Assembly (NCBI RefSeq): GCF_006345805.1
Contig: NC_043009.1
Span: forward strand, 58,404,001-58,468,000
DNA length: 64,000 nt
Direction: 5' to 3'
Source: Octopus sinensis
Lineage: Eukaryota
The notes beneath the pieces are model-generated. The model did not search any database, was not told the origin of the DNA, and saw only the letters and a list, made by a program, of their open reading frames with translations. Every line of letters starts with the position of its first letter. Within the stretch, counting starts at the first letter, position 1. The translations under genes were made by a program, and so were the position numbers. Below, piece after piece: positions 1 through 64,000 of the stretch.

Positions 1-670
1 TACTTGACAATACACAACACCATCTTCTATATACGCTACACTAAAATAAGTCAGACTATATTACGTTACCTTCAAATCAAGGTAAAGGGCTATACAGCAG
101 TAATCACCCCTGTACATCAAGACATAACTCTACACTGTGTGATCTAAATGCAGACACACATCACTGTATAACAAAGACTACGATATGACAAAGCAACAGT
201 ACATTACGCAGATTTAGATAACACTATACACCACAATATGAACAAACGTGCTTTTAATGTCTCGACTTATTAACAATCACAGGGAAATTTCACTCAAATC
301 ACAGGTAGCGTCTTAGGAAAGACACAATGAATAATTCGGTCCAACGTTTTCTGCACATAAGAAAATGTTAGCATAAAATTAAGTAGTATGAAATCAAATA
401 CAAATGGCTGCGGCGGTAGCAATACCTTCCATTATGTATTTTGTTTTATTCGATCCCGTTTGTATTGTAACTAAACAACAACAGCAACGTATACCTCTCA
501 ATTCGCTGGAAATAGCAGCCAAATTTCTCGTAAACATTGCACAGTCATCTCAAAGAGGTGTTAAATAATAATGATAATCATAATGTTGTTCGCGGCTTAA
601 ATGTCTTCGTACATAGATCTTGTCGCTAGGACTAATCTAAGACTTAACAACAAGGGAACATCTCACCATT

Positions 671-721
<51 letters not shown>

Positions 722-735
722 TTACTACTACTACT
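671..735. repeat. (ACT)n microsatellite
   Basis: Pure ACT run; source of the poly-Thr ORF 601..987. Confidence 0.95.
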
Positions 736-1073
736 GTAGATGCAGTTGCTGCTACAGTTATTGCAGCTTGTATGAATGCTACGTGTAATTCTCTTATCAA
801 TATTCATATCAGCATTACCACCACCACTACTACTGCCGCCACCGCTTCAGCGCTGCCGCAACCGTCGCAGCTGCTACCGCCACCGCCATCAATAACAACA
901 AAAACAATAATAGCAAGAAGAAGAGAACAGAACAACAACAACAACAATGACGACAATAGTAAAACCGACAAAAGCAATAAGCGGTGACAACTATCTCTCG
1001 ATCTCGCAAGTTCTCTCTCTCTCCCTCTCTTCCATTCTCTCTGCTTCTCTCTCTCTCTCTCTTTCTCTCTTTC

Positions 1074-1118
<45 letters not shown>

Positions 1119-1463
1119 GTAGCAATTACTGAAACACTAGCCTGGAGGTGCGAAGATGTGCATCTGTTAGTTTATAAGTGCATTTGCCAACACATTCATT
1201 CAGTTGGTTAGAGAAAAAAAAAGTTCTACCGGCATGTTACCGGCATAGTGATGAGAAAAATAGGTAAAGGGAATTTCGAACCATGCTCAGGTGCGAAATT
1301 CTAACAAGACACGCAAAGAAATAACATTCAACAGTCACACGCACAGGTAATTTATTCAACGCGCATGTTTACTGTGTGGTATGGCTATGAAAACATGTAC
1401 AGCCACACCAAGAAGGCAATGCACGTATCGATAAACGAAATAATACCACATAAACACGTCTCT

Positions 1464-1464
<1 letters not shown>

Positions 1465-1554
<90 letters not shown>

Positions 1555-1699
1555 GTATGTATGTATGTATGTATATATATATATGTATGTATGTATATAT
1601 AATATATATATATAATATACATTATTATATATATGTATATATATATACATTATATATATGTATATACATATATATATATACATATATATGTATATATGC

Positions 1700-1731
<32 letters not shown>

Positions 1732-1798
1732 ACATATATATATATAGTATAAATATATATAATATATATATATATATAATATTATATCTATATATATA

Positions 1799-1836
<38 letters not shown>
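1465..1836. repeat. Compound (TA)n/(TATG)n microsatellite, representative of dozens in the window
   Basis: Direct reading. Confidence 0.95.
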
Positions 1837-1839
<3 letters not shown>

Positions 1840-2462
1840 CGAAGTGTGTGCAACACGAGAAAATGTAGAAACACATTAATGCCACATTTCAGAGGAAATG
1901 CTTGTTTGCAACAAAACACTTAACACGTAGTAAAATGCATATAACACACAACAAGCATGCACACAATCTGCAAGCACCTACACGATCGTGTAAACACGTG
2001 CAGCTAAGCAAAATGCATACGCGAATGCAGTTTCGCCAAAAAAAAAAAGAAATATATAGATATATTTTAACGCATAAACGAAATACAAATAGCTACATAT
2101 ATAAAAGCAAAAATATAGCAGCAACCGTATTAAAATATACATTTACGAGCAAAATACGACGAATAATATATGTCTAACACACACACACACAAACACACAA
2201 ACACATATATATATATATAATTGCATCTTTATATATGAGGATGACGTGTCTGACTTAATGAGCTACCTTAGCAAAATATATGCACTCACCAATGGAAATT
2301 CTTGTTTACGTTGCACCCATTCACCCAAACATATCGCTTAGTCATTAATTCATGCACCTTTCTATCTCTCGGTTAGTCTTGCTGTTTTCAACATATCTGC
2401 GTACGTGTGCAAACAGAGAAATGTATGTACGGATGCATATGATATGATATAAATATATATAT

Positions 2463-2540
2463 ATAATTAAATAAGGGTAGAAATTTATATTGATCAATTA
2501 AAACCAGTGGCTTAGCATTTAAAAAAAAAATCCGAAGATT
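2463..2540 (-). mobile_element. Terminal fragment of the same family as the fold-back element at 34745-35005
   Basis: ATAAGGGTAGAAATT...ACCAGTGGC...AAATCCGAAGAT is the reverse complement of the tail at about 34929-35003. Confidence 0.7.
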
Positions 2541-3077
2541 AAAATACAAAATTTGGAGTCCTCTAAATTTTGTATATATATATATATATGTATGTATGTA
2601 TGGATGTATGTATGTATGTATGTATGAATGTATGTATGTATATATATATATATATATATCTGTGGATGTGTGTACAAATAATTAGATATACATATATATA
2701 CAGACACAGACACACACACAAATATATATATATATATATTGTATATGTGTGTGTGTGAGTATGTGTGTGTCTGTGTTTTTGTGTCTGTGTATGTATATGT
2801 AAATATATTGATCATCCATATTTCGGGAATGGTGTGTGGGGTCAGATTTTATTGAAGTACAAAATTTAAGTCTCAATCACTTAGTTTCTTGTGTATGACT
2901 CACTCTGTCGCGTATTTTATTCGTCTCTTAAAACCTAGAGTACAGGTGAACTATAATTCTCTGTAAATTTATGCCCCTGATCTCTTTGTGTTGTCTTCCT
3001 TCCGTCTGTTCATATAAACTTAACAAACACTAATATACATGTGTGTGTGTTTGTGTGAATAATATATATATATATAT

Positions 3078-3440
3078 GCGGCCAAAATGTTCAGAACGAC
3101 ATTGTTTTCGTCAGAAAAGTAGATATAATTTTTTATCAAAGTTGTTTTATATTAATTAATACAATTAATACAATATTATTTGTTATTGCCTGAGATTTTG
3201 GTGTAATTTGAGAGGATAATACAAAAGTTATGGATGATTTAGTGATTTATTGCAAAACCCATGGCGGCCAAAATGATCAGAACGGTTGAAAAAATAACAA
3301 AATAATCAAAAATGACAGAGAATATTGGAATTATTTAATATTTAGTGTGAAGCCCTTTAGCTTCAATCACACTCTGATATCTTCGACTTCATGAGGAAAT
3401 TGAATTTTCAATTTCTTGCTGGGTGATCTTATTCCATTTT
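3078..3440 (-). mobile_element. Tc1-family transposon right end (transposase C-terminus plus IR/DR-type terminus)
   Basis: Minus strand reads KWNKITQQEIENSISS/RRYQSVIEAKGLHTKY* (stop 3335-3337), matching the Tc1 C-terminal motif W..I....I..LI.SM.RR..AVI.AKG..TKY. A 21-nt direct repeat GCGGCCAAAATGWTCAGAACG lies at 3078 and 3264. Confidence 0.8.
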
Positions 3441-3581
3441 CTGTGTATCTTTCTGTTGAAGAGCGTAGGCTCGAAACCTAAAAGACTTGTTTTATTTCTA
3501 TTCCTGAGCGCCATACTAATACAATTGTTTGTTTGTACTCCACCTGCCTTCGTCTTTTGTTTATTTTCGTAAAGCTTTCTG

Positions 3582-3585
<4 letters not shown>
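3441..3585 (+). mobile_element. Penelope-like terminal fragment, family F1, with variant hammerhead at 3448-3485
   Basis: tcttt-CTGTTGA-A-GAGC-gtag-GCTC-GAAA-CC-TA-aaaga; shares flanks with copies at about 7430-7590, 12065-12245 and 30870-31070; ends in (TA)n. Confidence 0.65.
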
Positions 3586-3618
<33 letters not shown>

Positions 3619-3932
3619 TTCTCTCAATCAAGGGTTGTTATAACGGACGGTATTAATGCTTTAGATTAAACAATCAAGTGAATCAGAGTGTAACATGAAT
3701 TAATGAATGGCAGGAGAACACAAATTCCTTAAGAACGTTCATTATCTTAGAGGTTTTACTTCAACAAGAACCTTGCATTGTGGCAGAGAATATATAACAT
3801 ACATGTTAGTGGTACGTGTATTCACAACGTCAGGAATCAACGACAAGAACGGTAAAAGTAAGTTTAAGTAAGGTGTCACATTTAACGATGCACCATAGAA
3901 TGTCAAACAATAGAAACTGTTGAGGTTACATA

Positions 3933-4344
3933 GGCGCAGGAGTGGCTGTGTGGTAGGTAGCTTGTTTACCAACCACATGGTTCCGGGTTCAGTCCCATTG
4001 CGTGGCACCTTGGGCAAGTGTCTTCTACTATAGCCTCGGGCCGACCAAAGCCTTGTGAGTGGATCTGGTAGACGGAAACTGAAAGAAACCCGTCGTATAT
4101 ATGTATATATATATATATGCGTGTGTGTGATTGTGTCTGTGTTTGTCCTCCTAGCATTGCTTGACAACCGATGCTGGTGTGTTTACGCCCCCGTCACTTA
4201 GCGGCTCAGCAAAAGAGACCGATAGAATAAGTACTGGGCTTACAAAGAATAAGTCCCTGGGTCGATTTGCTCGACTAAAGGCGGTGCTCCAGCATGGCGA
4301 CAGTCATCACTGAAACAAGTAAAAGAGGTAAAAGTGGTAAAGAG
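3933..4344 (+). mobile_element. tRNA-derived SINE, family A (CORE-like segment, internal microsatellite)
   Basis: Head with A-box TGGCTGTGTGG and B-box GGTTCAGTCC; CCTTGGGCAAGT CORE-like motif; internal (TA)n(TG)n; GTAAAAGA-type tail; about 10 copies in the window. Confidence 0.85.
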
Positions 4345-5702
4345 GCATAAATCGCAAAGTGAGAATTAGGATAAGGAAGTGGAGTCTCATAACATAATCA
4401 TTAAATCTACTCATGTGTATGACAAAAAACAAAACAAGCTTTCCACTGAACAGCAATCGCCCGCCTTACTATATATGTAACTGAATATGTAATAACTATA
4501 CCGTTAAGCTCCCCAACACCATAACCACTACTGCAAGCAATGCCGACAACATCCCGGGCAATAACAAATTTTAAACTCCATAAAATTTAGCTGTCTGATA
4601 ACCTAGGCCTTAATCTAACTCTCCCTCTCGCTCTACACACACATTTGTATGTATGTCTATATATAATTACGAAATATCCCGGGTCTTACTCCCAGTATGA
4701 TAATCCTCTATTCGACTCGAATCCCTATAACATAAGCAACAACAAGGTCTAAGTAACGTTAGCCTATCATGTGGACACTCTCACAAAATCCAAACATTGG
4801 TTCCTTGCACAAATACATCCATCACCGACATCCATCCAAAAACCATTTACGACTACACTTTAGTAACACTCTGTTCAACATAAAACTCACTAGAGTTCCG
4901 AAAAATATCGATAAGCACCTATAATTATTAAAATATTTATTCTGGAATAACACATCTTTGTTAAATATATTATAAGGCCGTATTCCTAACAGTGACAGAT
5001 ATATTCAGATATTCCTGCAGCCTCCTAACTATTAACGACCTATAAGTCCACTGTGAGATCTTTGATTTTAGCACGCTTTTGGTTATCTTTTACCTGTGTC
5101 TATTGCAAGTATCTATATTAATTTTATTCATATTCATTTATCCAAAATTTGTCGCTTTCAGCTAACGGTTTAATATACTATTTAATATACTATTTTCTTC
5201 ATATGACAAAACGATAATATTTATAACTTAAAAGCCTTTAAACGAGAACAGTGTTTTGAGGTTAATGGCCGGTTGTAGAAATTATGGGTCGATGTCTCAT
5301 GGAAATAAATATAATACAAAGGTGCGAAGAGAAAAAAGTGAAGGTGTTTAGAGTTATTACATTGTATATTATTGCATATTATTGTTGCATATTGTTGTGC
5401 AGCATTTTATTGAGTTTCGTGTCGTTATATAGCTGAAGATGGTATTCTGTACTCAAGGATATTGTCGCATATCAATTAAAGAAGTCGTAGAAAGGCGTTT
5501 TATGGCAATAAAAAACGTTGAGGAACAATTTAATGTATATGATGCCGACAGTTATAAGAAGGATTAGTCAAGCGCACATATTCACTACGGTATACACTCA
5601 CACATACAATCAGACATACGTATTCATGTGTATGTGTGTATGTATGTATGTATGTATTGTGTGAAGCTTGTATGTACATACGCCCACTTACACGTATATA
5701 TG

Positions 5703-5734
<32 letters not shown>

Positions 5735-5883
5735 CTTACACATGTATTATCTATCTAACTACCTATACATCTATCTACCTACACACACATACACACATGC
5801 GCATATATATATAAATATATATGTACATATATGTTTGTATATATACGCACACACACATATATATATATATATATATGTATAGG

Positions 5884-5915
<32 letters not shown>

Positions 5916-6134
5916 CAAACATATATATGTGTGTATATATACACATATATATATATATGTATGTATAGGTATAATATAATATACATATATATATATATAT
6001 ATATATACATATATAAAATATATATATATGTATATATGTATGTATGTATGTATGTATGCATGTATGTATGTATGTATGTATGTATGCATGTATGTATGTA
6101 TAAATCTATATCTATAGCTATATATATATATATG

Positions 6135-7050
6135 CAGTTGTGGGCATAGCTAACCAAAAAGTTACCATTGCCTAATCACTAATCCGCTAAGTTAAAAAGA
6201 GTTAGCTTCGCAAATGCTAAACCGCTAAACAGGTAATAAAAGAAATTTAGCGGAAGCTAACGCTAAATGTTAACCGCTAATTTTTATCATATGAATTCAG
6301 CTTCTATTTGGTTTTGGGACTCTGAAGCCCGTAATAACAGACCTTGAGAGCTGAAATCTTCATGCTGTGTCTTAGATATAGATCTTTCCATAAATGTATA
6401 GCATGACAAGATCAGAAAATGATCAATGTGTACGTAAGTAATAAAATGAACGAATCAAATTAGACATTAGTTTTTTAGTCAATATACAATTTATATACTA
6501 TACAAAAAGTATTCAAGGTATCAAAATGGAATAGGTATCATGCCAAGATCAGAAGATTATCGAGCTGTGCTACTCTGGATGGGCGTTCTCTGTCGCCTCG
6601 ACGTGATGCTGGTTGCCTTTCTTAAACACCAGCCTCTCAAAGTTACAATCAAGCAGGGAGGCTCTCTTGTCCATCAAAATATATTTGCCAATACAGAATA
6701 GGCGCTCAGCTGCAGTACTGGATGGAATGGCGGTGTTATACTTGGTGAATTGGCTGATCAACGCCTGCTCAACCAGAAACGCGACTTAAGTCAGGTCCTT
6801 CTTCCAGACGGTTTCTTTTTCTTGCAGATGGAACTTGTAATGGATGTCTACCATGGCATGGACGAGGATATCAAATGAGCCGAGAGCAGGTCAAAACGGC
6901 GCGTCTTGGGATCCAGTGAGTGCGCTGTCATTTGCAGGTAGGATCTTTTGTGGGCCGACCAACAGTCTGAGTTAGTCGCCACCCAGGGGACATGCTTGAA
7001 TAATCTGTAATTTAAAAATGTTAAATTGTAAAGAGCATATGCTGTAAAGA
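6135..7050 (-). mobile_element. hAT-superfamily transposon remnant
   Basis: ORF 6570..6761 (-) contains PSSTAAERLFCIGKYILMDKRASLLDCNFERLVF, resembling the hAT C-terminal dimerisation motif. Terminus CAGTTGTGGGCA at 6135 is followed by repeated CCGCTAA subterminal motifs. The right boundary is uncertain. Confidence 0.7.
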
Positions 7051-7077
7051 TAAAAACTTAAATTTATATATATATAT

Positions 7078-7415
7078 ATAATATTAATTCGAGACAAAAC
7101 CACTATTTTGCAAATCAAACAAGGAAAGACTTAATCAATACATAAAAAATTTCAATATAAAGTAAATAAATATTTATTTATTTACTTTATTTATTTATTT
7201 ATTTATTTTATTTATTTATTTATTTATTTATTATTATTTATTTACTTTATATTAACATTTTTTATGTATTGATTAAGTCTTTCCTTGTTTGATTTGCAAA
7301 ATAGTGGTTTGGTCTCGAATTAATATTATATAATATTTTACTATAAAATTGGATTTAATCCTAAATCTGATTTTTTTCCCTGTAATTTTGGATTTATTCC
7401 CTAATATTTATTATA
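7078..7415 (+). mobile_element. Fold-back element (inverted arm, copy, tail), same family as 32101-32490
   Basis: Arms at about 7078-7170 and 7235-7330 are inverted around a (TTTA)n spacer. Tail TATAAAATTGGATTTAATCCTAAATCTG matches about 32423-32451. Confidence 0.75.
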
Positions 7416-7429
7416 CATATATATATATA

Positions 7430-7590
7430 GTTGAAATTTATAGAGGAAACAAAAAACGAAAGAGTGTATGAAAAACAAAGAAATGTATTCAGTTTCATGC
7501 TCGGGAAAAATGGAGAAGTCTTTCACGTTTCGAGCTTACGCTCTTCAACAGAAAGGAATAACAGAAAATGAACGGAGGGAAAATGAAGAA
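7430..7590 (-). mobile_element. Penelope-like terminal fragment F1 with variant hammerhead at 7519-7556
   Basis: Minus strand: ccttt-CTGTTGA-A-GAGC-gtaa-GCTC-GAAA-CG-TG-aaaga. Confidence 0.6.
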
Positions 7591-8322
7591 AACTTATAGA
7601 ATTCAGCGGTCCAGCATGGTGGTGGCTACCGCCAATTTAAAACCAACATGGAAATAAGTCACCGTCACTAAGAGTGACAAGGGTGCAGTGAACAACAGCA
7701 TTGCTAGAAATAGGAGTCGTAGACTCCTTAGTCACAAAAGCATATGGTCCCTTTGTATTGAGACGGGAGAAAACCCTTTCGAATCTGACCGATTTGCATT
7801 TGATTAGCATGGTAATTTCGTATAGGAAATTAATACCCATCAGTAGTACTCACTCCATCACAGCTGGTAGAGGATAACTCACTCCTTTCTATATTATGGA
7901 GAATGCCATCGTGACTGGTTTCACAAAGTAGCAATGTGACAATTATAAATGAATCAAGGTGACAGGAAATTATTTAAACCCAACAAAGAAATAATTCATC
8001 GTCACTATATATAAATTGAGGCAGGGAGGAAGAAGGCATAGCATTTGATCGCAACATCTTGTAACCATATTTCCTTTATAGAAATCATACAGATTGCAGT
8101 TTAACGTTTGATACTAGGCTGTTCTAAATTCATGGAAATATTGCTTATGATTTGAAGCATTGTTATTAAAATTTTGAAAACTTGACAGGTGATGCGTTGG
8201 ATGTGATGAATAACCGGGATGAGGGATGGAATGAGGGTCAGAATTTGATAACTTCAGAAGATTCCTTTATTCCTTACTTCATTAAAGATTGCAGTTTTAG
8301 CTGTGCAAACTTAATCAAGAGT

Positions 8323-8361
<39 letters not shown>

Positions 8362-8737
8362 TTGCTAATCAAAATAATTATCATAATATATAATATATGA
8401 TATGTATGTATATATGTATGTATTTATGTATGTATGCATGCATACATGTATGTATGTATACATGTATGTATGTATGTATGTATGTATGTATCTATCTATC
8501 TATCTCTCTATTATCTAATATATCTATATATATATATAACATATGTATATATATATATATATATTATATATAATATATATATATATATATAAACCGTATA
8601 TTATGTATTTCGGCAATTTGATTAGCCATTATATATTGTATTACATTAAGAAAATTATTATTTAATAATTAATTAAATAATTAAATGAAATTAGATATGA
8701 AATTCGCCATAATTGTAATGCAGTAATCTTGAATAAA

Positions 8738-9451
8738 TCCTGGAAAGTTCCCAGGAAAGGAAGGACACCCTGGAAAGTTCCAAGGAAGGAGAGAAGGTAA
8801 ATGACAGTTCCGAGGAGGTAAAGTACCATCTGGAAAGCTCCGGGGGAGGGGAAGTGCTTCCTTGAAAGTGCCAGGGAGGGGGTGGAGGGGTGGAATGAAT
8901 GTCTGGAAAATACTGAGGAGGGGGATGTACTTCGTTGAAATTTCCAAGGATGGGAGGAAGTACTTACTGGAAATTTCTGAGAGGAATGGTTTCCTGGAAA
9001 ATCACGAGGAGGGGATGTACCACTTCCTGGAAAGTTCCTAGGATTCTAGTGGGACATCATAGAAAGTTCCGTGTACGGGGACGAAATTTCCAAGAAAATC
9101 CGTGGGAGGGGACGAGATTACCTGGAAAATTCCGAGGACTGGGACGAGACATCATGGAAAATTCCAAGTGATGGCGGAATGAATTCTAGGAAATTGGGGG
9201 AGAAGGGGAATGAGTTCCTGGAAAGTTTCGAAGATGTGGAGGAAGTAATTCCAGGAAACCTCCGAGGAAATGGAAAAAGGGGGAGGAAGGAATTCCAGGA
9301 AAGTAGGTATGAGCGGAGGTAGTAGTTCCTGTAACGTTCCGAGGAGGGTGAAGAGGGCATGACTTCCTAGAACGTTCCAAGATGGGGCAGGAGATACTTC
9401 CTAGAAATTCCTGAGGAAGGGAAGAGTGGAGTTACCTCCTACAAAGTTCCG
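8738..9451. repeat. Degenerate minisatellite, about 22 units with roughly 30-33 nt period
   Basis: Recurring core TTCCTGGAAAGTTCC separated by G/A-rich variable segments. Confidence 0.8.
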
Positions 9452-9550
9452 GACTAGCTCTCAGTCTATTCTATGTACTATGCTTGATACATTTTGGTGT
9501 TCGTCTGGTATGCCGATATTATGTTCATTTTTATGTGTCTTGATTATGCA

Positions 9551-9608
9551 TGCACTGACGAGTAAAAAGTGCATTTTGTGCACTAATTATGAAATCATAT
9601 GATTTGCA
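9551..9608 (+). ncRNA. Type-I hammerhead ribozyme motif
   Basis: tgca-CTGACGA-[GTAA..AGTGCA ttttg TGCACT..TTAT]-GAAA-TCATATGA-TT-tgca; palindromic stem III. Confidence 0.65.
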
Positions 9609-9876
9609 GCTGAATTCGTTTTTAAAAGGCTCGCTTCGAAAGTTGCATTCCCTCGCGTTCAGTACAAAATGTGTTTATTATGGTAGTATGGACTTTAAGA
9701 GTCTCTCCTAGTTTGAGGCATTTATGTATAGTAATGCCCTTAATATAAATAAATATATCTACAGGAATAAATGATAAATCTTCCCTTATGAGGTTTTCAT
9801 GCTAACTACTTGATAATTTCTTATAAATATTTTATCCTATTTTAAAATTATATATTTATTTATTTATTTATTTATT

Positions 9877-9955
<79 letters not shown>

Positions 9956-10140
9956 GAGTGAGTGAGAGAGAGAAAACTGTACGCCGAGAAAAGAGAGAGC
10001 AACACCCATCATTGAGCTTGACTGTCAATGCAATAAGTGTAATTATTGAAAGAAAGGAAAACAACCTCTATGATAATTTGGCTTCTTATGTCTGAGTGTG
10101 AAGCACTTGATTCAAATCAATGAAACACCTTATCTCGCTT

Positions 10141-10546
10141 TACTCTTTACTCTTTTACTTGTTTCAGTCATTTGACTGCGGCCACGCTGGAGCACCGCCT
10201 TTAGTCGAGCAAATCAACCCCGGAACTTATTCTTTGTAAGCCCAGTACTAATTCTATCGGTCTCTTTTGCCGAACCGCTAAGTGACGGGGACGTAAACAC
10301 ACCAGCATCGGTTGTCAAGCAATGCTAGGGGGACAAACACAGACACACAAACATATAACACACACTTAATATATATATACATATATACGACAGGCTTCTT
10401 TCAGTTTCCGTCTACCAAATCCACTCACAAGGCATTGGTCGGCCCGGGGCTATAGCAGAAGACACTTGCCCAAGATGCCACGCAGTGGGACTGAACCCGG
10501 AACCATGTGGTTGGTTAGCAAGCTACTTATCACACAGCCACTCCTG
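10141..10546 (-). mobile_element. SINE family A, full length
   Basis: Reverse complement of 3933-4344. Confidence 0.85.
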
Positions 10547-11089
10547 ATTTTCATTTAACAATTTCCATGCATCAAACCGAAGCATTCCCAAAATCCGGCA
10601 GGCTTTGCTACTTTTAAGAAACTTTAGTCTCAACGAATTAATTAATACAATTACGACACGAGCCTTTCAACGGCCTGTAATTTGGAGCTTAATATAAATA
10701 GAGAAAGATGAAAATAAATAAGTGTCAGAATAAAATTAACTGTGTGGTTAATATGAACGATTTAACCCTTGAAATCGGTGCCTTGACAAAGCCGCGGTCC
10801 ATTAAGTGTAATCCGTCAAAGAATAAAACAATAGATAGAAAATGTGACAGCTCAGCAGAGAAGCGCGTACATACGTGTACACATACATACATGCATATAT
10901 ATATACATATATATATATATATATGTGTGTGTGTATACATATATGTATAATATATGTATATATCTAAAATATATAGGCTGCTTTCATCTTTTTTATTGCT
11001 GCTGCTTTAAGTGTTAATGGACTGCGGCTGTATGGGTGTATGTGTGTGCTTGTTTGTTGCGTATAGTATACGCCTATAAATATATATAC

Positions 11090-11157
<68 letters not shown>

Positions 11158-11299
11158 CGTATGTATGTATGTATGTATGTATGCATGTATGTATGTATGT
11201 ATAGAGAGACAAATAGAAGAGAGAAAGATCAATTCATATATATATGAATTCATAACTCTTTCTCCCTCTTCACACACACACATATATAGATGCATGGAT

Positions 11300-11300
11300 T

Positions 11301-11394
<94 letters not shown>

Positions 11395-11410
11395 AAGATA
11401 GATAGATAGA
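11300..11410. repeat. (GATA)n microsatellite
   Basis: Direct reading. Confidence 0.95.
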
Positions 11411-11873
11411 CAGTTAGATAATTACGTCTGCGCGGGCGCGTATGTTTCTTTCATAACTAAAAATACAAAGGGATGTTATTGTATGTCTTGTATTACCAGC
11501 TTTAGATGACTGTACTCATTACTGGTTTTCCAGAAATAATAACGAATTACTCCCACGAAGCTACTAAAGAAATAACTTGCAAGTGTAACAACAAATGATC
11601 GTCATGAAATTACTAGGCAGACGAACATAACTTTGTGTATACGTTATCTGCCATGTCACATAAAAATGGAAACAAGTCTGGTTAGAATATTTCTCTTTCC
11701 TATCAAAACGCATTTACCGAAGAGACCAAATAATCTAACGTCACATAACTTTAGCGTGAAAATCATTCGAAGGTAGATTTTTTTCCCCCTTCTATTTGTT
11801 TCCTTTTACTTGGTAGTCTTTCCGAACAGCTTAACATTGTACTAGTTATGCAATTGAGTGATTATATGCAAAT

Positions 11874-12036
11874 GCAGACATGGCTATATGGTAAGAAGCT
11901 TGCTTGCCACTAACATTGATCCCGCTTCAATCCCCCTGCGTGGCACCTTGTCCAAGTGTCCTTTTACTATTAGCCTCGGGCTGATCAGAGCCTTGTGTAT
12001 GGATTTGGTAGACAGAAATTGAAAGATCCTATCGAG
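11874..12036 (+). mobile_element. SINE family A, 5' half
   Basis: Matches 3933-4095 and ends at the internal (TA)n. Confidence 0.75.
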
Positions 12037-12064
12037 TATATATATATATATATATATATATATA

Positions 12065-12245
12065 CGCTAACCACTACACATTCTTTATTTTCTCTCCTTG
12101 TTTCTTTCTGTGTTCCTTTCTGTGGAAAAGCATAGGATCGAAACGTTAAAGACTTCTTCCCTTCCCGAGTATGATACAAATACATCTGTTTGTTGTCTAC
12201 ACGACCTGTCTTCGTATTTTGCTTTTTGTTTTGTTAATTCTCCAT
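12065..12245 (+). mobile_element. Penelope-like terminal fragment F1 with degraded hammerhead at 12115-12152
   Basis: ccttt-CTGTGGA-A-AAGC-atag-GATC-GAAA-CG-TT-aaaga; (TA)n on both sides. Confidence 0.55.
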
Positions 12246-12260
12246 ATATATATATACATA

Positions 12261-12339
<79 letters not shown>

Positions 12340-13928
12340 CCCGACGGGATCCTTTGGTGTTTTATTCGTTGTAAATTTACCCTCTAGTATTATATATAAT
12401 AAATTCACCGGATATTATGTTATATGTTGAATTAAATTGCATTGCATATGCTATAAGCTATGTGATATGCTATATATAATTCTATCCCATCTTAACCCCT
12501 ACCTAGTTTGCCTGACTGCATCCTATTGTGGTAATTGTACAGCATCCTTTCTGTGATGTTTTACCCTATATTATGTATATTTGTAGTGACTTTATATAAG
12601 TAAGTCTCCTTTCGACTAAATCACATACCCGCTAGAAACTATAAAATCATACATACAATAACACCTGTAATATTATAACTTATATCATCTCTTCGATCCT
12701 AATACCTTAAATTGCCCTCACTACTTCCGTACCCCTTGACCCCACTTTTCGGGTTACCTGTATTTCTATCTTACTTCTACTTTTAATCTCATCGCTTTAT
12801 ATGTAGGTTACATGTATTTCTTAATATTTTCTATAAATTCTTATTATTTTGTTTTCTTATTTTGATATCCTTACCTATTAACATCTTATCCCTTATAAAT
12901 TTTCATTTTTCTCGTTCTTAAATAGATATTGTTCAGTACATAAATCTATGCAAGGTGGTTATACTGTATCCATATAAACGTATAAATATTTGTGTATGTG
13001 TATATATGCATATTTGCACATATATAAATGTGTATATATCTCTATGTATCTTTACATTTTCTGATTCATGGCTTAAAATTAATAGATAGTATGCATATAT
13101 TTCCAGTTACTCCATAAAGAAAATGCCCTGAGCAGTCTTTATAGAAACCATCTAATAAGTAAGTAATTAAGTCCATAAATGTATATTAAACTGATTCTAT
13201 GTAATCTTTCCTTTCCAATGTGTATAATTGATATATACACACCTTTTACCTATTTCGGTTATGATATTATTTTTGACATTCTTAGTAGTGGCTGTGTGGT
13301 AAGTAGCTCGCTTACCACGCTTGTGTGAGTTTGTCAGTCACTTACGAGAGTGAAAACTGTCAAGGCGTGCTTGGAAGCCGTCTTGAATTAAAGAACCGTT
13401 GAAGGCGCGACTGCAAGGTAGGCATCTGTCATTTTAGGGAGTCAGTGGGGAATTTTTATTTTTTTGATATTGTCTTTTTTCCTCGAATAAGAAATCCTCA
13501 CTGGGCTCTAGACGTTAAAACAAGTTCTAGGGTCAATGTTTTCGACTAAACGCTTCAACAAGGGCCCCCAACATGGGTGCAGAATAATGACTGAAACCAA
13601 TAAAGAAAAAGAAAAAATGTCTTATCCTTTGGGGCAGATTATTTTATTTTTATTTTTTTTTCTGTGTGCCTTTGAAGGAAGCAGCTCTGTTCACACCCGG
13701 TGAGAGACGAGAGTGTACCCGGTCTGAAGTAACCAGGTCATGCCATGGCACTATGTCACTCTTAGGATTCCATTAGACGATAAACACCTATGGCATAGAA
13801 TGACATATAATGGTTTATTTCAAATGACCCCACTTCTGTCATAAAAGACCACAGGATTGCACCTAGAAGGTTGCCCTTCGACGCACAGGTCTGGGCAAAT
13901 TCGTTTATGGACGATCAACTACATACCT

Positions 13929-14148
13929 ATTTCTTTACTACCCACAAGGGGCTAACCACAGAGAGGACAAACAAGGACAGACAAACGGATTAAGTCGTTT
14001 ATATCGACCCCATTGCGTAACTGATACTTAATTTATCGACCCCGAAAGGATGAAAGGTAAAGTCGACCTCGGCGGAATTTGAGCTGAGAACGAAATACCA
14101 CAAAGCATTTCGCCCGGCGTGCTAACGATTCTGCCAGCTCGCTGCCTT
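13929..14148 (-). mobile_element. SINE family B (MetaSINE-like central domain)
   Basis: Reverse complement of CTCAAATTCCGCCGAGGTCGACTTT.CCTTTCATCCTTTCGGGGTCGATAAATTAAGTA.CAG; the domain assignment is from memory. Confidence 0.75.
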
Positions 14149-14253
14149 AGCATTTCCCCTGGCGTGCTACCTCCTACAGTGTAACGACGGTTCTGTGCGG
14201 TTGTCTGGCTTGCTAGATATAGAAACCAAAATTTCTTCCGAAATACACTCAAT

Positions 14254-14572
14254 GGCACTCCACTGGCACTTCGTCGGCTACATCGAGGATGATTCCAGTT
14301 GATCCGACCAACGGATCAGCCAGCTCGTGAAATTAAACTGCAAATTAAACCACAAACACGCGTGCCCTTCACGTAGTTCTCAGGAAAATTCAGCGTTGCA
14401 TAGAGAATGACAAGACTGGCCCTTTGAAAGAAAGCTATAACTCATTTTATACAAGCTGAGAGGAGCAGTGTGAATTAAGGCGTCTTGCGCAAAAACACAA
14501 CGCGCTGTCGGGAATCGAACTCTCAACTGTACAGCAGTGAGCCAAATACCCTAAACGCTAACCACAGTGGGT
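14254..14572 (-). mobile_element. tRNA-derived SINE related to the 24932 family
   Basis: GGGAATCGAAC (reverse B-box) and GTCTTGCGCAAAAACACAAC segment shared with the SINE at 24932-25608. Confidence 0.6.
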
Positions 14573-14614
14573 GCAATGAAATATTGAATTATTTAGTTGC
14601 CAATATTTTCTTTA

Positions 14615-14921
14615 TGCGCCCTTTTTCAAGCCTAGTCATGCTCATGGGCTCGGTTTCCTGGTTTCTGTGGCGTATGTGCCCCCCACCCCAGCCGGACGCG
14701 ACGCCAGTCCATCGCCGCGTTACTCAAGAAACAAGAAGAAAGAGTGAGAGCAAGTTGGGGCGAAAGAGTACAACACTGGTCACCACCACCCCCTGGCGAA
14801 GCATCGTGGAGCTTATAGGTGTTTTCGCTCAATAAAACGACACAACGCCGGTCTGGGAATCGAAACCGCGATCCTCCGACCGCGAGTCCGCTGCCCTAAC
14901 CACTGGGCCATTGCGCCTCCA
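14615..14921 (-). mobile_element. tRNA-derived SINE, family C
   Basis: Minus-strand head GGAGGCGCAATGGCCCAGTGGTTAGGGCAGCGGAC...GGTTTCGATTCCC; sister copies at 15677, 33645, 33940, 35136 and 41568. Confidence 0.85.
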
Positions 14922-15676
14922 AAGTCACCAATACAATACGTTTCAAACAAAGATATTATGGCCAAGAGTTGGATCCCATTCATGGACTGTGTTTCATCAT
15001 AGACAACTATGATCCATACTCAGGGAACAACATCATTCATTCGGGCACCGTTAGATGGCGACACAATAAAATTAATACAATTATTACAATAAAATTAATA
15101 CAATTATTATCGTTAGATCACTAGCGTTATCACGAGGGCAGTTCCAATGTAATTAATGCCTACTTACACTGTAATATGGTAGCAAAATCCAGAGAGGAGC
15201 ACTAAGATAATAAAAACCAGCAAACGCACATGAATACACACATATAATTTTATTTATTTATTTATTTATGTGACCTTCCTGCATCACTTCATTTCAAATT
15301 GCAATTTACAATTCCAATTCATAGTTCGAGGGCATAATTACCTTCTTTTGTAACAATGATTACTTAAATTTTTCCATAAATATTTATATTTTTTATTATA
15401 ATATAATCAATAACTTCAATAGAACCTTTGTTTCACTTATAGCGCTGCTCAGTCCAGTGCAAATAAAGGGGTCCTTTCCTGTTTATCACAAATCTGAAAC
15501 GAACTGCAGGTCTGTCATATTACTATTCTTCTTGTAAACGGATGGACATGCACACACACACACACACATACACACACAAATGTGACGTCTAAGCCGCATA
15601 CTAATTGGTCGAACTACATTTAGAACTTACGCGCTCACCAAACCGTGATATATAACCCATGTTCTTTCTTCTTTCT

Positions 15677-15876
15677 TGCGCCCTTTTCAAGGCTAGCCAG
15701 GCTCATGGACCCGGTTTCCCGATAAAGAGTACTATAGGGGGCGCCACCAACCCCTGCCGGAGCCTCGTGGAGCTTTAGGTGTTTTCGCTCAATAAACACA
15801 CACAACGCCCGGAATCGAAACAGCGATCCTTCGACCGCGAGTCCGCTGCCCTAACCACTGGGCCATATTGCCTCCA
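15677..15876 (-). mobile_element. SINE family C, internally deleted
   Basis: Matches both ends of 14615-14921 but lacks about 100 nt. Confidence 0.8.
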
Positions 15877-16274
15877 CATAACCCACGTGTTGCTTGATAA
15901 AAATATATAGTTCGTAAGATTCAGCTAGGTGGAGCCCATCGGAAGGTATTTAAACGATAAATCCAACAATTCCACTACAGTTGTTGATGGCAGAACACCA
16001 CAGCCTCTACATAATCCTGGTGATCGTGAAACACATGAAGGTAATAGTTCATTTCAATATATCAAAATTGTAAAATTGTAGAAATTGTGAATAATATAAC
16101 GGGAAAATTATACCATAGATTAATATATGTGTATATATGTGTATGTGTGTGTGTGTGTGAGTGCGTGTGTGTGTGTGTTTGTGTGTGTGTGTATGTGTGT
16201 GTGTGTGTGTGTAATTAGTAGATATACCTAGGATTTGCTGGGGATGAAAATAGCATGGTTGTTTTTATTGTTTT

Positions 16275-16575
16275 AATTCTTTCTGTCATGTGTCTCTGAC
16301 CATGGTGAAGCACCGCTTTTGGTAGAGCAAATCGACCACAGGGTATATTCTTTATAAGACTAGTACTGATTCTATCAGTGACTTTTGCCGAACCCCTAAT
16401 TTATGGGAAGGTAAAAACAACATCGGTTGTCTAGCAATGCTAGGAGTAAAATCACAGACACAGACACATACGAATACACACACACACAATACATATATAT
16501 AATATATACGACATACTTCTTTCAGTTTGTGTGTAAGAAATCCACCCTTTAGGCTTCGCTTGATCTGAGGCTATA
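16275..16575 (-). mobile_element. SINE family A, diverged
   Basis: Similarity to 10141-10460. Confidence 0.7.
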
Positions 16576-16673
16576 AAATATATTATATATATATTATATA
16601 TATATGCACATACATATATACATATGTATATATATATATATGCACATACATATATACATATGTATATATATAT

Positions 16674-16706
<33 letters not shown>

Positions 16707-16960
16707 CTATATATATATAAATCCATAATGAAAGTAATTCAAATTGAAACTATATAATAGTGAAAATACTAATATAGATGGCATGGTTAGAGATAAGAGA
16801 TTGCTCCGAGCTCGCATTAAGCAAGAAAATTAAAATTGAGTATGATACTGCATGGATCCTAACGTAAGAGATTTTTGAATGAAATCTTTCGGGTAGTTCT
16901 CGAGATTTTATTGTTGCATACGGACAAAAAGACAGACACTCATTCTCAGTTATATATATA

Positions 16961-17168
16961 GTTAGTTAATCCAAACAAGAAAACACAAAAAAACACAACA
17001 ACGCGAGGACGTGGAACAAATATAGTATTATTGGACGCTCAGGAAAGAAGGAAAGAAGGAGGGTTTAACGTTTCGAGCGGAGCTCTTCGTTGGAAACATA
17101 GGAGAAGGAAAGATCCAGAGAAGGGAAGACAGAGGAAAAAATCGCCAACGGTACACACGAGGTCACAT
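16961..17168 (-). mobile_element. Penelope-like terminal fragment, family F2, with degraded hammerhead at 17063-17097
   Basis: Minus strand: gttt-CCAACGA-A-GAGC-tcc-GCTC-GAAA-CG-TT-aaac; homologous to 49597-49805 and 31100-31200. Confidence 0.65.
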
Positions 17169-17414
17169 TTATATATATATATATTGTTACTCTCTCAAAT
17201 TTCACTTGAATTTAGATGAAGAAAAATGGAGCGTGTATCAGTATACTTGCTAAATTGTCTGAGCAATTATACTTAAAGGAAAAAAACCTCAAAAGTAAAA
17301 GAAAAAAAGACACGACATGCAGTTGTATGAACTAAACATTTGTTTCGATTTGAGGTGCAACACTAGATGGCGTCTGACAAGCTCAGCAGTAAATAATAAT
17401 GTCGATGACAAAAG

Positions 17415-17442
17415 TAACAATGATAATAATAATAACAATAAC

Positions 17443-17492
<50 letters not shown>

Positions 17493-17680
17493 CAACAACA
17501 ACAACAATAACAATAACAATAATAATAATAATAATAATAATGATAATAATAATAATGAGAAGAAGAAGAAGAAGAAGAAGAAGAAGAAGAAGAAGAAGAA
17601 GAAGAAGAAGAAGAAGAAGAAGAAGAAGAAGAAGAAGAAGAAGAAGAAGAAGAAGAAGAAGAAGAAGAAGAAGAAGAAGA
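17415..17680. repeat. (AAT)n followed by about 41 GAA units
   Basis: Direct reading. Confidence 0.95.
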
Positions 17681-18317
17681 ATTATTATGTTAGGAATTCG
17701 CTGCATTCAACACTCAGGTCCTTCATCTCTGTTTCCGTCTCCCTCTAACTGCGAGTTCCTGACTCAACAAATATGATTGTTTGATGAATCGATGTTATCT
17801 CACTATACACAGAGAATAATGCAATACCCAATTAAGATGTCATATGTTCCTTAATTTCCTTCCTTACGACTAAGCGGAAGCGTAATACTTGTTCTAACAC
17901 GAAATATCTGATATGCCAACCATATTTAATAATGCCTTAGTCTTTTCGTCTAGCAAAGTTGTATCTTTGGTGAAAATCAGCGGCAATTTACGAATATAAT
18001 AACACGCTAAATTCTGTTGGACATAGCAAGAAAACAATTCTTTCTGTAAGTGATCTAGATAACTGTCAATGGATACAATCTTTGCAGTATATTGATTTGT
18101 TATTAAGTCACGAGATCCCACATATGTTTGAGTCTCCTGTAGGAAATTGGGAACTCTTTGAACGAGGTATTGGCAATTATAACGGTGAGAGTTTCAGACT
18201 ATTGCTGTATGCAGAAATATCCAAAAGATTGCAGAATGTATATTTGTTTGATTGCATGCATTCGCATATGTTATGCCTTCAAGCATTCACCTGTATACGT
18301 ATGTATAGCTATTTTTG

Positions 18318-18585
18318 CTCTTTTACTCTTTTACTTTTTCCAGTCGTTTCACTGTGGCCATGCTGTAGCATCGCCTTTAGTCGAGCAAATCGAGCCCCAG
18401 GACTTATTTTTTGTAAGCCTAGTATTCATTCTATCGGTCTCTTTTTGCCGAACCGCTAAGTTACGGGGACGGAAACACACCAGCATCGGTTGTCAAGTGA
18501 TGTTGGGGTGACAAACACAGATACACAAACATATACACACACACTTATATAATACATACACACATACATACATATTTACATACAT

Positions 18586-18642
<57 letters not shown>

Positions 18643-18806
18643 ACGGACTTCTTTCAGTTTCCGTCTACCAAATCCACTCACAAAGCTTTGGTCGTTCCTA
18701 GGCCATAATGAAAAACACTTGCCTAAGGTGCAAGGGATTGAACACGGAATCATGTGGTTCATAAGCAAGCTACTAACTAACTTACTACACAGCCACTTCT
18801 ACGCCT
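18318..18806 (-). mobile_element. SINE family A
   Basis: Reverse complement similarity to 3933-4344. Confidence 0.8.
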
Positions 18807-19460
18807 ATTTGTATACGAATTCGTTCACTATTTTATAATTGGCGTTTTAAATTACGTTTCCACAGGGCAACCTACCCAGACTAAAAAAAGAATAATAATG
18901 ATATACTGAGTAAAAATATTTTTCAGCGAAAGGTACTCTTGTCCTCCTTTTGTCCTTTGCCTAACCAGTTATTCTTTGGATTTTGCGAATGTTTCAAAGA
19001 GTATTTTCCTTCCCTATCGTGTATTAAAGCGCAGCGTATTAATTTATGGAGCAATATTCTATCTCTAAGAATCCAACGCCGGCCACAGCTTGATTCAGCA
19101 AAGCTAGTTATATACCATGCAGGTCTAATAATAATACATATATACGGCTGAATGTGAGTATTCAGTACTGCATTCGTAGGTTTTATCAATGATACATCGA
19201 TGTCATCCTCTTCTCGATTCTTACTTCAACATCAGAGCTGCTTCCATTTAAAAGTTACCGATAATACGGCCGCTGGTTTGGATTATTATTTTTTTTTTTC
19301 AGTTTTCTCGGGTTCACCTAATATTACTTTGATTGAAGTAACAATTTACTATAAAGCGGCTAATTGACGAACGAAATCCTCAGATTTTTAAAGTCCGGCA
19401 CTCGATGCTCTGTGTTCAAATACAACCGAAATTAGGTGTCAAGAAATAAAATATACGAGC

Positions 19461-19528
<68 letters not shown>

Positions 19529-19543
19529 TAATAATGATAGTAG

Positions 19544-20048
19544 ATGCCCTGATGCAGTACCAGGCACTGGCTCTTGTGGCTTCTGATCTTAACTGATTGG
19601 AAGTGTTATCATGTACATTGTTTTGTCTTGGTATAAAAGATGGCCTACAGCAAACATTTTGTTCAATACCACAGATCTGCTTGTCAATTGTTTGACCGTA
19701 ACCAGTTGAGCATGTCCCTTAGTTGCTGACGATATGTGCATCTCTGATCATGAGCAGAAGTAGTAGGAGAGCATCATAGCCATGTTTTGAGAGGGATTCT
19801 TTGCTGTTTGAATAATTCACCTCTCAGGGACCTTTTGAGCGGGATGGGTTATTCGACCAGAATAAAATTCTAACTGAGCACCACCTGCAAGATCATGTGC
19901 TGTTTATCTTGATATGATATCACCATGTCGCACACATATGGTTGTGATGCATGTGCCTAGTGTAAACTTATCAAACGGGTAGTCAATATGGGTATACTGG
20001 CCTTCGTATATTTTTACTCCAGTGTCACTTTGAGGGCATGCACTGCTC

Positions 20049-20049
<1 letters not shown>
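19544..20049 (+). mobile_element. Non-coding interspersed element, family D, embedded in (TAA)n
   Basis: Highly similar to 51117-51672 with the same 5' start ATGCCCTGATGCAGTACCAGG; (TAA)n on both sides. Confidence 0.8.
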
Positions 20050-20138
<89 letters not shown>

Positions 20139-20739
20139 TAATAATAATAACAATAATAATGGTTTCAAATTTCGACACAAGGTTAACAAGTTCTGGAAAA
20201 AGTGTCAGTCGGCTACATTGACCCTAGTGTTCAACTGGTACTTATTTTACCAACCCGAAAATGATGAGAGGCAAAGTCAACTTCGGCAGATTTTTAGCTC
20301 AGATCAAATCATACTAACAGTTGCATCTTCTGAGTTATTTATTTTCTTCAATTCCCAGTAACGTGTGAAATTAGGTATTTCTTTGAAACAACTTTTCCTT
20401 AGTGTTCATCAATTTCTTCTTAAGCATGTTGTTATAGAAAACATATCTTGTGACGACATGAGGACATTTTGGAGATTAATTTAACGACGTTGCTGAATAG
20501 GTTATTCAAATTGATAAGAGCGGTTTTAGAAATGTTGACAATATACTCGGATGCTTATCTTCGTTCTCTGTGAGGCTTATATCTGTCTGTGGCGAAATCT
20601 AATGTAGCATACGAGAGAATGGTACGATGTTTTGATTATATAGCAATTTCGATGTTTAGTCACCATTCCTTGAAACTACTAAGTATGTCTCCAGGTTTGG
20701 TCTCTTTCTTAATGTACCTTAGTATTATCTGAGATATGA

Positions 20740-21182
20740 GGCACCGAGCTGACAGAACGGATACGCGCTGGGCAAAAGGCTTAGCGGTATTTCGTCTGTC
20801 TTTACGTTCTGAGTTCAAATTCCGCTGATGTCGACTTTGCCGTTCAACCATTCGCGGTCGATAAATTAAGTACCAGTTGCGTACTGAGGTCGATCGATTC
20901 GACTGCCCTCCCCCACCAAAAACATTCGGGCCTTGTGCCTAGAATAGAAAAGAATATTACCTGAGATATAAGGCAGCTAGCTAGCAGAACGGATACGCGC
21001 TGGGCAAAAGGCTTTGCTGCATTTCGTCTGTCTTAACGTTCTGAGTCCAAATTCCGCCGAGGTTGATTTGACTTATAACCTTTTGGGTTCAATAAAATGA
21101 ATACTGGTTGAATACTGTGGTCGATATAATCGATTTGCTCTTCCTTTAAATTTGCTTGCCTTGTGCCAAGATTTGAAACCAA
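20740..21182 (+). mobile_element. Two tandem SINE family B copies (about 20740-20956 and 20971-21182)
   Basis: Repeated CAGAACGGATACGCGCTGGGCAAAAGGC head followed by the family B core. Confidence 0.8.
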
Positions 21183-21543
21183 TGCTATCTGAAATAGTTA
21201 TGCTGTCGTCACTGTACATTCTTCTATCCGATGATATTTAATTCGATGAAGGCGACGTGCTGATAGAATTGTTAGCACAGGGACAAGATGCTTAGTGCTA
21301 CATACATTCTGAGTTCAACTACCCTCACAGTCAAATATGCGTTTCGTCCTCTCGGGCACGACGAAACGTATCATTAGAGTACTGAAGTCGATGCAATTAA
21401 CAAGGCTCATCAATCAAACTTCCATGTCTTCTGACAATATTAGAAATGATATCTACTTCGACGAAATTGGAAAATTCGGTAAAATTCAGATGACACACAT
21501 TGATATTGCATAAAAGAATGTATTATGTATGTATATATATATA

Positions 21544-22802
21544 CGAGGGACGTTCAATAAGTAATGTCTCTGACCCACTTACAGTTGTTTGATCTAGCTG
21601 AAATTTATATCTTTATAGAGTAAGTGGCAAATTATAGCTCTGAATTAATTGTGGTTTCTGATTTACAGGAGTCAAGTGTGAAATGGAGCCTGTTGAGTGT
21701 CGAGCAGTGATCCGGTTTTTGTATTTGAAAGGACGCACACCACGGAGACTTTTGATGAAATGAAAGTAACTTATGGTGATGATGCCCCATCATATGACCT
21801 TGTAAAACGCTGGCATCGTGAATTCAAACATGGTCGGAACTCTGTGGAAACAGCTCCCAGATCTGGTCGCCCCCTTCTGCCATTGATGAGGCATCTGTCC
21901 GTCAAGTTGAGGCTGCCATTTTGGAAGATCGACGCATAATTACTCGCCAAATAGCCCATGAGGTCAAGATTAGTACCGGGTCTGTGGAAACCAATTATTC
22001 ATGACAATTTGCATATGCAAAAGGTGTCTGCCAGATGGATTCCCAGGTTGCTCACGCCTTTCCAGAAGCAAGAACGCGTCGAGTGCTCGAGGGTGAATTT
22101 GGAGATGTGCCAAGATGAGTCAAAATTTTTCAAAAGACTGATTACACAGGATGAAAGCTGGGTCCATCACGATGATCCAGAGACCAAAACCCAGTCAATG
22201 CAGTGGAAGCACCGTGAATCACCCCCTCCAAAGAAGGCAAGGGTGCAGCCCTCCGCTGGCAAGGTCATGCTCACAGTCTTCTGGGACCAGGACGGAGTAG
22301 TGATGACAGATTTCCTGGCAAAGGGTACCACAATTGCAGGAGCCTATTATGCTTCACTTTTGAGGAAATTAAGAGAAGTTATCAAATTCAAGAGGCGGGG
22401 CAAGATCCGCAAAGGCATCCTCCTCCTGCAGGACAACGCTCCGGTCCACAACTCGCTTGTCGCCAGATCAGAAGCACAGGCGTATGGCTATGAACTCCTC
22501 CCCACCCACCTACTTTCCTGACCTTGCACCCTCTGATTTTCACCTCTTCCCAATCAAGAAGTTGTTTTTGAAAGGAAAGCGTTTCCCAGATGATGCAGCC
22601 TTGACTTCTGAAGTCACGTTGAGGTTGGAGGACCAAGCTGGGTTCTTCTACAAAAACGGTCTCCAGAGCCGCATCAACCGATGGGAGAAATGCGTAACTC
22701 TGGGTGGTTCCTATGTAGAAAAATACTAATAACTGTGCCAAGTTCCGTTGCTCTACTGCTATGGGAAGTGGGTCAGGGGCATTACTTATTGAACGCCCCT
22801 CG
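21544..22802 (+). mobile_element. Full-length mariner (DD34D) transposon, 1259 bp
   Basis: 37-bp TIRs at 21544-21580 and 22766-22802 (34/37 identical); TA target duplication at 21542-43 and 22803-04. Confidence 0.95.
21683..22729 (+). pseudogene. Mariner transposase, frameshifted
   Basis: MEPVECRAVIRFLYLKG..., RSGRP, WIPRLL, ITQDESW, LLQDNAPVH, YFPDLAPSDF, RWEKCVTLGGSYVEK, spread over several frames. Confidence 0.92.
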
Positions 22803-23024
22803 TACACTTACAAATGCACACACTAATGCATACGTAATAATCTTTTCGCTCTCTGTCTCTCTGTATATAAATACTTTATTACATTGAGGGCTATTACTCT
22901 ACGTAAGCCACGCGTGTGGCTTTATTCACAGTAAAAGTCCTTAATATAATAATGTATTTAAAAAAAAATTATATGCTTTGTATTAAATTTTACCATCTTT
23001 GGTTTTACACGTTGAGATGTTTAA

Positions 23025-23066
<42 letters not shown>

Positions 23067-23300
23067 CAGTCTACTGGTAAAATTCAGGCTATAACATTTG
23101 TTGAAAGTTACGATATTATTTCCACGTAAGCTGAACATAGTTTTCGTATGATTCCGTAACTTCGAAATTTCTTTTATTCTAAAGAGGAAGGTAGTGAGTT
23201 AGAAGAATCGTTAACACGCTGGACAAACTGCTCAAAGGTATTTCACCAGTCTTTACGTTCTGAGTGCAAATTCCTGCTGCGGTCGATTTTGCATTTCATC

Positions 23301-23367
<67 letters not shown>

Positions 23368-24931
23368 GTAGAAATACATATGAGCATGCACAGACACAGA
23401 TTCACATATACAAACACAAACCCAGAGGAGAAATGAAGATAAATGGAAATTTATATTATTTGCCCCTACGTAAGTTTCCCCATTGTGGCTTAATGGATCC
23501 CAGCAGCAGGCATTCCCGATTTTGTCATAGCACATGAATTTTTTACTCGTTTGGTTAGTCGGCAACGAGAATCAGAGAAGCAGCATTTAAAGAATCTTCG
23601 ATCTCTATAAAATAAATACAATCTACTTTCATGTGTTAGGTACATATACGTTAGTATTTAAACACGGACATACAAACATACATGCGTGTAGCATATATTA
23701 ATACAATTATGTATATATATTTGTGAATGTGACCATATTTCTGTGTGTGTGTGTGTGTGTGTGTGTATGCAGTGAGAGAAAGAGAGAGATGGAGAGAGAA
23801 TAATTGAAATAAAACAATCGATGCTATATAGCTGAAAATAAAAACATGGTAGTATAATATACGCTTATTTTAATACACATCTATCTTGAGATGTTTTTAA
23901 TTCACTTAAAGTTATGTTATATAATATTAATAAATATTTCTCCAAACTCTAACTTCGGTACTTTCTGCTTAAAAGATGCATTCTCTTAGTCTGTATGGGG
24001 GAATATTTTCGCAAACACGAGCAAAAAAACTGACACAACCATACATAAACGGACAGACATATGCATACTTGCGTGTGAGTGTGTAAGTATATATATATAT
24101 ATATATATATATTTCTGTATGTGCATATGTGTGAATGCATGGATGTAATGTTTATGTGTATATAGATGCTTACATAAAAACATTACATACTTAACTGTCC
24201 TCTCTGTAGTATTATGTTTGTTCGGTAAACAAGAAATGAACAGATATATCTGTTGCTATTTTTCGCACTGAAATTGTTGTTTACAACAAACCGTTGTTAC
24301 AACATTTCAAAATATTTTTTTCTTCCTTCGTTTTTCATAATTTAAAAAATAAAAAAAAAACGATATTTTTTCTTCCTCCTTATCTATCAATCTAATAATC
24401 TGCTAATTTCTTTTTTTTGCGTTTTCTCTTTCGCATTTAGTTTTCAGACGTAATTCTTATCAATACATCGATTTAACAGAGGATATATTGTTTTGTTGAT
24501 TTGTTTGTTTTCTACTTTCATTATACATTAACGGAAGTCAACAAAACAATGCCAAATGTAGAACAGACGAAAATAAAAATCTGCCCAGTTAAATTGCTCT
24601 AAGGAAGTATTCTGTCTCAGACATTCACACATGTATGTGAGAGTCCGAGTATGGCGTTTTAAGTAGAATTTATTTTACAGCGAGAAACTGTCAGTTTATT
24701 CTGACTTAAATGTTAGTCTGTGGAAAGGAGTGCTATCGATTCCTGCATGTACGTATGTATGTATGTATGTATGTATGTATGTATGTATGTATGTATGTAT
24801 GTAGGTAGGTATGTAGGTATGTAGGTATGTATGTGTGTGTATGTAGGTATGTATGTATGTATGTATGTATGTATGTATGTATGTATGTATGTATCTATGT
24901 ATGTATGTATGTTTGTATGTATGTATGTGAA

Positions 24932-25608
24932 GGCGCATAGCTCGGTGGTTAGGGCGTCGAGGTTACGATCGTGAAGTTGTGAGTTCTATTCCCGGACCGG
25001 GCTGCATAAGTTAAGTTAAGTTAAGTTAAATTTTTGGCTCAAAAAGCAAAAAGCAAGGCCATGTAGGGGGACATGGAGTTATGTACAGGGTGGTGTTCAT
25101 GCAAAGAGTTCAGGCCATTTGTAGTCAAGGGAGACTTTGAACCGAGCGGTTGTCGGCATCTTCACTATCTCGTCCGGCAGCTTATTGCACAGATCCGCAA
25201 ACCGGACGGAGAAAGCCCCTCTCCTTCGATTGAGATGAAATCGTCGCAGATAGAGCTTTTCGGAGTGACCCCGCAGCCGACGCTCTGGAGCAGGAGTGAA
25301 GAACAGCTCTTTCGAGAGGTTACACTTTCCGCTCATGAGATCACCACGGCGTGCATGTTGTGTTCTTGAGCAAGACACTTTATTTCATTTTGTTTCAGTG
25401 AACAAATCTGTAGAAATGAGTTGCGACATCTCTGGTGCCAAGCTCTATCGGCCTTTTCTTTTCCCTTGGATAACACCGGTGACGTGGAGAGGGGAGGCTG
25501 GTATGCATGGGCGACTGCTGGTCTTCTTTAAACAACTTTGCCCAGGCTTGTACCTCGGAGGGTAACATTCTAGGTGCAATCCAATGGTCATTCATGACCG
25601 AAGGGGCT
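24932..25608 (+). mobile_element. tRNA-derived SINE interrupted by a LINE fragment
   Basis: Head GGCGCATAGCTCGGTGGTTAG...GAGTTCTATTCCC at 24932-25007; the body resumes at 25352 (GTTGTGTTCTTGAGCAAGACAC). Confidence 0.75.
25008..25351 (-). mobile_element. CR1/L2-type LINE 3' fragment
   Basis: RLRGHSEKLYLRRFHLNRRRGAFSVRFADLCNKLPDEIV...FKVSLD resembles the CR1 ORF2 C-terminus; (TTAAC)n 3' tail; TGCAT direct repeat on both sides. Confidence 0.8.
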
Positions 25609-25648
25609 CCTCGTGTATTTATGTATCTATCTATCTATCCATCTATCC

Positions 25649-25706
<58 letters not shown>

Positions 25707-25941
25707 TTTTTCTCCCTTTCCCTTTTTTTTCCTCTCCCCCCTATTTTTGTCCTTTACGATCCCTTTTGATCGAAAACCAACCCCCCTTTTTTACCCCCCA
25801 AAGAAAAGCTCTACCTTGCAATTTGTCCTGTCTGTGTGCAGCCCTGTGTGGCTAATAAAGAAACATATTTATATTCTGTGTGCACCTATACTTGTATGTA
25901 TTTATATATGTATAATGTATGTAAAATATATCTATATGAAA

Positions 25942-26586
25942 GTCCGCCTAGGTCGACTTTGCCTTTCATCCATTCGGGGTCGATAAATTAAGTACCAGTT
26001 GCATACTGGAGTCGATCTAATCGATTGGATCCCTCCCCAAATTGTCGGGCCTTGTGCCTAGAGTTGAAGAGAATGTATTTTAAAAGTCGAAAGTTGGCAG
26101 AATCGTTAGCACGCCGGGCGAAATGCTTTGTAGTATTTCCTCTGCCGTTACGTTCTGAGTTCAAATTCCGCCGAGGTCGACTTTGCCTTTCCTCCTTTCG
26201 GGGTCGATTAAATAAGTATCAGTTACGCACTGGGGTCGATATAATCGAGTTAATCAGTTTGTCAGTCCTTGTTTGTCCTCTATGTGTTTAGACCCTTGTA
26301 CGTAGTAAAGAAATAGGTATTCCGTCTGCCGTTACGTTCTGAGTTCAAATTCCGCCGAGGTCGACTTTGCCTTTCATCATTTCGGTATCGATTAAATAAG
26401 TACCAGTTACGCACTGTGGTCGATATAATCGACTTAATCCGTTTGTCTGTTCTTGTTTTTCCTCTCTGTGTTTAGCCCCTTGTGCTAGTAAAGAAATAGG
26501 TATTTCGTCTGCCGTGACTTCTGAGTTCAAATTCCGCCGAGGTCGACTTTGCATTTCCTCTTTTCGGGGTCGATTTAATAAGTACC
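25942..26586 (+). mobile_element. SINE family B cluster with a tandem array of about 184-bp units
   Basis: Units start at 26133, 26317 and 26500; the third is truncated. Confidence 0.85.
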
Positions 26587-26929
26587 CACTAATCGACCCC
26601 GTTACTTATTTTTCTTTTAAAACTTGATAGTTATTTTGTCGGACTCTTTTACCGAACAGTTATATTAGGGGGAGGGAAATACACTGACACCGCTTGTCAA
26701 AAGGATACAGAGACTTACAAATATATATATATTATATATATATATATACGCCGAGCTTCTTTCAGTTTCCATCTACCAAATTCACTCACAAGGGTTACGT
26801 CGGCCCGCGGCCATAATAAAAAGCATTTTCCCACGATAACAGACTGTGGGTCTGAAATCTAAACCATGTAGGTGGGAATCAAACCTCTAATCACAGAGCC
26901 ATATTTGGGTCTATCCCTATTTGTATTCA

Positions 26930-26933
26930 TGCC

Positions 26934-27027
<94 letters not shown>

Positions 27028-27031
27028 TTAT

Positions 27032-27087
<56 letters not shown>

Positions 27088-27128
27088 TTATCTATCAATT
27101 TATCTATCTATCCATCTATCTATCTATC

Positions 27129-27180
<52 letters not shown>

Positions 27181-27281
27181 CATATATCAGTCTGTCTGTC
27201 TGTTTGTCTATCTATCTATCCACCTATATATCTATCTATCTATCTATCTATCATCTATATCTATCTATCTATCTATCTATC

Positions 27282-27290
<9 letters not shown>
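26930..27290. repeat. (TATC)n microsatellite
   Basis: Direct reading. Confidence 0.95.
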
Positions 27291-27326
<36 letters not shown>

Positions 27327-27799
27327 ATACATAAATATATATATATATATATATATCTTTCTATATATCTATATATCCGTCTATATATCTGTGTGTGTGT
27401 GTGTATGAGTGGTGTTACGACAAGTGAGTCTATACGAATATAGGTGCACAAACGACTGCATTTCTGTATGAATTGCATTCGTGTCTATTTGTTTCATGTC
27501 TATTATCATACATATAATTTCCTAGGGTACATTCATATGTATGTGTTGCCACATATATGTGTGCATGTGTTATTGCACGGCGTTTTTAACAGTGGAAGTG
27601 GGCGTATTGTGGGCGCGCCTCTGCATGTGGTGTGTGTGTCTGTCTGCGTGTGATAGTATAAGTTTGTGTATGAATGCATGCTTATAAGGAAGTGTATGTG
27701 TGTGCGCGTGAGGGGGCGTGTCATACATCAGATTGCGTATATTAATTTACTAATAGCAACAGCAGTATCAGAAACAGTAGGGCATACAAACTGAACTAA

Positions 27800-27873
<74 letters not shown>

Positions 27874-28857
27874 CTGAGTTAGTAGTAGTTAGTAGAGGCG
27901 GTTTTTGGATTACAGCAAGTGTAGTAGTTTGCTTTTATGATTTTCGTCTCACGCGCTTCCAAAGTCAAATGGTCTAGTGGTTAAGACGATTGTACACGCG
28001 GTCGCATGATCGCAGTTTCGATTTCAGCGATGAGCGCAGGAAGTTCACTTCATTTCAGATTATTTTTGTCTTACTCATTTGAAAGGTACACTTGTCCAGC
28101 TATCGTCTGTGTGTTAAAACTCAAACGAGTATGAGTGCAATGGCGTGTTTCAGATTCTAATATAACTATGATTATTACAAAGGATATACGTAAAAATGAT
28201 GTGTAGGCTGTGGTTTCGAATATGATTCTGAATTTAAATGTGACAGTAAAAATGTAAACCTATATTAAACCTGTAATTGTAGATAGGGCTTGAATATGAG
28301 TGCTTAACTGTATGCGCAAATCTAGGTTTGAAAGAAAAGTTTGCATATCAAATTTTGAGAAAGTCTGGTGACGTTAGAATGGACGTAAGTTTGAGACCCT
28401 GCGCAGGTATTTGTATACATGTGGGTCTAAATTTCATCAAAATGTGGAGGAAACGGAAAATGCTTACCGATGTTGAAAGGAGTTTCACACGAAATGGTCA
28501 GGAAGTTAACCGATAGCTTGTGAATCTCGGAGCACAAATGCAGCGAACAGAGGAAAGAAGCTTGCAGAAGCATTCCGGTTGCGGTTTTAATTCTTGGTTG
28601 AATATCCAGGCAGGAATTAACCATTTTATGGGTTTAAAGAGTTGAGTGTATTTAAATGAGAGTGCAGTTATGGTTATAAATATCAGTGCCACCAGAGTCC
28701 TAAGATGGAGGTTGTAAGCTTCGAATTGATCGCGAATATAAACACAGGAAAACTTGTTTGAGTCAAAGAATGTGTTGTAACCTGTTGCTTCTATGTATAT
28801 ATATATATATATATATATATAAATTAATCAAAATAAAAACATGATGCCAAGGATTCA

Positions 28858-28935
28858 GCGATACATATGTTTCGGGCCTTTATTAGACGGATTTATAACA
28901 ATGCATAATGTGTATCTATGGCCTTCTTCAGCCGC
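28858..28935 (-). ncRNA. Type-I hammerhead ribozyme motif with long loop II
   Basis: Minus strand: gcgg-CTGAAGA-A-GGCC-(41 nt)-GGCC-C-GAAA-CATATG-TA-tcgc; GUA cleavage triplet. Confidence 0.7.
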
Positions 28936-29605
28936 GCACAATTACTACCTCAAGGACATGTGTTACATCAAAAATTCTACGTTGGGGATGCAAATCCTCT
29001 CAGTCGCGCACGACATAATGCGGTACCAGCACAAAAATGAAGCGTCCATCTCGTCCTTCTCTCAATATATATATATGTTTGTGTGTGTTTTATTATGTGT
29101 GATATTTGAGCATAGTTTCGAATGCAGTGAGTATGAAGTACTTATGCGTCATTGCGTGTTTGTGTAAAACTTTGATACAATGAATGAAAATACGATATGT
29201 GAGCAAGACGTCTTAAGCGTAGGCATCTGCAACATTTTATACATACATTGTGATATTTGAATAATTTACTGAGAGTAGTCCTGGGTATTTTACAGAGGGA
29301 ATATCAGTGGCGAATTAAATGACAGTGAAAGTATATATATAAATACGGAATGGATGGATGTATCTACGAGTAGGCAAGTTACATACCGCAGGAGTCAGAG
29401 ATTGTGTAGCTGGGATTTGATCTAGTGATTTACACTGCATAGTTATATTGTTGTGAATATTTATTATACGTAGCTATGGAAGTATACATTAGTGTGTACG
29501 GAGTTCAGTGTCCATCTGAGTAAGAAATATAGTCAAATGGGAGAGTTACAAAGGAAAGTGTCCGAGAAGGTTTATCTATCTATCTTATCTATCTATCTAT
29601 CTATC

Positions 29606-29665
<60 letters not shown>

Positions 29666-29820
29666 ATATCTATCTATCTACCTATCTATCTATCTCAGCC
29701 CTGTGTGGCTAATAAAGAAACATATCTATTGATATATCTATCAATCTGTCTGTCTATCTGTATATATATTTATCTATTGATCTATCGATCGATCTACGTA
29801 TATATCTATCTGTCTATCTG

Positions 29821-29880
<60 letters not shown>

Positions 29881-30657
29881 CCTACCTATCTTACCATTCT
29901 CACATAGACTCCCTCTCCCAGCATCAGTATATATACGCAGCTATAAAGATACACATAAATTCACACGAGCGCGTGATTGTTTTTCCCCCTCCTCAAAGAT
30001 ATATATTTATGTATGCAGCCATTTTAGGTAAGTTAGTATGTATTTTGATATATATACATATGCACACACACATACACATACATACATAATATGTATGTGT
30101 ATCTATGAACTCCCTCCAACTCCCATTTACCCACCATATATTGCACTAACTCTCACCTCTCCTACTCTATAATCAGTCAAAAGCTATCGCAGCAATTTTT
30201 CATCACAATGAATCATTCTCGCTCTCACACCACGCCTCCCCACTCCAACACCTAACTCCCTATTTACCTCTCCAGCTTTCACCCACACCTTCTATCAACG
30301 CTCACTATCTCTCTCACACACTCAGAAAATTGTCCCTCATACATATTCCATATAATTATTCATAGTGTTATCAGGGGTTATGTAAAAGAAAAACAAATTG
30401 TTGGTGTTGGAAGAGTGGAGGCATTAACAAAATATATCGCATATATCCATCAACTATGGCACAGCAGTTCCTTCTTAAATTAATTTTCAGGTGTATGCAG
30501 ACACACACATACACACACACACACAGGCACATAATCAGACACACACACACATCCACACACACACACACACACATACACACACACACACACACACAAAGGC
30601 ACATAAGCAGACACACAATCGTAAGCACACAAAAATTATGTGTATATATTTATATTA

Positions 30658-30700
<43 letters not shown>

Positions 30701-30716
30701 CACATATATTGTATAC

Positions 30717-30769
<53 letters not shown>

Positions 30770-30798
30770 ATATATTATATAGAACATGTATTGTATAC

Positions 30799-30856
<58 letters not shown>

Positions 30857-30869
30857 TATATATATATAT

Positions 30870-31070
30870 GTTGATTCGTTAGCTACTGCACGCATTTTTT
30901 TTCTCTCCTTCTTTCTGTGTTTTCTCTATCTGTGATCTTCTGTTGAGAGCGTAGCTCGAAACGTTAAAGACTTGTTTTATTTATATTTCCTGAGCGCCAT
31001 ACTATACAATTGTTCGTTTGTTTTCCACCTGCCTTCGTCTTTTGTTTATTTTCATAAAGCTTCCCGTTAT
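30870..31070 (+). mobile_element. Penelope-like terminal fragment F1 with variant hammerhead at 30936-30970
   Basis: tctt-CTGTTGA-GAGC-gta-GCTC-GAAA-CG-TT-aaaga; within (TA)n. Confidence 0.65.
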
Positions 31071-31099
31071 ATATATATATATAATATATATATATATAT

Positions 31100-31198
31100 A
31101 GTTAATCCAAACATGAAAACAAAAGAAAACACACCAACGCGTGGACGTGGAACAAGTATAGTGTTATTGGACGCTCAGGAAAGGAAAGAAATGAGGGG

Positions 31199-31200
<2 letters not shown>
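31100..31200 (-). mobile_element. F2 terminal fragment without the ribozyme
   Basis: Matches 16965-17063. Confidence 0.7.
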
Positions 31201-31282
<82 letters not shown>

Positions 31283-31344
31283 ATATATATATTATATATA
31301 TTTCATATATATATATTATATTATATTATATTATATTATATTAT

Positions 31345-32054
31345 ATATATCAAATAAAATGAGACAACAAAGCCGAACGCTATGTGGAATTTTTCGGACA
31401 TGTATAAAGATGAAATTAGCCTTACAGCTGTTTCTAGGATATTAGGGATATCCCTTCAGCAGAAACGAAGAGAGATGGTTAAATAGAGGGACATATTATA
31501 ATTCAATATAAAGAATTATTTAGGAAAAGGATGGAAATGGGGAATATAGGGGGGAAATAGGAGAATGAATGTAAAAATAAAAGTAAAAACAAGAATATAT
31601 AAAGATGTCATAGGTGCATTTCCATTATACAAGGAAAGTGATATCGATAATGGAACTGTAATTATATAGTATCTTTATACGTTGTATTCTTATTTTCTTC
31701 TACATTCATTCTCTTATTTCCCTACATACTCCTATTTCCTTCCCTTTCTAAAATAACTCCTTATATTGAACTCGAATATTTCCCTCTATTTAAAACTCTT
31801 TCATCGTCTCTCATGAAGGGATATGGCTAATATCCCAGAAACAGTTGTAAGACAAACTTTCTCTTTGTAAAAGTCCTGAAAATTCCACACAGCCTTGGTT
31901 TTGTTGTCTCAGATTATTTAACATATATTTGCTCATAAAAGACCCACGTTAGACTTGTATTATTATCGAACCGAGAGTTTAACTACGGTCCTTACATAGT
32001 TTTTACATACCGCTATCTGCTACCTTGGTCTTCTGGATACCAAACCCTCTCTCA

Positions 32055-32055
<1 letters not shown>
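31345..32055 (+). mobile_element. Fold-back Penelope-like end with a hammerhead in each arm (31419-31467 minus; 31806-31853 plus)
   Basis: Diverged inverted arms at about 31345-31607 and 31670-31928. Right: gtct-CTCATGA-A-GGGATAT-ggcta-ATATCCC-A-GAAA-CAGTTG-TA-agac. Left: CTGCTGA...GAAA-CAGCTG-TA. The consensus core is CTGATGA. Confidence 0.7.
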
Positions 32056-32100
<45 letters not shown>

Positions 32101-32110
<10 letters not shown>

Positions 32111-32490
32111 AAATTAGAGACAAAACCACTATTATGCAAATCAAACAAAGAAAGACTTAAGCCAATACCTAAATTAAAATAATTTATATAAATTAAAATT
32201 TAACAAATGAATAACCACTTCATAGTTTATAACTCGCTAAGAAGGTTTAGAAACCACCTGAAGAATGTCTGAGATGTGCTGACACGAAACGATCGTAGTG
32301 GTTATTCATTTGTTAATTTTAATTTATATAAATTATTTTATATTTTGTATTGGCTTAAGTCTTTCTTTGTTTGATTTGCATAATAGTGAATTTGTCTCTA
32401 ATTTATTATAATATATATTTTATTATAAAATTGGATTCAATCTTAAATCTGATTTTCCTTGTAAATTTGGATTTATCCCTATATTTATTA
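32101..32490 (+). mobile_element. Fold-back Penelope-like end
   Basis: Inverted arms 32101-32219 and 32297-32414, followed by a tail shared with 7331-7415; preceded by (TA)n. Confidence 0.8.
32252..32303 (+). ncRNA. Type-I hammerhead ribozyme motif
   Basis: AACCAC-CTGAAGA-A-TGTC-tgagatgtgct-GACA-C-GAAA-CGATCG-TA-GTGGTT; 6-bp stem I, palindromic stem III, GUA triplet. Confidence 0.8.
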
Positions 32491-32932
32491 TTATTATTAT
32501 ATTATATAATAATATAATATATGAATAAATGAAAGAAGGGAACGAACGAAGATTTTAACAAAATTCCATTACTCTCTCAACACATTACCACACAAGACCA
32601 CGGGTTTCTGTCCTTGACATGTAGCTTCAACAGTGTTTTCTGACGTGAATTTGCTACCTAGGTATCGATTAACCGAATTATTAATATTGATAATTCATTC
32701 GCCTACTTCAATATATATATATATATATATATATATAGGTATATATATATATATATGTGCGTGTGTATATATACATAATACATATATATATATACATACA
32801 TATATTATATATATATATTATATATATATATATATATATAATATATATATATATATGTAGCACTTGGTATAATTATAAACAGGGCAATTTTAATCATTTC
32901 TCCACAGACTGAAAAGCTATAACGATGAACAA

Positions 32933-32973
32933 CCTTAGTCGATTTTCGAACCTTATTGGGTTCTCATCAGAGG
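32933..32973 (-). ncRNA. Type-I hammerhead ribozyme motif with canonical core
   Basis: Minus strand: cct-CTGATGA-GAACC-caataa-GGTTC-GAAA-ATCGAC-TA-agg. Confidence 0.75.
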
Positions 32974-33099
32974 CGTCTACATCTTTCTGACGGTTTCCCC
33001 GAAACGTTATGGGCCAAACTGTTTATATACTCAACAAATGCAGTAGTTACTCTATGAAGGAGTCTCTAATTTGCATACCGAAAGTGTTTCATATATATA

Positions 33100-33482
33100 G
33101 GCGCAGGAGTGGCTGTGAGGTAAGTAGCTTGTTTACCAACCACATGGGTCCGGGTTCAGTCCCACTGCGTGGCACCTTGGGCGAGTGTCTTCTACTATAG
33201 CCTCGTGCCGACCAAAGCCTTGTGAGTGGATTTGGTAGGCGGAAACTGAAACATATGTGTGTATGTGTGTGTGTTTGTGTGTCTGTGTTTGTCCCCCTAG
33301 CATTGCTTGACAACCGATGTTGGTGTGTTTATATCCCCGTTACTTAGCGGTTCGGCAAAAGAGACCGATAGAATAAGTACTGGGCTTACAAAGAATAAGT
33401 CCCAGGGTTGAGTTGCTCGATTAAAGGCAGTGCACCAGCATGGCCGCAGTCAAATGACTGAAACAGTAAAAGAGTAAAAGAG

Positions 33483-33483
<1 letters not shown>
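33100..33483 (+). mobile_element. SINE family A, full length
   Basis: High similarity to 3933-4344. Confidence 0.85.
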
Positions 33484-33515
<32 letters not shown>

Positions 33516-33644
33516 TATATATATTATATAATATAATATATATATGCATGCCCACATATACATGCATATATACGTATATATGTGTATATCTTTGTGGGTG
33601 TGTTTGTGTGCTTGTGTATGTATTATATATTGTTTGTTTCTTCT

Positions 33645-34250
33645 CAAGCCACACCTGGCTCATAAGAGCCGGTTTCCCGGTTTCCTAGATTCCCCACCTG
33701 GACGGGACGCCGGTCCGTTGCAGGGGAGCTGCTAGATGCAGGAGGGAAGTGTGAGAGAAAGTTGTGGCGAAAGAATCAGCAGAAGTTCGCCATTACCTTC
33801 TGCCGTAGCCGCGTGGAGCTTAGGTGTTTCGCTCATATACACGCACATCGCTCGGTCTGAGATTCGAACCCGCGATCCAGCTAGCGCGAGTCCGCTGCTC
33901 TAACCACTAAGCCATGTACCTCCACATGTATTATATATCACTGTGATCACCTTTCACCGTGACCTACCAGGCTATCAGATGTTGTTACACATCGCTGGTC
34001 ACAATGCGCTTCGCATTGTTTTAGCCTCCAAATGACGCCACCCCGCTGGCTAAGCGAGCAGGCAAACAGAAGAAAGAGTGAGAGAAAGTTGTGGCGGAAG
34101 TATACAGCAGGGGTCACCACCACCCCCTGCCGGAGCCTCATGGAGCTTTAGGTGTTTTCGCTCAATAAACACTCACAACGCCGGGCTGGGAATCGAAACC
34201 GCGATCCTACGCGAGTCCGCTGCCCTAACCACTAGGCCATTGCGCCTCCA
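33645..34250 (-). mobile_element. Two adjacent SINE family C variants (about 33645-33924 and 33940-34250)
   Basis: Shared tRNA-like head with different 3' tails. Confidence 0.8.
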
Positions 34251-34744
34251 CGTATTATATATAGATAAATATATTTGCATACATACACCATCACACACAT
34301 ATTTACATAGATTATGTTTGTTCGCGTTCTGCAGCTTCGTGCTCAATACTCACCTGTATCAGATGCGTCAGATGTTCATGTAGGAATTTACATATATCAG
34401 TTGTTACTTATCTATGTACACTCTTTGGCTGCTATCTTTGAGACAATATTACTAACTCTCAGAGGAATTTACCAGATTTTGTTGGGAAATGGAGATGTAA
34501 CTCAGCGATAATGAACGAAAACAGAAATCCGAAAACTTTAGAAAAAAGAGACAAGAATCAAGAGAACTTATGAAGAATGAGTGAAAGTTGCAGTTGAGTA
34601 GTAATTGTATATGAGTGTTAGTGTGAGGCACAAATACGCTCTCTGTCACGTGAAATTTACTTTCTTCGTTACTGTTTCATAACTTTCTCTCACAAATTTC
34701 TCTCAAACACCAAACACTGATCTTTCATAATATGTGTGTGCATA

Positions 34745-35005
34745 AAGATATATGCATATAAAATTTAAAGGACTGACCACTAAAAGTGGACAGTCAATAT
34801 GCTAGATATAGACGTGAAAATCGCTATTTTCCACCAAGAATGTGTTCTCAAATAGCGATTTTGTGTCTATATCTAGCATATTGACTGTCCACTTTTAGTG
34901 GTCAGTCCTTTAAATTTTATATGCATATATCTTCGGATATTTTTAATATGCAAGGCCACTGGTTCTAATTGATTAATATCAATTTCTACCCTTATTTAAT
35001 TTTAG
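34745..35005 (+). mobile_element. Fold-back element: inverted arms of about 85 bp, 20-nt spacer, tail of about 70 nt
   Basis: 34745-34829 versus 34850-34933 form a near-perfect inverted repeat; the tail recurs at 2463-2540. Confidence 0.8.
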
Positions 35006-35135
35006 ATATATGCATATATGTATATATGTATGTATGTATGTATGTATGTTTATATGTGTGTGTGTGTGTGTGTGTTTGTGTGTATGCTTTAAGCGAACGA
35101 TAACGCTCTTATATATACATTTATATATATATTCA

Positions 35136-35455
35136 TATCACGTGATCACGTGACCGACCAAGTCATCAGATGTTGCTACACATCGCCAGTCACAATGCGC
35201 TTCGCATTGTTTTAGCCTTCAAATGACGCCACCCCGATGGCTCAGCGAGCAGGCCAACAGAAGAAAGAGTGAGAGAAAGCTGTGGCGAAAGAATACAGCA
35301 GGGATCACCACCACCCCTTTTGCCGGAGCCTCGTGGGGATTTAGGTGTTTTCGCTCTATAAACACTCACAACGCCCGGTGTGGGAATCGAAAACGCGATC
35401 CTACGACCTACGACCGCATGTCCGCTGTCCTAACCACTGGGCCATTGCGCCTCCA
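35136..35455 (-). mobile_element. SINE family C, same tail as the 33940 copy
   Basis: Direct similarity to 33940-34250. Confidence 0.85.
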
Positions 35456-36428
35456 CACCCCCACACCCACAGACACACATATATGTACATATAATATATA
35501 ATATATATATATATATAATATATATATATATAAGTGTTTAATATGATCTAAATTAATTAACTAATTATGCATTTTAATATCATAATTACTAAACGATTTT
35601 ATGGCTGGTTGTATCTATTCGTTAAATTTCAACCGTGGAAACAGCTGTAGACCTTCAGAAAGAAATTATGAAATAACAATGAAATCATTGCTTTCATGTT
35701 TCTTTTATTTTTAAAACTAATTGCCTCTTTTAGCCTAATTATCCCGATGGAGCTTCAGTCACATTAATGTGACATACTACGCATGTCACCTTCGTACGAC
35801 TTGTATCTATATACATATATACGTATAGACGTGTAACAGAAACCAGTAGAGTCTGTTGTGGTTTGATCCAGGTGAAATGCGCTTAATCTAAAAGGACACA
35901 CAATCTAAAATCCACATGTTATAAAATTGATATGCATACATAACAGAGAGACAGAAATCACACGCACATAATTGTATGATTTATTGTATTTGCAAGGATG
36001 AAAATGCACAGATAGATAGTATATGCGAACAATCACACTAAAGATTGACGATTATAGTAGTTTAACATAGATATGCTCAAGTGCCTACGCAGTTGAAAGT
36101 CAAAAAGTACTCCCAGAACTCCAGGCGTTTGACTTCTCAGAATACCTTTCATTTTTCAGCTGCAGGGTAACATGTCACTGTCAGCACTCGGCTGGTTCCT
36201 TGCGATTAATTGTTGAAAGACAAATCCCCATGTTTGCTTCAGGAATCGAACTAGAGTCCTTCAGATTGTAAACCATATACCTTCATAATGCACGATGCGC
36301 CTCACTCTTCTTCATCCTTTCACTCTCTCGTTCGCTATCTACGTTTGTATATATGTGTCTGTATATATATATATATATATATCTATAATATATATATATA
36401 TCTATATATATAATATATATATATATAT

Positions 36429-36471
<43 letters not shown>

Positions 36472-36593
36472 TATATAGATAGATAGATAGATAATATATA
36501 CATACATACTACATACATACATTTATACATAATTATAGAACATAGATTAGATAGTTTGGTAGATAGGCAAAGACAGATCGATATATATATATA

Positions 36594-36662
<69 letters not shown>

Positions 36663-37048
36663 ACAATGGACATACGTAGACCCCAAGTTTCCGGAATGTG
36701 ATTCTTTATAATTGTAAGAATTATTAACCCATCGAAATCATTTGATGAATGATTTTAACGTCGCCGTTCATATTTAAATTCGAGTCAAAACTGCATTGAT
36801 CATCAAGAGCAGTAATTAAAATAGCTTAATTTATTCACGAATTATATTACAACTAAAAAAAAAAATAACGAAGCTATCGTTGTTTTCACATAAATTTACA
36901 TTGTATTAATTAGAATGCTGTAAACATAAAGATTTAGTTATCAATATTACGTTATTTAAGAAATTCTGTAACGGAATCTGTCGAAAGTTTTTGGATGATC
37001 TATATGAATATGTACACACGCACGCGAGCACGCACACACATACACACA

Positions 37049-37568
37049 TCTATTATATAAAATAAGCTCTGTCTGTGTGTGTGTGTGTGTGTGTCGTATA
37101 GGATCTCGGGCATCCTCCATCCGATTGCGCTTAAATTTGATATGTAGAAACCGACGGTCTCAGGGCTTGTATAAGTCTTGAAAAAATTACAAAAATCGAT
37201 TTCAGGTGAGAGTGCAATTGATAAAGCCGTGGGAACGTGCATTTGTACGCGTACGCGAAAAGAATGCACGTGCAGTTGGCGCAAAAAAGCCGACTGGCTT
37301 GAAATAATTCCACAAAATGCAGTATATTTAAGAGACCCAAAATGTAAGATGCAAAAGGAATATTTTCTTCAAACGTGGCATGAAGGAAGGAAAGACTATT
37401 TCGTTTCTCAAGAAGTTTTTTCTTTGCCTTGATTTTGTTTAACAAAACTAAAAATTTGATTGAAATAAAGGCATGCTTAATTATTTTTAATGTAAAGAAA
37501 ACACTGATTGCTTTTTATTCAGCAGATATGATTCAACACTGTCTATTGGATGGGGGGCGTTTTGCTCG
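37049..37568 (+). mobile_element. Probable non-autonomous Helitron with degraded 3' end
   Basis: Starts A|TCTATTATATAAAA followed by CTGT/GT repeats, like the 5' end of the 43855-44371 element; possible 3' end GCTCG|T in place of CTAG. Confidence 0.5.
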
Positions 37569-37571
37569 TGT

Positions 37572-37605
<34 letters not shown>

Positions 37606-37772
37606 GCAGCATTTCAACCGTCTTTACGTACTGAGTTCAAATTCCTCCGGGGCCAAACTTCGCCTTTCATCCTATCGGGGGCAATAAATTAAGTACCAGT
37701 GAATCACTGGAGTCAACGCATTCCACTCGTCCCCTCCTCCAAAATTCCAGGCCTTTTGACTTTAGTAGAAAA

Positions 37773-37800
<28 letters not shown>

Positions 37801-37803
<3 letters not shown>

Positions 37804-38686
37804 TAGTTTTATTTTATAGAGTGCTTTCACATCACTACTTTTATTGTTTACTTCGCTTTTGTTGGAAACGTTACGTCTGTCTTCGTGTTTTACTATCTCA
37901 GTGCTAGTACTATCTGGCATTGCTGTGTGGCTCCTATCTACATTTTCCTGATGTATATTTCCTTTTACATGGTCTATTTCTATCTCTGATATATTTGTTT
38001 TTGTTTTGAGAATATATCTTCGTATTTTAGCTACTTTGTTAGGGTTCATTGCTGTATCCAAATCTTTATTTAGGTTATTTTTCTTTCAGATTTCATATGG
38101 ATATGTTGTGTTTTCGTTCTTTGGGTAGAGCACTGCTGTAAAATAAGCGTGTAGGATTGAGATATATTCCTCACGTGTCCATTTATGCCTTTTTGGTTTT
38201 ATTTGCGGGACATGAAAAACAGCGTCCGGCCCTTTATTTTGACGGTCATCATTTTTGTAGAGTGGCGGTCCGTTCATCTCTGTTGTTAGGTAGTTTTGCA
38301 CGAGGATATTTTCGTACTTCTGTGTAACAAGTTTAAAGTACGCACTTCACGATTGTTATTCTTAGGTTGAATAATCCCGGTATTATTTAATTTATTTGTA
38401 ATTATTTTTACATGGTGTTTGGGGCCGGAGATCGTCTTGTGTTGATGGATCGTAATGTATCGAACGTGTTTACATGTGCTGTGCGAGTAGTTGATATGAT
38501 ATCCAGTTAAAATACATCATTTCATTTGGAAAATAGAAATACATATCAATGAGTGTTACTTGGATATACTCCAACGCTTTGTCAGCTACTTTTAGCTCCA
38601 TGCGATGACTTTATTTCCGATGTCTTTAGATAAATTTCGGAGCAGTGTTTTATCGCTCTCACATGTTAAACGTCCCCGGTGTCTTC
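37801..38686 (-). mobile_element. Internally deleted R4/Dong-type element (5' region joined to the last 38 nt)
   Basis: 37801-37838 matches the 3' terminus at 38901-38936. The rest encodes RHKWTREEYISILHAYF, an N-terminal-type motif. (TAA)n lies on both sides. Confidence 0.65.
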
Positions 38687-38743
<57 letters not shown>

Positions 38744-38757
38744 CATCATCATCATCG

Positions 38758-38811
<54 letters not shown>

Positions 38812-38818
38812 CCATCAC

Positions 38819-38881
<63 letters not shown>

Positions 38882-38900
38882 TATTATTATTATTATTATT
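38687..38900. repeat. (TTA)n(TCA)n(TTA)n compound microsatellite between the two Dong-like copies
   Basis: Direct reading. Confidence 0.95.
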
Positions 38901-41481
38901 CAGTAGTTTATTTATAGCGTGCTTTCACTTCACTACCGAGCGCACTCTGTGTGCCTTGGGTATGTGCTGTGATTTGTTGTGTGTGCTCTGATGGTTATTG
39001 TATGGAAAGTGTTCTGCGTAGGATGTGTGCAGTGCCTAGTAGTGCAATTTTCTGTATGTTATATGTGTTTGTAAGTCCTGGTGTTTTTGTTATGTATTTG
39101 TCTGAATATGTTTTTCATCATGCCTAATGCACCTACTATGATAGGAATTGTTTCTGTTTTCAGATTCCACATTCTAGTTACCTCATTTCCAGGTCTTTGT
39201 ATTTTGAGAGTTTCTCCATTTCTTTTAGAGACACGTTGTCACTGCCGGTATTGATACATCAATTAGAAAGCATTTTTTTTCTCATGGTCTCTGACAACTA
39301 TATCTGGTCTGTTGGCCTTAATTTCTCTATCTGTGTGTATCGGCATATCCCAGAGTATGGTTGCTTTCTCGTTTTCTGTGACCTTTTCTGGTGTGTGCCT
39401 ATACCATCTTTTTTCTGTTGTTATTCCATAATGTTGGCATAGCTTCCAATGTATGTAGGTTCCAACTCTGTCATGTCTGTGAATATATTCCTTCTTAGCC
39501 AGGACTGGGCAGCTAGAGATAATATAATTTATTGTTTTTTGTCCATCTCCACATATTCTGCAGTTCCTTGTAATATTTCTTTTCATTACATGTTTTGGTA
39601 ATTTCTGGTGGGGAGGCTTTGGTCTTGTGCTGCAATTAAAAATCCCTCTGTTTCTGCTTTGAGTCCTGAGCTTCTCAACCATTGCTGGGATTTTTCTTTG
39701 TCTATTTCTTTTGCGTTTAGTTTAGTGCAGTATTTACCATGAAGGGGCTTTTCTTGCCATCGTTTTATCATGGTTCGTTGCTGTTCTATTTTTAGTTTGG
39801 ATTTCATTTGTTTTATAGCTTTTGTTGTTTTTTCATCATCATCTTCTTCTTCTTCGTGTTTATTAGGTGGTATGATTTCTTGTTTGTATTTGTCAGCTTC
39901 CTTAAATACTGAGAACAGTTTTTTGTTTTGCCTCGTGTTTTGCTGCTATCGGGATCAGTTTTCCTCCTTCTGAAGTAGGTATTTTTGCAGTCCTATGGTG
40001 GTTATTATAGTAGTTTTCCAGTTGTATAAGGCCTCTACCACCTTCTATACGTTGTATATATAGTCTTTCTATGTCAGATTTTGGGTGATGCATCCTAGAT
40101 CCTGTCATTATTTTTCTTGTTTTCCTATCTATTTTGGTCAGTTCATTTCGTGTCCAGTTAAGGATATTGTAGCTGTAACTTATAACTGGGACAGCTAAAG
40201 TGTTGATATCTATTATCTTGTTTTTAGCATTAAGCTCTGTGTTTAGTATTGATCTAACTCGTCTATAATATTCTTTTTTTATTTTCTCTTTCATTTGTGT
40301 GTGTTGTGTCTTATCTAGTTCATGGATTCCTAAGTATTTGTAAGTTTGGCTTTGGTCTAATTCTTTTATTTCATTGGTTTTATCTAGTGTGATGTTGTTA
40401 CTACTTAACTAGTTTTCCTCTTTCAGGGTTACTTTGGCGCATTTTTCTAATCCAAATTTCATATCTATTTCTTTGGTAAATCCATGAACTGTCTTTAATA
40501 GTGTTTCCAGCTGTTTGTCATTTGCAGCGTATAGTTTTAGGTCATCCATATATAAAAGGTGGCTGATCGTTTTGCCGTAACATTTATATCCGCATCCAGT
40601 TCTATTTAGCATATCAGATAGAGGTGACAGTGCCAAGCAGAAAAGGAGTGGAGAGAGCGTGTCTCCCTGGAATATTCCTCTTCTAATGGGGATGTCTTTG
40701 GTTTTCATGAGTCCCTCTTTTTTTTTTGAGGTGTAGGACTGTTTGCCATTTATTCATAGAGTGCTCTATGAATTTTATGATTGTTGGTGCTACTTTGTTA
40801 TGGCTAGTGTTTCGAGGATCCATGTGTGGGGGATGCTATCAAACGCCTTTTTGTAGTCAATCCAGGCCATACTGAGGCCTTTCTTCTTTCTGTGGCTGTC
40901 TTCAGTTACGGCTTTATTAATCATTAGTTGATCTTTACAGCCATATGAGCCTTTGCGGCATCCTTTCTGCTCTTCTGGGAACAGTTTGTTTTCGTCCAGG
41001 TGCTTGTTCAGCCTTTGCGATATCACTGCAGTAAATGCCTTGAACATAGTAGGGAGGCAGGTTATTGGTCTGTAGTTTTCTGGTTTTGCTGTTTCATTTG
41101 ATTTGGGAATTAAGATGGTTTTTTCCCCTTCGTGAGCCATTCAGGCATTGTCTCTGGCTCTGCTAGTATGCTGTTAAAGTTTTCAGCCAGCTTTTTGTGC
41201 ATTCCTGTTAGATATTTCAACCAGAAGTTGGGGATCTTGTCATGCCCAGGTGCCTTCCAGTTGCTTAGTTTTTGCAGTGCCTGGGTGACCTCTTCAGTTG
41301 TTATGGGGGTCCAAAGTTGTTCAGATGCCGAGTTTGTTTTTTTGATACTCCTTTTTTTTGGCTGTTCGTTCGCCGACCATATTTCTCTCCAGAATTCTTC
41401 CAATTCTTCTGCCGTTGGTGCTGCAGTGACTTCTATTTTATTTTTTCCCAGTTCTTGGTAGAACTTTTTGGGGTTGGAGTT
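38901..41481 (-). mobile_element. 5'-truncated R4/Dong-clade non-LTR retrotransposon (RT, zinc knuckle, restriction-like endonuclease), frameshifted
   Basis: NYRPITCL, EQKGCRKGSYGCKDQL, WIDYKKAFDSIPH, RGIFQGDTLSPLLF, HLLYMDDLKLY, CRICG...ISSC, RHD, NRPDIVV; C-terminus ALLGTAHILRRTLSIQ* (stop 38995-38997); flanked by (TAA)n on its sense strand. Confidence 0.9.
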
Positions 41482-41511
41482 GATTATTATTTATTATTAT
41501 TATTATTATTA

Positions 41512-41566
<55 letters not shown>

Positions 41567-41648
41567 CGCTCGGTCTTAGATTCGAACGCGCGATTCCTCG
41601 ACCACGATCCGCTGCTCTAACCACTAGGCCATGTGCCTCCACACACAC

Positions 41649-41679
<31 letters not shown>

Positions 41680-42554
41680 TATATATATGTGTGTGTGTGT
41701 GTATGAGTGTGTTTAAAAAGAGACAGAGAGACTGAGTGAGATTATATATTAGTATACTGGCATATTCTAACTTCTAAACACCCATACATACATGCACGCA
41801 TACATACATTTATCTATAGAAGTCACGGCATTTTTATACTTTTATTTATTTTACTAATTATATTTCAGATTTCTTTAATAGTGCATCATGTTTAGATGAT
41901 AATCTTTGAATCCATTAAACTTTCGATAGAGATTTTAACAGAATTCAAAACGCACGCAATTAATCAACTGTGTAACGCTGAAGTGATCATATATGAAACA
42001 GCAGGCATCTCCTACGAGTTGTAATTGAAATGATGATTTCATTAATACCATCATTATTGTCACATTGAAAATTTGCTCGGGAGTTACCTCCAAGTGACTT
42101 TCAGTGACCAATACATATTTCAAAGTTATTAAGCGCTTGCTGTCTCTCATTGTGTCTGCTTGTTAGTTTCTGCTTTGCGTGTTATTATTAGTAAAGCTCT
42201 TAAAATATATTTATTAGTGACAGATTTACTAAATAATGCTTTTTTCTGATTAGGTATTTTCTCTCCGGTTTTACAATGCGCTGCGCCTTATTGCAAGTGC
42301 ATAGAAAATCAACAAAAAAGTGTCGTCGCTGTACGATATTACATATAAACACCTGATGACTTTCATGTTGTGTTCCTCAAATCTTTTGCTCCGCTGAGTA
42401 GTAAGTGTCCATGAATATTTGCAAGATCGGTGACAGTAGCGGGAGCGAGGCAACGAAGTATCCTTAATAAACAACTCCGAGTAATTCTTACGTATGGTGT
42501 AACAAATGTGTTCGGTTTAATGACTTTAATTATGTACACACTTTTCTCAATATA

Positions 42555-43783
42555 TTGGGTTGGGTAAAATGTAAGCAACGTTATGAACCATGAAAACTTT
42601 GTACTGGATTTTTACAGAATTTTATGTTTTTTAAATAAAGATTTTGAAAATGTCTGATAATACTGACATAGACCTGCCGAAATGCATCAATAAATTAACA
42701 TTTATATTGTTTACGCCGTTGTTACAATAATCTGAAATGGAACTGTCAAAGCGCGATATTCGAGAAATTTTTCTATTCAACTCCAAAAAAAGACGTAAAG
42801 CAGCTGAAACTGCTCGCGATATCAACGAAGCGTTTGGTGAGGAAATGCAGTGAGTGGTCAGCTCGAAAATGGTTTAAACGATTTGGGAGTGGAGACCTTT
42901 GCCTTGCAGATCGTGAGCGTAGTGGATGCCCATCTGTCATCGATGGTGGTCAATTAAAAACCGTCATTGAGAAAGATCTACGTAAAACCACTCGAGAACT
43001 GGCAAAAGAACTTCAAGTTAGCCAGAAAATCGCCTGCAACCATTTGCATGTGATCAGAAAATTTAAAAAAACTCGATAGATTGGTACCACACGATTTGAA
43101 TGAAAATCAGAAAATGCGCAGTTATGAAATTTGCTCGTCCCTTCTTCTCCGTAATCAGACCGATCCATTTTTCGACTGTATTGTAACCTGCGATGAAAAG
43201 TGGAATCTGTACAATAATAAAAATATGCTCTTCAGGGTGGTTGGCCCAAAATGAAGCCCAAAAATCTTCCTTAAACCCGAGCTCTTCAAAAAGTACGTTA
43301 TGGGGACTGTTTGGTGGTCTTAAAATCTATTGGTATGAAGTTGACAAAATGAACGAAAAATCTGCTTTTCCTCCGTCCCAGACTAATCAACAAAAGAGGA
43401 CTAATCATTCTTCATGACAATGCTGAACCACACGTTTCACTCATGACGCTCCAGAAGTTGAGGATACTTGGCTACGAAGTACTTCCCCACTAAGCTTATT
43501 CCCCAGAACTTTTTCATACCGACTACCACTTTTTCAAGCAACTTGATGGTTTCCTGTGAGGGGAGTTCAAAATTCAAACCGATGCTGAAAGTGCTTTCAA
43601 AGAGTTCATCAACTCCAGAAATCCAGATTTTTATGTTACCAGAATAAACAAACTTGTAACTCGTTAGCGAAAATGTGTTGATTGTAATGATAATTACATT
43701 GATAAATAAAAGTTTCGCATCGTTGAAATATATAGTGATGAATTTCAGGTTTCAAAATGTTGGTTACTTCTCACTCAGCCTGA
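42555..43783 (+). mobile_element. Mariner transposon, cecropia/Hsmar1-like, degraded
   Basis: Diverged TIRs TTGGGTTGGGTAAAATGTAAGCAACG and its inverse ending at 43783; TA flanks. Confidence 0.85.
42737..43709 (+). pseudogene. Mariner transposase pseudogene
   Basis: MELSKRDIREIFLFNSKKRRKAAETARDINEAFG, ERSGCP, LVPHDLNENQK, IVTCDEKW, LHDNAEPH, YSPELFHTDYHFF, KCVDCN; carries stops, frameshifts and an internal deletion. Confidence 0.9.
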
Positions 43784-43788
43784 TATAT

Positions 43789-43854
<66 letters not shown>

Positions 43855-43855
<1 letters not shown>

Positions 43856-44371
43856 TAGCAGTATCACCCGGCGTTGCTCGGGTTTGTAAGGGAAATAACT
43901 ATATAAGCATTTTTAGAGAGTTACTTCCCTTATAGATGCCAATTCGGGCTTTCTTAGCCATTTCTGTTTTGGTGTCTTCAAGCCACGAAGTCGTTGTTCT
44001 AAAAGAACGCTGGTCTCCTTGACAACGCATTACGACGTTGATTTCCTTAAACTCCCTTCCCCAGAGCTTCACGAGGGAGGGAAGAAGGGGGAGAAGCAAA
44101 CACAGGTGCAGGTGTTTGAGCGTGGACGCCAACTCCGCCGCCATCGACACACAAAAAATTATGCATTAAAATGGAATAAAAAATGATGTTAAATTATTTC
44201 TAAAATCGTAGACTCATCGTAGACGCGCGCTAATAGTCAGACGGGCTCGATATTAATCACGACTATAAGATACCCGAGTTTGGTTAAACTTCACCGCAAA
44301 ATGTGGGAGGAGTTAGGAATCTAAATCGTAGGAGACAGACACTCACACAACTACAGTTTTATATATAAAGA
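43855..44371 (-). mobile_element. Non-autonomous Helitron, 517 bp
   Basis: Minus strand starts TCTTTATATATAAAA and ends CCCGAGCAACGCCGGG (hairpin), 8 nt, CTAG; inserted between A and T with no TSD. Confidence 0.8.
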
Positions 44372-44480
44372 TATACTCCTAACCTTCTGATCAAAAGAAT
44401 ATGTATCTTGTTTGTGATTTACTTATATGTGTGTGTGTGTGTGTTTGTGTGTGCGTGTGTGCATTTTCCTTTTATTTTTC

Positions 44481-44700
44481 CTTTTACTTGTTTCAGTCAT
44501 TTGGGTACTGCCATGCAAGAGCACCGTCTTTAATCGGGAAAATCAGCCCCAGGACTGATTCTTTGTACGCCTAGTACTTACTCTATCGGTTTCTTTTGCA
44601 AAACCGCTAGTTTAAGGGGACGAAAACGCACCAGCATCGATTTTCAACTGATGTAGAGGAGACATGCACAGACACACAAGCATATATACACACGTACATA
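44481..44700 (-). mobile_element. SINE family A, 3' half
   Basis: Similarity to 10150-10370. Confidence 0.75.
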
Positions 44701-44724
44701 CGTATATATATATATATATATAAT

Positions 44725-44759
<35 letters not shown>

Positions 44760-45699
44760 CCGAGTAGGCGTTTAAGTTTCCATTTTGATATTTTTGCTTT
44801 GCTACATCAAATTTTCTACGACGTACTAGCCGAAAACTATAATGATTCCTCGTTAAAATTAATTATGCATTTTTAAAATTCCTCTCTTTGATATGTGTAA
44901 TTTCAGCGGTATTACTTTTGTATTGAATTGCTGTGTTGTCAATTGTCAATAGTCAATAAAATTATTTTAATTTCGACAAATTTATATTTCGTCAAGTACT
45001 TTTTATATCTTATTATTTCCACATATAATTTCGTTCATTTACTTAACGTTGCACGAACCTTGGTTAAAAGCAAGCTATCTAATCGAAATTTACTGAAATG
45101 GTACCAGATCCCTACGTATTACCAATGATTGTCGGAAAGCATGAGAAAAAGAGAAACACAACAGACAAAAATTTTCTTTCGCAAATTCATATCCGCTTTT
45201 GAGATAGCCTTGCATCAAATTATCGGTATATATGATATATTTAGAGAGTATACTAACGTGGAACGGCACTAGCTATACGATTTTGTCCGAAAGAAGCTTC
45301 TCAAGGAAGCTTCTGTTAAAACAAATCTTTGCTCAAACTCTTGTATTTTGCCGAACACGGTGTTTCGACCTAATGTTGTTCACTCTGTGACGAATGCACC
45401 GGAGGTTCCCTGTTTATCAAGACAAATCAAAAATATCAGAAATCGTCAGAAAGCATTTATAATTGTATAATCTAATTCAGTTATTAAATGTTTGTGTCTC
45501 TAATTTTAGGTATTCTATGGTAATTATATTAGTGAAATTAATTTCAAACGTCTGAATATGCATCTGAAAGAGTACCATCTTGTCTATGACGGTAAAGAGA
45601 AACCATAGCTTCGATTTTGTGGATTGGTCGTGAAACTGCCGAACTAATAAACCAAATATTCAGTCCTGAATAATGCGACATCGTTTCTTATAAAATAAT

Positions 45700-46263
45700 T
45701 ACTGATAAATTGAGCGATCATTTCAAGAAACATCTAAATATTCTGATCGTATCTAATAAATTTCAACATTGTGTAATGAAAACCGATCAATTATGCGGTA
45801 ATTGGGAAATTGAGATGAGATTGTTGACGCGATATTGCAAATTCGAAGATAACGCTTTGAATATCGCTGATCGTCTGATACGTGATAGAACTGACAAATT
45901 TGCGCGACACGAAGAAAAGTGCTTGTCTTCCGACATGAAAATCCATCACTCAGTGATGTAGGAAAAGCTGCAATCTCTATTGTTCGTGCTAAAGAAGCTG
46001 AATAACTACTTATTGGTGCAACGATATCAAGCAAGATATTAATGATATTTCTGAAAGCTTCTTCGAATTCTGTAGAACATAATAACCTTAACGTTATTCA
46101 TTGTCGAATTTCACATAAAGATATTACATAATTAAATAACCAATGGGAATGTTATGTAAATTGTTATATCGATCGTAAAAAAAAAATTATTGCCCACATA
46201 TAAGAATGAAAAATGTAGCAAAATCTAACATTTAGCAAATACATACTTGATATTAAAATGTAA

Positions 46264-46321
<58 letters not shown>

Positions 46322-48500
46322 TGCGAAATATCGTCAAAGCACTTACAAAAATTACACTGGCCGTGATAATAATTTGTTGATAGTTTATACGAATCAAATG
46401 AATTAAATATTGAAGCTAATTCGATATATATTAAAAATCTGTGTGAAGTAATCGGAAATAAATGTTATATTTCAGCACATATCAATAATAAATTGCATAA
46501 ATTCTAATTTCGATATAGGCGCCACAAGAACTTTGATTTGAATAAATATGAAATAATCAACTCTCCCTCATTAGTATCTGTATCGATAAAATTAAACGCT
46601 TATGGTAATAAAAATATATTCCAATGGAAAGAAAATGCCTATTAAATATTAAAATTGGAAATAAATAACCGCAAAATTTAAAAGCTCTTATTAGCAATTC
46701 AGAACTGGGTTCAAATTTAATCGTAAATAATTGGTTAAAAGCATTAAATATATCGCCCATAGCTTTGCACAGTAATATTACTGATATTGTTAATAGGGTT
46801 TATACGTCAACTGATTTGAATATTAAAAATATAATCGACTTTTTCATGTGTCAAGTATCGTGCACCATCAGCCTAAGCCAGTTAAAAATGCACCATATCG
46901 TGCATGGGTTATATTTTCATTTGGTTTTGGCCATAGGACGTATTTCACTACATCGGTGTGCAAAAGCAATATGACGAAAAACCTGACTGTAACCATTTTC
47001 GAATAACGAAATGATAAAGTAATTAAACGGTAAAGTATTGAATGGTACATCGAAATGAACTAATTACAGTGAGTGGCTTGCGTCGGTCGTCGTCGTTTTT
47101 TGAACCTGCACGGCAAATTCATGTCTTTTGGTGATTTCGAAACCCCAATCAATAATCAGGCATGCCCAGACATGATTAATTATTCTGTAAAATGGAAGGT
47201 GAAAATGAAAATCAGCAGACTAATGAGTTTTAAAGACATGTATTTACTAATGGAGGCAACAAGAAAATTACAAAATGTACGATTAGTAAATACAACTTCC
47301 GGTCATTATAAAGTAATTCCATGCCTAATTAGCTGAACTCGTGCCTCGTTCTAATTTGTTATCTGGAATAAAGTATTTTACGACTTATCTAGACAGTATC
47401 ATTAGCACTTCCATATAGAATAAAGAATATTTAAATCAAGAAGAAAAATACATTTTTTTCACCAAAAAGTCGATTATCTTGGCTATAATATTAACGCATC
47501 TGGGGAAAAGAAATGATTACCCTGAAAGTAAAAAAAAAAACTGTCGATGCTATAAAAAAAATTACCAATTCAAAAATCTGCAAATGAAATATTAGCATTT
47601 GTTCCAAAAGTCGGATATTGCTGCATATTTATTAAGAATATGGCAATTCTTACTGAACCATTATAGAATTTAACGAAAATGAACGTACCGTTCAAATAGT
47701 TGTCAACGAATATTTGATGAGGTTAGAGAGTTCATGCATTGTAATGATAACTCGCCTCTAATTTTGGCAGTGGTTACATCACAAATCAGTGTTGGAACTA
47801 TTCTTTATAGCATGAAAATGAAGTTGAACGTCCGCTGACACACGCTTCTAAGACACTGAATGCATATTTCAACGGTGGTATTCATCAAAAGATAAGTTGA
47901 TTAGCTATTTGTTTTTCTCCCCAGTTGCTGTATAGATGATAATTCTTTATCGTTATTCGTCGTCTATCAAAACCTGCATAAATACATGGACTCACTGGAT
48001 GATGAAATACGCATTTGTCGATTTCAATGGCTGGTAATTGCATAAAATCGATTCAAAACTGCCATTATTCCCTCTCGTCGTTCTTGGCTCGCACTGCAAG
48101 CAATCGGCCCTGCGACTACGCAAATCCACCAGACAGTGAATAACAAAAGTGCGTTGCTCGGTATTGCAAATCAAACATTGAAAATAAACAATTTATTGTT
48201 AGTTCCAAATTATATATTCAAACTTTGTACTATTTATCAATTAGCACGTGTATTAATAAGTACTAAATGCATCGTACAGTATTGTACTTTCGTTGAAAGA
48301 CAATAATTTTGTTATCAGAGTGAAATTGGAAGTCACCATTAAAAAGTTCGATAATTCCGATAATTCAATTATCCTCGAGTATTTGTATTCGTTTATCGAA
48401 TATTATCGGCACAGTGTTAAATGGTGAATGAAGAATCAATTCCGTTTTGACTACAAACACAGTGATTGTCACAAGCATTTTAAATGCGTCGCATGTGCCA
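45700..48500 (+). mobile_element. Highly degraded Ty3/Gypsy internal region (gag, RT, RNase H)
   Basis: Collinear peptide relics: gag-like CKFED...LIRDR (about 45835); RT-like GKFMSFGDF, FKDMYLLME, VNTTSGHY, TYLDSII, VDYLGYNI (47110-47505); RNase H-like PLILAV..S..VGTIL and ERPLTHASKTL (47735-47860). No LTRs found; boundaries approximate. Confidence 0.6.
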
Positions 48501-48732
48501 CATACCTTATTTCTCTTGACAGATAATTACTGCTTTACTAATTCAATCCACTTTTATATAAGTTTGGGAGACAACCCTTATACTTCCTGAAGTAACATAA
48601 GATTTTCTTTGGATGTAGTTAGTTGTCTCCTTAAGAATTATCGCGATTGACCTTAACCTTATAATTAGTTTCAAATTAACGTTAATCTTATAATTGCTTT
48701 TTAAAAACCTTAACCTGTGATTGGTTTCAATC

Positions 48733-49042
48733 GTATTTCGTCTGTCGTTACGTTCTGAGTTCAAATTCCGCCGAGGTCGACTTTGCCTTTCATCCTTTCG
48801 GGGTCGATAAATTAAGTACCAGTTACGCACTGGGGTCGATGTAATCGACTTAATACCGATGTCTGTCCTTGTTTGTCCCCTCTGCCTTTAGCCCCTTGTG
48901 GGTAATAAAGAAATAGGTACTTATTTTATCGAACCCGAAATGATGACAGGCAAAATCAACCTCGGTGGAATTTGACTGCAGAAAGTAATGACGCTAAGCA
49001 TTTTGCCCTGCGTCCTAACTATTCTCCAAGTTCCTTGTCTTA
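48733..49042. mobile_element. Two SINE family B copies in opposite orientation
   Basis: 48733-48917 plus; 48916-49042 minus. Confidence 0.75.
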
Positions 49043-49314
49043 GGCTCAACCTATAATTGCTATATTAAATCACCCAGTTGATGCTCATGTTTCACAATTT
49101 CCAACTTCTTTGTTGCTACAATATAAAACGTATGTCAATGTTTCTGTGCATCTCTGTATTCGTGTATATATATATGTCTTACTCTTTGTATGAATAAGTA
49201 TCTGTAGGTTTCTGTTTAATTCAGTATGCGTGTGTGTTTATATGTGTGCGTGTTTATACGTGTAGATGACTATAAGCATGCGTATGCCTTAGCGTGTCTT
49301 TCATATTTTTTCTG

Positions 49315-49550
49315 TTCTTTATTTTAGTCATTAGATTGCGGCCATAATGGGGCACCGCCTTGAAGAATTTTTATTTATATATTTATTTTATTTGCTAAGC
49401 CAAGTAGTTGTTCTATCGGACCCTTTTTGCTGAACTGGTAATTTACAGGAACGTAAACATGCCAACACCGGTTATCAAGTGGTGGTGAGGTCAAACACAA
49501 AAGACGCACACAAACACACTTATATATACATACATACATACATACATACA

Positions 49551-49586
<36 letters not shown>

Positions 49587-49992
49587 TATATTCAATATGT
49601 GACCGGGTGGGTATCGTTGACGATTTTTTTTACTCCGTCTCCCTTTCCTCGGATCTTTCCTTTTCCTATATTTCTGACGAAGAACTCCGCTCGAAACATT
49701 AAATCCTCCTTTTTTCTTTCCTTTCCTGAGCATCTGATAACATTATACTTCTTCCACGTCCTCGCGTTGTTGTGTTTTCTCTTTTGTTCATGTTTTGGAT
49801 AACTATATATATATATATATATATAGATATATTTATATTTATATATGCGATAAGCTACTTCCAGTTTCCATTTACCAAATCCCCACTGACAAGGCTTTGC
49901 TCGGCCCCGAAGCTATAGTTTAGAAAATATTTGCCCAAGGTGTCTCGCAGTGGGACTGAACCCAGAACGCAGTGTGATTCTTACCACACTGC
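49315..49992 (-). mobile_element. SINE family A split at its internal microsatellite
   Basis: 3' half at 49315-49520 and 5' half at 49855-49992. Confidence 0.7.
49597..49805 (+). mobile_element. F2 Penelope-like fragment with hammerhead at 49670-49704
   Basis: attt-CTGACGA-A-GAAC-tcc-GCTC-GAAA-CA-TT-aaat; homologous to 16961-17168. Confidence 0.7.
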
Positions 49993-50985
49993 ATACACAT
50001 TATAAGCATTGTATGTGTGAGTGTCATTTTAATATCTAAGATGTACGAGTAACTGTGCGTACGTGACTTTAGCCAGGCATGCGTATATCCAAGTGTTTAT
50101 CAATGATCGTTCATAAACAATCTAGAAACTTCGTGTAAAGATGAATGTATGAGTGCGTTTATGTGTGAGCGTGTATGTTTGAGTATGTATGTGTATGTGT
50201 GAGTGCGTGTATGTGTGCGACTGTGTATTTCTATGTGTTACTAGTTGTTCCCTGGCAACCTTTCATGAGGATCAAGTTTTTTGATTAATAGCCGTATCTG
50301 GGAAGAAATAAATCCCTTCTTCGGAGCTTAACCCTTTATCAAATATAATCCCATCCGACTGCATCCTCCGTTCACCCCCCTCCTTGATTTTTGTGATTTG
50401 TTTTATCACTAGCAGCAGCAGTAGCCGCTGCAGAACCATCACGACTACGAGTACCGCTTCTGCTGCTACTACTACTATTACGACGGCCATGACGACCACG
50501 TCCACCACCACCACCACCACCACCACCACCACCACCACCACCACCACCACCGCAGCCGCCGCCACGACCACGACCACCTCTACCATATCCACCGCCATCG
50601 CCGCCTCTAATCACCACCACCACCATCACTGCCAGTAACCACAACACAACCAACACTACCACTACCGCCATCAATCATGACAACCGACATGAACAGGATT
50701 CTCACAAGCCATCAAAGGAACGTGTCAGTATTGGTTCGACCTCGTAGAAGCAGCAGCTAAATCACGCTCAAATCATACCCCGCCGTCTTAAACAAGTCAA
50801 GGTGACATTTCATAATGTAGTCTTATAAATTACTAAAACAGACATTACGGTCACGGATGGAAGGATTTTGTCCATTTTTCTGCTTTATCAGGGCTGACCA
50901 CGGCTAAACAATAACTAACATCACCACCTACAGCACCTAAACTACTACTACTACTACTACTACTACTAATACTACTACTACTACA

Positions 50986-51034
<49 letters not shown>

Positions 51035-51043
51035 TACTACTAC

Positions 51044-51079
<36 letters not shown>

Positions 51080-51116
51080 TAATAGTGATAATGATAGTAA
51101 TAATTATAATTAACAA

Positions 51117-51672
51117 ATGCCCTGATGCAGTACCAGGAAGTGGCTCACGTGGCTTCTGATCTGAACTGATTGGAAGTGTTATCATGTACATTGTTTTGTC
51201 TTGGTATAAAAGATGGGCTACAGCAAATATTCTGCTCAATACCACAGATTTGCTTGTCAGTTGATTGACCATAACCAGTTGAGCATGTCCCTTAGAGGCT
51301 GACGATATGTGCATCTCTGATCACGAGCAGAAGTAGTGGGGGAGCATCATAGCCATGTGTTGAGCGGGATTCTTTGGCGTTTGAATAATTCACCTCTGGA
51401 AACACGGGTGTTTCGCTCAACAACATCAAACAACCCTTATTCAGGGACCTTTTGAGCGGGATGGGTTACTCGACCAGAAGAAAATTCTAACTGGGTTCCA
51501 TCTGCAAGTTCATGTGCTGTTTATCTTGATATGGGATCGCAATGTCGCGCACATATGTTTGTGATGCATGTGCCTAGTGTACCCTTATCAGACGGGTAGT
51601 CATGATGGGTATATTGGGCTTCGTATATTTTACCCCAGTGTCACTTTGAGGACATTCACAGCTCTCTCACTC
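51117..51672 (+). mobile_element. Family D element embedded in (TAA)n
   Basis: Longer copy of 19544-20049; ends CTCTCACTC|AATAAT. Confidence 0.8.
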
Positions 51673-51699
51673 AATAATAATAATAATAATAATAATATC

Positions 51700-51733
<34 letters not shown>

Positions 51734-51810
51734 TTAGTAATAGTAGTAGTAATGATAATAATAACAATAACAATAATCATAATAATAACAACAACCACAA
51801 CAACAACAAC

Positions 51811-51848
<38 letters not shown>

Positions 51849-51886
51849 TAATACCACCACTACCACCACCACCACCACCACTACTA

Positions 51887-51949
<63 letters not shown>

Positions 51950-53278
51950 ACATACTGTCCCCGTCGCCAGCTTTACCACTCATAATTTCCCCACCAAATT
52001 AAAAAACTCAACCATCCATGCCAATGCTACTGCCACAAGCCAAATATCCACACTATGGCACCTGAATCCTTTATTTGTGGACCCTAGTCTATTTTCTTAC
52101 CCGTGGCTCCTTTTCTTGCCTGCCTAAACATATTCTACCATCAAGACAGATACTGGCTGAAGAGAGATATTTCTTCTTTATCAGAATTTTTTTCCTACAG
52201 CATCCAGAGTTAACCTACTACAGAAGGAGAAGAAGCAACCACATGTTTGCTAGCGTGGTAGATATTTGCCAGATTCCCGTAGCTATCATCTTACAGCAAT
52301 GAGAACAGAAGGTGCTTTCAAATATGCCAAACAACACAAAAGAAGGAACAGAACAAGACAACAAAAAGAGGAAAAGTATAAAAAAGAAGATGGTTACATT
52401 TCGAATGCCTTTGATCGCGCTTCTGTCAAATCTGAAGTAACCTGGTGCTGAACGTTTAAGCGACCAATGTTTTAATATTTTTTTTCTTTCGCTGCTGTTT
52501 TCTTTGAGTTCCTTTCACTTTATTTCATAAATCGTCACACTGTCAGTAAGAGATTTATACGCTATCAAAGAATCCAAATGGTGTCAAGAAGACACGCTGT
52601 CTGCATTATGACACAGAGACAGCCGCATAAGTAGAAATAAAGAAACTCGGACAGAAAGCTAGCTATATTGAAAGATTGACGGAAGTTTGCCTGTCTATGT
52701 GGATAGCTAGATAGATAAATAACGTCTTACACTCACATATATATATACAAATACACGGGTTGAAAGACGCATAGACGAAGGCAACACATTAACTCTTAGA
52801 GCCACATATACAGAAATATAAAATAGTTAAGAGGCTTGACATATGAAAGCAAAATAATAAACCTAAAAACCAACGAAACCAAATCATACAGTATATCCAA
52901 GAATTATCTCTGTCAAGTGGAACGTTATGCGCATGAAAAGAAATAATAACATTCAAAGTTAACAGCTGACATATAGATCCCCCCATAGTAAATTCTCTCG
53001 AAGATTTATGAACGCACGAATATTGATAATTGTTATCAATAAGATTTGCAATTCAGTTAGTGAAACGGACAGTAGCGAAATATTGCCTAAGTACGTATTT
53101 TATCAATACACATTCGTGCACATTCAGTAAACGCATACACATGGACATATACGTACATGACACACGACGATAAATATCCGCTCATCCACCTATACGCTCA
53201 TACACACGCACAGATTGATAAATGGATTAAACGCACAACATAATTTCAGTATAGTTGTGTATCTTTTTATTCAAGAAG

Positions 53279-53323
53279 ATGCTTCTGCCCCGATCAGAGG
53301 TTTACTTATCCTTTCTCCCTAAT

Positions 53324-53373
<50 letters not shown>

Positions 53374-53433
53374 TTTACTGGGGTTATGGAAGAAGGATAA
53401 GTAAACCTCTCATCGGGCATCGGGGCGGAAGCG

Positions 53434-53434
<1 letters not shown>
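53279..53434. repeat. Inverted repeat with arms of about 50 bp around (TA)n
   Basis: GCTTCTGCCCCGAT..AGAGGTTTACTTATCCTT and its reverse complement at 53393-53432. Confidence 0.75.
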
Positions 53435-53465
<31 letters not shown>

Positions 53466-53761
53466 ACAAAGGGAGAGAAAGAGAGAAGCGGAGAGATATA
53501 TGTGTTTTGACATCTGTGAAACCTTATTCATTTTATCCTACACACACGTCAGTTCAGCCTGTTGCATGGCACCTCATCCTATTGTTCTTTCTGTGTTAGT
53601 CCTAAATCTTGTTTAATAATCAATTATTAATACAATCACTCTAGTCCGGCACACATGTACACCAGCTAGACACACAATCCATGCGCGTGCACACACACGC
53701 ACGTACGCACACACTACATATTATTATATATGTTATTAGTAGACGAAGCAACAAAGCTGTG

Positions 53762-54214
53762 GGCCGGCGGAATCGTTAGCACGCCGGGCGAAATGCTTCG
53801 CAGCATTCCGCCCGTCTTAACGTTCTGAGTTCAAATTCTGCCTCGGTGCACTTTGTCTTTCATTCCTTTCGTGTTCGATAAAATTAGTACCAGTTGAGCA
53901 ATGGGTTCGATGTAGCGACTAGCCCCTCCTACCTAATTTTTTTGCCTTGTACCTACTTTAGAAAGAATTATTATGTGAAGCATTTCACATTCAGTTTTGA
54001 ACGGTGAGCTGCAGAATTGTTAGCACACCGGGCAAAATGATTAGCGGCATTTCGTCCATCTGTAAGTTCTGAGTTCAAATTCCGTCTTGGTCGATTTTCC
54101 ATTTCATACTTTCGGGGTCGATAAATTAAGTACCATATAGAGCACTGGGATCGATGTAACCAATTTATCTTCTCCCCACAAATAACTGGCCTTGTGCCAA
54201 AATTTGAAATCAAT
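53762..54214 (+). mobile_element. Two tandem SINE family B copies
   Basis: Family B head and core at about 53762-53969 and 54002-54214. Confidence 0.75.
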
Positions 54215-57200
54215 ATTTTGGTATAAGTTTTGTCTTTGCTTTTGTTCTTCGGTATAGATCGGTCGTTCTGGTTGGCTGCTCATAGCTGACCAGTTATTGA
54301 TGTTTTGATATTTCGCTGCCTTTCGTGTATTCCGTCTCCAATTATACTTTCTCTCTTCCTTTGACATCGTATTTAGGAAGAATATAATGGGAGTTGAAAT
54401 ACTGAATGTTCCAAGGAGTGGCTTTCTGAATAGGACATTTTTCAGTAGTAGTAGTAGTAGTAGTAACAACAGTAGAGGAAGTAGTTTTTGTAGTAGAAAT
54501 GGTTGTGGCCGAGATAGTTGCTATTCTTTTAGCTGTTGTTGTTGTGGTAGTAGTGGCAGTAGGCGTACTAGTATCATTATAACATTAGTAGTAAAGCAGT
54601 ATTGATATATATTCTAACAATAGAATAAAAGGGAACTGGGTGAACTGGAACAACGGAAAATGAATTACAGGGTGGCAGTGCTAGGTAGTGATGTGCATAA
54701 GTACAAAGTTATTCGCAGTTCAAATATGCTTAGAGCACGTTCGAACTCGTAAGAAAGCAATTTGTCACGGTATCTGTAACTGAGGAGGAAATAACCACTC
54801 CAAAATGTATGAATCTCACTGTATGGGCAGGTGGCGCTGCGAGCTGATTTTAGTGCATTTACACCATTTGTCTACAGCTAAAAATTTTCCCCACGACAAA
54901 ACACTAGGAATGTCCTTACAAATTCCAAAGTTGGCTCAACCATATTTGAACTAGTAATATACTGTCTTGCTTCATAACACGCGTGTCGCCTGTTCCAGGA
55001 GCAGAAATGACAGTCATGAATCCAACACCCTAACCACAAAGACATGGGACTCTACATATTGACAATACTAATAGTTACAGTAATAATTTTTTTTCTTAGT
55101 CACAACGACATATTTGAGGAGGACATCACAGGGACAGTCAGTTATTTGTGTGAGGATTTACATAACAAATGAGGAGAAAGAAATGGAAAAGGCGAAGAAA
55201 TGCGATAAATTATACATATTATATAAAGTATATGATGACATGAGAGATGCACACCTCCTGATAGAGGAGAAACTCCATCTAGGTTCATTCAAGGAATCCT
55301 CTCATATCCATGATGATCCTTAACCACCAAAGGCATGTGCCATCTCCCATCTGTTGCTCTCCAGTCCATAGGCACATGATTAGAGTAGAGCCATTCACGC
55401 TAACCATTTTTGCTACTGTCACCTATCTTTTCATAAATACACAACACTAACTGATTTTTCTTCATCTCTACACTGATTTTTCAAGTGGAAAATCGAATGA
55501 CGATGAGGAGTTCGCCGAAAGAGAAAGAGTTTGTCCGCAAAACTTTAGCCCTCGTCCGCCACACAATCTCTTTCGCCATAACCACAAGACAGAAAGTATC
55601 GTACCGTCTGCCTGCCTTGATAAAAATGGGTGAGGAACGATCTTCGCTATGGATTCTCCTGATATTCAGATTCGTCTCATACGCGATAACATTTGTTCGG
55701 CAAAACGCCACAGCTCAGCAATATTCTGACACTGCAGATTGCAGGCAGCATGATTCAATGGCTTCGATGCTCTGCGTGCATCCTAGAGACACCCGCCTAG
55801 CACCACCTCCGCTGCTATAATTCTCAGCACATTGAGAATTATATTATATAACGGGAATAAAAATATAAAATAAGCATGGAATTGTGTCTCATCATAAAAA
55901 TATTCTTAATTCACCCATTCTATTCACATCTATTCACATTGATGAATAAAATACGTAACAGGCTGAAATAATGAATATAGGCAATAGATCCACTGTAATA
56001 CTCAAAACATGGGCCCTGACATGTGGCCGTCTCATTATTGGTATCAGTAGATGAGTAAAAAGCAGTTGGTATATATGTTGGAATCTATATCTTCACCGGA
56101 GGTCGTCTCTCATTTTGACCAAGTTCTCTCATGGTAAGATTAAATTCGCATCTGGTGTTCGGAGGAATTATTTTTCTCTATTATGCAGTACGTTCTTTAT
56201 ATCTTCGATCAGCCTTCAAAATACAATTCTGGCTGTAACCCTCTATGTGTTTATTTCCCACAGATCAGGATCATGTATATTTCTTGCATGTGAGTATATC
56301 ATTTTTCCATCACTTCATCTCTTGCAAACAGAAGTGAGTCATGCTCGACTTTTTCACTTGAAATATTTAATCTTCCTCTGAAGATTGATTTTGAAAATAA
56401 ACTCTAATTAACCTCGATGCAGAAATTCTTGAAATCATATATCTACAGTAAAATGAAAAGAAAGGGTGCGAATAAAGGACACATCACAGGTGAACTCAAT
56501 CTCATTTTCGAATCACATCTAACACATGCACGAAACTTTTCATCGCCATGTTTAGTTTATCAACAGTGTTAAAAGGAATTAAAATGATACCTTGCCAAAT
56601 ATTGGAATCTCTCAACACCTAGTAAATGGCAGAACCTTTTCTATGGTCAGGAATTACGTTTCAATTTTACTGAAACAGTTCAGCATATTTCACTAATGTT
56701 TTACTTCCCCCATTTTCCTTCCGTTTTATCACGTAAACCTGTTCTATGGCGTTACCCTACAATAAAACGTTGCGCGATTTTGGTTTTAATATCAGCAACG
56801 TCTACTTCTCAATCGCTAAAATTATAATTTGATTGCGTTTAAAATCACCAATGTCACACTCCGACATTTGCAAAATATACAGTTTTATAGTAACCGTTTC
56901 GTATCTTGCTATAACACTAATATTTCGCACTCTTAAATACAAAATAATTGTTAAGAGAATGAAAACGTTGCCTCATTTCAACCATTTAATCTCGCTTGAG
57001 CGAAAGTATTTAAGATGAAATACACCTCGGGGAACTTCATTTGTCTTAAGAATCTAAATCGACTGTAATCTCTGATAATACTCGTTGCTATGTAATTAAA
57101 GATGACGGAGGACTTTTGAGGTGTAATCCACGTCATGTCCTTTCAAAATTACACTCAATGGAAATTACATTAGAAGTTTATTCAATAAGGGTTTGCGATG

Positions 57201-57364
57201 AATTATAAATGTGAACGAACGGGACATAAATGGATGAAACGCGTATTTAAATGTAGGACCAGTAATAATTGGAAATGCATAAAAGCTAGCAAGACTTATT
57301 TCTTGATTAACAAAATCTAATGTAAATGTTTCGAAATGCACGAGTGGGGAACTCTCTTTCCCTC

Positions 57365-57453
<89 letters not shown>

Positions 57454-57488
57454 ACCTTTTTATCTATCTATTTCTCTCTTTCTCTCTT

Positions 57489-57526
<38 letters not shown>

Positions 57527-57588
57527 ATGTATAAATGTATATATTCAATTGTAACTGAAGTTGGGAGTTTTCCAAAGATTCAGTCGGC

Positions 57589-57676
<88 letters not shown>

Positions 57677-57747
57677 CTATCTAACTATCTATTTATCTAT
57701 CTATCTATCCAGCTAGCTGTCTGTCTGTCTGCCTGTCTGTCTGTTTG

Positions 57748-57826
<79 letters not shown>

Positions 57827-58944
57827 TTATCTATCTATCTTTCCATCCATCTTTCCATCCATCTATCTGTCTCGCAGACCATTCTATTTTGCTACTTCAG
57901 ACAGCGAAATATAAAAAAAAAAAAAAAAAAAAAATTAAAAAACGTTCGTTCTTAACGGTTTGAACATCGAAGATACGCTTATGCTAATAAAAGCTTGTTG
58001 TGGTCCTCTTCCACTCACACATACATTATGCACCAAAGTCTCTTTCTGATTATAGGAAGTAGCAAAGAAAATCTTCGGCGCAGTTTCCCCCATGTTTTGA
58101 CCGAAAACTTGCTGCACTTAGACAGCAATCTATAATCGATCATTTTAAACTGCCATCGGCGAAGGACCAAGAGAAATATAATTAAACTCCGCAATATAAC
58201 AATCACTATCCTCCTTCTATCACTCTTGCATCCATTATCCCCCTCTTCTTTATCATTGTCTCCCTTTCTATATTCCTCTCTCTCTCTCTTCTCTCCTTTT
58301 CCTATCCCCCACTTTCTCTCTCTCTGTCTGTCTTATGTTATGTTGTTGATAACCTTTGTTTATTTGACTAATATCTCGCTTTGGTGTTTTCGGTTTTTTT
58401 TTTTTGATACGAACAAAGAATTACAGAAAAGAATATCAAGCAATCAAAGAAAAAGTTGCACCTTTATATTTCAAATATATTCTTATTGAAATTGTGCAAC
58501 ATCACAACAATAATAAATAACATTTTTCCTGTTCTGTGTAACCGAAAAACGAAAGCAACTTAAGTTTACACACACGCACACACACACAGACACAGTCAAA
58601 CACACACGCACACACATTCACTCACACACAACGCACATATATATGCATATATCTCTGTATGTATATACAATTCATATGTATATATATATATATATATATA
58701 TACAATCCATATGTATCTATATATATATATGTATACATATGCGTATATATAAATATTATATATATATATATATATATATAGTGAAATATATTTACCACTT
58801 AAACGTGGCTAACCCCTAAGGGTGGATGCTACTGTAGATTGTGGTCCCAGGAGGACACCTCCTCCAGTTGGCTGTTGACACACTTTCTGTGCCCTGTCAG
58901 TACTTGCAAAGGGAAGCCATTCTTCCCGTCTTCAACCTATGATA

Positions 58945-58989
58945 CACACGGACTCGAGTTTCTGGGTATTGACCCGTAATCAGCGTGTG
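58945..58989 (-). ncRNA. Type-I hammerhead ribozyme motif with G8 changed to U
   Basis: Minus strand: CACACG-CTGATTA-C-GGGT-caat-ACCC-A-GAAA-CTCGAG-TC-CGTGTG; GUC triplet; inside an island of about 230 bp flanked by TA-rich sequence. Confidence 0.7.
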
Positions 58990-59240
58990 ACAATCACGAG
59001 ATATTTATTATAAATATATATGCTAATACACGACGTACGTTGGTCTCCTCATTCGTATCATTATCGAACCTGGCGCTTAACATTAATCTGTACATACTAT
59101 TTACTTAGCATTCCCTGGCACCAATACCTCTCCTACCCTATACATATATATGCAGACATCATATATATCTTTGAATATATTATATATAATATATGCATAT
59201 ATATGTGTGTGTGTGTGCATGTGTGCGTGCGAGCGCGAGC

Positions 59241-59288
<48 letters not shown>

Positions 59289-60104
59289 TGTGTGTGTGTG
59301 TGTGTGAGTGTGTGTGTCGGTCTGTTTGTTTTGTATATACATATTTACAAGGTTTTCTTATTGACACTGAAAGTACGGCATTATGAGAACAAATAGTGAA
59401 TGTTTCTTGTAAAGTCTAACGCAAGAAACCTGCAGACTCTGAAAATGCAAAAGAATAGATCACGTGGACCTTTTCCTGCCGATCTACTTTTCAAAATGGG
59501 GTACATAACTGAGGTAACGAAATTGCACTATAGGTATGGCTTCGGGATTTATTTCTTAGTATTCTTGTAGAATGAAGATGCTAGTTTCTAATATGGAAGC
59601 AAAAATACCATTGCTGGAATTTTGATAACAATGGTAACAGCTACATAATGAATTTTAGCAAAGACCATTTGTATTCTTACAGTTTTGCAGTTCCTATCCG
59701 TCAAGTTTGCGTTAACTTGTCACTTTCGTTGCCTGATAATACTAATTTCCTGCTAAACTTAATAAGATCGTGGCTTAAACATTGACGAGGATAACCAAAT
59801 GCATATGCTAGAAATCGGAATTTATCAGGGCCGGGGAGCTTATTCAAAAACCTGTTCATAGATATTCACATTCTCTTTGATTTTCGGAGACATGTTCTTA
59901 TGTACAGTGTAGACAATCTTCATGAGTAAAGACGCTTTTCATTTCTGTCCAAATAACTAAATCGTGTGTCTTATTTATGAACTTGTTAAGCATTTTAATG
60001 GGATTGTTCCCTCAATAATCTTCTATATGTATGTAAGTATTTTTTCCAAAATATTTCATCAAAGTGGCAGCATATTCGAAAACATTTAAGGCAAAAATTA
60101 TAAA

Positions 60105-60464
60105 CAATTTATAAACAAGGGCAAAAGAAAAAAGATTTCTATCCCAATATGATGAGAATAGACTTTAAATCGTCAATCACCACATTATAATATACATTCA
60201 CTATGAATACATGTCGGGTTGAAATGGAGGAAGGCAAGTTAACAGAATTTTTCATTATTTTTTTTTTATTTTTTAACGAATTTTTTATAACGAATTTTCT
60301 TTATAAAGCGAATTTTAAAAAAAAAATTGTGTTAGCTTGCATTCCTCGATTTCAGCACAACGTGTATTCATGATGAATGAATATTTTAATGTGGTGATTG
60401 AGGATTTAGTCTATTCCCAGCATATTGGTATAGAAATCTTTTCTTCTTTTGCCCTTGTTTATAA

Positions 60465-60468
<4 letters not shown>
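60105..60468. mobile_element. MITE-like fold-back with inverted arms of about 148 bp
   Basis: CAATTTATAAACAAGGGCAAAAGAA... (60105-60252) is inverted at 60322-60468. Confidence 0.7.
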
Positions 60469-60530
<62 letters not shown>

Positions 60531-60950
60531 TGTGTGTGTGTGTGTGAAAATAAGTAACAGGATATGAAGATGTGATGCAGTACGACCGTTTCATCAGCGG
60601 CTCCATTTAATTCGATAATGCAATCTTTCATCATCAATTTAAATGCAGGGCTATCATCAGCTGCACAAATAAATAGAACTTTAATCAGTCGGACACATCA
60701 ATATAATTTTGCTCAAATACTTTAACAGAGCAAGAAGATGGAAGAAATCCATGTTGTCGCTATTGTTGCTAAGAATATACTACATTTCCAAGAAAAGCAT
60801 GAAGCATACTGGGTTCATAGCTTGTAAAGGATTTGGGTTCATTTCTAATTTATTTGTCTTTTTATCAATTACTAAATCTAAGATTAGAGGATTGTGTCTG
60901 TTTGGAATGAAGGGCAAGAGTAAGTTGACAGCTTATGGCTGGGTATACCC

Positions 60951-61202
60951 TTTTACTCTCCTACTTGTTTCACTCATTTGATTAATGGCCATGCTGGAGC
61001 ACTGTCTTTAGTCGAACAAATCGACCCCTGGACTTATTCTTTGTAAGCCTAGTACTTATTCTATCTGTCTCGTTTGCCAAATGCTGAATTATGGGGACGT
61101 AAACACACCAGCGATGTTGGGGGGACATACACAGACACACAGACATATGCACACACACACATACATACATACATACATACATACATAATACATACATACA
61201 CC

Positions 61203-61234
<32 letters not shown>

Positions 61235-61253
61235 TATGTATGTATGTATTATG

Positions 61254-61299
<46 letters not shown>

Positions 61300-61349
61300 C
61301 ATGTGTGTGTGTGTGTGTGTGTGTGTTTGTGTGTTTGTGTGTGTGTGTA

Positions 61350-61381
<32 letters not shown>

Positions 61382-61507
61382 CGAGCGAAACCTCCCTCGG
61401 CTAATGGACGGTGCTGAATCATATCTGCTAGAGATTTGCTCGACTAAAGGTGGTGCTCCAGCTTGGCCACAGTCAAATGACAGAAACAAGTAAAAGAGTA
61501 AAAGAGT
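60951..61507. mobile_element. Two SINE family A 3' ends in inverted orientation
   Basis: 60951-61145 minus and 61432-61507 plus. Confidence 0.7.
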
Positions 61508-61605
61508 ATATATTTATATATATATGTAGATAGTTAGATGTGTGTATGCCCGCGTGTGTATGTCATTTTGTGAGAATGCGTGTGTGTGTGTGTGCCTATA
61601 TGTGC

Positions 61606-61650
<45 letters not shown>

Positions 61651-62788
61651 TGTGTGTGTGTGTGAGTGTGTCTGTGTGTGTCTGTGTGTCTGTGTGTGGT
61701 GTTTTTAGCATTTAATATATTTTAGAAACTACGATATAGATTATAGTTAGACGGAAACCAGTTTTGTTCGAAAGATTAAAAATACCATAAAATAACCATT
61801 GATTTTTCTTTCTTTGATACGAAAGAATATATCCGTATCTCTTTCTCAGCTTTTGTTGTTTTTACAATCCTACTCTTTGTTGATGTTAGTCCGCCATTTT
61901 CCTTGTTGAAGTGTTGCCCTTATTACTCTCTATGCATACGTTTTCTTTGATGCTAATCACATCGTTGTTATTTCGAACTGTTCAATAATATCTATGATTC
62001 AAAGACTTCTAGCCAATGCATCTTATCTTTTTGTACATCTAATAGTACACTTTCCTCATTATGCTGAAATTAAAAAAAAAAAAATACAGGGTTTAAATTT
62101 TGATCGCCATCGTCGCGGCATTTTCTTAGCAATTCGATTGGCCGCGGAAATGTAATCTTCTTAGTTCGGTTTGATGATCAAGCTGCTTTTTGTTGTTGTT
62201 TGTTTGTTGCTGTGTGTATTGGAGCGTTGTGGAGATCGTTGTTTTGTTGTTGTGTTGTTGTTCTTCTTCTTCTTCTTGAGAATGTCCACGCTTTCTTCCT
62301 TTCATTTCCAGTTTCGATGACGTTTCCGGCAATCTGTCTTTTCGATAATTCGTGGGGAGTATGATTGAGTTTAATAAAACTCGGCCATCACAACCACATC
62401 GTCAGCTTTCCCGATTTATGTTCAAACGTACACACATCCACGGTCATATGTCAGTATGTATGCGTATGTGTATATTTGTGTTGTGTGAGTTGTGTGTGTG
62501 TGTGTGTGAGTGTCTGCGTGTATGTATGGGTGGTCGTAAGTATACATATATTTATGTATAAGTGTATGCATGTGTGTGTATGTGTGTGTGTATATATATT
62601 TAAATATGTATATAAATTATATATAAATATACCTGTACATCTATATGTATATCCATAAACATATGTGCTTGTACGTCTGTTTTTGTGTGTGAATATATGT
62701 CTGCGTGTGAGCGTGTGTATGAGCGTATGTGTGTCTATAATGCTATAATGTGTATATATATGTGTGTTTGTGTGTATATGTATATACG

Positions 62789-62844
<56 letters not shown>

Positions 62845-62892
62845 TGTATGTATATATGTGAACACGTAGATATAAAAAGTGAGAGTGAAAGT

Positions 62893-62924
<32 letters not shown>

Positions 62925-63519
62925 CAAAGAGAAATCTTGATAACAGTTCGTTCTCAATTCTCATATCCGTTTGTTAGCGGTGATTTTATTAGAGTCGGCC
63001 GAGAGAAAGGGAGATAATTGTGCATTAGAAACGACGTGAATATATACTAACACAAACACATTTGTGCATCCAAACATGATACTCTCACACATACATGTAA
63101 AGGTATTAATGACTACATATATATATATACAAGCTGCATACTACGCACTCAGGCACACTTACACAAACACACGCAGACACACGCAGAGACACACAGACAC
63201 ATAGAGCGAAGAAAAAATTGTTGAGAGATCAAATTAAAATTGACAGCTGACCAAGAAAATAAATAGTGAATTAACGTTAGAGAGTTTAGCGGTGAGATAT
63301 ATAGACAAATATAACTCACAAGCTTATATACATATCCAATCACGAAAGATCTGTGTGTGTGTGGTGTGTGTGTGCGTGTGTGTGTGGGTGATATAATATA
63401 TGTGATTAATTATCTATAAACATATACGCGTGTGTATATCTTGTGATTCTTTATAGAGAGATAAATCAGTGACACAGAAATAATAATAATACAATATAAT
63501 AATATATAGTTAATATTGG

Positions 63520-63551
<32 letters not shown>

Positions 63552-63584
63552 GTGTGTGTATGTATATATATATGTGTGTGTGTG

Positions 63585-63628
<44 letters not shown>

Positions 63629-63956
63629 TGTATGTATGTATGTGTCCATGCACATATGTATGCATATATGTATATGAATAAAGAAACATAATTCGTTGCT
63701 ATTATGCAAAAGTGTCGTAAGTTTTAAGCGCTGCTTTTTTTTTTTTTTGTCAGAAAAAAGATAAAACAGTTTCAGTATTTCATGGCAAAATCGTTGAAGT
63801 GACCTTGAGACAATTTTTGATATATTGGCATCTGAAGCAGATGCAGATACGATAATCTGACAAAAGGTACCGGCTCTTGCAAGCAAAATTAAATATTGAA
63901 AAACTTAAAACGCATTTGGCCAAATTTGGATATACGACAGTTTCACATAATAGTAA

Positions 63957-64000
<44 letters not shown>

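Follow-up and report, generated by a model that had tools for sequence, protein, structure and literature searches.

Minimal hammerhead ribozymes of metazoan Penelope-like elements (PLEs) occur in many families, genome-wide and as solo copies, with opposite-strand pairs 100 to 700 bp apart (PMC4209133). PLE-associated small hammerhead variants with a short palindromic stem III act as dimers (PMC6765202). The anole (Anolis carolinensis) element Poseidon begins reverse transcription at two internal sites, some 90 nt 3' of the ribozyme cut, so that a tail is optional, and its insertion in vitro does not require cutting (Frangieh et al. 2024, PMC11167929). The excerpts of PMC8557442 used here present an inverted 5' arm plus a one-sided tail as a signature of PLEs, call the function of PLE hammerheads unclear, and report Naiad PLEs with "half cores" only. 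For the related retrozymes, the excerpted part of PMC7229834 gives up to 120,000 copies in axolotl.

The 64-kb stretch of Octopus sinensis DNA analyzed here (the window) contains 14 motifs shaped like self-cutting hammerhead RNAs, which belong to nine repeat families (A to I; Table 1). The preliminary description had assigned them to the minimal type-I hammerheads of the PLE kind, and their fit to the published anatomy supports this. They share type-I topology, a short helix I, and a palindromic helix III with the metazoan PLE hammerheads of Cervera and De la Pena (2014, PMC4209133), as well as the arrangement of many families, mostly solo copies, and opposite-strand pairs at similar distances; an extra base after A9 and a U-rich 5' flank, both part of that consensus (Fig. 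S3), are found in some of the families. They differ in family-level substitutions (U4C in B and A6U in A), in a helix II whose base holds a one-by-one mismatch (C, D, F, and H), and in helix II segments of 29 to 61 nt (G, F, and I). Among the 56 motifs of Fig. S3, for which the descriptor excluded both U4C and A6U, neither occurs, and an extra A precedes GAAA in one. Some core variants of the window may already be described by Lunse, Weinberg, and Breaker (2017), whose dimer-cleaving PLE variants likewise have a short palindromic stem III (PMC6765202).

We propose, with a probability of roughly 0.8, that the motifs are minimal hammerheads of the pLTRs of about nine PLE families, left as short truncated or nonautonomous copies that were inserted in (TA)n by an RT/GIY-YIG protein encoded elsewhere and most of which carry disabling mutations.

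TABLE 1 Hammerhead motifs and associated repeat units in the window
Feature	Position	Strand	Details
Family A hammerhead	3448..3485	+	Core CUGUUGA (A6U), extra A9a, 4-bp helix II, damaged stem III
Family A element of 3448 motif	~3435-3583		Followed by (TA)n
Second family D insertion, without hammerhead	7059..7415	.	Inverted arm (~7070-7170) plus forward arm with ~85-nt tail; 96% identity between arms
Family A hammerhead	7519..7556	-	A6U; G at position 17
Family A element of 7519 motif	7430 to at least 7633		Terminates 3' at (TA)n
Family G hammerhead	9551..9608	+	Intact: perfect core, 29-nt helix II segment, 10-nt palindrome; no (TA)5 within 250 nt downstream
Family A hammerhead, decayed	12115..12152	+	U6 retained; element 12066-12243, (TA)n on either side
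Family B unit	16957..17170	-	~215 nt; (TA)n on both sides
Family B hammerhead	17063-17097	-	Family-majority U4C plus private G5A
Family F hammerhead	28858..28935	-	Intact: perfect core, 51-nt helix II segment, 8-nt palindrome; A-C mismatch at helix II base; element ~28822-29065 between TA runs
Family A hammerhead, decayed	30936..30972	+	Single-base deletions; U6 retained
Family A element of 30936 motif	30870-31068		Between (TA)n runs
Family B 3' fragment	31099..31198	-	Between (TA)n runs; 5' end ~3 nt or less from predicted cut site
Family C hammerhead	31419..31466	-	A6C; A-A mismatch at helix II base; in inverted arm 31350-31640, which ends at (TA)n
Family C hammerhead	31806..31853	+	G5C; A-A mismatch at helix II base; in forward arm 31646-31925, with ~130-nt tail reaching (TA)n at 32054
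Family D inverted arm	32097..32219	-	Start at most 1 nt from predicted cut site; 95% identity to forward copy; tail absent
Family D hammerhead	32252..32303	+	Best-preserved copy: perfect core, 6-bp stem I, 8-nt palindrome; A-C mismatch at helix II base; element 32220-32490, ~85-nt tail
Family E hammerhead	32932..32974	-	Perfect core, direct G10.1-C11.1, one palindrome mismatch
Family E element	~32862-33092		Between TA runs
Family B hammerhead	49670..49704	+	Canonical CUGACGA core, damaged helices II and III; stem I G-C to A-U swap relative to 17063; element 49593-49805
Family H hammerhead	58945..58989	-	G8U, 6-bp stem I, 8-nt palindrome; C-A mismatch at helix II base; element ~58782-59005
Homologue of family C tail	59005..59140	+	E 3.5e-6; inverted, just upstream of family H hammerhead
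Family I hammerhead	60575..60666	-	Perfect core, 6-bp stem I, 61-nt helix II (-20.6 kcal/mol), 8-nt palindrome with one G-U; (CA)n(TA)n run ~30 nt further on

Detection of the motifs

All 13 motifs of the preliminary description were confirmed in position and strand, and its count of about seven or eight families holds at eight (A with four copies, B and C with two each, and D, E, F, G, and H with one each). It had overlooked the family I motif, which emerged from a scan with seven matches compared with 0.17 in 60 shuffles. In the comparison with shuffled sequence that it had proposed, 10 motifs reached an additive score of at least 20, against a mean of 0.225 (maximum, 1) in 40 local shuffles; a score of at least 24 was reached by seven motifs and by none in the shuffles. 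Descriptor scans gave eight loci with at most one core mismatch, compared with means of 0.2 to 0.27 (maximum, 1) in dinucleotide shuffles (15 global, 15 local), and three loci with a perfect core, compared with none; these controls are somewhat optimistic because the descriptors were tuned after the motifs had been seen. The copies at 12115, 30936, and 49670 fail the descriptors and are 75 to 91% identical to relatives that pass.

A sequence-only pattern without helices was weak (11 matches versus 4.5 ± 3.2, with 4 of 100 shuffles reaching 11), and all 11 of its matches were motifs already known. The 150 Rfam matches listed (E ≤ 1), nearly all of them microsatellite noise, included no hammerhead family. 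A scan of the window for permuted hammerheads (type II/III or noncircular) found none and gave back only the D and I motifs. Two further candidates were rejected: one at 45696-45740 is a single copy with a chance-level score of 18.2, and one on the plus strand at about 32990-33010 lacks stem I.

Core integrity and predicted dimers

The CUGANGA and GAAA core with its UH cut site is perfect in 6 of the 14 copies (D, E, F, G, I, and the B copy at 49670), while the other eight have one or two substitutions or a deletion. D, F, G, and I alone combine a perfect core with all helices. In E, a single mismatch affects stem III, and in the remaining nine the core or a stem is damaged. The earlier claim of at least 12 ribozymes is therefore too strong, given damage in 10 of 14 copies and, in the two most frequent families, core substitutions at the family level; the term "ribozymes" itself overstates the set because core and helices are both kept in so few. 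A6U is present in all four family A copies and U4C in about three-quarters of the family B depth, and both are predicted to weaken cutting. Judged by its G8U change, the family H hammerhead is likely dead.

Other parts of the preliminary account held up better. Stem sequences differ between families while pairing is kept, as seen across all nine; within families, a single two-sided stem change was found, in stem I of family B. Stem III is indeed palindromic, over 4 to 10 nt. An extra base lies between A9 and helix II in 10 of 14 motifs. In A and B, it separates A9 from G10.1, and a G10.1-C11.1 pair is formed; C, D, F, and H carry such a base on each side, which makes up the one-by-one mismatch; and E and G pair directly at G10.1-C11.1. 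The 5' flanks of A, B, and C are U rich.

Modeling supports the view that the palindromic stem III would favor dimers. The dimer fold was 8 to 17 kcal/mol better than two monomer hammerhead folds in seven of nine modeled copies and was not favored for A3448 (+10.1) and B17063 (+1.9); in six of the nine, it lay at least 5 kcal/mol above the best cofold. The monomer folding z-score of family I was -3.6.

Insertion at TA runs and the proposed PLE partner

The suggested preference for (TA)n was borne out: in 11 of 13 motifs, (TA)5 lies at most 250 nt downstream from the cut site, against a background of 26%, although the copies are not independent. The preference is 3' polar, since only 6 of 13 have such a run upstream. 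The motifs sit in units of 200 to 400 nt with the 3' end in (TA)n, and the distance from cut site to (TA)n is 94 to 107 nt in all six A and B motifs, similar to the ~85 to 92 nt implied for the anole element (PMC11167929). An inverted arm plus a one-sided tail is present in both D insertions and in the C pair. D arms are 95 to 96% identical within an insertion and 89 to 93% between insertions; C arms are merely 79% alike and thus may represent two insertions or a very old one. AT-rich targets, an optional tail, and a presumed start of reverse transcription at such a distance from the cut are shared with Anolis Poseidon (PMC11167929). In contrast, the published tail is 30 to 40 nt and those in the window are 85 to 130 nt, and the Poseidon start site lacks homology to its target, whereas the inner end point in C and D is TA-like. 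A general rule by which truncated copies would begin at the cut site was rejected: only two pieces in the window do so (the D inverted arm and the B fragment), and the second D insertion starts elsewhere.

No GIY-YIG domain was found by Pfam in 292 of the 296 window ORFs (four low-complexity ORFs were omitted), and RVT_1 was found only in a separate LINE. A 56-protein PLE profile gave nothing below an iE of 0.2 on the window, tblastn with two PLE fragments revealed no PLE ORF there, and nothing was found in the 700 nt upstream of A7519. Absence of a PLE ORF from the window is expected for truncated copies, and the PLE partner is consequently one that we infer.

A pattern built on families A and B matched 97 metagenome loci, which are DNA of other animals. 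Seven of these have a PLE protein-profile match upstream on the same strand, five of which end 84 to 88 nt before the motif. By tblastn, 16 of the 97, duplicates included, match the endonuclease of one locus, L052, which has GIY-YIG at an E value of 0.002 (below the cut-off); another, L019, has RVT_1. A/B-like motifs in such metagenome contigs lie about 90 to 100 nt behind a GIY-YIG ORF. An inverted arm is present upstream in 28 of 90 metagenome relatives of A and B. All 97 matches have A6 and none U6, and the A6U pattern had no match in viral contigs. The core, 4-bp helix II, and 4-nt palindrome of A and B are nearly identical to those of the Acropora digitifera Neptune ribozyme (PMC4209133, Table S1 and Fig. 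S3), but the flanks are unrelated, and A and B, which contain no ORF, have a fixed length and lie between TA runs. By sequence, the two families would be most like Neptune-clade ribozymes, a link made through a 27-nt motif common to distant animals.

Under the PLE reading, a tandem PLE precursor would be transcribed, and two hammerheads would pair via the palindromic helix III and cleave as a dimer, which is probably slow or aided by protein. The endonuclease would nick (TA)n, and reverse transcription would begin either in or beside a UA-rich site some 100 nt 3' of the predicted cut (at the spacing seen in A and B) or at the far end of the tail. If synthesis ended early or switched template close to the ribozyme, solo or inverted pieces could be left, some of which (A and B) may have become SINE-like nonautonomous families. 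Inserted copies would decay neutrally, and the TA runs around them would draw further insertions, hence the cluster at 30870-33092.

Copy number, alternative origins, and significance

Family B is a unit of about 215 nt whose two ends are fixed, each of them lying in TA. Its abundance, roughly estimated from contig depth, is about 10^5 copy-equivalents, in keeping with the very large system that had been claimed. Contigs at this repeat are short. The sequence upstream of the loose ends is TA rich and has no ORF, and none of six candidate long proteins contained the family B translation (weak evidence). Depth shows no step at the cut site (5.4 M upstream versus 4.7 to 5.8 M downstream), and there is no begin or end peak at the cut site among the loose ends listed. 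Several head-to-tail joints (17184-17189 to 16963-16990) were found in contig sets X1 and X2, each at single-copy depth (40 to 58). Family B also occurs in X11 and X22; none of the listed sets is recorded as RNA.

These joints and fixed ends would also suit an origin of A and B as non-LTR retrozyme monomers, which we consider unlikely: tandem master arrays elsewhere would give rise, by self-cleavage and ligation, to circular RNAs, and one turn of reverse transcription around the circle would yield unit-length copies with fixed ends. Such an origin would be a sub-case of PLE-driven spread and is compatible with our main reading. The 200-to-215-nt size fits, and three A copies have a common 5'-end motif. 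As excerpted from PMC7229834 and bioRxiv 10.64898/2026.07.22.740005, animal non-LTR retrozymes are likewise short noncoding hammerhead units from PLE terminal repeats, of very high copy number, in which dispersed monomers can dominate; the latter source gives monomer fractions up to 1. However, the window has no tandem pair or retrozyme array, the joints are rare among some 10^5 copies and could reflect insertion into a neighbor's TA flank, and U4C and A6U cores would cut poorly. Moreover, the hammerheads here are minimal, whereas those of retrozymes in the excerpted part of PMC7229834 are canonical.

Much less probable is an origin of the short units as ordinary SINEs, mobilized by a LINE that targets microsatellites, with the hammerhead shape a passive relic. 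Size and copy number are SINE-like, the window lacks a PLE ORF, and it holds an RT-bearing LINE remnant at 39263-41490, which we take to be of the R4/Dong type. Against this, the alignment shows by eye no tRNA-like head or poly(A) end, insertions with an inverted arm and tail are PLE hallmarks, and the same motif type lies behind PLE endonuclease ORFs elsewhere.

Slightly more doubtful still was the idea that the long-helix-II motifs F, G, and I are the missing ribozymes of Naiad PLEs. In the excerpts of PMC8557442, Naiads favor (TA)n, and the label HHR_half_core is given to two from cephalopods, whose core halves are 35 to 50 nt apart; the F and I spacers are 51 and 61 nt. We rejected the link because five window motifs (family I not among them) had no match in the supplement of that paper, where line wraps can hide matches, and because the 3' ends of four cephalopod Naiad consensuses, by eye, are unlike F, G, and I beyond 12 nt around the core; only a few Naiad consensuses exist. 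Finally, chance matches in AT-rich, repeat-rich DNA would agree with the weak sequence-only pattern, the Rfam result, the score of the rejected 45696-45740 candidate, and unremarkable monomer folding z-scores in D, F, and G, but for the motif set as a whole this explanation is refuted by the excess at scores of at least 24, the recurrence of motifs at one and the same position within repeat families, and the restoration of G5 by the family B majority in 94 to 100% of depth, which make it negligible.

Multifamily solo minimal hammerheads are a known kind of system, found here at high density and with some odd cores; as that kind is already published, the gain lies in scale and variants rather than in a new class. 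If the window is typical, the density is about 220 motifs per Mb, about 60 of them intact. We tentatively suggest that this may be one of the densest hammerhead populations known, in which the top nonautonomous PLE families would have been amplified with weakened cores (U4C and A6U) while keeping the fold and the ~100-nt priming-site spacing, the hammerhead offering the PLE protein chiefly a structural handle; alongside them would exist active variants with a mismatch-closed or 50-to-60-nt helix II, some of which may have had their cut products inserted directly. About nine families in 64 kb offer a natural comparison between intact cores (D, F, G, and I) and the U4C-majority family; if copy number does not follow cutting rate, catalysis would not be under selection. 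The findings also suggest that, in genomes of this sort, the short repeats with SINE or unknown annotations include PLE derivatives, recognizable by their ribozyme fold.

Hammerhead motifs and their families

The preliminary description had named 13 minimal hammerhead motifs in the window and called for a comparison with shuffled controls. All 13 were present where it had placed them. A hammerhead descriptor allowing at most one core mismatch found 8 loci, compared with 0.2 to 0.27 in shuffles. An additive score of at least 20 retrieved 10 motifs, compared with 0.225 in 40 local shuffles, and a score of at least 24 retrieved 7, compared with 0; both tools were tuned with motifs already known, and the margin over shuffles is nonetheless large. 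A sequence-only pattern was weakly enriched (11 matches versus 4.5 ± 3.2). The descriptors did not pass the motifs at 12115, 30936, and 49670, each of which is a decayed relative of a passing copy. A scan permitting a long helix II gave 7 matches, compared with 0.17 in 60 shuffles, and added a 14th motif. An Rfam search of the window contained no hammerhead among the 150 matches listed. The motif set is a real feature of this DNA; that the motifs are chance matches has a negligible probability, far below that of the retrozyme reading considered below.

The proposal of several families, put at about seven or eight, held in kind, and our count is nine with the added family I motif. Families A, B, and C are multicopy, and D to I have one hammerhead copy each. 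Four compared pairs of family A copies are 78 to 94% identical, and family B is distantly related to A. Only D, F, G, and I combine a perfect core with a complete set of helices; stem III of E contains a mismatch, and H carries G8U in its core. Because the two C copies each have a different core mutation, the C ancestor was probably canonical. Three features recur above copy-level decay. Family A has U6 in 4/4 copies; D, F, H, and each of the two C copies have an extra base on each side of the helix II base; and the helix II segments of G, F, and I span 29, 51, and 61 nt.

The window is microsatellite-rich animal DNA with 35% GC. Its repeats resemble those of octopod cephalopods, which a search with the transposase did not confirm. 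Among its other repeats is an abundant element with a tRNA-like head that is likely a tRNA-derived SINE and has no hammerhead. We take the LINE remnant to be of the R4/Dong type.

Features of the window (window positions)
Feature	Position	Strand	Details
Family A hammerheads	3448, 7519, 12115, 30936		
Family B hammerheads	17063, 49670		
Family B 3' fragment	31099-31198		
Family C hammerheads	31419, 31806		
14th hammerhead, family I	60575-60666	-	Intact; fold z -3.6; beyond the range of the preliminary description
Hammerhead hot spot	30870-33092		2.2 kb; five hammerheads and two ribozyme-less fragments; five families
Region upstream of A7519	7600-8325	-	About 700 nt without microsatellites; small hairpins
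Piece homologous to family C tail	59005-59140	+	Separate, inverted; immediately upstream of hammerhead H
Degenerate purine-rich tandem repeat	8660-9470		Immediately upstream of family G element
Abundant repeat	3927-4310 and about 12 related copies		tRNA-like head, internal microsatellite; 69-91% identity
LINE remnant	39263-41490	-	Frameshifted; RVT_1 matches; adjoins (AAT)n/(GAT)n runs
Mariner-type transposase remnants	21697-22729, 42699-43076	+	Transposase_1, HTH_48, HTH_32

Family B beyond the window

We aligned contigs from four public sequencing runs to positions 16780 to 17300 at 80% likeness. In one run, X1, the depth summed over the B element was 2 to 5.8 million, versus about 46 on unique flank. 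This depth ratio, which is not a copy number, corresponds to 4 × 10^4 to 1.3 × 10^5 copy-equivalents and agrees in order of magnitude with three B copies per 64 kb. Among the loose ends listed, those at both ends of the element were TA-rich, which argues that B is a unit of about 215 nt with fixed ends.

The fixed ends, together with a small number of head-to-tail joints in the contigs, speak for an origin of families A and B as retrozyme monomers; however, the window holds no arrays and every joint is at single-copy depth, and we consider this origin unlikely. Weaker than the retrozyme alternative, and quite improbable, is that the units are SINEs driven by a LINE.

The G5A change of the window B copy is private, as each of the four runs has G5 in 94 to 100% of depth. 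U makes up just 21 to 33% of depth at position 4, indicating that the family B majority is U4C, although the U4 share may be undercounted because the B reference itself has C4. CpG decay at a neighboring site is 5 to 6%. A U4C hammerhead reportedly cuts poorly in vitro, yet well enough in a viroid, and an A6C hammerhead cut at <0.1 per minute (PMC3088659). In a mutational scan, nearly all mutations in the turn holding core positions 4 and 6 were of low activity (PMC9901934). At 17088-17089, CpG-decay variants were at 1 to 2% in run X11 versus 5 to 6% in the other three, as if X11, possibly an RNA run, were enriched for younger B copies.

Anatomy of the insertions

The suggested preference for (TA)n was borne out: the 250 nt downstream of the cut site contain (TA)5 in 11/13 motifs, against a background of 26%, and (TA)5 is found upstream in 6/13. 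For A and B, the distance from cut site to (TA)n is 94 to 107 nt in 6/6. In the hot spot, TA runs lie between most of the pieces.

Both family D insertions consist of two arms, the first inverted and the second forward. The arms are 95 to 96% identical inside an insertion and 89 to 93% between insertions, and each pair therefore stems from a single event. The inverted arm ends at an internal TA-like site, and the forward arm continues into a tail of about 85 nt. The C pair has the same layout, with a tail of about 130 nt and arms only 79% identical. The separate C-tail piece suggests that tails can be placed on their own.

Two window pieces start where the ribozyme is predicted to cut, as they would if a cut RNA had been reverse transcribed; we regard these as anecdotal since the family B contigs contain no such step. 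The forward copies of D and H start 15 to 35 nt upstream of stem I. In coral-like metagenome loci (L008, L013, L047, L065, L072, L088, and others), forward copies often follow an inverted arm and start no more than about 10 nt upstream of the core. Truncation seems concentrated immediately 5' of the ribozyme. The region upstream of A7519, which gave no protein match, could be an extended version of family A.

Probable relationship to Penelope-like elements

The preliminary description had proposed a search for Penelope-like element (PLE) ORFs; within the window, there was no PLE coding sequence. The A/B motif pattern matched 97 metagenome loci, some of them mutual duplicates, all with A6 (97/97). 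Most match the published Neptune ribozyme of Acropora digitifera (PMC4209133, supplement file 2). A PLE profile match lies upstream in sense orientation in 7/97, five of these ending 84 to 88 nt before the motif; in locus L019, reverse transcriptase and endonuclease lie 0.7 to 2.2 kb upstream. The CX2-5CxxC linker of Neptune-type endonucleases is present in 34/56 PLE profile proteins, and an inverted arm lies upstream in 28/90 loci. The upstream PLE matches, the inverted arms, and the Neptune match indicate that the A/B motif type is a PLE terminal-repeat (pLTR) ribozyme in other animals. We infer a PLE partner in this genome as well. Known PLEs leave 5'-truncated copies in inverted orientation, have tails on one side only, and favor (TA)n (PMC8557442), and an anole PLE primes internally about 90 nt beyond the ribozyme cut (PMC11167929).

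That F, G, and I are instead Naiad ribozymes is also weaker than the retrozyme alternative, and marginally less credible than SINEs. Judged by eye, the "half core" at the 3' ends of Naiad_Obim and Naiad_Ovul (PMC8557442, File S5) contains each of the three hammerhead blocks, ordered cut site, GAAA, and CUGAUGA, and its strands for stems I and III match; it resembles the noncircular SGC permutation of PMC10085705.

What is observed directly is the anatomy of the copies, their polarity, and their decay. Under the PLE reading, a PLE protein would nick (TA)n and prime either some 100 nt beyond the ribozyme or where the tail ends. Reverse transcription that stopped early or switched templates would leave pieces that are solo or inverted; families A and B would spread as nonautonomous units, and inserted copies would decay afterwards. 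Dimers through helix III were predicted to be 8 to 17 kcal/mol better than two monomer folds in 7/9 copies modeled. For D, H, and C31806, the predicted dimer fold differs from the best cofold by no more than 2.3 kcal/mol; for A3448 and B17063, it is not favored.

Literature searches on hammerheads with octopus or cephalopod, and on nonautonomous SINE-like PLE hammerheads, listed no article describing such a population. The main-text passages of an octopus repeat annotation give 31 recently active PLE families and do not mention ribozymes (PMC13282606). Many animals, including mollusks, have multifamily populations of solo minimal hammerheads (PMC4209133; bioRxiv 10.64898/2026.07.22.740005), and a coral has over 6000 motifs in 16 families (PMC7229834). 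The core variants are not necessarily new, as some of them may already be described in Lunse et al. 2017 (reviewed in PMC6765202). This one window holds 14 hammerheads per 64 kb (95% interval, 120 to 370 per Mb), 4 of them intact (17 to 160 per Mb). The kind of system is already known; what is notable here is the density of motifs and the family-level core changes.
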